Below, piece by piece: positions 1 through 64,000 of a stretch of DNA of 64,000 bases. Where the stretch lies: positions 126,358,001-126,422,000 of the forward strand of contig NC_086097.1 in assembly GCF_963921235.1 (NCBI RefSeq), in the 5' to 3' direction. Below the pieces are notes generated by a model, which worked only from the letters and a program-made list of their open reading frames with translations, made no database searches and was not told where the DNA came from. The stretch's first letter is position 1. Every line of letters begins with the position of its first letter. The translations under genes were made by a program, and so were the position numbers. The stretch is from Mobula hypostoma. Taxonomy: Eukaryota.

Positions 1-136
1 GTTTTTATGTAATTATGCCAACAATATGGTAGAAGCTGTTACTGACCATTAGTCAGACCAGAATATAACTAACAAGAATGACCAATTTGTTTCAATGTTA
101 TATACTAATCGTTTTATAAATTCTCCCCCTCTGAAG

Positions 137-230
137 GCATTTGATGCATTAAATCAGTTCTACCTACTTGATCATTCAAACCAAGTACAGTTCTTTTACC
201 TGAAATACCTGGAGCCAGATATCTTTGAAG
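137..230 (+). CDS. TRP-like channel exon [32 protein letters not shown]
   Basis: Acceptor ttctccccctctgaag, donor G|gtggga, open frame, ends in phase 1. Confidence 0.8.
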
Positions 231-3200
231 GTGGGATTTATTTTAATATATGAACCGACGATTGTTGTGAGCAGATCTAATTAAAGTGGTAATTGATTAT
301 TGTGTATCATTTTCTGGATATTCACTGGCACTTCTGTGTGAAAGTATCGCATTAGATAAAAATGCTTGGAAGTCCTTTTCATTGCTTTCTTTGGAAGGGC
401 CATCATTGGAAACTTGAGTCATGTAGTAAAATTTCAACAATTTGCTTGTGGGGCCAGGAACATTGGAAATGCTCCTCCAATTTCCACAATAACATCCTGG
501 GATGCTGCTATATTGGTTTACTTCCTCTCCTCAGAATGTCCTCCTTCCCTCTAGACTTGCCTCAGTGGTATGCCCTAGGAAACAATCTGATTATCTGTTT
601 GCATCCTACAAACCACGTGATATTGTAGTCATGCACTAATAATGGCTGGGCCTCCTGTAAGGGTGTTCAAGCAATCACCCACGCAAAATGCTGTGCTGTA
701 TTTCTTCTTAAGGAGAGTCATACTAAAGCTTTGATTTAAGCCAGTACTGTTTGGATTTTAATTAAGGAGCTACCACAAAAGGATCAATTTCTCTAATGTT
801 TATTTACTAGTGGGGGTAATGCACATTTTTATGTGCGTTGCTTAAGAATAAAGCCAACAGTTCTAATACTGAGACATGACTTGTTGCTCTTTGGGACAAA
901 ATTAATTTATATCTTTGTCATTCTGCTCTTACTTTTAGAGCAAGAAAAAGACAGAAAACAAGCGGTAAGCATTTGGCAAAGAAATGGTAGATAAATTGCA
1001 TTCAGGTCAAGGATTCAGTAATTTACAATATTATTGATATTAACCTACTGTAAATGCAACAGAACTTCCCCTTCATTTGCTGTTGCTGGCTATCTCCCCT
1101 CTATCTTTCAATCCAGATGAGGAGTCTCAACCCGAAATGTCTATTTCTTTCTACAGATGCTATCTAACTCATTGAGTTCCTCCAGCTGTTTATTTTTTGA
1201 TTGAGGTTCCAATTTCTGCTGTCTCTTTGAAACTGAACTGGTCATTCCTATCCATAATTCAGTGTAACTACTTGTTTGCATTCTTCTAAATTTTAACTCT
1301 GTTTTATAGTTGTGGAGAAATATTCTTTAATCTTAAAAATGTAAATCATTGCAACACAAAAACTGTACTTTATTTTATGTTAATTGCATTTCAATGTACA
1401 ATTTAGGCAAGCAAATTTTGTCCCAGAAAAGCTGTGAAGAAATCTTCTCTACCATTATAAAGCCTCTCCCCCAACTCTCAACCTATATACCCCCATAATA
1501 AGTAGCAGTAGTCCTACACCTCTGAGTTTCTTGTTTCTATGCTCTGATGAACTCAGAGCAGCTTAGGCTGAAAATTATTGACATCACATTTAATATATTA
1601 AAGATGTGAATAAGAAGAATGCAATTCACAAAAGAAACTAGTGCAAAACTGTCACATACTACTTAAGGCCAACAACCACAAAGGTCTGAGGACTGGGACT
1701 CAGTAGGTCTTGGTAAGGAGGATGGATAAAGTGTGACCTCTAATTAAATTGTTTTTAAAAATATTGCTTTTTTGTTTCTTATTAGATTGACCTGATAGTG
1801 AAGCATCAGATATTTAATGTCTTAAAACACCCTGTTATTCAGCATTTCATTGACTTGAAATGGAAAAGATATGGATTGTAAGTAGATACTATGTTATCTT
1901 TCATCATTGCCTTATTGAGATTTTCTGTTTTTCTTACAAGCCTGCAATAGTTATGCCTGTTCAATGATTTTTTTTAAGGGTAGAGCTAGTTTAGAGAGCT
2001 GGAGTATTTTATTCTCCCAGAAGGTGGTGAAGAAGGCGAATGCAATGTTGGCATTCATTTCTAGAGGAATAGAGTATAGGAGCAGGGATGTGATGTTGAG
2101 GCTCTATAAGGCGCTGGTGAGACCTCACTTGGAATACTGTGGGCAGTTTTGGTCTCCTTATTTAAGAAAGGATGTGCTGATGTTGGAGAGGGTACAGAGA
2201 AGATTCACTAGAATGATTCCCGGAATGAGATGGTTAACATATGAGGAACGTTTGTCCGCCCTTGGACTGTGCTCCTCGGAGTTCAGAAGAATGAGGGGAG
2301 ACCTCATAGAAACATTTCGAATGTTGAAAGGCATGGACAGAATGGATGTGGCAAAGTTGTTTCCCATGATGGGGGGTCTAGTACGAGAGGGCATGACTTA
2401 AGGATTGAAGGGCGCCCATTCAGAACAGAAATGCGAAGAAATTTTTTTAGCCTGAAGGTGGTGAATCTATGGAATTTGTTGCCATGGGCAGCAGTGGAGG
2501 CCAAGTCATTGGGTGTATTTAAGGCAGAGATTGATAGGTATCTGAGTAGCCAGGGCATCAAAGGTTATGGTGAGAAGGCAATGGAATGGGACTAAATGGG
2601 AGAATGGATCAGCTCATGATAAAATGGCGGAGCAGACTCGATGGGCCGAATGGCCGACTTCTGCTCCTATGTCTTATGGCCTTAGAAGGGATTAACCTTT
2701 AGAATAACTTATATGCACAAATACTTTAAGCAGATTTTCTGTAATCACTCAGAAGGGAGTTGGATGGCTTCCTTGTGTTGGCTTCTACTGACAAGCAATA
2801 AAATTAAATAAGTTATTGAATGATGCATCAAATGACCATTGCATTTTTCAAAACAAAACATTTTTTACATCAGCCTTTGGATTGTAATGAAATTTCTAAG
2901 AGTTCTTTTGGCCTAGAGAGCTTTATGTTTTAAAACCTATTATAGACGACCTCTGCATTACAGCCATTTAGGTAATGGAACTTTGTTCTTAGAGAATTCA
3001 CAAGTAAGTACCCAAATCTTGAGGTATGGAATAAAATTTACTCTTAATGACATCTCTGAAAAGACAGTACACAATTAAACAGCAAATTTATGTTTTTTTC
3101 AACCTTGCATTTCTTAATGTAGGCACAGATGACAGTGTTTTGTGTTTCCGAAAATCACTGTTCACTAGGATTGCAAAACCCTTCTCCCTCCCCTCTCCTG

Positions 3201-6200
3201 TAATATTGAGGTCACCTCTATTTGAATATTTTGAGATTCCATTGTGGATAAATATTGTTATTTAGTTGCAATACATTGTTATGATACACAGCCAATGTTT
3301 CACGGTTAACTTGTTGGCCTTTTTTTTCTGCTAACATTTGTATGATCCACCTGTCACAAACATGCATCTTAATCCTGGTTTATTTATTGGCTTTAGACCA
3401 TAATTTCTAATTAGTAGTCTTCCTGAAGTGAGGTAAGCCACTGGACAAGTAAAGATTGTCTACTTAAGGCAATTTTTAAGCACTTCATGAATTATTTCAG
3501 CAGCTATTTAGAATTGCTCAGAACTTTGGAGTTGTTTAGTTTTAAGTAGTATCTATGCTGCTCACAGTGATACCTTTAACATTTATTTTAAGGATCTGGA
3601 GGAACCTGAGCAAAATATCATGCTATTTTAAAGATATTTAGATTACTAATCATTTTATGGAAGTGTGTTTACCAATATTGTTATGTTTTGTAACTCCAAA
3701 ACATTAAGCTAATACAAAGAAAGACACGGGAGTCCGAAATGTGAGTCTAACTTGGTATTTACTTTTAGCAAGAAGTGCACATATCACGTAGTAGCGTCAT
3801 GGCATATGCAATTCACTTATTTTACGAATAACCATAATGAATTATATAAACAATGAAGAATGCTTCATCAAACAATGTATTTACAAGATTATTCAAAAAT
3901 TACTGAAATATTAAATGCACAACACTCCTCCCTGCTTAGCTATAAACTCCAACTCAACAGAGAATGCATCTCAATTATATACATAGTATACTATATAATA
4001 TAACTACTATAATCAGACATCCACAGCATAGTAAATTTTAAATTCTGCCATTATGGCCTAAAGATTTAATTGCTGTGGAGGATTTCTTACTCTTGTAGGT
4101 AACGGCTTTCTTGACAAGGGAGTTCACTCTGCTTTGCAAGTGAGAATTGTGGCTGTCAAACAATCTCAGGCTCTGGGGCCTCCTCCTCGGTGGTTGTAGG
4201 AGTTGACGCTGAAACTTCAGGAAGTGGTTCTGACAGCTCTGGACACCTTTCTTCTCCTCTTCTTTGCTCTTCGCTATCTTTATCCCACTTTTTCTTTCTC
4301 ACATACCTTTTCTCTTTCATGCCTTTCTCTTTTTACTCATGTTCTTTCTCTCTATCCCTTCTCTCCTTTTCAAATTGTCTTTCTTTTTCTTTTCCTTTTC
4401 TTCTTTCTAGGATTACATGTTGATCTTGAGAAGGTGCATTTAGTTCACTGGAGTATTTTATTAATCTTTCTATTGGTCTCTTTATGATCTGATCTCTCTC
4501 CTCGGTTTCCTCATCCACAACATCATCTGACTAATCTTCTGTTTTCATATCTCTATTGACTCTTTTTGGCCTTCTAGTCACGCAGCTGGGCTTTTACAGC
4601 TGCTTTTTGTCTCCACTTGAAGTTCATGCAATAACCTTAATACATGCACAGTAGATTCTGGTTCTTTATACTGACAAAATCCAAATGCTTGCAGCTTTCC
4701 TGAAGCTCCTTGAACTCTCTTTGAGCTTAAAACTAGGCCACATTATGTAAGTAACTGCCTGATTAAACTGCCTGTTTTCTCATCGGACCACTGCTTTCAT
4801 TGTTTTCTCAATTCTTCTGAGCAGCATGGTCCTTCCTTGGCCCAATGTGCTTTCCAACCAGAGGCACTGTCATGAATGCTATTCCCTTTTTCCGGTATAT
4901 GTTTTTAGTTGGTTATCTACAGGCTTCACTTTAGTATAGAACATAGAATAGTGCAGCACAGTACAGGCCCTTCGGCCCACAATGTTGTGCCGACCCTCAA
5001 ACCCTGCCTCCCATATAACCCCCCACCGACCTTAAATTCCTCCATATACCTGTCTAGTAGTCTCTTAAATTTCACTAGTGTACCTGCCTCCACCACTGAC
5101 TCAGGTAGTGCATTCCACGCACCAACCACTCTCTGAGTAAAGAACCTTCCTCTAATATCTCCTCAATCCCTTCTTAAGCTCCTTTCTTGCTACCCTATAT
5201 TCCTCAATAGACCCATCTGATCCTTGCTTCCTAAACCTCATGTATGCTGCCTTATTCCACCTGACTAGATTTTCCACTTCACTTGTCACCCATGGTTCCT
5301 TCACCCTACCTTTCTCTATCTTCCTCACCGGGACAAATTTATCCGTAACATCCTGCAAGAGATCCCTAAACATCGACCACATGCCCATAGTACATTTCCC
5401 TGCAAAAACATCATCCCAATTCACACCTGCAAGTTCTAGCCTTATAGCCTCATAATTTGCTCTTTCCGAATTAAAAGTTTTCCTGTCCTCTCTGATTCTA
5501 TCCTTTTCCATGATAATGATAAAGGTCAGGGAGTGGTGGTCACTGTCCCCCAGATGCTCACCCACTGACAGATCTGTGACCTGACCTGGTTCATTACCTA
5601 GTACTAGATCTAGTACGGCATTCCCCCTAGTCGGCCTGTCCGCATACTGTGACAGGAATCTGTCCTGGACACACTTAACAAACTCTGCCTCGTCTAAACC
5701 ATTGGAACTAATCAGGTGCCAATCAATATTAGGGAAGTTAAAGTCACTCATGATAACAACACTGTTATTTTTGCACCTTTCCAAAATCTGCCTTCCAATC
5801 TGCTCGTCGGTATCTCTGCGGCTACCGGGGGCATACAGAATACTCCCAATAGAGTAACTGCTCCCTTCCTGTTCCTGACTTCTGACTCAAAAGAGGATCC
5901 TGCTACATTACCTGCCCTTTCTGTAGCTGTAATAGTATCCCTGACCAGTAATGCCACCCCTCCTCCCCTTCCCCCCCCCATCCCTTTTAAAGCACTGAAA
6001 TCCAGGAATATTGAGAATCCATTCCTGCCCTGGTGCCAGCCAAGTCTCTGTAATGGCCACTACATCATAATTCCATGTATGTATCCAAGCTCTCAGTTCA
6101 TCACCTTTGTTCCTGATGCTTCTTGCATTGAGGTGCACACACTATAGCCCTTCTGCCTTACTACCTTTACACCCTTTATTCTGTTTCTCTTTCCTCAAAG

Positions 6201-9200
6201 CCTCTCTATATATTAGATCTGGCTTTACTCCATGCACTTCTTTCACTGCTCTATCACTCTGGGTTCCATTCCCCTTGCAAGTTAGTTTAAACCCTCCTGA
6301 ACCATGTTAGCAAACCTACCTGTGAGGATATTGTTCCCCCTCAAGTTCAGGTGCAACCCATCCAATCTGTACAGGTCCCAACTTCCCCAGAAGAAATCCC
6401 AATGATCCAAAAATCTAAAACCCTGCTCCTGGCACCAACTCCTCAGCCACGCATTCAACTGCCATCTCCTCCAATTTTTACCATCACTGTCACGTAGCAC
6501 TGGCAGCAATCCTGAGAATGCCACCCTTGAGGTCCTGTTGTTCAGCCTTCTGCCTAGTTCCCGAAATTCACACTTCAGGACCTCATCCCTCTTCCTGTCT
6601 ATGCCATTGGTGCTAACATGTATCATGACTTCTGGTTGCTTTCCCTCTCGTACCAGGATGTCGTGCACCCGGTCAGAGACATCCTGGACCCTGGCACCCA
6701 GGAGGCAGCAAACCATGCGGGTGTCCTTCTCATGTCCACAAAATTTCCTGTCTGCTCCCCTGACTATAGAGTCTCCAATGACAAAAGCTCTCCTCTTCTC
6801 CATCCCACCCTTCTGCACCACAGGGTCAGACTCAGTGCCAGAGGCCCTGCCACCGTGGCTCACACCTGGTCAGTCATCCCTGCCAACAGTATCCAGGACG
6901 GTGAACTTATTATTCAGGGGAATGGCTACAGGGGTGCTCTGTACTACCTGTCTGCTCCCCTTCGCTTTCCCCCCTCTGACTGTCACCCAACGACCTGCTT
7001 CCAGCAGCCTAGGTGTGACTACCTCCCTGTAGCTCTCATCTATGACTGCCTCATTCTCCCTTATGAGTCAAAGGTCATCCAGCTGCTGCTCTAGATTCCT
7101 TACACGGTCTTCCAGATCGCCCAGCCATATGCACTTCTGGCAGATGTGACTCTGCGGGAGAGGGGCGTTCCCCCACGACTGCCACATCTCACATGAGAGG
7201 CACATCACCATCTCAGGAGGCATTGTAAAAACTAACTGGGAGCAAGCTCGTTCTCCGCCTCTTTTTGTTGAAGCCTCTCGAGTATCTCTGAAATGCCATT
7301 TGAACTCATTGAACCAGTTGAACCAGTATCTAACTATAATTGAATTGATTTGTCCTTTACTTCTGGTGTAAGCCATATTAATTGTCTATTGCTAGTTTTC
7401 ACATTATGAAAGTTAAGGCTACCCAGTCCTGTGTCACTCTCCTCATTATTAGATTTTTCATCAACGGCATGCAGATTAATGCTCTTGTTGAAACTGCAAC
7501 TTGACTTTGTATCTTTTTTCTCTTTTCTCTGTAGTCCAATCATTTTCGTCTGCCCAACACACTATTTTGAATGTGACCTAGTTTGTTGCATTTGCTGCAA
7601 GTTTAAGCCTTTAAATTTGCATTGGTCTGGTGTAAGTGTGCCCCTATTGCAATGGTAACACAAATTGTTCGGCTGGGCACACTGATGCTTAGGTGTTGCA
7701 ATTTTGTTCATTCACTTTCATTTCTGACTGCAACTAATTTGTGGCTCTGTCTGCTGTTTTCATTGATACAGTAATTTCAACTAGTTTCTAAAATTTAAGT
7801 TGAGCTTCAGATAGAAGCCATTTTTGAATGCTTTCTTGTAAGATTCCACAAATTATCAATCTCCCAGTGCATCATTAAACCGATTACTGAACTGACAATG
7901 CTCACACACCTTCAATTCAGCCGTGTACGTTGAAATGGACTCCCCGTCCTTTTGATTTCACTTATGAAACCTAAAGCATTCTGCAATCTACAGTGGCTTT
8001 TGTTCTAAGTATTCTTGCATTACTTTCACAATGATAGGAAAGCTGATTTCTGCTGGTTTGGTTGCAGCAGTTAAGCTTCAAAGCAAACTGTATGCCTTTA
8101 AACCAAAAACACTCAGCAGATTTGGTAATTGTTTCCCATTGGCTATTTTATTTGCTTCAAAATACTGTATACTGAAGTATACATGAGCCAGTTACCCATT
8201 GAGCAATTAAATACATCTATTTTTCTGATGTGGGCGGCTCTTTCTGCTTTTTTATGATTATTATTACCCAGTACTCACTCTTTATGAACTCTGAATTCTT
8301 CCATTTTCTGCCTTTTTTAACTCGACTGTCTCTGCACATGCGAGAACGCATTTTTTACTTGCCTTTCCTTGCTGAGCTTATGAGCTTTTTTCAGTTTGAA
8401 CGTGTCACTGTGCTTCAACAGGTCAGTGGCTGTCTAGGGTTCATTTTTAAAATACCTTGTCGCCACTGTTATGTCTTGTAACTTCAAAAACATTGATCTA
8501 ATTCAAAGAAAGGCACAGGAGTCCAAAATGTGAGTCTAACTTGGTATTTACTTTAGGCACGTATCACGTGGTTTTCTCATGATGTATGCAATTCACTTAT
8601 TTTTAGATTCAGTATAATCATAAGGAATTATATAAGCAGTAAATAATGCTTAATCAAACAATATATTTACAAGATTACACACATATTATTGAAATATTAA
8701 ATACACAACAAATATTATTTGTCATTTTATTCTGAGCTTTTAATGTGTATCTAAACTTCTCAGTGAGGAGTTTAAGCAAAGTATCAAAATGTCTCTGCTC
8801 CTGTAACTGTAGTCTGGAATGGAGCAGAGGATATGATAAAGAAACATTCTGGTGTAATTTCAGGTGTTAAACTACTTTAAATTATTGCATGAGAAGTAAA
8901 CATTTACCCTAGGGGATATAGTAATTGCTTAGTTACTTCTCAGAATACAAAAAAACACTCTTCCAGATGAAGATAGAGCTTCCTAGGGTCATAGAACACT
9001 ACTGCATAGAAACAGACCCTTTGGCTTATCTAGTCTGGGCCAGACAATTAATTTGCCTAGTCCCATCAACCTGCATCCAGACTATAGCCACCTGTATCCC
9101 TCCTATCCATGTACCTATCCTAATTACTCTTAAATGTTGAAATTGACCCAACATCTACCATTTGTGTTGGTAGCTTGTTCCACATACTCACCACGTGAAG

Positions 9201-12200
9201 AAGATCCTCCTCATGTTCCCCTTAAACATTTCACCCTTAACCCATGATCTCTAGTTCTAGAATCATCCAAACTGAGTGGGAAAAGCCTGCATGCATTTAC
9301 CCTATCTGTACCTCGCATAATGTTGGGTACCTCCATCAAATCTCCTCTCAGTCTTCTGCATTCTAGGGAATAAAGTCCGAACCTATTTAATCTTTTCTTG
9401 TAACTCAGGTCTTCAATCCCAGCACCACCCCTGTAAATTTTCTCTGTACTCTTTCAATCTTACTTACATCTTTCCTGTAGGTAGGTGACCAAAACTGGAC
9501 ATAATAAGGAGATCCAACCTGAATCCGAGGCTCCATCGGTGCAGTAGGCCCTTTTTTCTTCCCATCTCGCGGCGACTTCACAACAACAGACTTCTTCTGT
9601 TGCGGTTTACGAGGCATATCGTAGAGTAGTCTTACAAAGTTTATAAGTAGTTTTCGGAAAGTATTTATTGACTTTACTTTGTTTAAATGGTACTTTGCTG
9701 ATTTTTTATGGGAGAGCTGGATTTACACGTCTCAATCCCATGTCATCACGTGACGCCCCCCCCCCACTGCAGCAACATTTAAAAACACACTTAGCAACGA
9801 TAATAAATATAATAATAATATTAACTAATAATAAAATACATAATAATATACACAATAATAATGTACCAATGTGCAATACTGTGCAATAATAATGTACAAA
9901 ATAATAAAACGGAGACTATTGTACTGTGATGTGTGTTCTGTTGCACAGAGATGAACTATTGTATATGCTTATTGCATTTGGTAGGAAAGATTTTCTGTGA
10001 CAATCCTTGTGACAGTGGAGCTGAATAAGCCTGTTGGAAAGGATGCTGTGCTGCTTATTCAGTAGGTCATGGAGAGGATGTGCCTGATTGTCCATGATGG
10101 ATAACAGTTTGTTTAGCGACCTTCTCTCCACCACTAACTCAAATGAGTCTGGGTTGTAGCCAAGGACAGATCCAGCCTTTTGGATGAGTTTATTTAGTCT
10201 TTTCGCATTACTAGTGCTGATGCTGCCTCCCCCACATAAAGCTACAAAGAAGACTGGTAAAAGATGTCCAACATCCTGTTGTACTAATTGAAGGATCTCA
10301 ACTTCCTTAGAAAATAGAGTCTGCTCATCCCCTTCTTGTAAACAGCCTTGGTGTTAGTTTTCCAGTCAAGTCTTTTGTCGAGGTGAACACCCAAGTATTT
10401 GTACTCCTCCACCACTGCAACACCTTCTCCCAGAATGTACAGGATTTGTCACAGTCCTCTTCCTCCTAAAATTGATCATGATCTCCCTGGATTTGGCCAC
10501 ATTCAGGAGCAGGATTTTCTCCTGCACCACTCCACAAACTTGTTCATCTGTACTCTGACTCTTGCCCATCTCTGATACACCCAACCACCGCAGAGTCATC
10601 AGAGAACTTCTGCAAGTGAGAAGACTCAGATTTGTACTGAAAGTCTGAGGTGTACAGTGTGAACAGAAACAGAGACAGGCAGTCCCTTGTGGTGCTCCAG
10701 TGCCACTCACCACCATCTCAGACAGAGAACTACCCAGCCACACAAACTGGGGTCTATCTGACAGGTAGTCAGTAATCCAGGAGATAGTGGATTTGTCTAC
10801 GCCCATCCTTTGCAGCTTCTCGCTCAGAGGAAGTGGCTGGATTGTATTGGAGGCATTAGAGAAATCAAAAATGTGATTCTCACAATGTCACCAGCATCAT
10901 CCAGGTGGGAGTGAGCTAATTTGCTGATCCAGTTGACCATATTATCATCCAGCTTATTGATATAGATAACAAACAACAATGGACCCAGCACAGATCCCTG
11001 CAGCACACCACTATTCACAGGCCTCCAGTCAGAGAGGCAACCATCTACAACCACTCTCTGGCTTCTTCTGCGAAGCCAATGTCTAATACAATTTACTACC
11101 TCAGTTTGAGTGCCAAGTGACTGATTCTTCTTGACCAACCTCCCATGTGGGACCTTGTCAAACGTCTTGCTGAAGTCCACATAGACAACATCTACTGCCT
11201 CACCTTCATCAACGTATCTGGTAGCTTCTTCAAGAAACTCTATAAGATTGGTTAGATGCTACTTACCATGCACAAGCTATGTTGATTATCACTAATCAGC
11301 TCTGCCTATCCAAATTTTTATCCAGCCAGTCACTGAAAGTACCTTCCTATAACTTTCCCACTACTGATGTCAGGCTCACCAGCCTATAATTTTCTGGCTT
11401 ATTCTTGGAGTCTTTCTTAAACAACAAAACAACATTAGCTATTCTCCAGGCACCTCACTATTGGCTAAGGATGCTTTAAATATTTCTGTTAGGGCCCCTG
11501 CAATTTCTGCACTTGCTTCCCACAGGGTCTGAGGGAATATTTTGTCTGGCTTTATCCACCCTAATTTGTCTTAAGACAGCAAGCACTACCTCCTCTATAA
11601 TCTGTATAGGGTTCACATCTATAGACTCTATGTCTGTCTTCCAAGTAAATACAGATACAAAAAATCCATTTAAGATCTCTCCCGTCTCTTTTGGCTCCAT
11701 GCATATATTACCACACTGATTTTCCCTTGCTGTCCTTTTGCCCTTATGGTATTTGTAAAAGCCCTTAGGATTCTCCTTTAACTTCTCTGCTAGAGCAACC
11801 TCATGGTTTCTTTTAGCCCTCCTGATTTCCTCATTAAGTATTCTCTTGCATTTCTTTTCTCTTCAAGTGCCTACTTACTTGTTCCTGTCTGCTTACACCT
11901 ACTATGCACCTTCTTTTTATTAACCAGGGCCTCAATATCTCCCAAAAACCAAGGTTCCTTAAACCCACTATCCTTGCCTTTTATTCTGACAGGAACATAT
12001 CAATTCTGTACTCTCAAAATTTCACTTTTGAAGGCTTCCACTTACCAAGTATACCTTTGCCAGAAATCAACCTGCCCCAATCCACACTTGTCAGATCCTT
12101 TCTGATATGATCAAAATTGGCCATTTTCCAATTTAGAATCCTGAATCAAGGACCAGACCTATCCTTTTCCATAATTACCTTGAAACTAATGGCATTTTGA

Positions 12201-15200
12201 TCACTAGGTACAAAGTGTTCACCTACACAAACTTCTATCGTATTGCAGGACGGTGCTGGTAAACCACAGCGACATTCTGTGGCTATGTACAATATTTTTT
12301 AATATACCGCTTTTGAATTACTCTCACTGCTATCTGCAACATGTTATTTTCCTTCAAGTAATGAACTTTTAAATTGACTTAATGAACCACAAATTTCTCG
12401 AACCTCTGAAAGACTCAGTGGTCTTAACTCTCAAGCAAGCAGATATGGCACCTTTAAGTGGATGAAAGTTCATTGCCATGGCCGGAAGTGAGGCAGGGGC
12501 AGGGTGGATCTCCAATCAGGTTGAAACACAGAGGAATGAAACCCGTTCTACCCAGCATCTTGTTAGCAAATATGTAGTCGCTGGAGAACAAAATTGAAGA
12601 CCTTGGGGCAAGATTGGTGATTCGAAGGGAAATGATAAATTGTTGTGTTCTGTGCTTTACCAAGACATGGCTTACATCCGGCATGCCAGATATGATGATT
12701 AGACTCAAAGGCTTCTCAATGCGCAGGATGGACTGAACTGCTGATTTGGAAAAAGTGGAGCTGTGTATTTCATGGTAAACTCTCTTTGGTGCTCCAATGT
12801 TTTGTTGAACTTGTGTTCCCCAAGCTTGAAGACCTAACAGTGAAATGTTATTTACCAAAGGAGTTCTCATCTGTGATCCTGACCGCAGTTTACATACCAC
12901 CAGCAGCTGACTATAATCAATCCCTTAAGATACCATATGATGCTGGCACCAAACAAGAAACAGTCTATCCCAATGCTTTTCATATCATAGTCAGGGGTTT
13001 CAGTCATGCTTGTTTCAAGAAATCCCTGCCCAATTACCATCAACATACGTATAACCTATAGCACCAGAGGTCTCAACAAATTAGACTACTTTTATATGAA
13101 GATAAGGAAAGCCTACCACTCCATGCCCAGAATGTATTTCGGGAAATCTGATCGCTTAGCTGTCCTTCTCCTACCTGAATACAAACAGAGACTAAAGAGC
13201 AAGGCTCCAGAGATTAGGACAACTAAGATGAGGTTGTGGAAGGCAGAGGAGCGGCTAAGGGATTGCTTCAAGTCGGTGGACTGGGCCGTGTTCAAGGACT
13301 CATCTGTCGATCTGAATGAGTACACCATGGTTGTCACGGTCTTTATAAAAACAGTTGTAGATGGGTGTCTTCCCCAACCAGAAATCCTGGATGAACCATG
13401 AGATCCACAATCTGCTGACCAAGAAAGTTACAAGGGGTCCAGGTACAATCTCTGGAAAGCCATCTCATGGATGAAGTGGCAATTCCAGACTAAACTTGAA
13501 TCAATGAAGGATGCTTGACAGTTATGGCAGGGCTTGAATGCTATCATTGCACTGGCTGCCTATCCCCTTTCTCCATCTTGATGGTCACCCCATGTTTTGT
13601 GTTGTGCATCTTGTCTGTAACTACCCCTTTGTATGGCCTCTCTATCAACCGTTCAGTCTCCCAGATGATCCTAAATTCAGCCAGTTCCAGCTTCAACTCC
13701 TTAACATGGTCCATTTGAAGCTACAGCTAGGTACACTTCTTGCAGGTGTAATCATCAGGGACACCGGAGGTTCCCATTCCTTCCCACATTTCGCAAGGGG
13801 AGCATTCCAGTATCCCGTCTAGCATCCCCACTGATCTAAATGTGCAATAAAAAAAAGAGATAATAAATAATGAAAAATATAATCTTACTATGGCCATGCC
13901 TCTCCTCGCCAAAGCCTCAATGAACCAAGGTCTCAACTCCCCACTCCAACACTGGCTCACTCACACAATGACTGCTCTGCTTAAACCTAACATTTTCATT
14001 GGTCCTTGCCAAGTGCCTAATTACGCACAATTCAATGTCTCCTTGGGACTGAAGCGCACAAAGTATGCCGACTGAACCACTCGCTTCTCTTAAACTTTCT
14101 CTCCCTCCAAACAATCCAGTGTCTTCTTGGGACTGTGGCGCGCCTAAATGTTCCCAACCTAAGAAACATTCCAGGCTGCAGCTCTGCTGTTGATTGTTCA
14201 ATTTGCTACTCATTGGTGCACTGTGATGCAGTTGGATGTGTAAAATGTGAAGGGAAAAATTCTTAAATCGCTCATCTGAAGAAACTGACTTCTTAATTCA
14301 TAGTTGAGATAACTGATTTCAGTGTCAACTGGGGGAAGGTCAAAATCCCCAGATTTACCACTCCTGAGCTCCAGTCAGTGCTCCTACGAGAAGTGCATTT
14401 GTGGGTATCATGCAGAATCTGTAGAATGAGATGTACTGCTCCCCTTATTCTGTTATATTACCATTGTTAATGCAGGTAACTTGCTGTTTAAGCAAAGTAC
14501 AAAATTATTTTGTCTTGTTATGTAAACTAAGTATGCTCTGTATATGTGCACTGGAATGAATACAATCAAATTTTATTTAAAAATCAAGCACATTATCTAT
14601 GCTAATCCTAAAACGAAAAAAATACCTTTTGCTAATTTGAAAATGCAGAAGAGTAGTAATCATACTTTAAATTAATTTTCAGCTTTGGAGCCTTCATAGT
14701 ATTGCTGTTAAAATTTTTCTTTATCATCACTTGGACAATCCTCATGACAGTAGTACAATGGGAAAAGAGAAAAGATTACATTCTTCCTCAGGTAAAATAT
14801 CATAAAATCACCAGTTGAAAAATAAAAGCTCTCAACGGTTATTACAAATATTCTTACTGTGTACTGGTCAATTATTCATTGACAATAATAAATACCATAT
14901 AAACAAAAAATCTATATTGATGTGGGAAATAAATTATGAATTGTTATTCCCACAAATTGTTTTGTTTTATTTCTTAGCAGCTGGTGTAGTTGGTGACAGT
15001 AAAGTGTCAAGCATGCAAAAGTAAATAGCACAGACAAAAGCCCAGGCCAGTTTCCCTATGGGGCACAATTTCAAGTGGAAGTACAATTAAGGTGGTCTAA
15101 CCCAGGTTAAATTAGAATTGGTTTATTAGTGTCTCATGTACCAAGGTACAGTGAAAAGTTCGTCTTGCATACTTGTCATACAAATCAATTCATTACACAG

Positions 15201-18200
15201 TGCATCTAGCTACAAGGTCAAGCAGTAACAAGATGCAGAATAAACTGTAACAGCTACAGAGAAGGTGCAGTGCAGATAGACCTGATCAGAAAAAGGTAGA
15301 TTATGCAGTCATTTATCATGTTAGAGAGCCATTTATTAGTCTTATAACAGAATGGTAGAAGCCGTCTTTGAGCCTATTTCAGGCTTTTGTATCTTCTGTC
15401 CAATGGCGGAAGGAATAAAGGAGAATGTGTGAGTTGGGTTGGGTGTTTGATTATTGCTGATATACTGAGGGAGGAAGATGTATGGACAGAGCCCATGGAG
15501 AGGAGGCAAGTTTCGTGATACACTGAGCTGTATCCACAACTCTATGCAGTTTCTTGCAGTCACAGGCAGAGTAGTTACCATACCAAGCTGATATGCATCC
15601 ATAGAAACATAGAAAACCTACTGCACAATACAGGCCTTTCAGCCCGCAATGCTGTGCTGAACATGTACATGCTCTAGAAATTACCGAGGGTTACCCATAG
15701 ACCCTCTATTTTTCTGAGCTCCATTTAACTAACCAGGAGTCTCTTAAAAGATGCTATTATATCTGCCTCCACCACCACAGTTGCTGACAGCTCATTCCAC
15801 GCACTCACCACTCTCTGCGTAAAAAACTTACCCCCGACGTCTCCTCTGTACCTACTTCCAATAACCTTAAAACTGTGCCCTCTTGTGTTAGCAGTTCCAG
15901 CCCTGGGAAAAAGCCTCTGACTATCCACACGATCAATGCCTGTCATCATCTTATACACCTCTATCAGGTCATCTCTCATCCTACGCCGCTCCAAGGAGAA
16001 AAGGTTGAGTTCACTCAACCTATTCTCATAAGGCATGCTCCCCAATCCAGGCAACATTCTTGTAAATCTCCTCTGCACACTTTCTATAGTTTCCACATCC
16101 TTCCTATAGTGACATGACCAGAACTGAGCACAGTACTCCAAGTGGGATCTGACCATGGTCCTATACAGCTGCAACATTACCTCTCGGCTCTTAAACTCGA
16201 TCCCACGATTGATGAAGGCCAATATGCTTTCTTAAACACAGATATGGACTTGGACCCCAAGATCCTTCTGATCCTCCACACTGCCAAGAGTCTTACCATT
16301 AATACTATATTCTGTCATCATATTTGACCTATCAAAATGAACTACCTCACACTTATCTGGGCTGAACTCCATCTGCCACTTCTCAGCCCAGTTTTGCATC
16401 CTATAAATATCCCGCTTAACCTCTGACAGCCTTCCGCACTATCCACAACACACCCAACCTTTGTGTCATCAGCAAATTTACTAACCCATCTCTCCACTTC
16501 CTCATCCAGGTCATTTATAAAAATCACGAAGAGTAGGGGTCCCAGAACAGATCCCTGAGGCACACCACTGGTAGCTGACCTCCATGCAGAATATAACCCG
16601 TCTACAACCACTCTTTGCCTTCTGTGGGAAAGCCAGTTCTGGATCCACAAAGTAATTTCCCCTTGGACCCCATGCCTCCTTACTTTCTCAACAAGCCTTG
16701 AATGGGGTACCTTGTCAAATGCCTTGCTGAAATCCATATACGCTACATCTACTGCTCTACCTTCATCAATGTGTTTAGTTACATCCTCAAAAAATTCAAC
16801 CAGGTTCGTAAGGCACAACCTGCCTTTCACAAAGCCATGCTGATTATTCCTAATTATTTTTTTGCCTCTCCAAATGTTCATAAATCCCGCTTCTCAGGAT
16901 CTTCTCCATCAACTTACTAACCACTGAGGTAAGACTCACTGGTCTATAATTTCCTGGGCTATCTCTACTCCCTTTTTTGAATAATGGAACAACATCCGCA
17001 ACCCTCCAATCCTCATTAACTTCTCCCGTTCCCATTGATGATTCAAAGATCATCGTCAGAGGCTCAGCAATCTCCTCCTTCGCCTCCCACAGTAGCCTGG
17101 GGTACATCTCATCCGGTCCCGGTGACTTATCCAACTTGATGCTTTCCAAAGGCTCCAGCACATCCTCTTTCTTAATATCTACATGTTCAAGCTTTTCAGT
17201 CCACTGTAAGTCATCCCTACAATCACCAAGATCCTTTTCTGTAGTGAAATCTGAAGCAAAGTACTCATTAAGTACCTCTGCTATCTCCTCCAGTTCCATA
17301 CACACTTTTCCACTGTCACACTTGTTTGGATATTATTATACCTTTCCAGAATCTGTCTCCTTATCTGCTCCTCGATGTCCCTGTTACTATTGGGTGGTCT
17401 ATAAAAAACACCCATTAGAGTTATTGACCCTTTCCTGTTCCTAACTTCCACCCACAGAGACTCCATAGAAAATCCCTCTATGACTTCCTCCTTTTCTGCT
17501 GCAGTGACACTATCTCTTATCAACAGTTCCATGCCCCCACCTCTTTTGCTTCCCTCCCTGTCCTTTCTGAAACATCTAAAGCCTGGCACTCAGAGTAACC
17601 ATTCCTGCCCCTGAGCCATCCAAGTCTCTGTAATGGCCACAACATCATTGCTCCAAGTACTGATCCACGCTGTAAGCTCATCCGCTTTGTTTATAATACT
17701 CCTTGCATTAAAATAGACACGTCTCAAACCATCGGTCTGAGCGCATCCCTTCTCTATCACCTACCTATCCTCCCTTTCGCACTGTCTCCAAGCTTTCTCT
17801 ATTTGTGAGCCAACCACCTCTTCCTCCGTCTCTTCAGTTTGGTTCCCACCCCCCAGCAATCCTAGTTTAAACTCTCTCCAAAAGCCATAACAAACCTCCC
17901 CACCAGGATATTGGTCCCCCTGGGATTCAAGTGCAACCCGTCCTTTTTGTACAGGTCACTCCTGCCCCAAAAGAGGTCCCAGTGATCCAGAAATCTGAAT
18001 CCCTGCCCCCTGCTCCAATCCCTCAGCCATGCATTTATCCTCCACCTCACTCTGTTCCTATACTTACTGTCATGTGGCACAGGCAGTAATCCTGAGATAA
18101 CTACCTTTGTTGTCCTGCTCCTCAACTTCCTTCCTAAATCCCTGTAGTCTGCTTTCAGGACCTCCTCCCTTTTCCTGGCTATGTCGTTGGTACCAATATG

Positions 18201-21200
18201 TACCACAACCTCTGGCTGTTCTTCTTCCCACTTCAGGATATTGTGGTCACGATCAGAAACATCCCAGACCCTGGCACCTGGGAGGCAAAGTACCATCTTC
18301 TTTCCTGCGTCCACAGAGTTGCCTGTCTGACCCCCTAACGTAGAGTCCCGTATCACTGCTGCCATCCTCTTCCTTTCCCAACCCTTCTGAGCCACAGGGC
18401 CAGACTCTGTGCCAGAGGCGCAATCACTGTTGCTTCCCCCAGGTAGGCTATCCTCCCCCAACAGTACTCAAGCAGGAGTACTTATTGTCAAGGGGTACAG
18501 CCACAGGGGTGCTCTCTAGAGTCTGACTCCTGCCCTTCCCTCTCCTGACTGTTAGCCACTTACCTGTGACTACCCGCTTAGAGCTCCTCTCTATCACCTC
18601 CTCACTTTCCCTGACCCAACGATGGTCATCGAGCTGCATCTCCAGTTCCCTAAGGAACTGCAGCTCGATGCACCTGGCGCAGATGTGACCGTCCAGGAGG
18701 CTGGGAGTCTCCAGGGCTTCCCACATCTGACACCGAGCACAGAACACCGGCCTCACACACATTCTTCCTGTCTGTATTCTACACAAGCAACCTACCTGGC
18801 TTTGACCCATTATCGCTGAAGTCCTGTTGAGCCAAAGCCTTTCTACTCCATTGCTCGGTCTATAAGGTGTCTCCTTTTAAACTCTTCTTGCTGTTCTCAC
18901 TGGCTGACATCCACACGCTTGCACAGTCATGCCCCGATCAAACCACTGAAGAAATAATAGATGAGATACTTTCCATGGTTCATCAATAAAAGTTGGTAAA
19001 GTTTGATGGAGACATGCCAATGTCTTTAGCTTCCTGAAGAAGCTGAGGCATTCATGAGCTTTCTTGGTGATGGCGCCTGTATGGTTGGAAAAGGATATAT
19101 TTTTGGCGATGTCCACCGCTAGGAACTTTAAACTCCCAACATCAGTACCATTGGTGTAAACAAGAACCTTCCTGAAGTCAATGACCAGCTGTTTTCTTTT
19201 ACTGACATTGAAGAAAAGGAAATTGTCATGATACCATGTTACTGAGCTCTCTATCCACTTCAGGTACTCTAACTCACCATTGTTTGAAATGTGGTCCACT
19301 GCAGTGGTATCCTCTGCAAACTTGTACATGAAGTTAGAGAAGAACCTGGCCACACAGTCATGACTGCACATGAACTAGACTATAGGGCTGAGGATACAAC
19401 CTTGTGGAGCACCATTTCTTTTTGGTTTCCACATGTAATATGAGAACAACTGGAACCACTTTTCTGATTTTTTTCCTTACTCACGTTAATTTCAGTATAA
19501 CACTTTAAGGAATGGTCTAGATGTTGACCTCACTAGTGACACTCACACCTTAGAAGTAAATTATAAAAGACCCAATGATTAGTTGACATGCACTCCCCAA
19601 CCAGAGACCTATTCCTATTCATCTTTTAAAACATTGCATATTGTGAAATGTTCACTAAATCTCCAAAGTCTATAGTGGCCAATTATTCTTCAATCTGCAT
19701 GCAGGAAAAAAGTAGAGCACTTGGATGGAACATGGTGGAGAATAGGAATTTCCCCATAGACATCTCCAGAGGCCAAGAATGAACCCAGACTGCTGAAGAT
19801 GAGAGAGAACTCAATAAGCCATATCATTGTGATATTACATAACTCTTAAAAAATCATTCTTAATGCAAGTTTTTGGGATAGAGTGGCCAAGCGTTTTGAT
19901 AAACAATTAAATTTAATCGTTATTTTCTATTTGGGTTTCAGGATTGGTGGAGGCTTGTATTCAGTTTTGGGTGTATTTCTCAACTTCTCTTGTTTGTTGG
20001 AGTTGAAATGTCAAATTTCATTAAGGCTAAAAGGAGATTAAAATGGTGGAAAAAGAATGAAAAACAGAAAATTCTTCAAGACCAAGAATTTTGTCATCCA
20101 CGTTGGCCTTCGGTAATTATTATTTTACTTTATTTGACTACAGTTAAATTTAATAATATTTCATTAGTGTTAGCTTTATCAATAACTGTATTATATATGA
20201 AGGTACTTTCTTTTAATTGTCTCCAAAATTTCTCACTTTTCTGTTCGGAAATCACTGTGCCTCATTCTTGCATCCAAAGACTGTAAAAGTTAAATCATAT
20301 ACCTAGTTTTGAAAGCTCTTGTGTTCAACCACTTGTTGGAATGACGTTTATATTTAAAAACGTAATGCAATACATACAAACCTTATTTCTGAGTTGAAAA
20401 GTGAAATATGATCTCATTATTGCCAGTGAAGAGATAACAAGCAAATTTGTCACTGTGCCTCAATGGAGTAAAATAGATAATTCTGGACACCATCTAGGCA
20501 CATCAACAGAGACATAAGAGCTCCTTACACCATGATGAACTCCAATCATAGCAGCTGAGTGCTGTTGCAGCAAAAATGACGCAAATATCAAAATCACTGT
20601 ACAGTTGAATTTTGTAGGTCCGTGTTGAGGGAGACAGTTGGTTGAACCACTGCACTTGTAAAGTCCATAACTCTAGGGGTGCTAGGCCTCCTACATCTTG
20701 CTGTTCCAGACTAAATAAAAAAGGATTACAAGTGATCTTTTAACTATTTTCCCTTGGATCCTAACCTCTGTGAGGGTGTGGAGAGTATTGGAGATGAATG
20801 GTGGAAGAAAGGTATGTGTTTAATTGCAACAATGTATGTGTGCTTTACCATTTCTGTGTATCTGCATGTGTTGTGTATGTGTTTAGCTTTCTGTTTAAAT
20901 GTCTTAAAAGAAAACGGTAACTGGACTGAAAAAAGTTTTATGAGAATGTTGCCAGGTCTAGAAGTTCAAACATCAGTAAAGATCAGATAGGCTAGGGCTA
21001 TCCGGAGGAGAGGAGGCTGCAAGGAAATATATTTTAAGGCATTTAAATTTGTGAGAGGTATAGTTGAAATAAATGGAAGATATATCATCAATAGCAGAAG
21101 GGCCAAAAACTGGAAGTATAAATTTAAAGTTAAGATTAGAAAGAAAATGAGGTAGAATGTTCTCACTCAGAGAATGTTAGGCATCTGGAGAACAATCAGA

Positions 21201-24200
21201 AAGGGTGATAAAAGCAGAAACCTTCATTTCATTTAAGAAATATTTGAAGACCTGTGTCTTGCAGGATAATGGATCTACTTGCTGAAAGGTGGGCTAAGGT
21301 TGAGTAGTACTTTTTCCAACTAGCATGTAGGATGAATGGCCCCATTGTATGTCATAAATATGTTAGGATACTGTGAGTCTGTGAAAAAACAATCTTTGTA
21401 CTTGCAGCTCACCTTGTCATTTTCTATGAGATCATGAAAATTCTTGTATTAATTCTATGTGTTCTATCAGAGGCATAGATAGGGTAGATAGTCAGAGTTC
21501 CTTTCTTACAGTAGAAATGTTAAATACTAGAGGGCATGGCTTTCTGGTAAAAGGGAAAGTTTAAGGGATATGTCCAAGTTAAGTTTTTTTTACATGCAGA
21601 GTGGTAGGTGCCCATAATGTATCACCGGGGTGGTGATGGAAGGACACATGATTGTGGCATTTAAAAGGAATTAAAACAAACATACGAAAATGGAGGGAAT
21701 GGAGGGAATGGAAGGGGATGGATCCTGTGCAGGCAGATAGGCTTAGGTTCTCTTGACATCATGGTTGGTACAGACATTGTGGGTCAAAGTGCCTGTGCCT
21801 GTGCTATGCTGTTCCGTGTATTATTGTCCATTGTGTTGGTATTCATGTTCTTGGAGGAGACAAGTCCTGCCACTTCCATTCAGTCCCTTCTCTGTGGCAT
21901 ACAGTGTATCTCATTGGCCAGTACTGCTAAATCCCCTTGTAAATATGGAAGCTTTCCCTTTTTTTTCCGTGACCTTTTCCCCTCCATATCATTGAATCTC
22001 AGAATCGTTTACTGCATACGTACTTTGATAATAAGTGAACCTTTGATTCCAACCTCAATGTTTGTGTCTACTATCTGGCCACCATGAGAATGTGCCTTTT
22101 AAAGACTGATGCCCTTCTGCCATAGCACAAAAGCAAAGAATGAGCAGTTGTGCTGAGATGAATATTGTCCCATCGGAAACAATGCTGGTTATGTTTACTG
22201 CTTTACTTTGAGTGCAATATAATTCTGTTTCAAATATGCCTTTGACCAGATTTTTTGAGTGGGGCATGGTTTGGCATTTGTGCTCAACCCAATGATGTTA
22301 TGTCAGCAGAAATAGAAGTTGAATTTCTATTCAAAAATTCTTCCCAGTTTATGCCCAAAGTATTTTTTTGCCTATCATTACCTGATCCAAGCATGCCCAC
22401 ATTAAAATCAATACATAAATGTTGTGAGTATTATAAGGAACAAACTTAGTGTGACTATTCCTTTGAGAATTGTGACATACTCTGGCTATCCACACAATCA
22501 ATGTCCGTCATCATCTTATACACCTCTAACAGGTCACCTCTCGTCCTCTGTCACTCCAAGCAGAAAACGCCAAATTCACTCAACCTATTCTTAAAGGCAT
22601 ACTCTCCAATCCAGGCAACATCCTTGTAAATCTCCTCTGGACTCTTTCTATAGGATCCACATCCTTTCTGTGCTGAACAAAGTATTCTGTGGGGTCTGTA
22701 CAAGGTCTTATATAGGTGTAACATTACCTCACGACTCTTGAACTCACTCCCACAGTTGATGAATGCCAACACACCATATGCCTTCTTAACAACACTGTCA
22801 ACCCGTGCAGCAGCTTTGAGTGTCCTAAAATGAACCACTTCACACTTATCTGGGTTGAACCCCATCTGCCACTTCTCAGCCCAGTTCTGCATCCTATCGA
22901 TGTCCCATTGTAACAGCTGAAAACTCTCCAGGCTATCCACAACACCCTCAACCTTCGTGTCATCAGTAAACTTATGAATCCACCCTTCTACTTCTTCATC
23001 CAGGTCATTTATAAGAATCATAAAGAGGAGGGATCCCAGAACAGATCCCTGTGGAACACCACTGGTCACCGACCTCCATGATGAATACAAACCATCTACA
23101 ACCACCCTTTGCCTTCTGTGGGCAAGCCAATTCTCGATTCACACAGCAACGCCTCCTTGGATCCTTTGCCTCCATACTTTCTGAATGAGCTTTGCATGGG
23201 GAACCTTATCAAATGCCTTACTGAAATCCATATACACTACATCTACTGGTCTACCTTCATCAGTGTATTTTGTTACGTCCTCAAAGAATTCAATCAGGCT
23301 CATAAGGCACAACCTGCACTTGACAAAGTCATGCTAACTATCCTTAATCAGATTATGTCTCTCCAAACACACATAAATCCTGCCTCTCCGGACCTTCTCC
23401 AACAACTTGCCCACCACTGAAGTATGATTCACTGGTCTATAATTTCCTGGGTTATCGCTACTCCTAGGGGTCTACTGGGTTACTTTACTTGGGACACTCT
23501 AGTCCATGAAGAGTGTATGTGACCTGTTCACCAACGTCACTTCCGTTTCCGGGTGTACCATCTGCATTGTGCACTGGGAACTGAAGTTCTTTATTATGTA
23601 CACATATAATAACAATCTTCCCCCTTTAAAGAAAACAAACACAGTAGTATGTCCTCATAAACCTACAAAACACATAAACCTACAATAATGCTTTTGCTTT
23701 TCAACAAGATATTTACTTTAACTTCAATTGTGATAAGCAAATACAGTCCCTTATTCACTCAACAATTCTCATTTAGTCTCTGAGGCAGTTTAATGATCCC
23801 CTTTTGGTCTGCTGTATGTTTCCACAGGTGTATTACTTGTATTTGCTGCATTAATGTTAGTGTATTTCTGAGAATTCTGATCAACAAGTTTATTTTTCAC
23901 ATCTGCTGGTCCCACTAGTGTACTGACAGGTGATGTGTCACAGCTATGGGTTGGAGCTTGTGATTGTAGATTCACACAGTTCCTTGTCAGAGGAGTTCCT
24001 CACTCCATCTGGATCTGGTAGGAATGTGGTGCAGCTTCCTCTCGCTCATATTCTTGCATGAACCATGAGTCAGAATCGTGATCGTGGATTCGTACTTGAT
24101 CTCCAGGCTTCAGGACTAGTAGGTTTTTTTGCAGTTTTGTCACGATACAGTTTCTGTTTCTCCTTCCCTTTTACTTTAGCCAGTTTGATCTTGAGTGCTC

Positions 24201-27200
24201 CTTTAGGTGTCAATAGGTTTGCTTGCACTGGAAGGTTAGCGTGTCTGCGTTGACTCATCAGCATTTGGGCTGGTGAAAGGCCATCCTGCAGAGGTGAACT
24301 TCTGTAAATCATCAGAGTTTTGTGAAAATCCATCATCCATCTTGCGCTTTCTTCATGAGACCCTTCACTACCTTGACCGAACTACCTGCTGGGCCATTAG
24401 ATTTTGGGTGATGTGGGCTTGAAGTTACATGTTGAAGCTCCCAATCATTGGCAAAGGACTTAAATTCATCGTTCAACAATTGTGGATCATTGTCTGATAC
24501 CACTTCACATGGAATTCCATGCCTTGTAAACATAGCTTTCAGGAAGGTGATGACCACTTTGCTGGATGTTGATTGCAGTGTTCCATCCTCTTGGTAATTG
24601 GAAATGTAGTCTGTTACACATATTCTCCACCTTTTCTAGTGTCAGATCTTCTACTTGGAGTAGACTTTCTCTAAGTTTGTTGCCAGGGATTCCGCAGACT
24701 ATTCTGTCTTTAACTGCCAAGTCTCTCAAATTTCCAAACTCACTCAGTGTGTGAAGCTCAGCTAAGTATTGGCCAAAGCTAACACTTCTATTCACAGGAA
24801 AAGTATTTATATCTTTCAAACGTGATGTTTCTACATGGGACAAAATACTCCTCAAATTTTGTCATCAGTATGTCCAATGTAAAGGCTGTCTCATCAACTT
24901 GAAAGCTGTTGTAGATGTCCAAAACACCTTTGCCAATTATGTGTAGAAAGATTAAGAAATCAGAGTGAGAGTTCCAGTCGATCGTGAAATCTGAGAATGG
25001 GAAAAGATTCCACAAACTGTGGAAAAGACATTTGGCCAAAGAAATGGCCACAGGCAAAGGCAGTGGAACAGAAATTAATGTCATAATGGGCTTAGGATTC
25101 ATTAAAATGGAAACATAGGGAGAAGAAGCAAGGGTTTTTACTACGGGCAGATTGCTTGGGATCAGAGTGAGGAAGTTCAGAAGGACAAGTCAAAATCTGC
25201 CTGGTTGCAGAACAGGATGTGTGGCAGAGTGCACTTAGAGGAAAACAAAAGGGGAGTATTGGAATGTATATGCTGTTGAAAGTTTTGGTCTCTGAAAGGA
25301 AGGATAAAAATCTCATGTGCCAGCAACATATATGACACAAATTTCAAGCATCAGCTGTTCTTTTGATGTTTAAACCTTGAACTACAATGGGCAATTTCAT
25401 CAGAAGCACTGGAAGGAAGATCTATCGCTGATGCTCAACCTTTACTTCCTGAAGGAGAGGCTAGGCAATACAACAACCAGGTGACAGTATTACAAGACTC
25501 ATAAACTCAAAGATATTATCTGTAAGTAACAATAACTTGTAAAGTTTAGCTTCAATGAAAGTTGTCACATATTCCACAATAAAAACAAATCTGACAGCTT
25601 GACGTAGGGTCCTGACGAAGGATCTCGGCCCGAAATGTCGACTGTACCTCTTCCTAGAGATGCTGCCTGGCCTGCTGTGTTCACCAGCAACTTTGATGTG
25701 TGTTGCTTGAATTTTCAGCATCTGCAGAATTCTTGTTGTTTGCGTCTGAAAGCTTGTGGTGTGTTTGCTTTTATTCATTGGATCAGATCTCCAAAGGATG
25801 CAACAAAATAGCTTTCTCAGACCTGTATGTATGTCAATAGATATAAACATTGGAGGAAAGGAAAGTTAAGGTAAATTTCAACCTCAGTACTTTAGACAAG
25901 CACAGAGCATGTTGTGCTGAAGCTATTAACATGATACACTGGGGTGTTTTCTGGAGTTAAGTTATATAGCAAAATATTAACTTCAGCAAACAATCTTTAG
26001 ACCTGAATGTGGATTGTAGATTAAATTTAAAATGTGGTTCTAGACAATAGTTTACCGGAGCTGTGAATGACAGCCCATTGAAAACCAGACAATACTGATT
26101 AACGTTTATTTTGGGTTTCTGGAGTGTGGGTGTGAAGAAGGAATTGTGAAAACTATATGTAATTCAAAGGCAGCATTGTAGATACATTGTAACTATAGAA
26201 TTGTTCTTAGATCTTTAGTATAAAAATGTCATGTAATATTAGGTCAAGCAAGCCTCTTCCTCTGAAAGGGTTTCAATTTCGCGCCTGCTGGTCATTTTTG
26301 TTGAATAAACACTTCTATATTCACTAACTTCAATGTCTCTCTGGCAAATATATGGCTGTCAAATGAGCTGTTGGTTCCAAATTAGCAAGTCTGACATATG
26401 AATATGCAATCAAACCAATTCCCTACAGTACCAATACTTATCTTTGGGATAAAGTTAATGGTTGTCTATACTGTATGGCACATATTGAGGGATTTATTCT
26501 GTTATTTGACGCTACAAATCCAACAAATAGATATAAGTTTATTAGAATTTGATACTTTTAAGTGCAAGCATTTTGGCTTGGAGATAATTTGTAAATTTTA
26601 TCAGGCAAATAGGCTTTATTTATTTGAATTCCTCAGCATTTTGTTTTAAAAATCTTTAGTAACAGCCATGGGTTTCTGTGACTAAGAAAGTATAATTAAC
26701 TGATGAAAACTAATGACTTATGATTAATTAAAATCAGCAGAATTAACCTGCATATAAATAATGATTTCCATTCTAATATCAGGAAGAAAAGTTTTTAAAG
26801 AAAGAACTGAATAATTTAGCAGCAACAAAATTGTATACACTGGATTTCTGGTGAGTTTGATCACCATCAGTATGCTTTGTTAAAATTTAATACCAATGAA
26901 ATCATATTGAGAGGCTTCTCACTGACTGGACAAAATAGAGAGCTATGTGCAAAAAGAAGGATTAGATTGATCTTGGAGTATGTTAAAGGGTTGGTGCAAC
27001 ATCATGAGCCAAAGGGCCTGTACTGTGCTGCACTCTTCTATGTTCAGTGTTTTATAGCTCATAGATCAGAGTTTCCTACTGGATCAATTTCAGAGGGCAC
27101 CACTTATGCCTATGTTGTTAAAAGCACGTTCAGGTTTTGTGGTAAACCATATATATGTTGTAACTGGGTTACCTGTCTGGACACGCCCCTCTGCTGACTG

Positions 27201-30200
27201 CCCCTGTGGCTCCTCCCACAGAACCCTGAATAAAGGTGATTTTGCCTTGCCCCTCCCCCTCAGTCCGGGGGCAGACACTCAGCATGGAAGTCGTATTTTA
27301 CTGCGAATAAAAGCCTTTCAGTATTTACCCTACTTCAGTCGTTTGGAGTTATTGAAGGTGCTTCAGGTTTAGCATAAACCAGTGCAATTTAGATGATCCC
27401 AGTACTTTTGACATATTAATGCAAGTAGAAAGGTGGATGTGGTGTAAATGGATTTTAATTAGGTGATCGACAAGGATCCCCATGGTAGGCTCATTCAGAA
27501 AATAAGGAGGCATAGGATCCATGGAAACTTGGCTGCATGGATTCAGAATTAGTTTGTGTCCAGAAGGCAGAGAGAGGGTGGTAATAGATGAAACGTATAC
27601 TGCTTGGAGGTCAGTGACTAGTGGTTTTCCGCAGGGATCTTTTCTAACACCTCTGCTCTATGTGAGTTTTATAAATGACTTAGATGAGGAAGTGGAATGG
27701 TGGGTGAATAAGTTTTCAGGTGATACAAATTTTGGTGCTATTGGGGATAGTGTAGAAAGTTGTTGTAAGTTACAATGGGTCTTTGAAAGGATGCAGAGCT
27801 GGGCTGAGAAATGGCAGATGGAATTCAATACAGAGAAGTGTGAAGTGATACACTTTGGAAGGATGAACTTGAAGGCAGAATACAAGGTTAATGATAGTAT
27901 TCTTAGCAGTGTGCAGGAACAGAGAGATATTGTGGTCCATGTCCACAGATCCCTCAAAGTTGCTGTGCAAGTTGATAGGGTGGGTTATGAAGGCATTTGG
28001 TGTGTTAGCCTTCATTAGTCATGATTGAGTTCAAGAGCTGTGGGGTAATACTGCAGCTCCATAAAACTGGACCACAATTGGATATTGTGTTCAGTTCTGG
28101 TCACTTCATTATAAGAAGGATGCGAAAGTTTTAGAGGGGGCTTAGTGGAGATTTACTAGGATGCTGCCTGGATTAGAGAATATGTTTTATGAGGAAAGGT
28201 TTAGTGAGCTAGAGCTTTCCTGTTCAGAGTGAAGAAGGATGAGAAATGACTTGGTAGAGGTGTATAAGATGGTAACATGCATAGAAAGAAAGGAGGCAGC
28301 ACCCTTTCCCAATAAACCCAACGATTTGAGCTCCATAGCCATCTATGTTAATGTATTCCACATATTCACCATCTTCCACCTAAAGAAATTCCCCTCATCT
28401 CTATTCTAAAGGAATATCTTTCTATTTTGAGGTTGTGCCCTCTGGTCCTAGATTCTCCCACTATTGGAAATACCCAGTCTATGTCCAGGCAATATAGGCC
28501 TCTTAATGTTTCAATGAAATTGCCCCTCATTCTTTTAAACTCCAGTGGGTGCAGGCCCAGAGCCGTCATATGATTTTCATATATTAACGCTTTCATTCCC
28601 GTGAACCTCCCCTGGACCCTCTCCTTATCCTTTCTTAGATTAGGATCCAAAACAGGTCATAATATTCCAATCGTGGTCTGACCAATGTCTTATGAAACCT
28701 TAGCATTACATCCTTACTTTTATAGTATATTCCAGTTCTCTTGAAATGAATAGTAATATTGCATTTGCTTTTTTTTTAACCACTGACTCATACTACAAGT
28801 TAAGTTTTAGAGAATCCTGCAGCATTCTCAAGTCCCTTTTCACCTCTGATTTCTGAATTTTCTGCCCATTTAGAAGATAACTTACATCATTAATCCTTCT
28901 ACCAAAAAGCATGACTATGCATTTCTCTGCACTGCATTGCATCTGCACTTCTTTGCCCATTTACTAATCTCTCCAAGTCCTTCTGCAGACTTCCTGCTTC
29001 ATTAACACTACCTGCCCCATCTGCATACCTGGCCACAGAGCCCTCAATTCCATCATTCATATCATTAACCTATAATGTTACAAGTAGTGGACCTAACACT
29101 GACATCTATGGAACACCATTAGTCACCAGCAGCTGACAGGAAAAGACCCTTTTATTCATACTTTTTGACTTCTGTAAGACAGTCAATTTGTCCATGCTAG
29201 CCTTTTTCCTCTAACGTATAGGCTCTTATCTTGTTTGCAGCCTCATGTGCTGCACCTTGTCAAAGGCCTTCTGAAAATCCAAATAAATAACATCCACTGA
29301 CTCTCTTTTGATTCCCCTGTAGTATTCTGAAATAGAAAGGGGATAATCACCAGGGACTCCTGCTCATAATCAATGGTACATGGGTATATGACAAATGTTG
29401 CCTACAGTTATTTGATACTTCTAGTTTTTGCTGCTGTCTACAGGTGATCATTTGGATAGTAATGTGTGTTTGTTCAACCATATCCAACTTGTTAACTATC
29501 TGTAGAAAAGAAATCAGACAAAATCTAGGGAGGCATGCCAAAACTGGACAATTAAGATAGAGTTGTATGCTCTTTGAACTAACTTAATATCACACTTAAC
29601 TTTCATTTTAATTTAGGTACCTTCATGGGTGGTTGGTAGTTGGTTTGCTTCTGGCTGTCATATTTACACATGTGGCCGACGTGATTTTGCAGAAGGATCT
29701 CTCAGTTGGTTGGCTTCATCGGCAGCTAGTAGCTGTAACCCTTCCTGCTCTGTGGCTTTGGAATGTTAAACACTTTAGACCTTTCAGGTGAGTGCTACAG
29801 TACTTAGTGTTCAAATAAGATGCAGTGGAGGATGCCAAGATTATATATCGTTAGACCATAAGACATAGGAGCAGATTTAGGCTAGTCGGCCCATCAAGTC
29901 TACTCCACCATTCAATCATGACTGATCCTTTTTATTCCCCTCCTCGGTCCCACTCCCCAGCCTTCTCCCCGTAATCTTTGATGCTATGTCCAATCAAGAA
30001 CATATCAATTTCCGCCTTAAATACACCTAACGATCTGGCCTCCACAGTAACAAATTCCACAAATTCACCACCCTTTGGCTAAAAAAATTTCTCCACATCT
30101 CTTTTTTAAATGGACGTCCCTTTATAATGAGGCTGTGCCCTCTTGTCCTAGACTCCCCCACCATGGGAAACATTCTTTCCACATCTACTCAGTCTAGGCC

Positions 30201-33200
30201 TTTCAACATTTGAAAGGTTTCAATGAGATCCCCCCTTCTCCTTCTAAATTCCAGCAAGTACAGGTGCAAAGCCATGAAACGTTCCTCATATGATAACCCT
30301 TTCATTCCTGGAATCATTCTTGTGAATCTCCTCTGAACCCTTTCCAACGCTAGCACGTCTTTTCTCTGAAAAGGAGCCCAAAACTGTTCACAATACTCAA
30401 GATGAGGCCGCACCAGTGCCTTATAAAGTCTCAGCATCATATCCCTGCTCATATATTCTGGACTCTCTTGATATGAATACTAACATTGCATTTGCCTTCC
30501 TCACCACTGATTCAACCTGCAAGTTAACATTTAGGGTGTTCTGCACAAGGACTCCCAAGTCCTTTTGCATCTCAGGTTTTTGAGTGTTCTCCCCACTTAG
30601 AAAATAGTCTGCACATTTATTTCTTCTACTAAAGTGCATGACCATGCACCTTCCAACATCGTATTTCATTTGCCACTTTCTTGCCATTCTCCTAATCCGT
30701 CTACGTCCTTCTGCAGCCTTCCTGTTTCCTCAACACTACCTGCCCCCCTCCAATAATCTTAATATCATCTGCAAACTTGGCAACAAAAGCATATATTCCA
30801 TCATCTAAATCACTGATACAGCAGCATAAAAAGAAGTGGTCCCAACACTGACCCCTGTAAAACACCACTAGTCACTGGCAGCCATGACTTTCATAACATT
30901 GCCCTTTTGACACGCCTTTTCCTATTTCCTGTTATAATCTGTAATCCGACCTGTATATAGGTTTGGGGTCCTTTTACCCTTGCAGCTTCTTCACTCAACC
31001 CACAAAGATTCAACATCTTCCAATCCTATGTCACATCTTTCTAATGATTTGATGCCATTCTTTACTAGCAGAGTCACACCACCCCCTCTGCCTATCTTCC
31101 TATCCCTCCAATATAACAAGTAAACTTGGACATTCAGCTCCCAAATACAACCACCCTTCAGCCACAACATCATACCTGACAATTATAACAGTGCAACAAG
31201 ATCATCCACCTTATTTTTATACTTCTTTGAGATATAACACTTTGAATACTGTATTTGCTCTCCATTTTGATCCTGCACTATTGCACTGATACTCACCCTG
31301 CTGGCTGCAATTTTGTTCTGTCATCTTCCTGTCCTTCCTGACAGTCTGACTGCATGCTATCTTTGCTTTTTTAACATCCTCCCTATCCTGAGTCCCTTCG
31401 CTCCAGATCCCAACCCCTGCCAAATTAGTTTAAACCCTCCCCAACAGCTCTAATAAACCTGCGCATGAGAATATCGGTCTCAGGTTCATGTGCAACCCAT
31501 TCCTTTTGTATAGGTCGTACCTCCCCCAGAAGAGATCCCAATGATCCAAGAACCTGAAGCTCTGCCCCCTGCACCAACTTCTCAGCCACCCATTTATCTG
31601 CCAAATAATCCTGTTTCTACCCGCACTGGCGCGTGGCACTGGTAGCAATCCAGAAATTACTCACCTGGAGGTCCTGCGTCTCAGCTTTCTGCCTGGCTGT
31701 CTATATTCTCTCTTCAGGACCTCTTTGCTTTTCCTTCCTATGACATTAGTACCAATATGTACCACGACATCTGGCTGCTCTTGCTCCCCCTCCAAAATGC
31801 TGTGGACACAATTGGAGGCATCCCTGACCCTGCCACCTGGGAGGCAACATATCATCCGGGTGTTCCATTCACATCCACAGAATCTCCTGTCTGTTCCTCT
31901 GACTATTGAGTCCTCCATCACTACCACTCCCCTCTTCTCCCTCTTTTCCTTCTGCACCACATACCCATGCTCAGTCCCAGTAACCTGGTCCCTGGGAGGT
32001 CATCTCCCACAACAGAATCCAAAACAGTATATTTATTATTGAGGGGAATGGCCACAGGGGAGCTCTGCAGTAACTGCCTATTCACCATCCCATTCCTTCT
32101 CCTGACAGTCTCCCAACTACCCGCCTCCTGCAACTTAGGGGTGACTAATTGCCTGTAACTCCAATTGATGATCTACTCACCCTCCCGTAGAATCCAAAGG
32201 TCATCCAGCTACTGCTCCAGATCCCTAGCACGGTCTTCAAGGAGCTGCAGCTGGATGTGCTTCACACAGATATAGTTCCCTGGGAGACTCTGTGTCTCCC
32301 AGGACTCCAAATTCCAGAATAAAGAACACACAGTGACCATTTAAACTGCACTAAGTACCCCTGACACAGTATTAGAAAAGAGAAACTTAACAGATACTTA
32401 CCTGGACAACTTACCCAGAGCTAATGCCTTTTCCAAGCCAAAGTCTGACACTCCCTGTCTCACCGCTGGCCCAGTCCCAACAATGACCACTCCGCTTGTC
32501 CCTCCTGTACTTTTATTTACTCCTCTCTGCACTGCTCCTGCTGCTGACTTGACTGTCGGAATGACATTGAACACCTGCGAAGCTCTCCTTTTAAATGAGC
32601 GCTGCCGATCTGAGATTAATCTCCTCACTGTGTGCTACTCCTGCCACTGATTGGGCTGCCGAATGCCGAATAGTAATTGTATCTGCCTCTACCACCACCT
32701 CTGAGCAGTTGCTCTGCAATCCTCCACTCTAAATGCCAAAAAAAAAGTCTCTGACATGACTACCTACACTCTCCTCCAGTCACCTTAAAACTATACCCCC
32801 GATCAATGTTCCCTCTAATTTGTAATGACCAATGTGCACAAAAATCTTGTGCTGTTCAATTTTTTGCCCAGTGACATGAATTTTATATAGAGAGTAGTTA
32901 ATTTTAACTGTTAATAAAACACTGTCATTAAGAACTTTACTGTCTTCTGGGTTTGATCATTTTTGCTCTTGTTCATCTGCCCTCTCACAAAACATACGCA
33001 GCAGGCCTGTTGCGGGTAATGAAGGATTTTCTCATCGGATTTATCCATGTAAGTATGTTTCCTGCCTTTAGAAGACTTCTTTCCCTTTGGGATGTATATA
33101 TCTCTTACCTTCCGAATTGCTTCCAGAAATTTCAGCCTTTGCTGCTCTGCCGTCATCCCAGCCTCTCCTTGCTAGGCTCTGTTTGTAAATCAACTACCTC

Positions 33201-36200
33201 ACCTTCAGCACTTGCACTCCGATTCCACTTAATATATGTCTTTTATCATCTTGTCAAGTAACCTCTCATTGTCTTTCTCTCCAAAGAAAAAAGCCCTATC
33301 CCTATCCTCATAAGACATTCTCTCTAATGCAGGCTGCATCCTGGTAAATCTCTGCACCCTCTCGAAAGCTTTACATCCTTCTTATAATGAAACACAATAA
33401 CCAAACACAATATTCCACGTGTGGTTTAACCAGGGTTTTATAGAGCTGCTACATTACCTCATAGCTCTTGTGAGTGAGGGTAGGACTGATCAGGGATACA
33501 GAAGGAAATGTGCCTGTAGTCAGAGAAGGTAGGGGAATTCCTTAATAAACGCATTGCTTCAGTACTCACTATTGATAGGGACCTTGACATTTGTGAAGAC
33601 AGCATAAAACAGGCTGATGTATTAGAACATGCTTACATACGTGGTTAAGAAAGCATACGGTGCATTGGCCTTCATCAATTGTGGGATTGAGTTTAAGAGC
33701 CGAGAGGTAATGTTGCAGCTATATAGGACCCTGGTCAGACCCCACTTGGAGTACTGTGCTCAGTTCTGGTCGCCTCACTGTAGGAAGGATGTGGAAACCA
33801 TGGAAAGGGTGCAGAGGAGCTTTACAAGGATGTTGTCTGGATTGGGGAGCATGGCTTATGAGAAGAAGTTGAGTAAACTTGGCCTTTTTTCCTGGGAGCG
33901 ACAGAGATGGGAGGTGATCTGATAGAGGTGTATAAAATGATGAGCGGCATTGATCGTGTAGATAGTCAGAGGCTTTTTCTCAGGGTTTAAATGGCTAGCA
34001 CTAGAGGTAGTAGGTACAGAGGAGATGTCAGGGGTAAGTTTTTTATGCAGCGAGTGGTGAGTGCGTGGAATGGGCTGCTGGCGACAGTGGTGGAGACGGA
34101 TACGATAGGGTCTTTTAAGGTAAGGACATGTTCGGTACAGCTTTGTGGGCCGAAGGGCCTATATTGTGCTGTAGGTTTTCTATGTTTCTATCAAGAAAGA
34201 AGATGTCCTGAAAATTTTGAAAAAACATTAGGATCGATAACTCCCTGGGGCCGGGTGGGATATACCTCAGGTTACTACGTGAAGCGAAGTACGAGATTAC
34301 TGCCCTTTGACAATTATCTTTGCATCATCACTAGCCAATGGTGTAGAACTAGATGATTAGAGAGTGCCAAATGTTATTCCTTTGTTCAAGAAAGGGAGTA
34401 GGGATAGTCCTGGAAATTATAAACCAGTGAGTCTTACTTGAGTGGTGGACAAAGTATTGGAGAGTTTACCTTAGATTTTATTAGTATGAAGAGATGCATA
34501 GTCTGGTTAGGGATAGTCAGCGTGGCTTTGTGAGTCATGCTCATGAGCCCGTGGAATGACTCACAAAGCCAGATTGAATTCTTTAAGGATGTAAAGATAG
34601 CCAAGCTGTTCCAGTATTTAAGAAAAAGTCATTGAAGATAGGCAAAGTTGTTCCATTATTTAAGAAAGGCTCTAAGAATAAGTTGGGAAATTATAGGTCA
34701 ATGAAACTGACATCAGCAGTGGCAAATTATTGGAAGATATTCTAAGGAACTAGATAAGTATTTGGATAGACAGAGCCTGATTAGGAATAGTCAACATGGC
34801 TTTAAGTATGGTAGCTTTTTTCTAACAAATAGATTTTTCAAGGAAGTTACCAGGAATGTTAATGAAAGAAATGCAGTGGATGTTTTCTACATGGAATTTA
34901 GCAAGGCTTTTGACAAAGTGCCTTATAGGAGGCTGGTCAAGAAGGTTTCTGTCACTTGGCGTTCAGGATGTGATAGTAAATTAAATTCAGCATTAGCTTT
35001 GTGGGAGAAGCCATAGAGTGGTAATAGATGTTGCCTCTCTAACTGGAGACTAGTAGTGTGCCACAGGAAGCAGCACTGGGTCCATTGTTCCTCACTTATA
35101 TCAATGATCTGGAAGATGATGAAGATGATGCGGTAAATCGGATCAGAAAATTTGTGGATGACACCAAGATTTGGGGTGTAATGAACGGCGAGAAAATCTT
35201 TCAAAGCTTGCGGTGGGATCTAGACCAACTGGAAAAATGGGCTGATAAATGGCAGATAGAATATAATGTAGACAAGTGTGATGTGTTACACTTCGGGAGG
35301 ACCATCCAGGGTAGTACTTACACAGTGAATGATAGGACATTGAGGAGTGCAGAAGAACCGAGAAATCTGGAAATATAGAACCATACTTCTTTGAAAATAG
35401 TGTCACAGGTAGATAGGGTTGTAAAGAGAGGTAGTCTTTGGTTCATAAATCAAGGTATTGGCACAGGACTTCGGATGTTATGTTGAAATTGTGTAAGACA
35501 TTGGTGAGGCCTAATTTGGAGTATTGTGTGCAGATACAGTCACCTACCTGCAGGAAAGATATCATCTATAAGATTGAAAGAGTGCAGAGAAAATTAAAAT
35601 TAGTTGCTGAGAACTGAAGACCTGAGATATTGGGAAGGTTGAATAGGTTACAACTTTGTTGCCTGGAGTGGAGGAGAATGAGGGAAGATTTGATAGAGAA
35701 CCAAGATCCAAGATTCAAAACTGTTTAGTATCATTTAGCACAATATAGGGGAGAACAAAATAATTCTTTTGTTCTCCTTTTCATTCTGGATCCAATGTAG
35801 CATATAAAAACACACTAAGATAAAGAACACAATAATTAAAAAACACAGTATAAATGTACAAGATAGTGCATAAATATAGATTGAATGGATATACATAAAG
35901 TGGTGCTATGTATGAGAATGTGTGTACATAAGATGACTGACAGGAAATGATAAAATAATGGTGGTATGGGGTGTGGTGGTGTAGGTTAGTGGATAGAGGT
36001 GTTGATCAGCCTTACTGCCTGGGAAAAATAACTGTTTTTGAGTCTGGTGGTCCTGGCATGGACCCTAAATAGCCTTCTACCTGACAGAATTGAACTAACA
36101 GTCCATGAGCAGAGTGGGCAGAGTCCTTCATAATATTGCTGGCTTTTTTCTGGCACTTCTCTGTAAATATGTTCTTGATTGTGGCTAGCCTGGTGCTGGT

Positions 36201-39200
36201 GATGCGTTGGGCTGTTGACTACCCATTGTAAGCCTTCCTGCCTGCCTCAGTGCAGTTTTTGTACCATGCAATGATGCAACACATTAGGATGCTCCCTACT
36301 GCGCATCTGTGGAAGGTCATAAGTAGTCCAGCTCTCTTCTGCTTCCTCAGAAAGTAGAGATGTTGGTGGGTTTTATTGATTGTTTAGATTGTGTTCAGAG
36401 GCCATGAGTGGTTGTGTGAGACCTGCACTCTCAGGAGTTTGAGGGGTGTGAGTGGTACGAGTTCTCCTGAAGTTGGTAACAATTTCCTTTGTCTTGTTGA
36501 CATTGAGGAAGAGGTTATTTGTCTGGCATACAAAATGTATACAAAATTTTAAGAGGCATACAAAATTATGAGGTGTATAGGTAGATTTTATGACTGAGGT
36601 TGGGTGAGATGCAAACAAGAGGTTGTGGTTTAAGAGTGAAAGATGAAATATTTAAGAGGAGCATCAGGGGAAATTCTTCAGAGGGTGGTGTGAATGGGGA
36701 ATGAACAGCCAAAGGAATGGGTGGATGTGAGTAAGATGTTAACATTCAAGAGAAATTAGGATAAGTGAATGGATGGGAGGGAAATGGAGGGCTATGGGCC
36801 AGATATGGGTTGATAAGACCAGACAGAATAACAGTTTGAAATGGACTAGATGGTTTGAAAGTCCCGCTTCTGTCCTCTACTCCTCTATAAGTCTATGACA
36901 ATATGTCCTAGTTCTTTGTTTTTAAACTTGCTTCTTCGTATGTATGTGTGTTTTAATGTTTTAATTTTTCCATTGTTTTATGTTTCAAGGCCTTTCTATA
37001 TCTAAACAAATATTTAGTAATTTTGAATGTTCTGAGTGTCAAATTATGCACTGCTAAATACTGTGCTGTGCCCTGCTGATGTGCTAGGAGCAGGGTCTCC
37101 AGAAAGTGCAGGAAAACACAACATGGGTCAGGAAACAGAGAGCCTGCAGAGAGACTTAGATAGTTTAGGGGAATGGGCAAAGAAGTGGCAAATGAAATAC
37201 AATGTTGGAAAGTATATGGTCATGCACTTTGGTGGAAGAAATAAACAGGCAGACTATTATTTAGATGGGGAGAGAATTCAAAATGCAGAGATGCAAGGGG
37301 ACTTGGGAGTCCTTATGCAGGATACCCTAAAGGTTAACCTCCAGGTTTAGTTGGTGGTGAAGAATGCAATGTTGGCATTCATTTCTAGAGATATAGAATG
37401 TAAGTGCAGGGATGTGATGTTGAGGCTCTGTAGGCACTCATGAGACCACACTTGCAATATTGTGTGCAGTTTTGGGCTCCTTATTTTAGAAAAGATATAC
37501 TGACATTGGAGAGGGTTCAGAGAAAATTCAGAAGAATGATTCCAGGAATGAAAGGGTTACCCTATGAGGAATGTCTGGTAGCTCTTGGGCTACTGGAGTA
37601 TTCCCTGGAGTTCAGGAGGATGAGGGAATGAGGGGGAAGCTCATTGAAACATTCCGAATATTAAAAGGCCTGAACAGATTAGATATGGCAAAGTAATTTC
37701 CCATGGTAGGGGAGTCTAGGACAAGAGGGCACGATGTCAGGATTGAAGGACGTCCATTTAGAACAGAGATGCAGAGAAATTACTTTAGACAGAGGGTGGT
37801 AAATTTGTGGAATTTGTTGCCACGAGCAGCTGTGGAGGTCAAGTCATTGGGTGCATTTAAGGCATAGATAGATAGGTTCTTGATTAGCCAGGGCATCAAA
37901 GGATATGGGGAGAAGGCAGGGGAGTGGGGATGACTGGAAGAATTGGATCAGCTGATGATTGAATGGTGGAGCAGACTCGATGAGCCAAATGGCCTACTCT
38001 ACTTCTGCTCCTATATCTTATGGTCTTATAGTACATGGCTAACAATCTCAGGTAGCAGATTTGTACCAGTACTTTTTAATACTAGCAAATTATATATACA
38101 GTGTATATATATATATATAGTTTTCACTTTATTTTTAAATCTTGTCTAACAAAATAAATTGCTGAAAATGTGCAATATATACTGATAAGTAATTTTATGA
38201 ATGGTGTACTTACTTTGTTCTGTAGGTTTATTGGACCATTTGTAATCATGATTGGCAAGGTTATCCCACTCATCTTTAAGTTCCTTTTCCTCTATGTACA
38301 GATCTTTATACCATTTGGATTTGGCTACTTCCTGATTTTTGGAGGTATGATATATCTAACCAACTTAAAATGTAACAATATTGTATTGCTTAAATGTTGC
38401 AGTGATATACATGACAAGAGAGCCTTGGTCATTTGGGATCAATTGACTACTAATTGCAGAGGTAGAAAATAATTATTGTTCAGAGTATATGTAGAGCCAG
38501 ATCTGATCATTTATTGGATGTTGAATTACCTATTCATCTAGAAAATATACTGACACAAATATCCAGCAATCATTCAGGCTTGAAAATAGGTTTTAATATG
38601 GTTCTTTATGGAAGACCCACGCCAGTTTGCCCGTGTTCCATTTGAGTGTTATTTTAGTATGCACACCTTTTTTAAGTACTTGGACTGTTACAATGTCTTC
38701 CCACTGAAACCAAGTTAATTTAGTAGTCCCAGCCACCAGCTGAAATTAACCCGAGTTAATTGATATCATTTCAGCAACCCTTATACTTCTTCTGGAAGTG
38801 CTGAGTACTAATTGCATATATTCAAATACAGTGGACAAGGGAGATATCAGTTAGACATAGCACAACATATAGTAGCTCCCCAATGTGCTTACTAAGCTTA
38901 ATGTATCTGCATGATGTAAACCTAGAAGCATGTGACTGGAAGTCGTGATATTAGTTTTATATTGTGCCAGATATAAAGAAGAACATTTTTTTGGCATCTG
39001 ACCATGGTTAGAACATACATTTTTCACCATAAATAATGCCAGACTTGTCATATCAGAAGAAAATATATGAAAATTGTCCTTGTACCCAATTACTCAAAAA
39101 GACCAGATGAAGCTAGAATACTCTGTCTGGCTCTGCAGCACCACGATAGGTGCTGCGAACCCATGCTTTTCCCATTCATAAGACATAGGAGCAGAATTAG

Positions 39201-42200
39201 GCCATTTAGCCCATGAGTCTGCTCCACCATTTCATCATGACTGATTCACTTTCTCTCTCAGCCCCAGTCTCCTGCCTTCTACCCTGTATCCCTTCATGCC
39301 CTGGTTAACCAGGAATTTATCAACCTCACCTTAAATATACCCAATGACTTGGCCTCCACAGCCGCCTTTGGCAACAAATTCCACGGATTCACCACTCTCT
39401 GGCTAAGGAAATTCCTCCTCATCGCCATTCTAAAAGGACGTCCTTCTTTTCTGAGGCTGCTTCTTAGACTCCCCCAGCATAGGAAACATCTCGTCCACAT
39501 CCACTTTATTAAAGCTCTTCAACATTTGATAGGTTTCAATGAAGACACCACTTGTTCTTCTGAACCCCATTGAGTAGAGGCCAATTTACATAGAAGAAAC
39601 TTGTTCTAATACATATTGGCCTAGGTCTTATGCACAATAGGATACTGCTGCGTGAAGACTTTGCACAAAACTGATTCTGGCTTCCTATGCCACCTTAATA
39701 TATGTTGCATAATGCTAGGTCTTCTGCCCTCACAGTGCATATGTACAAAGCTAAGCAGGGAGTTAAACACCTTCTCAAAGATCATCTGAGCCAGACACTT
39801 TCTTTCAGGGTTTTTATTAAGATTTTACTTGTGAAACTGAAGGAAGTTAAGTAAAATACCTATTAAATTTGGTCCCACAGTAGCATAGTGGTTAAGGCGA
39901 TGCATATAAAGCTCAGGGTATCAGAGTTCGGAATTCAATCCCAGTGTCCTCTGTGAGGAGTTTGTGCATGCTCCCTGTGGAAAGCATGGGTTCTTCCCAG
40001 GTGCTCCGGTTTACTTCATCACTCCAAAGTCATTCCGGGTAGGTTAATTGGCCATTGTAAATTGTCCCGTGCTTGGATTAGGGTTAAATCAGTGTTGTCA
40101 GGGGCTGCGGGGTGGCATTGCTCGAAGGGTCAGAAGGGCCTATTCTCCACTGTATCTCTAAATAAATAAATAAACAAACAGATATATAGATAGATAAATA
40201 ATCAAACAAATAAATAGAAAGTTTCAGCATTGAATCGTCACACACCTGAATATACAAATACTGTCAATTATTCTCGCAATTTGTGTTAACCAAGGTAATA
40301 TACACACGCAACACTCCATAACTATGTCGTGTAAACAAGAGTAAACTTGTGGCACAATGATATCCTAATAATGATAAGAGATAAACATAATACTTTCCTC
40401 AAAATGCTTATTGATATTAACAAAACTTAAGACTCACAGATACTGATGTTCATACAAAATTAACTGCTTACAAAATGAACTGTGCCTCTAGATGCCAGAA
40501 CACTAGGTGCTGTATCATTTCAAACCTTCTTTTTATTTTCTTTCCTTGGTATCTCTCTACAGCTCAATTCTGCAAATCTTCCACAGCTGCCACTCTTGTA
40601 ATCCCATAATAAAACAACAACTCCAGTGTTTATTTCTGTCTGTAATTTCGATATTTCATTAAATGTGTTTAATTGGCTATTTTTGGATCTAATTACTCTT
40701 GTTTCCAAGAATCCTAATTTTATTCCTTTTTTTAACTTTTTTTGTAGGATCTAAAGAGCTACCAGAATTCAGTAACTTGTCAAGCTGTCTATTCACGATG
40801 TTTCGTATTAGTGTTGTTGATAATTACAATTATCAAGCAATGTATGAACGAGATACACTTATGACATACATACTTGTGGGAATGTTTATTGGATTAGAAG
40901 CAATTCTAGCTGTAAATCTCCTTATAGCAATGCTAAATCATGCATTAAACACGTAAGTTACATCAGCTTTTTTAACTTGTTTCAGTAGCAAGAATAATGG
41001 AATGTATAGTAACTATTACTCTATTAATGAAAATAAGAAATATAAGCTAACTTAACTAAATGATCCCTCAAATGCTAGAAAAAAGGCTCTAGGAATGTCG
41101 TGAAACATTGTGCCCCAGATGTTACCATTTTGGAGTACCTGGCAGCTTGCCAAAGTAAAAGATTGGAACATTAGAGCAGGGCACCTGTTTTTGTCAATCG
41201 TTTTGATGGATGACTGAAGAGGAGGAGGGGGTGTCTACTCATGAGGGAACCAGACAAGTGTAAATAGGCAACATCAGGAGGCAGATAAATGAGATGAATG
41301 GCAGGTGTCAATGACCAAATACATTGAGTCACTACAAAAGGTTTAGTGACTCCTGATACATGGTTATGGTTAGTGAATTTATCTGTCAATCCCATCTCCT
41401 ACTGGCTGCATCATTGTCTTTACTCATTGCTAGATGTACTACATTTTCATCATTTAAATACCATAAATTTGCTCATTTAAGGCTTGAACATGCTCAAAAG
41501 CCTCACTAAAGCCCCACAAAAGCTTGTTCAGCCTTCCCTCATGACATGTTTCTTTGTAATGCCATTTATGTGTTGCTCCCAGGACAGATCCTCTGAAATA
41601 ATAATATCAAGGAATTTAAAATTACTGACCCTCTCCACCTCCTGATGAGGACTGGCTCATAAACTTCTGGTTTCTTCCTCTTGTAGTCAATAATCAGCTC
41701 TTCGGTTTTGTTGATGTTGAAAGGGAGGTTGTTGTTGTGGTACCATTCAACCAGATTTTCAATCTCCCTTCTGTATGCTGCTTTATCACCATCTTTAATA
41801 GTGGCCAATAACAGCGTTGTTGTCAACAAACTTAAATATAGCATTGGAGCTGTACTTCGCCTCACAGCCATAAGCATAAAGTAAGTAGAGCAGGGGGCTA
41901 AGTACACACCTATGCTGATGGTGATTGTGGAGGAGCTGTAATTGCCAATCTGAACTGACTGGGGTTTGCAAGTGAGGAAATCAAGGATCCAGGAAATCAA
42001 AGAGTTATCGACGTCTAGGTGAGCAGGTACCAGTGTTCTAACTGTACTGGAACAATTAGCTACTTTTTCCTGAGACCATAAGGAAGGAATTTCCATTCAT
42101 GTTGTGCAAAAAATCTCCCCAAGTAGGCCATTTCAGATGTAACATGAGAAACAGCATCTCAATTGTGTGGTATCTGGCCATGGTAGAATCTCTTAAGGTG

Positions 42201-45200
42201 GCATTTCACATTAGGAATCATGCTACACATGATGGTGCTGAATCATTTGGGAGTAACAGAGGAGGAGTCGAGGGGAAGACGATGGGAGCAGCCTGATGGT
42301 GAAGGACCTTAGATAAAGAGCATGAAAACAGAATTTACAAATGAAATATGGAGATATCAAACAAGAAGTAACAAAAGATAAGGAAGATTGGTTCTTAAAA
42401 TGGTAGGCCATGAAAATAGAAAGGTATAGGTGTGTGAAATGAAGAATACAAAGAAGGAGCTGAATAATTGGAATGCACAGGATTCAAGTCTCCAATGTAA
42501 GAGATGTGATGGATAAAAAGTGATGTTGGTGTATTGTAGGTGGTGATAAGACTTCTGGATAGTCTGTTCTCTCTTGTGGCTCTTGTGTTGTTATTCATCC
42601 TTATTCTTATCCAATAGTGTCGGCTCTGTCTGTTAGACAATTGAATATTGAGGTGCAGGGTAAAAGTTGAAATGTTCACATCCTTCCGAAAGAGAGAAAA
42701 GGTGGCTTGGTAAATGTTCTTCCTTAGTGTTCAAACCAGTTTTCATTTTCCTGGCTGAGGTTTATGCTGTTTCTTTTGTGCCTGTGTCTGCTAAAGTTAT
42801 ACAGTATCAATATCAAACCTGCATTGACATTCTGGTTGACAGTGTCATGGAGTCATACTACAGGGAAACAGACTCTTCAGTCTAGTTAGCCTATGCCATC
42901 CAAGGTTCCCTTCTAAACTAATCCCAATTTCATGTGTGGCTCATATCTCTCTAAACCAGTGGTTCCCAACCTTTTTTTATGCCATTGACCCATACCATTA
43001 ACTGATGGGTCCATGGACCCCAGCATGTGAAACCATGCTCTAAGCCTTTCCTATCCACAGACCTATCCAAGTACTTTTTAAATGTTGTTAATGTACTGTC
43101 TCAACCAGTTCCTCAGACATCTTATTCCATATTCTGACCACCCTCTGGGTGAAAATGTTGCCTCTTAGATTCCTACTAAATTTCTCTTCTCTTATGTTAA
43201 ACCGTTGGCTGGTGGCGTAGTGGCATCAGCGCCGGACTTTGGACTGAAGGTTCCTGAGTTCGAATCCAGCCGGCTCCCTTGCATGCTTTCAACCGTGCTG
43301 GGTTGAGCATCGAGCTAGCAACTCCGCCTCGAATAAGAAAGCCTGCTAAAAAAAATGCGGTCATGACGGCGTCCTGATGACTCCACTTGGAGTTAAGGGC
43401 TTCCTTCTTCTTTTCTTATGTTAAACCTATGCCCTTTAATACTTGATTCCCCAACCCCAAGAAAATGTCTCTCATGATATGATGCGTGCATACCTCTGAA
43501 ACAGGAAAGTTGTATGCATGAATGCAAGAGATTATGTTTCACCTGCTGTATTATAAGCTTATAATAGGTATATTTAATGTCAGAGAAATGTATACGATAT
43601 GTATCCTGAAATTCTTTTTTTTGCAAACATCCACAAAAACAGGGGAGTGTCCCAAAGAATGAATGACCATTTAAATGCTAGAACCTCAAATCCATCCCAC
43701 CCCACAACTTCCCCCTCCCACGAATAAGCAGCAGCAAAGGGACAGGAGTAGAATTAGGCCATTTGACCCATCAAGTCTGCTCTGCCACTCAAAAGTATTA
43801 ATCATCCTTCATGATAATTTTTCAGTACAAAAGAATTTTTAGGCTCATTTTTCACTGATTTAATTTTTACTAGGTACCCTGCTGTTAAGACTGATAAGAT
43901 CCTTGTCAACATTTTCTTCAATCTCTTCAGAATATCTGTTTCTTCCGTCAGCCCATGCACTATTTCAGATCATACAGTCAATCCATAGCCTCTTCTACAG
44001 CCACAATGAGGCCACACTCAGGCTGGAGGAGCAACACCTCATATTCCATCTGGGTAGTCCCTAACCTTATGGCTTGAATATTGATTTCTCTAAAATCCAG
44101 TGATCACTACCCCCACCCCTCTCTCTTTTTCCATTTCCCTATTCTGGTTCCCCTCTTACTGCTTCTCTTCTCACTTTTTTCAAGTTCCACCATGCTTTCC
44201 TATCAGATTCCTTCTTCTTCAGCCTTTTACCTCTTACACCTATCACCTCCTAGCTTCTTACTTCGTCATCCATACCCACCCATCTTCCAACCTCACATGA
44301 TTCACCTATCACTTGCCAGCTTGTGCTCCTTCCCCTACCACCAGCTTCTTATTCAGGTGTCTGCCCTTCCTGTTCCAGTCCTGATGCCCAAAATGTTAAC
44401 TGTGTATTCCCCTCCATAGGTGTAAATAGGTTTGTACATTGTAAATAAATAACTAAAATTGTAGCGTGAATCATTCCAGGTGTCATTCTGGTATACTTTG
44501 GTTCTTCTTGTTGTTACCTTGGAACTCCTTGTTTGAGTTCCTGCAGTTCTACATCTGCTAAATTAGCATGAAAGACCTCCCACCCAAACCAAGATTATTT
44601 AAAACAATCATTAACTGGCAATTAATGGTCATTGTTATAATTTTACTTGTCTCAGAAATGTCCCAGGGAGGCTTTTGCAGATACAGAAGTAATTTTTTAC
44701 TCACATGAGTGTTTACAGCAATAAATCTTCTTGGAATCAAGACGCCTTGGATTAGGTGTACAACAGGTCAAACTGCTACATGAGAGAAAGAGGTGTTTCA
44801 TCAGGGATATGATGACTGAAGTTTCTGAACTGCTGTAGCCACAGCACAACCATGTTTAGAGAAGATAGACATTGGAGGGTACCGATTATGTATTAAATAT
44901 GTGCACCATTTGTTGGTTTTTATCCCTTGATCTGCATCTTAAATGGATAATGTGTATATTTTAAATATAAACTTCTTTATTGATTCTATTTCCCTTTATA
45001 ATATTTTATCCATGGAATATAAAAAGCAATTCATGAAAGTGATGTCATCATAGGTGAAGAAATGGAAACAAGTTAGGTACTTATTTCTACAATGCATTGT
45101 CGATACAGGATAACTTACTTTGTATGCTGTAATTAGTGGAATGCATTTCAGTAAACTTTTTTCATCATTACCAAGGTTAGAAAACAGAATGGATTCACCT

Positions 45201-48200
45201 TCATGTTTTATATTAATTTCTCAATTTTCATTCCTTTGAAAATACATAGATTTGATGAAAATGTAACACAGAAATCAAATAATGTGGATGATTGGAATCT
45301 GATATAAAAGCACAAGATTCTGAATTATACTCAGCAAGTTAGGCAGTGTCTGTTGGAGCTGAATTAGTTTTAATATTTCAGGTTTACTGGCTTTTCATCA
45401 GAAGATTAAGAAGTTTGAGAAAATCAATCTGTAAGGTGCATAGAAGTGGAACGGGGTGGGGACTAAGTAAAAAGGGAGATTGATGCCAATGAAAAGCCAG
45501 CAGCTTTGGGATATAAATAAAAGAAGATGCAAATTGGAATGCAGAATCATTGGAGATTCTTGAATTCTTTTGAAATTAGAAAAGTTCTCAAACTTTTGAT
45601 CAATATTTCAGACAAACTGGTCACAATTTTGCTTTCTGTTCTCCTTGATCTGCATCTTGCACAATCATCCACTTTGTCATTTAACGTCCTTAACATCCCA
45701 CTGTATAATCAAGCTTGTTTTTCTTTAATCTTTCTTTTCTGGTTCTGGCAAAAAATCATAAGCTTGAAATGGTAAAAAGTTTTCTTTCAATAAGAATGCT
45801 GCCTGACATACTTGTTTAATGGATCTCTTGATAGATTTCCTTAATGTGAATGAAAATAGCTTGAAAACTATTTTATAGAAATGACTTGTGCCAAGTTCAA
45901 TGTGTCCAGAAAGAAATTAGAAATATCAGCAACGAAACTTCACTTGAAGTAATGTACCACAAAAAATGCTTGTCTGAGAATTGTCCAATGTGGAAGCTGC
46001 TATTGAATGGTAAATATGTATCTTTCTTTAATAATTCGATGCATTGCACCCTTGACAGAAATTTGTTTCTTTTCTCTATCCAGTGATACATATAATTTGC
46101 CAGAGAATATATATATGCAAAGAGCAAGCATCCTGCAGTACCTAGAGAATCTGCCATATTTTTCAACACAGGCTGATGAATTCCACAATTATATCCATGT
46201 TATAGCTGGTCCAGTTGTAGAACCATTTTACACCAAGGAAAACATAGTTCAAGAAGAGCATTACCTAAAGCTTGCTGTATTTGAAATAAGAGTAAGTAGT
46301 ACAATTAATGTATGTCATGGCATGGTACAATTTTAGTCTTATTCTTCCTGTATTCAATGTATCATTACAGCTAAGCTGAAAAATATATTCCCTTACAGGA
46401 TGTACTAAACAAAAATAAGTCATTCTGCTCAACTAATCCATGCCACAGTTTTTTCTTCTTTCCTTCGGATCACATCAACATAAAATTCTGTTCTTTTCTC
46501 TCACAGTGTTCATCTAGCTTTTCCTAAGATTAATTATATTTTACCAAAAGATCAGTGGCTCCCAAACTTTTTTATACCATATTCTATGTGTAAACATCAA
46601 AGGCTGGTAAATGGGTTAATTAAGAAGCCCACAGATAATTTAGTCTCACAGTATTTATTCCAAAAATTAAACCATTCAACAGATCTAATATTAAAAACAG
46701 AACTCAACTTTTGTAGGAAAACAGTAATAGCAGTATCAATATGTTGCTTCCATTATTCCTAGTGACATTCGTTGTGTTATTTGTAAATTCCTGAAATTAG
46801 CCATCACATACTAAATTAAAATGGGTTGGTGCAAGGTAAATACTAGGGTCAGTTTAATGGAAACCTAGTTTTTTTTGCTGACTAGTTTATTGGTTTGATG
46901 AAACAACATATATGATCAACGTTTTGGGCTGAGACCCTTCTTCAGGAAGAAAGGTCTCAGCCTGAAACATTGACTGTTTACTTTTTTCCATAGATGCTGC
47001 CTGACTCACTGGGTTCCTCCAGAATTTTGTGTGTGTTGCTTTGTATTTCCATCATCTTCAGGTTTTCTCATATTGGTTTGATTAAATTGTTAGCAGCACA
47101 GTCTGAAAATTGTATTGAATATTCAGACTGTTCCTGCTTTTGTTTTATACTTGGTTCATGCAAAGAATACAGTTTTGCACAACTGACTTAGCATGGATGT
47201 TCTTCAGTGGTGGTACATTTACTTCAATATTTTTTACCTGTAAAGCAGCACCAGAAGATAAATTCTAAGTGAATGAAACAATGTTGAAAACAATATTGTG
47301 CCTATGAAAGCTTCTTTTCTCAAGTTCTCACTTGTGATTAGAACAGGACAATTTAAGGTTTTGTATATCTCTTTGAATAAAATCAAGATTCACTTGTGAT
47401 TAATAGGGACACTTTCCCAGAATTTCAACACAGCATTCTTTTCCAATTATTCTCATGAATTTCCACAATGTTGCTGCTGTAAATAGCTAAAATTTAGATC
47501 ATGCACTTGCAAATAAATTTAATAGCTTACACAGCTGTCCACTTAAAATATGCAGAATTGGACTTTAAATAGTTTTACTTCCTTAGAATTGTGATGTGCA
47601 GTTTATTAGCTTGTTTTTATCCAGAGATTATTTTCCAGGGTTTTTTTTTGCAGCTGTCCTTAACATAGAGTAGTTGACCATTTCTACTCAATCTGGCCTG
47701 AGCCTTTTTGGGACACTGCTATTACATGACCTGATTGCCCACACAGACAATTAAAAAGAGTCTTCACTGCTAATTGAGTGTGAGCCAATTGTTTCAAAAA
47801 GCACCACCAATTATTTTTTAAATATTTTGATTTTGATACAATTATTTATGATTGAAGCCCTGTTATGGGTGTTAATCCATTTAGAAATAGATTTTGGTCT
47901 ATGGTAGAGATATTGCAGATTGTTTTGAGATTCTAATTTGGAGAAAGGCCAATGTTGATGGTATCAGAAATTATCTGGCAAGTTATTGGGACAGACTATT
48001 TACTGGCAAAAGTGCACTTGGTAAGTGAGAGGCCTTCACAAGTGAAATTTTGAGAGTACAAAGCTTGTATGTATCTGTCAGAATAAAAGGCAACCTTGGT
48101 TTTTAAGAGATATTGAGGCCCTGGTTAAGAGAAAAATGGAAGTGCCTAAGTGGATATAGGCAGATAGGAACAAATGAGGTGCCAGAGAACACTTTGAAAG

Positions 48201-51200
48201 AAATCAGGAGGGCTGAAAGAATGCATGAAGTTGCCTTAACAGATAAGGTGAAGGAGGGTCCTATGGGATTTAACAGAAATATTAAGAACAAAAAGGATTG
48301 CAAGGGACAAAACTGGTCCTTTGGAAGATCAGAATGGAAATCTAAATGTGGAACCAAAACAGTTGAGGGAGATCTTAAGTAAATTTTTTGCATCTGTATT
48401 TACTCAGGAGATAACACAGAGTCTATAGAAGGGAGGCAAAGCAGCACCAACTTCATGGACCCTATACAGATTAAAGAGGAGGAGGTGTTTGCTGTCCTGA
48501 GGCAAATCAGGGTGGATAAATCCTCGGGGACTGACAAGGTGCTCTTTCAGAACCTGTGGGAGGCAAGTACAGAAATTGCGGGGCCCTAGCTGAGATATTT
48601 AAATCATCTTTAGCAACAGGAGAGGTACCAGAGGATTGGAGGATAGCCAATATTGTTCCACTGTTTAAGAAAGGCTCTAAACATAAACTGGGAAATTATA
48701 GGCCGGTGAGTCTGACATCAGTTATGGGAAAGTTATTAGAAGGTATTCTAAGGGACCGAATATAAGTATTTGGATAGATATGGACCAATTAAGGGTGGTC
48801 AGGATGGCTTCATGCATGATAGGTCATGTCTAACCGACCTTACATAGTTTTTCGATGAAGTTACCTGGAAAGCGGATGAAGGCAAGGTGGTGGATAATGT
48901 CTACGTGAACCTTAGCAAGGCATTTGAAAAGGTCCCTCATGGGAGGTTGGTCAAGAAGGTTCAGACACTCGACAATCAAGAGGGGATAGCAAATTGAATT
49001 AGATATTGGCTTTATGGAAGAAGTTAGAGTTGTAGTAGATGGTTGCCTCTCTGACTAGAGGCCTGTGATTAGTGGTGTGCCACAGGGATCGGTGCTGGGT
49101 CCATTGTTGTTTGTCATCTATAGCAACAATCTGGATGATAATGTGGTTAACTAGATCAGTAAATTTGCGGATGACACAAAAATTGGAGGTGTAGTGGACA
49201 GTGTGGAAAGATATCATGACTTGGAGAGGGATCTGGAATAGCCGGAAAAATGGGTTGAAGAGTGGCAGGTGGAATTTAATGCAGATGTCCGAGGTATTGC
49301 ACTTCGGTAGGACCAACCAGGGTAGGTCATACACAGTGAACAGTAGGGCACTGAGGAGTGTGGTAGAACAAAGGGATCTGGAAATACAGGAAAATAATTT
49401 GTTGAATCTGGCATCACAGATAGATGGGGTTATAAAGAAAGCTTTTGGCACATTGACCTTCATAAATCAAAGTGCTGAATACAGGAGATGGGATGTTATA
49501 TTGAAGTTGGTGAGTCTTTATTTGGAACACTGTGCGCAGTTTTGGTCACCTACCTACAGGAAAGATGTAAGTAAGGTTGAAAGTCTACAGAGAAAATCTA
49601 CAAGGATGTTGCTGGGTCTGGATGACCTGAGTTATAAGGAAAGTTCCAGTAGATTCAGACTTTTTTCCTTAGAATGTAGAAGATTGAGCGAAATTTGATA
49701 GATGTATACAAAGTTATGAGGGGTATAGATAGGATAAATGCAAGTAGGCTTTTTCCACTGAAGTTAGGTGGGACTACCACCAGAAGTCATGGTTAAGGGT
49801 GAAAGGTGAAAAGTTTAAGGGGAGCATGAGGGAAAACTTCCTTCACTCAGAGGGTTGTGAGAATGTGGAATGAGCTGCCAGCACAAGTGGTGCATGCAGG
49901 GTTGATTTCAATGTTTAGACTAAGTTTGGACAGGTCTATGGATAATAGGGGTATGGAGGGCTATGATCTCAGTCAGATCAATGCTAGTAGGTGGTTTAAA
50001 TGGTTTCAGCATGGACTAGATGGGCTAAAGGGCTGTATTTTTTCTATGCCTCTATGATTCTATGATATAGATTTCATGTCTATATAAGAATCAATGTTCA
50101 TGTACAGGAAATAAATACACAAGTTTTTAGAATTGTAGGTATTTGCAGTGTTTAATCAGTAGGTTTTGTTTCCATCCTGTTGCTTGAAATTGTTGCGAAT
50201 AGATATAATTCACTGTTAATGCACATAAAATTCAGTACATTAAGTATGTTTCAACCTACTCTGTGTGGGTTGTCAATTGAACCAGATACTTACACATGTT
50301 TTTTGGAGTATTTAAAAAATAATATGGGAAGCCAATTCAAAGTGAGCAAAGTCACTTTTCAGTTTATCCACCGTCATATAATAGATCATTAGCAATGCTT
50401 GTTACTTTTTTTAGGTTTACTTCCCCTGTTGGTGCCTCAAGTTTATAGGCCTGATTAAATTTTAGATTGTGAATTAATAAGTTCTAAAAAAATGAACATG
50501 CTCATTTAAGCTTTATGTTTTGTTTTGAGTTATATGAAAAGTCATTCTGTCATTACCCGTCAGACCCGCTACTTGACTGAAATTTACAATGTATAACTTC
50601 AAGGCATGTGACAAATCATCTGTTCAAAAGAGAGAAAGAAGTCACAAAATTCAGATATGCTGAATCAATTTGATATGCCTAAAGCATCTTCTCTCCCTGC
50701 TGTGGTTCTCAAAAAAAGATACTGTATTTGCTAAAAAAAAAGTAGGGAAATATTGAAATAATTCCATTGATTCCCATTCTTTGAAAATTCTTTTTCCAAA
50801 GCCTTCCCTCAATAAACAAAAGCAGTTAATTTGCACATTAATGAAAAAGAGGATTACTGATCTGTTGCAAGGTATCTACTTAGCCATTGGCATAATCTTT
50901 ACCTTTAGAATAATAGGTGAAGCTAGAATGATATCCAAGAAACTTGTTAGCAAAGAAATATCTCTCTAAGAGTCCACGAGCTCATTGTTGACTCCATAAG
51001 TATAAATAGTTTATTGTACAATTACATAATCTTCAGCATTGCAGCCTAATTAGTATTACAATTTAACAACATTTCATTCACAGCAATCTTTCATTTAAAC
51101 AGTCAGTTTAAAACTGTAACACATGTGCAAGGCTTCTAACAAAGACATAATTCAAACTCTTCCCATTTGGATTGCCTATCATTTTGTAAATAAAAAGCAA

Positions 51201-54200
51201 TTTCCACTTTACATTTATTTAAAAGATTAAAATATAAAGACATATAGCTTTAAAATTTGGCAAAAACAATAAAATATGAAATTTTAAATATCCACTTGAT
51301 TGAAGACAGGAAAAAACTTGGATGGTTCGTATGATTTCCCATTTTCCTCCAATTTGAACCATTCGCAATATGTAAATAACTAAAATGCCTGGTTATTTGA
51401 ACAGGAATTAGTTTATCAAGTTTTCTAGACTGGAGTTGCAGGTTGCAAGATTCTAAAACCTGCCTGCAGATGGAACCAGGTGCAAGTATATTTCATAACT
51501 ATGGATCAATACCTGAGTGTCATGTTGGAATTTACTCCAGGATCTCAAGAAGTTGCCACAATATTAAAAAAAAATGTTACACACAACCACTTAACAAAAT
51601 GGCCTACTAAGGGTAGTTCCCTGAAATTGACCTTCTTTATTAAAAACCATATTCAGAATCCATCCATGTTGATCTATTGTTACTCTCTGCTGAGGAACAT
51701 AGTTTTATAAAATATTCTTCACTATTGTCATTCAGATTTTTCTTGGACTGTTGAGATCAGCAAGCTGCTCTTGACAGAGTAGCTGGAGGCTGCAATTTCT
51801 ACCCTATTCCATAGATATGCATCCTTTGTCCCCTAGCTCAGGAAAGACTAGCTCTACATTATTCCTTGTCTAACAATGACAAAACTGCAACAAGCATTCC
51901 CTGGCATATTCCCAGAGAGAGACATGGAGGCTTCACTGCCCTGTTAAGTTTCTAGTCAGTTGTATTAAAAATAAATATTTCTGTAAGGATATAAGTACAG
52001 CACAGTGTGCACACCCAAAAAAGGTTTGTGGATTTGTGTATCTGGCAGGGAGCCATAATGACTAGAAAATCTTAGGAATGCATGCCTTGTTCCCAAAATA
52101 TGAGGTTTAGTAAAATATTTTTGTAAAATTGCTTTTATGTTTGTAAATATACATGGAAATATCTGATATCCTGAAGTCAACTACATCCTTGTCCTTGTAA
52201 TTTTCTCATTTTCTCATTCGATTTCTTATTTTTTGTGAATGAAGAACATTGGGTATCTGAAAGAAACATCGACCTTAAAGAGCTTTGTGACAGTAGATTT
52301 ACTTTGAAGTGACGACTCTCAAAATCATGGTAATTTTTTAATGTTATGCATGTACTTTATGTATTTTCCTATGTAGATGGAATTAGAAGAATTCATGCAG
52401 AAAGTAGAAAAAGATGAACACTTCAATTTTTTGGATAAATTGATAAAAATATATGGAGATGAGGAAGTAATGGGAAGAATATCAACTACACTTAGGTAAT
52501 GTCAAATTCAGATTCATTTATTTATCATATGTACATTGAAACATACTGTAAAGTGCGCATTTGTGTTAGCAACTGACACAACTAAAGGATGTGCTGAGGG
52601 CAGCCCACATATGTTGCCACACATTCCGGCAGCAACATTGTATACCCATATTGTTCAATAGAACAACATGTGCAACAGCAAAAACAAAACAAGCCCCTTT
52701 CCTCTCTCTCTCTCTCTCACCCACCCACTCACTCACTCACGCACATAGAAAGGCCTCCGACCCCAGAACAGGACATCTTCAGGCCTCACTCCTCCAGTGG
52801 ACTCCTAGCCTCAAATACTTTTTTGATTACAGGCTCCCAATGTGGAAGGAGTGCTTATTTGGAAATCAATAGTTTCTGGCCTGCTGTATTTTGATTTAAA
52901 TGGTATATTAAAGAAAGAAATACTTAATTTTCTTCATGAATTTTAAGTACATGTTCCAAAACATGTTAAAGAATAGCCTAAGATTGCTAGTATTGATGTT
53001 TGCATAGAAACACAACAATCCTTATTACATTCTCTGCCTGCTGGCAAGTGGATGTCAACTGTAAAAATGAGCGATCTAACTTTGCATTAGAAAAGCAGAA
53101 GAACCAGACAGATTTAACTTTTTCAAGAAAAAGATACATCTGAACAATGATTATCCATTCTGGGAGTAACTTACACACACACCATGAGAACAATACCATT
53201 AATATTTAATTGCTTGTCACTGGTCGAATTAGCTATTATTAAATGTCCCTTAAATAAAGTAGATGTCCCCTTGGTGGTGGAAGCTTTTTGGTCTGGTTGC
53301 TGCCGTGATATTTCCAGGTGTATAATGACATAGGGTCGCCATGAGTCAATGACGACACAGCAACACTCAATAGCAACAGCAGTGGCATGTCAACGACAGC
53401 TTGAATTCCTACACAGCATCTTGAACATTACAGGCACACCGTGCTAGTTGTGGAGGGAGTAAGTGTTCTTGGTGGGATGACAATTGGGCAGACAGCTTTG
53501 TGCTGAACGGTGCTAAGCATCTTCAACAAACAAGAGAAAATCTGTAGACACTGGAAATCCAAACCACACACACTAAATGCTGGGGGAGCTCAGCAGGCCA
53601 GGCAGCATTTACGGAAAAGAGTACAGTCAACGTTTTGGGCCGAGATCCTTCATCAGGACTGTAGAAAAAATAATGAGGAGTCAGAATTAGAAGATGGGGG
53701 AGGAGAGGAAGAAACACAAAATGATAGATGAACCCGGGAGTGTGGGGGGGGGGAATAACGGGTGAAGTAAAGAGCTGGGAAGTTGACTGGTGAAAGAGAT
53801 ACAGGACTGGAGAAGGGGGAATCTGATAGGAGAGGACTGAAGACCATGGTAGAAAGAAAAGGGGGAGGAGCACCAGAAGGTAGTGATGGGCAGGTAAGGA
53901 GGTAAGGTGAGAGATGGAAATGGGAATGGGGAATGGGTGAAGGTGGGGGAAGCAGTACTGGAAGTTCGAGAAATCGATGTTCATGCCATCAGGTTGGAGG
54001 CTATCCAGATGGAATATAAGGTGTTGTTCCTCCAACCTGAGTGTAGCCTCATCACGACAGTAGAGGAGAGAATGGACTGACATGTTAGTATGGGAATGGG
54101 AATTGGAATTAAAATGGGTGGCCACAGGGAGATCCCGGTTTTTCTGGCAGACGGAGCATAAGTACTCAGTGAAGTGGTTCCTTCAATCTACATTGGGTCT

Positions 54201-57200
54201 CACTGATATGCAGGAGGCCACAATGGGAGCACTGGATACAGTAGATGACCCCAACAGACTCACAGGTGAAATGTTGCCTCACCTGGAAAGACTTCAGTGC
54301 ACTGAATGGTAGTGAGGAAGGAGGTGCAGGGGCAGCTGTAGCACTTGTTCTGCTTGCAAGGATAAGTGCCAGGAGGGAAATCAGTGGCGAAGGATGAATA
54401 GACAAGGGAGTCACATGGGGAGAGATCCCTGTGAAAGGTGGGGGGGGGGTGAGAAAAAGACGTGCATGGTGATGGGAGATCTGTTAGAGATGGATATTGC
54501 TCATCACCCCCCTCTGATGCTCCTCCCCCATTTCTTTCTTTTAACTCTGACTCCTTGTATTCTTTTCTCCTGTCCTGATGAAGGGTCTCGGCCTGAAACA
54601 TCGACTGTACTCTTTTCATCAATTCTGCCTGTCCCGCTGAGTTCCTCCGGCATTTTGTGTGTTGCTAAGCACCTTGTGTACTTTTGGAGCTGCATTCATC
54701 CAAATGAGTAGAATGTATTTCATCAAGTTCTTGAATTGTGCCTTGCACATGAGTTGTTTTTTGGATCATTTGCTGAAAAAAATTCTGTCATCTGACCTGT
54801 TTTTGTAACCAAAGTACTATGTAGCTAATCCCAAAAAAAAAGTTTCTGATTTGGTGATAATTTAATTGGTTACTATATATAATCGCTACATCAAGAAGGT
54901 AGTAGGAAAAGATTAGACTCAAGATTCAAGATTCAAAAAACTTTATTGTCATTCTAACCGTACATCAGCTCTGCAGGGCAGAATGAGACAGCGTTTCTCA
55001 GGAGCAGTGCAATCATAACGTAACAAACGCAACACTAAATAATAAACATAACAATAAATAGTAAAACACAACAGCCACATGTCAGTTAAAATCAAGTTAT
55101 AAGTGTCCAGTGCAAGTTAAAAGTGTCCAAAGCAGAGTCAGGTAGAGCAGCTATTTAGCAGTCTGACCGCCTGTGGGAGGAAGCTGTTTAGTAGCCTTGT
55201 GGTTTTAGTTTTGATACTCCTGTAACATTTGCCTGATGGCAGAAGAACAAACAGTTCATGGAGAAGATGTGAGTGGTCTTTAATGATGTACCGTGTCTTC
55301 TGGAGGCATCGATTCTGAAAGAGGTCTTGGACAGAAGGTAGGGAGACCCCAATAACCTTCTCTGCTCCCCTAACCACCCTCTGCAAGGCTTTTTTGTCGA
55401 CAGCACTGCAGCTGGAGTACCAGGTTGTGATGCTAAAGGTCAGCACACTCTCAACCACGCCTCTGTAGAATGTAGTTAAGGTGTTAGTGGGGAGTGATGC
55501 TTGTTTAAGCTTCCTCAGAAAGTGCAATCTCTGCTGGGCCCGTTTCACAATCCCAGTGGTGTTCCTGGACCAGGTGAGATTGTCCAAGATCTGCATCCCA
55601 AGGAACTTGATGTTTTCCACTCTCTCTACTGTGGAGCCGCTGATGCTGAGGGGTGTGTGCTCAGGCTGAGACCGTCTGAAATCGACAATCATCTCCTTGG
55701 TTTTGGTGACATTAAGCATCAAGTTGTTATCCCTGCACCAGCTGTTTAGGTGTTTGGCCTCCTCCTTGTACATTGTTTCAACATTTTTGCTGATGTGCCC
55801 CACCACTGTGGTATCATCTGCAAATTTAATGATCAGGTTCTCCTTGAATCTGGCTGCACAGTCATGTGTTAGCAGTGTAAACAGCAATGGGCTAAGCACA
55901 CAGCCTTGTGGGGATCTAGTGCTCAGTGTGATGGAGTCGGAGATGTTCCTACCAACACGGACTGAATGTGGTCTCTCTGTCAAGAAATCCAGAATCCAGC
56001 TACACATGTCCTTTCCTTAGAAATTGCTAGGGTTAACCATAGCCCTCTATTTTTCTAAGCTCCATGTACCTATCCAAAAGTCTCTTAAAAGACCCTATCA
56101 TATCTGCCTCCACTACCATTGCCAGCAGCCCATTCCATGCACTCACCACTCTCTGAGTAAAAAATTTACCCCTGACATCTCCTCTGTACCTACTCCCAAG
56201 CACCTTAAACCTGTGCCGTCTGGTGGCAGCCATTTCAGCCCTGGGAAAAAGCCTCTGACTATCCACATGCTCACATTTTAAACTCACATGCTGATCTTTG
56301 CCGTTATTGAATATGGCCATTCTCATGGAACCTTCTCTTTATGTTAGTTACTTAACTTTAGCTTTGATTTGATCCAGTGGTTGTGGAATTGTTCAACTCT
56401 GTTTGTAATAGGCTACCACTATTATTGTCATGCATGTAGTCAGTGCTAAAGGTTCTGATTCGTTCCTCATTTTTAGGTGTATTTATCTTCTCTTCTGCAT
56501 GAGCTTGAATCCAATGCTAAACTGAAATGTTGTAGCATGAGGATACAGATTGTAGTAGAATACAATTCTATTGCTTCTGCGAATGTGTAGCACTTCATAT
56601 TAACTTTCTGGATCGATTCTGATTTTATTCCAACAGGCATAAAGTTAAATTGCTCACAACCCTGACTCTATTGGCTGGATTTTCTATGTCTATACTTCCA
56701 TGTTCTTAAGATCTTGTAAAGTTTTGAACAACTGGTATAGTTACTACTACCAAAATCCTGACCTAACTTTTACTCCATCTCCCATTTTAGCCCATTCTGA
56801 GTAATAAATATGTTTACAACATCCTTTTGTTTCCAAAAAACTAACATACTTGTTATCAGCTGCAGATTTTACCACTAATGCAGACATAACACTAAATGCC
56901 AACAGCTTTTGAATGCACTGGGAAAAAACTTCCTTGCACTACTTTTACCATTTAAAACTATTTTCTATTTTTTTGACTTCCCTCTCATTCTATCTTTCCC
57001 AATAACTTCCATGACAAAGGCTTTTCTAATGTTCTTTGACATCTTCTAATCTCACTGGAGACATTTCTCTAGCATAGCTGCCCCGTTTGAAAATAGTATT
57101 GGCTCTATTTTGACTATTTTCCCTTTAACTTGATTTATGAATTTCTTTACTTAACTGAAAACTATTATATTGAGCTGTTAATGCTGCAATGCATATCCAC

Positions 57201-60200
57201 AATTACTTAAACCCTTTTTACATATATTATCATTAAACTTTTTGGGAATCTAGGGTGTATTACATTAGGCTTTGATATTTTGTATAACTATAAATGTAGT
57301 CACTGCAATTAAACTTTGATTATGAACTCAAGTTATAAATAAATTAAACCATTGCAATGATAATGCAAACCATTGCCTTTAGGAAAGGGACTTGTTAAAA
57401 TTGTGGACATTGCAATAAGATGTTAAAGATTTTTGACTACCACATTGTACCCTCTTTTCTTGTTGCCAAAGCAAAATCCTTTTCACTATCTAAAGGGAGT
57501 TACATCATCATAATCAAATTACGTAGGTACCCATTAACTTTTTGTTAATCTTAAGCACAAACAGAAAATATTGAAATTGTACAGCAGGTTTGGCAGCACC
57601 TTGGGAAAGAGAAATAAAGTTAAAATTTGAAGTCAGAGAATCTTTGTCAGAAGGATAGAATCTTCAATTTGAACATCTACAGTTTTTTCTATTTCCATGG
57701 ATGCCACTGAGTGTTTCCAGCACTTACTGCTTATGTTTCACATTCCAGTATCTTTTAATTGATATATTGTTCATGCCCATCTCTTTAGAGTTTGGGAACA
57801 CAGGAGGGTGCATCCAGAAAAACTGCCATTCCAAGGATACACCATGAAACTCACAATTTTTATAGACAGCTATTTCCACATGTAATCTTTATATTTCAAA
57901 TATGTACTACCTCTTACCTCCAATAGCGCTGTATTTGATCCCTTATCAATATACTTTCCTTCATTATTGCTTCTGATTGCAAATGGATCTCCAATATTAC
58001 TATTTGCTTAATGAGATTTAATTTAATCCAAGACATGAATACTGTCTTTGGGCTTGTTCTTCTCACTATTCTATCACATACTGGAACAAGTTTACACAAA
58101 TGCTTGCATTTGATATGTAGTTCCCCCATCAGCTTATAAAACATTCTTCAAATTATTTTCTACTAAAACTTAATCTTTCTAAAAAGTTATAAACGATGGA
58201 TGTATTAACCCTCACAAATCTATTTATTCATTAAACCTTCATGTCTTAAAGTCCAAGCTTGATGCTGCTCATATATTTCCAGATTTACTCCATCTTTTAC
58301 TGTTTGAACCTTAACAATGTGCTTGTTCCTGGATCTTGTTCATTCAGATTGGTTTCCTGATTTAAAAAATATTAACTTTGGAATCCAGTCTTTTAATGTT
58401 TGGAGTAATCTGTTTATAGGTAAGTCAATGAATGTAATTGCAATAGTCAGAAATGGACTGTACTAAATTATTAAAAAAATCTACAACAGGAATGGACACA
58501 GCTGGATAGTGGCCCCTTTCATTATGCTATTATAATATTCATGTAAATAGTGCCATTATTTAAATAAATTGTAATGCACTCTGGGAACAGTAATAGCAGG
58601 GTTGCTTAATGTGATACTTTCGTGATTAAAGTAATATATTTCCCAGAAGGGTGCCATTGCCATAAATGTAGATGACTATGCAACACATTTAACAATGCAA
58701 GGAAAATAGCTTTACTGTGTCATATAGAATGTTAAATCCAATTATTAGTTATTATGTAAATATACTGGAATTTTCTTTTCTTTCAGTGAGGAAAGGGTGT
58801 TAGCAATCATGAGAACAGTTTCAAATTTACAGAAAACAGTCGCAATACTCCATGTGCAACAGGATGATAGTTACAGTTATCTAAAGAATAATATGGAAAA
58901 ACTGAGTGATCTTTTAGAAAAGGAATTAAATGCCAAATCAAAGATAGGTACATAAAATACTTAAATCAATGTTTTCATGTTTACTTAATAATTTAAATAT
59001 TCTGTAAAATTTTTGTACTAATATGCAAGGCAAAATATTATTCTGTGAATCTAAATTCTGAGGCATATAAATTATATCACACCTATTTTTGATGTCCTAA
59101 AATGCTGTTACTTGTCAAACTGAATCTGCTGAAAAACTGTGATGTATGTCAAAAGCAAGTGTATAATCATATCCCTGTTGAATAGATTCATAGAATGCAT
59201 GTTCATTACTGTGAGTTTTGTTACATCATCACAACAGGTGAAGCCTAATTTGGAGTAATGAGTACAGTCCTGGTCACCTACCTCCAGGAAAGATAATAGA
59301 GAAAATTTACAAGGATGTTACCAGGACTTGAGGACACAGTTTATATGGAAAGGTTGAATAGGTTCGGACTTTATTGCTTGGAGCATAGGAGAATGAGCAA
59401 GGTTTGATAGAGGTATCCAAAATTATGAAGGTATGAACAGAGTAAATACAAGCAGGCTATTTCCACTGAAGTTGTGTGGTACAAGAACTAGAGGTCATGG
59501 GTTAAGAATGAAGGATGAAACAATCACGAGGAGCATGCTGAGTAACTTCTTCACTCAGAGAGTGGTGAGAGTGTGAAACAGCCAATGGAAGTAGTGGATG
59601 CAGGTTCAATTTCATTATTTAAGAGAAGTTTGGATAAGTACATGGATGGGGAGTGTATGGGCTGCTATGATCCAAATGCAGGTCAATGAGATTATGCAGA
59701 ATAGTAGTTTAGCATGGACTAGATAGGCCAAAGGGCCTGTTTCTGTGCTGTAATGCAATATAACTATGACTCTTAGAGAAAGATGTTCTGGGTGCAACTC
59801 ATGAATACAGCTCTGTTCTGCATTGTCTTTGCAAGATCTTGCTGTTTCATCAGCTCGAGAACAGCATGATTCAAAGCAAGAGAGGCAGTTGGAGCTTGAG
59901 AAGAAAAAGGTACAAGAAGTAAGATTAGAAGGTGAGGAGAAGGAGGTGTGATAATGGAAATCATGAGGACCAAAGTGCCTCATTATAACCTACTGCATCT
60001 CTTCAGAGATTGGCTGTACAAAGAATGAGAGAGGTACTGTTGCTTGGCAGGCATCAGAGGGAGAAACATGAGCACTAAGCAGCCAGTGCTACAATCCCTC
60101 CACTCAACTAGGCAATGAGGATCTGCTTTAGGAGGTGAGACATTGTTTGGTAGCCCTCACACTCTTCCTGTTACTTTTGCTCCCATTAGTTTTTAGATTG

Positions 60201-61697
60201 TGACTCGTGACCCTTTTGCTCAATATAAGCAAATTTCTGAGCCTCTAAGGTTTTCAAAGTTGTCAGCATAAGCACACAACATGCCACGATCTCCAAATGT
60301 GCTCGAGGCATGCTGCTCGGTCTCCCTGGCCTGAGGCAGGCAAGTGAATCTCATCCCAGGAAGTCCAATGTAGTTTTCCACTATTGTTCTGCTACTTTTG
60401 AGTATCTTGCTTTATCTATGCTCAGCTGATGTGGTTAGAAATTAAACTGGTGTGAGCAGCCAGGGAAATAAATGATAGCTTTTGCTCTCCAGATCCACCC
60501 TTGCCGCACTGATGGCTGCTACAAATATCAGGCAGTGCAGTGGAGTCCTGGGTGCTACAAGAAAACATGATACTCATTCATCTGCTAATACTTCTCATGA
60601 TTCACAACCACTTATACATCTTGGGAGTGTAAATCCTTACTGTTTATGAAAACATCTGTATTATTAATCTGAGCCTTCAAGGACATGGTTATATTCACTG
60701 ACTTTCAGCCCTTTTGGGAAGCAAGTATTGATGGCAAAACCCAGTGCCTAAGATGCCCCCTTCTCACTAAAATTGAAGATGATAAATTTACTCCTCTGCC
60801 AATAGAGAGTTTTGTGATCTCTGATGGAGCAGTATCCAGTGAATTGAGAAATATCACATTGCTCTACTGTGCCTGCCTGATAATCCAGTGACCACAAAAC
60901 TGAATGTCACAATTAACATTGACTTCCATGCTGGGCACAGTTCAGATGCAAAGCATGATCAAAGGCTGTCCCAAAGGATATCACTTATCATTATGGTGGC
61001 GTACTTTGAAATCCGAGTAGCTAATACTGTCCAATATGATCTTCTACAAGTCAAATCCATCTTTGACCATAACATGTTTTAGAAAAGTATAATCTATTTA
61101 CATTTCTAACTGTTATGTGTCAGATACACTTACTGGGAGATCTTAAAAATCAGAAAAAACATGCATCCAGGTTCCTGATTGAGGTAACTATATGATTTGC
61201 ACCTTGTGGGAAATACAGGAATGTGTGTTAACTCAAAATCCATGAAATTATAATGTGTAGATTTGTGGTTTATTTCAGTGTAATTTTTCAAGACCCTCAG
61301 GACAGCTATCTAAATAGTATGATAGATCATGAAATGTGGGCTTGGAAGATAGTATTCCCTGCCATCAATTTGCCTTGTGTTGACTGCAGATTCATATGTG
61401 TACTCAGTCATAGAATGGAAGCAGGAAGAACTTTCCCAAGTATGTCCCTAGCTCATTTGGAGAGATCAGTGTCCACCTTTCTTAAGGTAGATGTAAGTGT
61501 GGGGGTCTGTCTATTCTTCTGATCAGGAATTGGCACTAATCAAATTGTGAAGAAAAATGTACATTAGATGGATAATCAGTAATACTAATGAAAGCAAATG
61601 TATTTCAGATTATGGAGTTTCTAGCAATGTACCTGATGTTGAAACTCAAACAATGCCATTCTTCAAGTTAATAAAGAAGAAACGGACTCATAGGTAA
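137..61697 (+). CDS. Spliced, 5'-partial gene for a divergent TRP-superfamily 6-TM cation channel (14 predicted exons, about 575 aa in window)
   Basis: Exons 137-230, 939-964, 1786-1877, 14683-14791, 19942-20112, 26783-26850, 29617-29787, 38226-38344, 40748-40952, 46084-46291, 52377-52495, 58787-58947, 59836-59931 and 61609-61697 have AG acceptors, GT donors on internal exons, and matching phases. They total 1728 nt with no internal stop. Motifs: pre-S1 [19 protein letters not shown]4-S5 linker [12 protein letters not shown], pore [16 protein letters not shown]6 [11 protein letters not shown]-like helix YMQRASIL. Confidence 0.9.
939..964 (+). CDS. TRP-like channel 26-nt micro-exon B: (E)QEKDRKQA
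   Basis: Acceptor ttctgctcttacttttag and donor GCG|gtaagc. Converts phase 1 to the phase 0 needed to join exons A and C. Confidence 0.7.
1075..1230 (+). mobile_element. Degenerate Penelope-like terminal repeat (pLTR) with decayed hammerhead motif
   Basis: cagatga-ggagtctcaaccc-gaaa-tgtc followed by the family tail agatgct...gagttcctccagc. Confidence 0.6.
1786..1877 (+). CDS. TRP-like channel exon C (pre-S1): [30 protein letters not shown]
   Basis: Acceptor tttgtttcttattag and donor TT|gtaagt. The LxHPV...LKW..YG motif is typical of TRPA/TRPV-type pre-S1. Confidence 0.9.
2020..2685 (+). mobile_element. CR1-clade LINE 3' fragment (ORF2 C-terminus plus tail)
   Basis: [37 protein letters not shown] and VVNLWNLLP; 3' tail ctgctcctatgtcttatgg. 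Confidence 0.9.
3679..3924 (-). repeat. 3' LTR of Gypsy element
   Basis: TGTTATG...CACAACA, similar to 8467-8710. Confidence 0.9.
4934..7270 (-). mobile_element. Internally deleted CR1 LINE (ORF1 Zn-finger plus SGNH-esterase-like domain, APE endonuclease, 3' tail; RT absent) nested in the Gypsy element
   Basis: ORF1 CLSCEMW...HICQKC and VIGDSIVRG...[34 protein letters not shown]. These join at about 5160 directly to the terminal VGAWNALP...FKRLLDRYM. Confidence 0.85.
8467..8710 (-). repeat. 5' LTR of Gypsy element
   Basis: TGTTATG...CACAACA followed by TSD AATAT. Confidence 0.9.
8988..9510 (-). mobile_element. CR1 LINE 3' fragment
   Basis: [23 protein letters not shown] plus CR1-type tail. 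Confidence 0.85.
9511..9766 (-). mobile_element. Probable 5' end of an L1-like LINE (G-run 5' terminus, CpG-rich UTR, basic ORF1 start MPRKPQQKK)
   Basis: Minus strand starts GGGGGGGGGCGTCACGTGATG; ATG at 9617 opens a Lys-rich peptide. Confidence 0.5.
9770..10915 (-). mobile_element. Rex1/Babar-like non-LTR retrotransposon 3' part
   Basis: [13 protein letters not shown]...SGTGAPQGT and [10 protein letters not shown]...[12 protein letters not shown]-rich tail. Confidence 0.85.
10916..12235 (-). mobile_element. CR1 LINE internal fragment (RT region, decayed)
   Basis: [15 protein letters not shown]...[19 protein letters not shown] and [12 protein letters not shown]. Confidence 0.85.
12240..13550 (+). 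mobile_element. Rex1/Babar-like element 5' part (APE endonuclease)
   Basis: [64 protein letters not shown]. Confidence 0.8.
13555..14050 (-). mobile_element. CR1 5' UTR / ORF1 N-terminal fragment
   Basis: ECSPCEMWE...[10 protein letters not shown] zinc-finger, as in the other CR1 ORF1 copies here. Confidence 0.7.
14683..14791 (+). CDS. TRP-like channel exon D (S1): (F)[36 protein letters not shown]
   Basis: Acceptor ttttcag and donor CAG|gtaaaa; phase 2 to 0; hydrophobic helix. Confidence 0.9.
15115..19410 (-). mobile_element. Rex1/Babar-like fragment split in two (15115-15600 and about 18955-19410) by a CR1 insertion
   Basis: KFAEDTTAV...[14 protein letters not shown] in the right half; family 3' tail in the left half; sequence continuous across the CR1. 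Confidence 0.75.
15601..18955 (-). mobile_element. Near-full-length decayed CR1 LINE (ORF1, partial APE, RT, C-terminus, tail) with internal deletions
   Basis: ORF1 CARCQMW/HICARC and [52 protein letters not shown]. Tail (atagaaac)n. Deletion junction at about 17325. Confidence 0.92.
19942..20112 (+). CDS. TRP-like channel exon E (S2 plus S2-S3 loop): [57 protein letters not shown]
   Basis: Acceptor gggtttcag and donor TCG|gtaatt; 171 nt, phase 0-0. Confidence 0.9.
20920..21820 (+). mobile_element. Two old CR1 3' fragments
   Basis: FMRMLPGLE and characteristic CR1 3' UTR/tail sequence, heavily decayed. Confidence 0.65.
22480..23465 (-). mobile_element. CR1 LINE RT fragment
   Basis: [12 protein letters not shown]...KFTDDTK...[14 protein letters not shown]. 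Confidence 0.88.
23500..24960 (-). mobile_element. Gypsy-like LTR element remnant (gag joined to integrase C-terminal half, PPT, partial 3' LTR)
   Basis: IN motifs [15 protein letters not shown] and [13 protein letters not shown]. Gag motifs [10 protein letters not shown] and DRIVCGI...DLTLEK. PPT AAAGGGGGAAGAT precedes TG at 23614 on the minus strand. Confidence 0.85.
25598..25745 (+). mobile_element. Solo Penelope-like pLTR
   Basis: Same terminal sequence as the ends of the GIY-YIG-bearing copies at 53525 and 63527. Confidence 0.85.
25608..25643 (+). ncRNA. Minimal type-I hammerhead ribozyme motif, catalytic core intact
   Basis: GTC-CTGACGA-A-GGATCTCGGCCC-GAAA-TG-TC^GAC; stem I GTC/GAC; predicted cleavage after C25639. 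Confidence 0.7.
26783..26850 (+). CDS. TRP-like channel exon [23 protein letters not shown](W)
   Basis: Acceptor ttctaatatcag and donor TG|gtgagt; phase 0 to 2. Confidence 0.88.
27138..27365 (+). mobile_element. Solo LTR (228 bp)
   Basis: TG...CA termini, 5-bp TSD GGTTT (27133-27137 and 27366-27370), internal AATAAA at about 27306. Confidence 0.85.
27405..28310 (+). mobile_element. CR1 LINE RT/C-terminal fragment
   Basis: VTSGFPQGS...FINDLDEE...[10 protein letters not shown]. Confidence 0.85.
28311..29305 (-). mobile_element. CR1 LINE RT/C-terminal fragment (opposite strand)
   Basis: ERVQGRFTG...EFKRMRGN...RTRGHNLKI; minus-strand DFQKAFDKV near 29270. Confidence 0.8.
29617..29787 (+). CDS. 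TRP-like channel exon G (S3-S4): (W)[56 protein letters not shown](R)
   Basis: Acceptor tttcattttaatttag and donor AG|gtgagt; 171 nt, phase 2-2. Confidence 0.9.
29852..32660 (-). mobile_element. Internally deleted CR1 LINE (5' UTR, ORF1 esterase-like, APE N-terminus joined to RT C-terminus and tail)
   Basis: EDSIVRG...[18 protein letters not shown]...ESLWVE, junction at about 30885, [15 protein letters not shown]. Confidence 0.85.
32680..34600. mobile_element. Cluster of short CR1 fragments on both strands, plus a possible hAT-like terminus (caatgttccctctaa, about 32804)
   Basis: [15 protein letters not shown] at 33730 (+), minus-strand CR1 pieces at 32680-33470, and an NYKPVSLT fragment at about 34415. 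Confidence 0.65.
34630..36900 (+). mobile_element. CR1 LINE RT-to-tail, interrupted by a Rex-like insertion at about 35700-36530
   Basis: [26 protein letters not shown]1 resumes at about 36550 and ends with its tail at about 36900. Confidence 0.8.
35700..36530 (-). mobile_element. Rex1/Babar-like 3' fragment
   Basis: [19 protein letters not shown]; (aagattc)-like tail. Confidence 0.75.
37095..38030 (+). mobile_element. CR1 LINE 3' fragment
   Basis: [20 protein letters not shown] and [13 protein letters not shown]; tail cttatggtcttat. Confidence 0.9.
38226..38344 (+). CDS. TRP-like channel exon H (S4-S5 linker, S5): (R)[39 protein letters not shown](G)
   Basis: Acceptor ttgttctgtag and donor G|gtatga; GP..IMI motif typical of the TRP S4-S5 linker. 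Confidence 0.93.
39176..39585 (-). mobile_element. CR1 LINE 3' fragment
   Basis: [22 protein letters not shown] plus tail. Confidence 0.85.
39871..40216 (+). mobile_element. tRNA-derived SINE with V-SINE-like core (HE1-like) and (TAAA)n/(TAGA)n tail
   Basis: A-box-like TAGCATAGTGG, B-box-like ATTCAATCC, central GGGTT..CC.AGGTGCTCCGGTTT core, LINE-like 3' end. Confidence 0.8.
40748..40952 (+). CDS. TRP-like channel exon I (pore helix, filter, S6): (G)[67 protein letters not shown](T)
   Basis: Acceptor ttttttgtag and donor AC|gtaagt; NLLIAML S6 motif. Confidence 0.95.
41555..42000 (-). mobile_element. Rex1/Babar-like RT fragment
   Basis: [16 protein letters not shown]...[12 protein letters not shown]...[10 protein letters not shown]. 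Confidence 0.8.
42240..42720 (-). mobile_element. Old Penelope-like fragment (RT-EN linker region)
   Basis: Minus-strand peptide ...[24 protein letters not shown] resembles the PLE linker; heavily decayed. Confidence 0.45.
42957..43037. mobile_element. 81-bp hAT/Charlie-type MITE
   Basis: CAGTGGTTCCCAACCT left end, degenerate inverted right end, 8-bp TSD CTCTAAAC / CTCTAAGC. Confidence 0.75.
43204..43413 (+). mobile_element. Young tRNA-derived SINE with (CTT)n tail and 14-bp TSD
   Basis: A-box TGGCGTAGTGG, B-box GTTCGAATCC, TSD TCTTATGTTAAACC at 43190-43203 and 43414-43427, CpGs retained. Confidence 0.88.
43980..44420 (+). mobile_element. Penelope-like element 3' end (EN C-terminus plus pLTR with stem-II-deleted hammerhead)
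   Basis: [19 protein letters not shown]...GLNIDFS; cagtc-ctgatg-cccaaaatgttaactg. Confidence 0.8.
45305..45810. mobile_element. Old Penelope-like remnant with pLTR-like ends in opposite orientation
   Basis: Minus strand CTGATGA...CCTGAAA at about 45376-45402; plus-strand decayed pLTR ...gaatgctgcctgac at about 45740-45810. Confidence 0.45.
46084..46291 (+). CDS. TRP-like channel exon J (TRP-like helix): (T)[69 protein letters not shown]
   Basis: Acceptor ttctttttctctatccag and donor AGA|gtaagt; phase 2 to 0. Confidence 0.92.
46916..47072. mobile_element. Penelope-like pLTR with fold-back (inverted) hammerhead segment
   Basis: Arms 46916-46943 and 46946-46973 are reverse complements at 24/28 positions, followed by the family tail. 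Confidence 0.85.
47895..50065 (+). mobile_element. CR1 LINE, 5'-truncated and decayed (linker, RT, C-terminus, tail)
   Basis: [17 protein letters not shown]...[16 protein letters not shown] at about 49161, tail ctctatgattctatga. Confidence 0.92.
52377..52495 (+). CDS. TRP-like channel exon [40 protein letters not shown](S)
   Basis: Acceptor tattttcctatgtag and donor AG|gtaatg; phase 0 to 2 matches exon L. Confidence 0.8.
52503..52840 (-). mobile_element. Short retroposon 3' end with (CT)n/(CTCA)n microsatellite
   Basis: aaattcagattcatttatt tail resembling the Rex-type 3' ends elsewhere in the window. Confidence 0.5.
53325..53385 (+). mobile_element. RTE-clade 3' terminus remnant
   Basis: catagggtcgccatgagtc...caacagcag resembles RTE-type 3' ends. 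Confidence 0.5.
53622..53663 (-). ncRNA. Hammerhead motif, probably inactive (GAAA to AAAA)
   Basis: Minus strand TACAGTC-CTGATGA-A-GGATCTCGGCCC-AAAA-CG-TT-GACTGTA; perfect 7-bp stem I. Confidence 0.7.
54570..54607 (+). ncRNA. Minimal type-I hammerhead ribozyme motif, catalytic core intact
   Basis: CTGTC-CTGATGA-A-GGGTCTCGGCCT-GAAA-CA-TC^GACTG; predicted cleavage after C54602. Confidence 0.7.
54918..56007 (-). mobile_element. Rex1/Babar-like element, 5'-truncated, uninterrupted 289-aa RT C-terminal ORF
   Basis: [10 protein letters not shown]...[12 protein letters not shown]...[10 protein letters not shown]...[29 protein letters not shown]; (caagatt)n tail. Confidence 0.93.
56010..56270 (-). 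mobile_element. CR1 3' fragment
   Basis: [16 protein letters not shown]...FKRLLDRYM. Confidence 0.85.
57555..57752. mobile_element. Old inverted pair of Penelope-like pLTR remnants
   Basis: Left half (aacagaaaatattgaaa...cagcaggtttggcagca) is loosely reverse-complementary to the right half (ggatgccactgagtgtttccagca...ttccag). Confidence 0.5.
58787..58947 (+). CDS. TRP-like channel exon L (coiled-coil-like): (S)[53 protein letters not shown]
   Basis: Acceptor ttttcttttctttcag and donor G|gtacat; phase 2 to 1; heptad-like hydrophobic spacing. Confidence 0.82.
59235..59775 (+). mobile_element. CR1 3' fragment
   Basis: ggtgaagcctaatttggagt...tcacctacc, ttcttcactcagagagtggtgagagtgtg, tail ctatgactct. 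Confidence 0.85.
59836..59931 (+). CDS. Candidate exon M (symmetric, 96 nt): (D)[31 protein letters not shown]
   Basis: Acceptor ctctgttctgcattgtctttgcaag and donor AAG|gtgagg; phase 1-1, open, charged helix. Confidence 0.55.
61609..61697 (+). CDS. Candidate last coding exon N: (D)[28 protein letters not shown]
   Basis: Acceptor gtatttcag, phase 1 start. TAA at 61695-61697 overlaps a possible donor AG|gtaaac. Confidence 0.6.
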
Positions 61698-63239
61698 ACG
61701 AAATGTAGTAATGTAAGATATAAACATCTTTTTTTCTCATTTGCATAAACAAATGCAAGTATATAACATTATAATTATACACAATAAGTTTCTAATGATC
61801 ATATATTGTAATGTACTGCATACATTACATATATAACCTATTATAAGTACAATGATATATGAGCGTGAAGACTTCTAGAGACAGGTTTATTTCATACCCC
61901 TATAATTCACAAATAATTTTCACTTTTACCATTTTGCCTGTAGTGGAGCCTATTCTGTAGGAAGCCACTGACTGTTTCCTCCTCACTAGTCATCTTGTCT
62001 TTGACTTCAACACTTGCCATTGAATCTCATAAATCAGAGATGAGGTGGTACAGAGGCTCAGCCTGTCCAACTCTCAGTATTAAAATCAGATTATCATGTG
62101 AGTGCAGGCACAGTTCAGGCAGACAATTGGATAGAATACAATCCATGTCCATTAGGAAGACTGCCTCACTTTTTGTTATGTTAATTTGTTTGCTTTTACT
62201 GTGATCTTGTTGTGCATTTGTCTGCATATCAATAATAAGAAACATAGGACAGACAGTATGGAAGCTGAATATTTTGACAATCAGTCCATGTAGGTGTTTG
62301 CAGTCTATTCAAATCTTTTCCCATCTTTCCTTATTTATCACAATCACTATAACTCTTCATCATTATATGTTATTTGGCTTCCCCTTAAATGTATAACAGC
62401 AGGTTTCGGAGCTGTGCCAGTGTTTTGGTATTCTTTGCTCCAGAGATCGATGGATGCTCAGTTGCTGAATACAATCAAGATTGAGGTGATTAGATTTCAA
62501 AAAGTACAAGGGGCAAGGGGACACATCAGAAAGTGGATTTAGAGGATCATCCAATATATTATTAATGCTGATTTTTCTCTTCATCTTACATGTTGGTGGA
62601 TCTCCATTTATTTTCTGATCCTTAGGGTTCTTCCAGGAGTTAGCAATGATGAGCAGTCTTAATTCCAAGGTTTCAGTTTATTTTAGAGTACAAGCAAATA
62701 TACAAATACTAAGCAAATTAAATAACAAGCTGAGAAGTGATGCTAAGAGGTAGAATGGATGTGATAGAAGCCAAGATGGTGCCTCTGAAAAAACTATCAC
62801 TTTTATAATAAGATAAGGAACATTCATTAGATAGGAATCAATAAGTTAATAGGCTATGTAATTAAAACAATAACATCACATGGGTAATGTGCTAATACTT
62901 AGCCAATGAAAGATGGGAAAAGGTGATAAACTTATAGTTTAGCTGCTATATCGCCTTCTGCCAGTGAGTGTGAAAACTATATGAGTTTGTTAAAAAGTAC
63001 ATATCTTATAAAAAGTATTATTACAAAAAACAGTGCTCTCCAACAATGCGGTGCAGAATTACAATTGGCATTTCACTTCCATGTTTTTCAGATACTATTC
63101 CCTGCATGCCTTTCTAATCACCTTATTGAGCCTAGCTTTATAGTAGAGAGAGAATAAAATGACGTTATACATTTCAGTATAATACAGTTTCACTAATGCT
63201 GGCCATGATCCACTGTGCCTCGTGGATTTCCAGTTCTAA

Positions 63240-63526
63240 GCTGCCCGTTTTGTTCCAAATCTATCCCATTTAGAACAATAGTGCCACAATGTGGTAAAGC
63301 ATATTCCTTGTTGTGAAGATAGATCTTTAGCTCTGTAAGGACTATGCAGTGGTCAATTTTACAAGTACTTGATGTACAGATGCATCTAGAACAGGTAAAT
63401 TAGATGTGAGGATGGCAGGAGAATGGGGTTGAGAGGGAAATGGATCAGCCATGATGAAATGGTGGAGCAGATTCAATGTGCTGAATGGCCTAATTCTGCT
63501 CCTATATCTTATGGTATTATGGTCTC
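63240..63526. mobile_element. Decayed LINE fragment (minus strand) and a CR1 3' tail (plus strand, about 63410-63526)
   Basis: ggatcagccatgatgaaatggtggagcagattc...ctcctatatcttatgg tail. Confidence 0.6.
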
Positions 63527-63975
63527 TTGTGCCACGATGAGACCACTCTCAAGGTGGAAGAGCAGCACTTCATATTCCATCTGCGTAGCCTCCAACCTGA
63601 TGGCATGAACATCTATTTCTCCTCCAGTAAAACATTTTCCTTCCCCCTTCTTCTATTCCCCACTCTGACCTCTTACCTTTTCTCACCTGTCCATCACCTC
63701 CCCCGGTGCCCCTCCTTCTTCACTTTTTCCCATGGTCCACTCTCCTCTCCAGCTCTTCATCTGACCACCTATCACCTTCTAGCTGTCTTCTTTTTCCTCC
63801 CCCTCCTTTTTATTCTGGCATCTTCCCCCTTCCCTTCCAGTCCTGAAGAAGGGTTTCAGCTCAAAATGTCGACTGTTTATTCCCCTCCGTAGATACTGCC
63901 TGACTTGCTGAGTTCCTCCAACATGCAGAGTATGTTAATTTGGATTTCCAGCAACTTCAGAATTTCTTGTGTTTG
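63527..63975 (+). mobile_element. Penelope-like element 3' end with pLTR hammerhead motif (63838-63875, GAAA to AAAA)
   Basis: [66 protein letters not shown]. Confidence 0.88.
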
Positions 63976-64000
63976 TATCAAACTGATTCTTGTCCTGTCT

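Follow-up and report, generated by a model that had tools for sequence, protein, structure and literature searches.

Does the 64,000-nt stretch of the Mobula hypostoma genome analysed here (the window) carry an intact gene for a channel of the TRP superfamily, and to which TRP family does that gene belong? The original prediction proposed a hidden multi-exon gene of a poorly characterised lineage, possibly the TRPV-like "TRPVL" group, which it took to be described mainly from invertebrates and retained in cartilaginous fish. That view of the group has been overtaken: according to the sections of Mayeur et al. 2024 (PMC11979771) consulted here, vertebrates, too, possess Trpvl, which had earlier been described in protostomes and non-bilaterians and now bears the name Trpw. 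In the same sections, trpw1 is named in Xenopus, lungfish, zebrafish, gar and chondrichthyans; catshark trpw2.1-2.3 fall together with three genes of lampreys and one of a chimaera, with low support inside the trpw2 clade; and all Trpw proteins are given six transmembrane helices and four ankyrin repeats. By joining the exons of the window to further exons upstream, and by comparing the product with its relatives in sequence, phylogeny and predicted structure, we conclude with considerable confidence that the exons of the window belong to a trpw2 gene, of the TRPVL (= Trpw) family, that is intact, protein-coding and under selection in this devil ray. Vertebrate TRPVL/Trpw genes, including catshark trpw2, have thus been known since 2024, and what is added here is the ray trpw2 gene. 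To a TRP specialist aware of the catshark paper the existence of the gene will come as no surprise; the value of the finding lies in a fuller gene model and in two pore features that can be tested.

Structure of the gene

Thirteen exons with homology to ray and shark proteins (tblastn) span positions 137-61697 of the window on the plus strand. They are listed here together with one candidate exon that was left out of the model.

137..230, +, exon w1: linker after the ankyrin repeats; tblastn 85% to Mobula birostris XP_072105122.1 and to the Narcine ortholog; AG/GT ends
939..964, +, exon w2: 26-nt micro-exon; tblastn E 1.4 to XP_072105122.1 residues 188-199; AG/GT ends, frame kept
1786..1877, +, exon w3: pre-S1 helix with HPV..LKW..YG; motif match, tblastn, splice sites
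14683..14791, +, exon w4: S1; tblastn, splice sites, hydropathy
19942..20112, +, exon w5: S2, which continues as a long helix in the cytoplasm, plus the CHPxWP motif of the family; tblastn, ortholog model
26783..26850, +, exon w6: return helix of the S2-S3 hairpin; tblastn, ortholog model
29617..29787, +, exon w7: S3 and S4; splice-site scan, tblastn, ortholog model
38226..38344, +, exon w8: GPFVIMI S4-S5 linker and S5; motif match, tblastn
40748..40952, +, exon w9: pore helix, filter SVVDN, S6 with a Glu at the hinge position, NLLIAML gate; tblastn
46084..46291, +, exon w10: TRP-like helix YMQRASIL without the TRP-box Trp, and the next segment; tblastn
52377..52495, +, exon w11: first C-terminal helix; tblastn, ortholog model
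58787..58947, +, exon w12: long C-terminal helix (769-816 in the ortholog model), probably a coiled coil; tblastn
59854..59931, +, candidate cassette exon: 78 nt, in frame; good splice scores, frame kept
61609..61697, +, exon w13: last coding exon, TAA at 61695-61697; tblastn

The exons are collinear over 61 kb with best E-values of 1e-38, and a chance origin is therefore excluded. All 12 introns between them have GT-AG ends, and the joined frame runs for 542 codons with no stop up to 61693. As had been claimed, the exons lie mostly outside the open reading frames of the window: only 1 of the 13 is held in an ORF of at least 110 aa. In exon w9 the Pfam Ion_trans match has an E-value of 0.0037, under the curated cut-off, and Rfam gave no match. 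Four presumed-RNA runs were compared with 37500-53000, but repeats dominated the alignments; of the joints, 15 were listed (763 more exist) and none of these lay at an exon junction, which counts neither for nor against expression.

The window reads HR*TK at its C-terminal tail where the orthologs read HRSTQ, so that the stop at 61695-61697 (the asterisk) stands in place of the ortholog Ser codon, and the tail is 13-17 residues shorter than those of the orthologs, with which it aligns without an intron. A search for a later exon after the GT at 61694 found none in about 60 kb downstream, and 61697 is the true end of the gene.

The original prediction counted 14 exons and about 575 codons; thirteen exons in an open frame stand, and the fourteenth does not. 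Adding the candidate at 59854-59931 would give 14 exons and 569 aa plus the stop, and this candidate is unsupported, because it is missing from the aligned Narcine, Scyliorhinus and Heterodontus proteins; it has no Pfam match either. It is purine-rich, encodes a charged helical peptide and is single-copy in the genome. It was also considered as a repeat: repeat matches occurred in its upstream flank only and its peptide matched only itself, and it is therefore neither a shown transposon nor a supported exon, possibly a young cassette exon or a product of chance.

Searching the genome with the Narcine ortholog revealed six further coding exons upstream of the window on the same contig (126,302,605-126,352,472), with AG/GT ends and an intact frame. 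They encode ankyrin repeats, which bears out the suggestion that such repeats might lie upstream. The resulting model has 19 exons and 802 codons with one stop, the terminal one. No start-codon exon was found in 126,260,001-126,302,604, and the product is at least 801 aa long. This 801-aa product is 75.8% identical to the Narcine protein over 798 aa and 57.0% identical to that of Scyliorhinus over 805 aa (XP_038666131/2, the catshark ortholog, at 57%). Orthologs are present in five other elasmobranch genera, with five RefSeq isoforms in Narcine, and carry the RefSeq names "TRPA1-like" or "pyrexia-like". Four Pfam Ank stretches were found in the full-length Narcine ortholog, and Ion_trans scored over its cut-off in three of the five shark and ray proteins scanned.

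The gene had also been called hidden, and this does not hold, as a partly annotated counterpart exists: the window peptide is 99.1% identical to Mobula birostris XP_072105122.1 over 352 aa, and a search with the pore exon returned five shark and ray proteins, of which the Mobula birostris model was the best (100%). XP_072105122.1 reads into the intron after the S6 exon at its 3' end, lacks four 3' exons and three exons of the ankyrin region, and opens at its N-terminus with an unrelated stretch in which an integrase is weakly matched. The present model thus corrects a truncated database model, along with misleading "TRPA1-like" names.

The predicted channel and its pore

The structural model of the Narcine ortholog (built with 76 relatives; pLDDT 82.4, pTM 0.73) starts with the ankyrin repeats, passes through six membrane helices and a TRP-type helix, and ends in long C-terminal helices. 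S2 extends 50 residues into the cytoplasm and the chain comes back through the CHPxWP motif, which is present in its strict form in 150 of the 328 proteins collected. Domain order, model helices and matches to TRP folds all agree with the TRP-channel architecture originally proposed. Of the motifs quoted for it, HPV..LKW..YG, GPFVIMI and NLLIAML are present as given, while DxNY and QRA..IL have no literal match, the peptide reading VVDNYNY and QRASIL. IGMGD, WKFxR and LGD are missing from the peptide by motif match, as stated. The Group 1 TRP fingerprint (W426, G563, F638, an aromatic residue at 666, N676, L678, I679 and A680) is found at all eight positions, and the TRP-box Trp (rTRPV1 697) in none of 44 aligned rows, with Ile in the window.

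Phe638 and Asn676 are 38 residues apart in 43 of 44 rows, as in TRPV1, rather than the 45 of TRPA1, which contradicts the earlier description of the filter as TRPA-like. In the register set by this spacing, with which pairwise alignments to TRPV5/6 disagree, the window has Val at 643, the usual Gly position, and Asp at 644. Asp644 is present in all five rows of the window's ortholog group. The next position, 645, is acidic in 29 of 33 trpw1 and invertebrate rows versus none of these five, and position 670 is Ser in 32 of 33 slowly evolving relatives versus Glu in 5/5 rows of the window group. Among 246 proteins that passed a motif filter, the S6 Glu occurs in 12, all from the window's ortholog group, where it is fixed (12/12).

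By analogy with established TRP structure, four subunits would form the cation channel, the S6 Ile at the position of TRPV1 679 and TRPV6 I575 would serve as the inner gate, and a ring of four Asp residues at TRPV1 position 644 would confer Ca2+ permeability; TRPV1 M644 is presumably the equivalent of TRPV6 D542. Position 670 aligns with TRPV5/6 A566, and in the literature, as far as our sources extend, TRPV6 A566 is a gating hinge and D542 a Ca2+-binding ring. The product is likely to assemble as a tetramer and to conduct cations non-selectively, with permeability to Ca2+, and its gating may differ from that of trpw1. Lacking the second filter acid, it might also be less Ca2+-preferring than trpw1, a proposal to which we give slightly less than even weight; that the S6 Glu, at the hinge position of TRPV6 A566, makes gating dependent on pH or on a salt bridge is speculative and somewhat unlikely. 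A description of the S6-hinge Glu and of the loss of the second filter acid in the window group was not found in those parts of the literature that we covered, although supplements may contain them. With a near-complete 19-exon model, and with paralogs that differ at the filter and at the S6 hinge, selectivity and gating become directly testable.

An alternative is that the gene belongs to the right family but encodes a non-conducting or modulatory subunit, which would act in a heteromer with trpw1 or with another trpw2 copy, just as Nanchung requires Inactive for function. The linker between S6 and the TRP helix hardly varies across the family (SDTFQRVYDNA) and has been rewritten in the window group, S6 carries a charged residue, four paralogs share the genome, and identity between ray and shark is 61-68% versus 81-84% for trpw1, all of which fits such a subunit. 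The parts expected of a conducting pore are nevertheless kept, namely the filter Asp, the S6 Asn and Ala, the linker Gly and the pore Phe in all five rows and the gate Ile in four of the five, and we consider the modulatory subunit quite unlikely.

As for the role of the putative trpw2 channel, PMC11979771, in the sections consulted, describes trpw1 as expressed in the olfactory neuron layer, and in its Table 3 trpw1 is the one family gene enriched in any sensory sample, no trpw2 copy being listed for ampullae, for eye, or for brain plus olfactory epithelium. A sensory role of trpw2 is therefore not supported. We tentatively suggest, with rather less than even confidence, that the channel mediates ligand- or lipid-gated Ca2+ or cation entry in non-sensory tissue, the non-sensory part of this guess being made because no trpw2 copy is listed as enriched in those catshark samples. 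No functional recording of any TRPVL/Trpw channel was found in literature searches that took in the titles and abstract openings of 15 out of 27 matches, and the statement in the original prediction that ligand and function are unknown stands.

Phylogenetic position and family assignment

A profile of the channel region matched 294 proteins, of which 104 entered a fast tree (42 selected rows and further representatives in which no fewer than 340 of 429 positions were covered, after two multi-domain outliers were dropped) and 44 a careful one, computed with IQ-TREE on 44 rows by 428 columns of family members, with no canonical TRP sequence included and the root placed on six unnamed rows. The window pairs with Narcine (support 100/96) inside a five-row ortholog group (100/100), which in turn lies in an 11-row clade (100/99) together with two other fast lineages and three proteins from lampreys; two catshark proteins and a second one from Narcine also belong to this clade, for which the tool issued a long-branch warning. 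This clade is sister to the slow vertebrate copies. The vertebrates group together (99/96), and vertebrates with tunicates (99/97), within a family that includes Owenia, Lineus, Haliotis, Lottia and amphioxus. The 11-row clade and the copy count mirror the catshark trpw2 copies of Mayeur et al. with their lamprey genes, which supports the trpw2 placement.

Tree position, domain layout and family fingerprint residues agree with the guess of a TRPVL gene. The TRPVL fingerprint of Cabezas-Bratesco et al. 2022 (PMC9242649), N441 and A697, is given in the sections consulted as a consensus row and not as a stated membership rule; it is found in 30/33 (N441) and 32/33 (A697) of the slow relatives. 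The window has K441 and I697, which we read as derived changes. The six TRPVL accessions seen in PMC9242649 are not among the cluster members listed, and we infer the match to trpw2 from taxon pattern, domain layout and fingerprint residues, without an accession match. Published trees place TRPVL outside TRPV (PMC9242649 and PMC11979771, in the parts covered here), and the tree of PMC11979771, again as far as covered, makes Trpa the sister of Trpw and keeps Trpw outside both the TRPA and the TRPV clades. Further literature drawn on in part comprises PMC9664204, PMC12980990, PMC8857925, PMC7306681, PMC13402157, PMC6028574, PMC10578198 and bioRxiv 2021.11.14.466824.

The lamprey grouping could instead result from long-branch attraction. 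In that case the gene would have arisen from trpw1 by a recent duplication in sharks or rays, or would be the ortholog of teleost si:ch73-193i2.2 that sharks otherwise lack. The tool's warning would fit this, as would the probable location of trpw1 and trpw2 genes on one chromosome in both catshark and Heterodontus, where the contigs bearing them are equal in length; in Mobula hypostoma, on the other hand, trpw1 and the window gene are on different contigs (C36 and C1), and AU tests reject joining the window group to the teleost and coelacanth-b genes (p 4.7e-7) or with chondrichthyan trpw1 (p 3.5e-6), these groups having been chosen after the tree was seen and the tests being subject to the same long-branch pull as the tree model. 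We regard an origin of this kind as very improbable. Still less credible is the view that the gene is a pseudogene in decay, or a copy on which selection was relaxed recently: the long branch, the stop 13-17 codons ahead of the orthologs' ends and the truncated Mobula birostris RefSeq model might suggest one, but 801 codons in 19 exons with canonical sites and no internal stop, orthologs in five other elasmobranch genera, five Narcine RefSeq isoforms and a group-specific Glu fixed in 12/12 all argue against it.

The trpw2 gene shares with trpw1 and other TRPVL genes the CHPxWP hairpin, the filter Asp, the 38-residue pore spacing and the absence of the TRP-box Trp, at 37% identity in the channel region, and the intron positions around the S5 and pore exons are common to it and to the trpw1 copy of the same genome. 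It differs in its faster evolution, in its filter (SVVDN versus TLVDD/E), in the S6 Glu in place of Ser, in the rewritten S6-TRP linker, and in K441 and I697 in place of N and A. It resembles catshark trpw2.1-2.3 in its ankyrin repeats and six transmembrane helices and in being one of three fast copies (contigs C1, C2 and C76 in the ray) that group with lamprey genes; its tail is slightly shorter, and the sections of PMC11979771 consulted say nothing of the altered pore and S6 residues.

Among canonical families, the ortholog model is about equally like TRPA1 and TRPV5/6, at 14-19% identity. TRPA1 gives the best Foldseek E-value (2.6e-16) and has in common with the ray channel the pre-S1 region and a TRP-like helix without Trp; it differs in identity (15-17%), in S6 (NLLIG versus NLLIA in the window), in pore spacing (45 versus 38 residues) and in having many more ankyrin repeats (17 in the fly, according to a PDB title) than the approximately four of the window gene. 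Where TRPA1 has the S6 fingerprint N-L-I-G-R, the window has Ala680 and Ile697. TRPV5 gives the best structural Z (23.2; rmsd 6.7 over 519 aligned residues), and TRPV5/TRPV6 share a glycine-free filter with Asp and a similar S4-S5 linker and S6, at TM-scores of about 0.41; identity is 17-19%, and the window protein differs in lacking the TRP-box Trp and in having a long S2-S3 hairpin and long C-terminal helices. A channel-only profile matched PKD2, Inactive, Nanchung and TRPV entries of the PDB at similar scores (75-93 bits), which therefore do not name the sister family, and sequence, profile and Foldseek searches found no close relative among PDB entries. In the ESM Atlas, a search by features returned generic TRP clusters below 0.9 and a search by structure a chordate "pyrexia" cluster (TM 0.91), which is probably the TRPVL/Trpw family. 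For TRPC and TRPM, the peptide had no WKFxR match, and no TRPC- or TRPM-specific Pfam domain was found in the five shark and ray proteins. The gene is in all likelihood not TRPA1, TRPV, TRPC or TRPM, and is set apart from the canonical families because solved TRP structures match it at only 14-19% identity. A divergent TRPA1-like or TRPV5/6-like gene, as the RefSeq names, the first rank of TRPA1 in Foldseek and the best PDB sequence matches of the shark ortholog (TRPV5/6, E 1e-6) would have it, is the least credible reading of all, given that the same shark query scores 31.5 bits to TRPV5 against 228-233 bits to frog and ray trpw1, that identity to solved TRPs is so low, that there are only about four ankyrin repeats and no TRP-box Trp in any of the 44 rows, and that the bit scores for TIGR00870 are 32-45, where the cut-off is 499.

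The name Trpw itself has a second use: choanoflagellate "TRPW" (bioRxiv 10.64898/2026.06.15.732144 and.732245, in the parts covered here) is like the present family in name and Group 1 TRP fold only, being a distinct family whose defining feature is a WD40 propeller and which animals are said to have lost, and its name clashes with that of Mayeur et al. The full-length Narcine ortholog gave no Pfam match for WD40.

The coelacanth has two slow copies (P0044/P0060 versus P0130/P0072) at 53% identity to each other, the first of which sits with genes of sharks and frogs and the second with those of gar and teleosts (100/100). Because the coelacanth copies are split in this way, the published "Trpw1" may comprise two ancient paralogs, and zebrafish si:ch73-193i2.2 may not be a strict ortholog of catshark trpw1. 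A broader proposal is that the shark and ray group constitutes a functionally new TRP subtype, whose S6 Glu, neutral outer filter ring and rewritten S6-TRP linker would bring proton-dependent gating and a selectivity unlike that of trpw1, that it descends from a branch of the vertebrate stem surviving only in lampreys and cartilaginous fish, and that "Trpw1" is two ancient paralogs (shark/frog/coelacanth-a and teleost/gar/coelacanth-b); taken as a whole, we judge this unlikely.

Distribution, other copies and intron content

With the shark and ray channel region as query, only five proteins were found, one of them from a frog at 36%. The frog protein in turn retrieved 298, and among the best 120, which were examined, were proteins of frogs, salamanders, coelacanth, sharks and rays, gar, bowfin, teleosts, tunicates, hemichordates, echinoderms, an annelid and a nemertean, so that the family is by no means one retained in cartilaginous fish in particular, as first suggested. 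Amniotes were absent among these 120 of 298. The matches listed are named "pyrexia-like", "TRPA1-like", "TRPV6-like", XCAT2 and si:ch73-193i2.2. A HMMER search gave 326 proteins at E <=0.001 (150 listed), and ten of these were looked up: three were from lampreys and one was a second catshark copy, the others being from abalone, limpet and amphioxus, with three lacking a name. The named matches in the trpw2 branch appear to come from lampreys and chondrichthyans only. The unnamed fragments P0208, P0177 and P0145 resemble trpw2, P0208 also having the S6 Glu, and their host species could widen the range of trpw2.

The Mobula hypostoma genome (3.48 Gb) has four family loci, on contigs C1 (the window gene), C36, C76 and C2; a separate ortholog of the teleost-type gene was not seen in it. 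Those of the three other copies are catalogued as L002, L003, L006, L007, L012 and L013. The trpw1 gene is at C36:83.37-83.47 Mb (minus strand), with a pore exon 89% identical to the conserved Pristis copy. The two other fast copies are at C76:26.61-26.69 Mb (minus strand), with the filter SVQDQW, and at C2:82.07-82.16 Mb (minus strand), with the filter TIPHHY, which lacks the filter Asp. Squalene monooxygenase is located at C36:83.56-83.60 Mb, about 90 kb from trpw1, an adjacency also suggested by a fused Scyliorhinus torazame model, and offers a handle for synteny. Xenopus XCAT2 ("calcium transporter 2", BAC24124.1; P0039, P0275), a cloned cDNA, is trpw1.

The introns of the window gene are laden with transposable elements, as first described: Pfam matches to RVT_1, endonuclease and GDSL esterase mark retroelement remains in 6 of the 11 intronic ORFs scanned. 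Retroelement fragments on the minus strand, with reverse transcriptase, endonuclease and GDSL-esterase ORFs, were located in the window at 5152-6869, 16342-18467, 22551-23138 and 55138-56016, and these four would constitute a LINE-like set. The intron between exons w7 and w8 contains an inverted pair of 0.9-kb sequences (29853-30730 and 37130-38026), 77% identical, which are probably two copies of one repeat.
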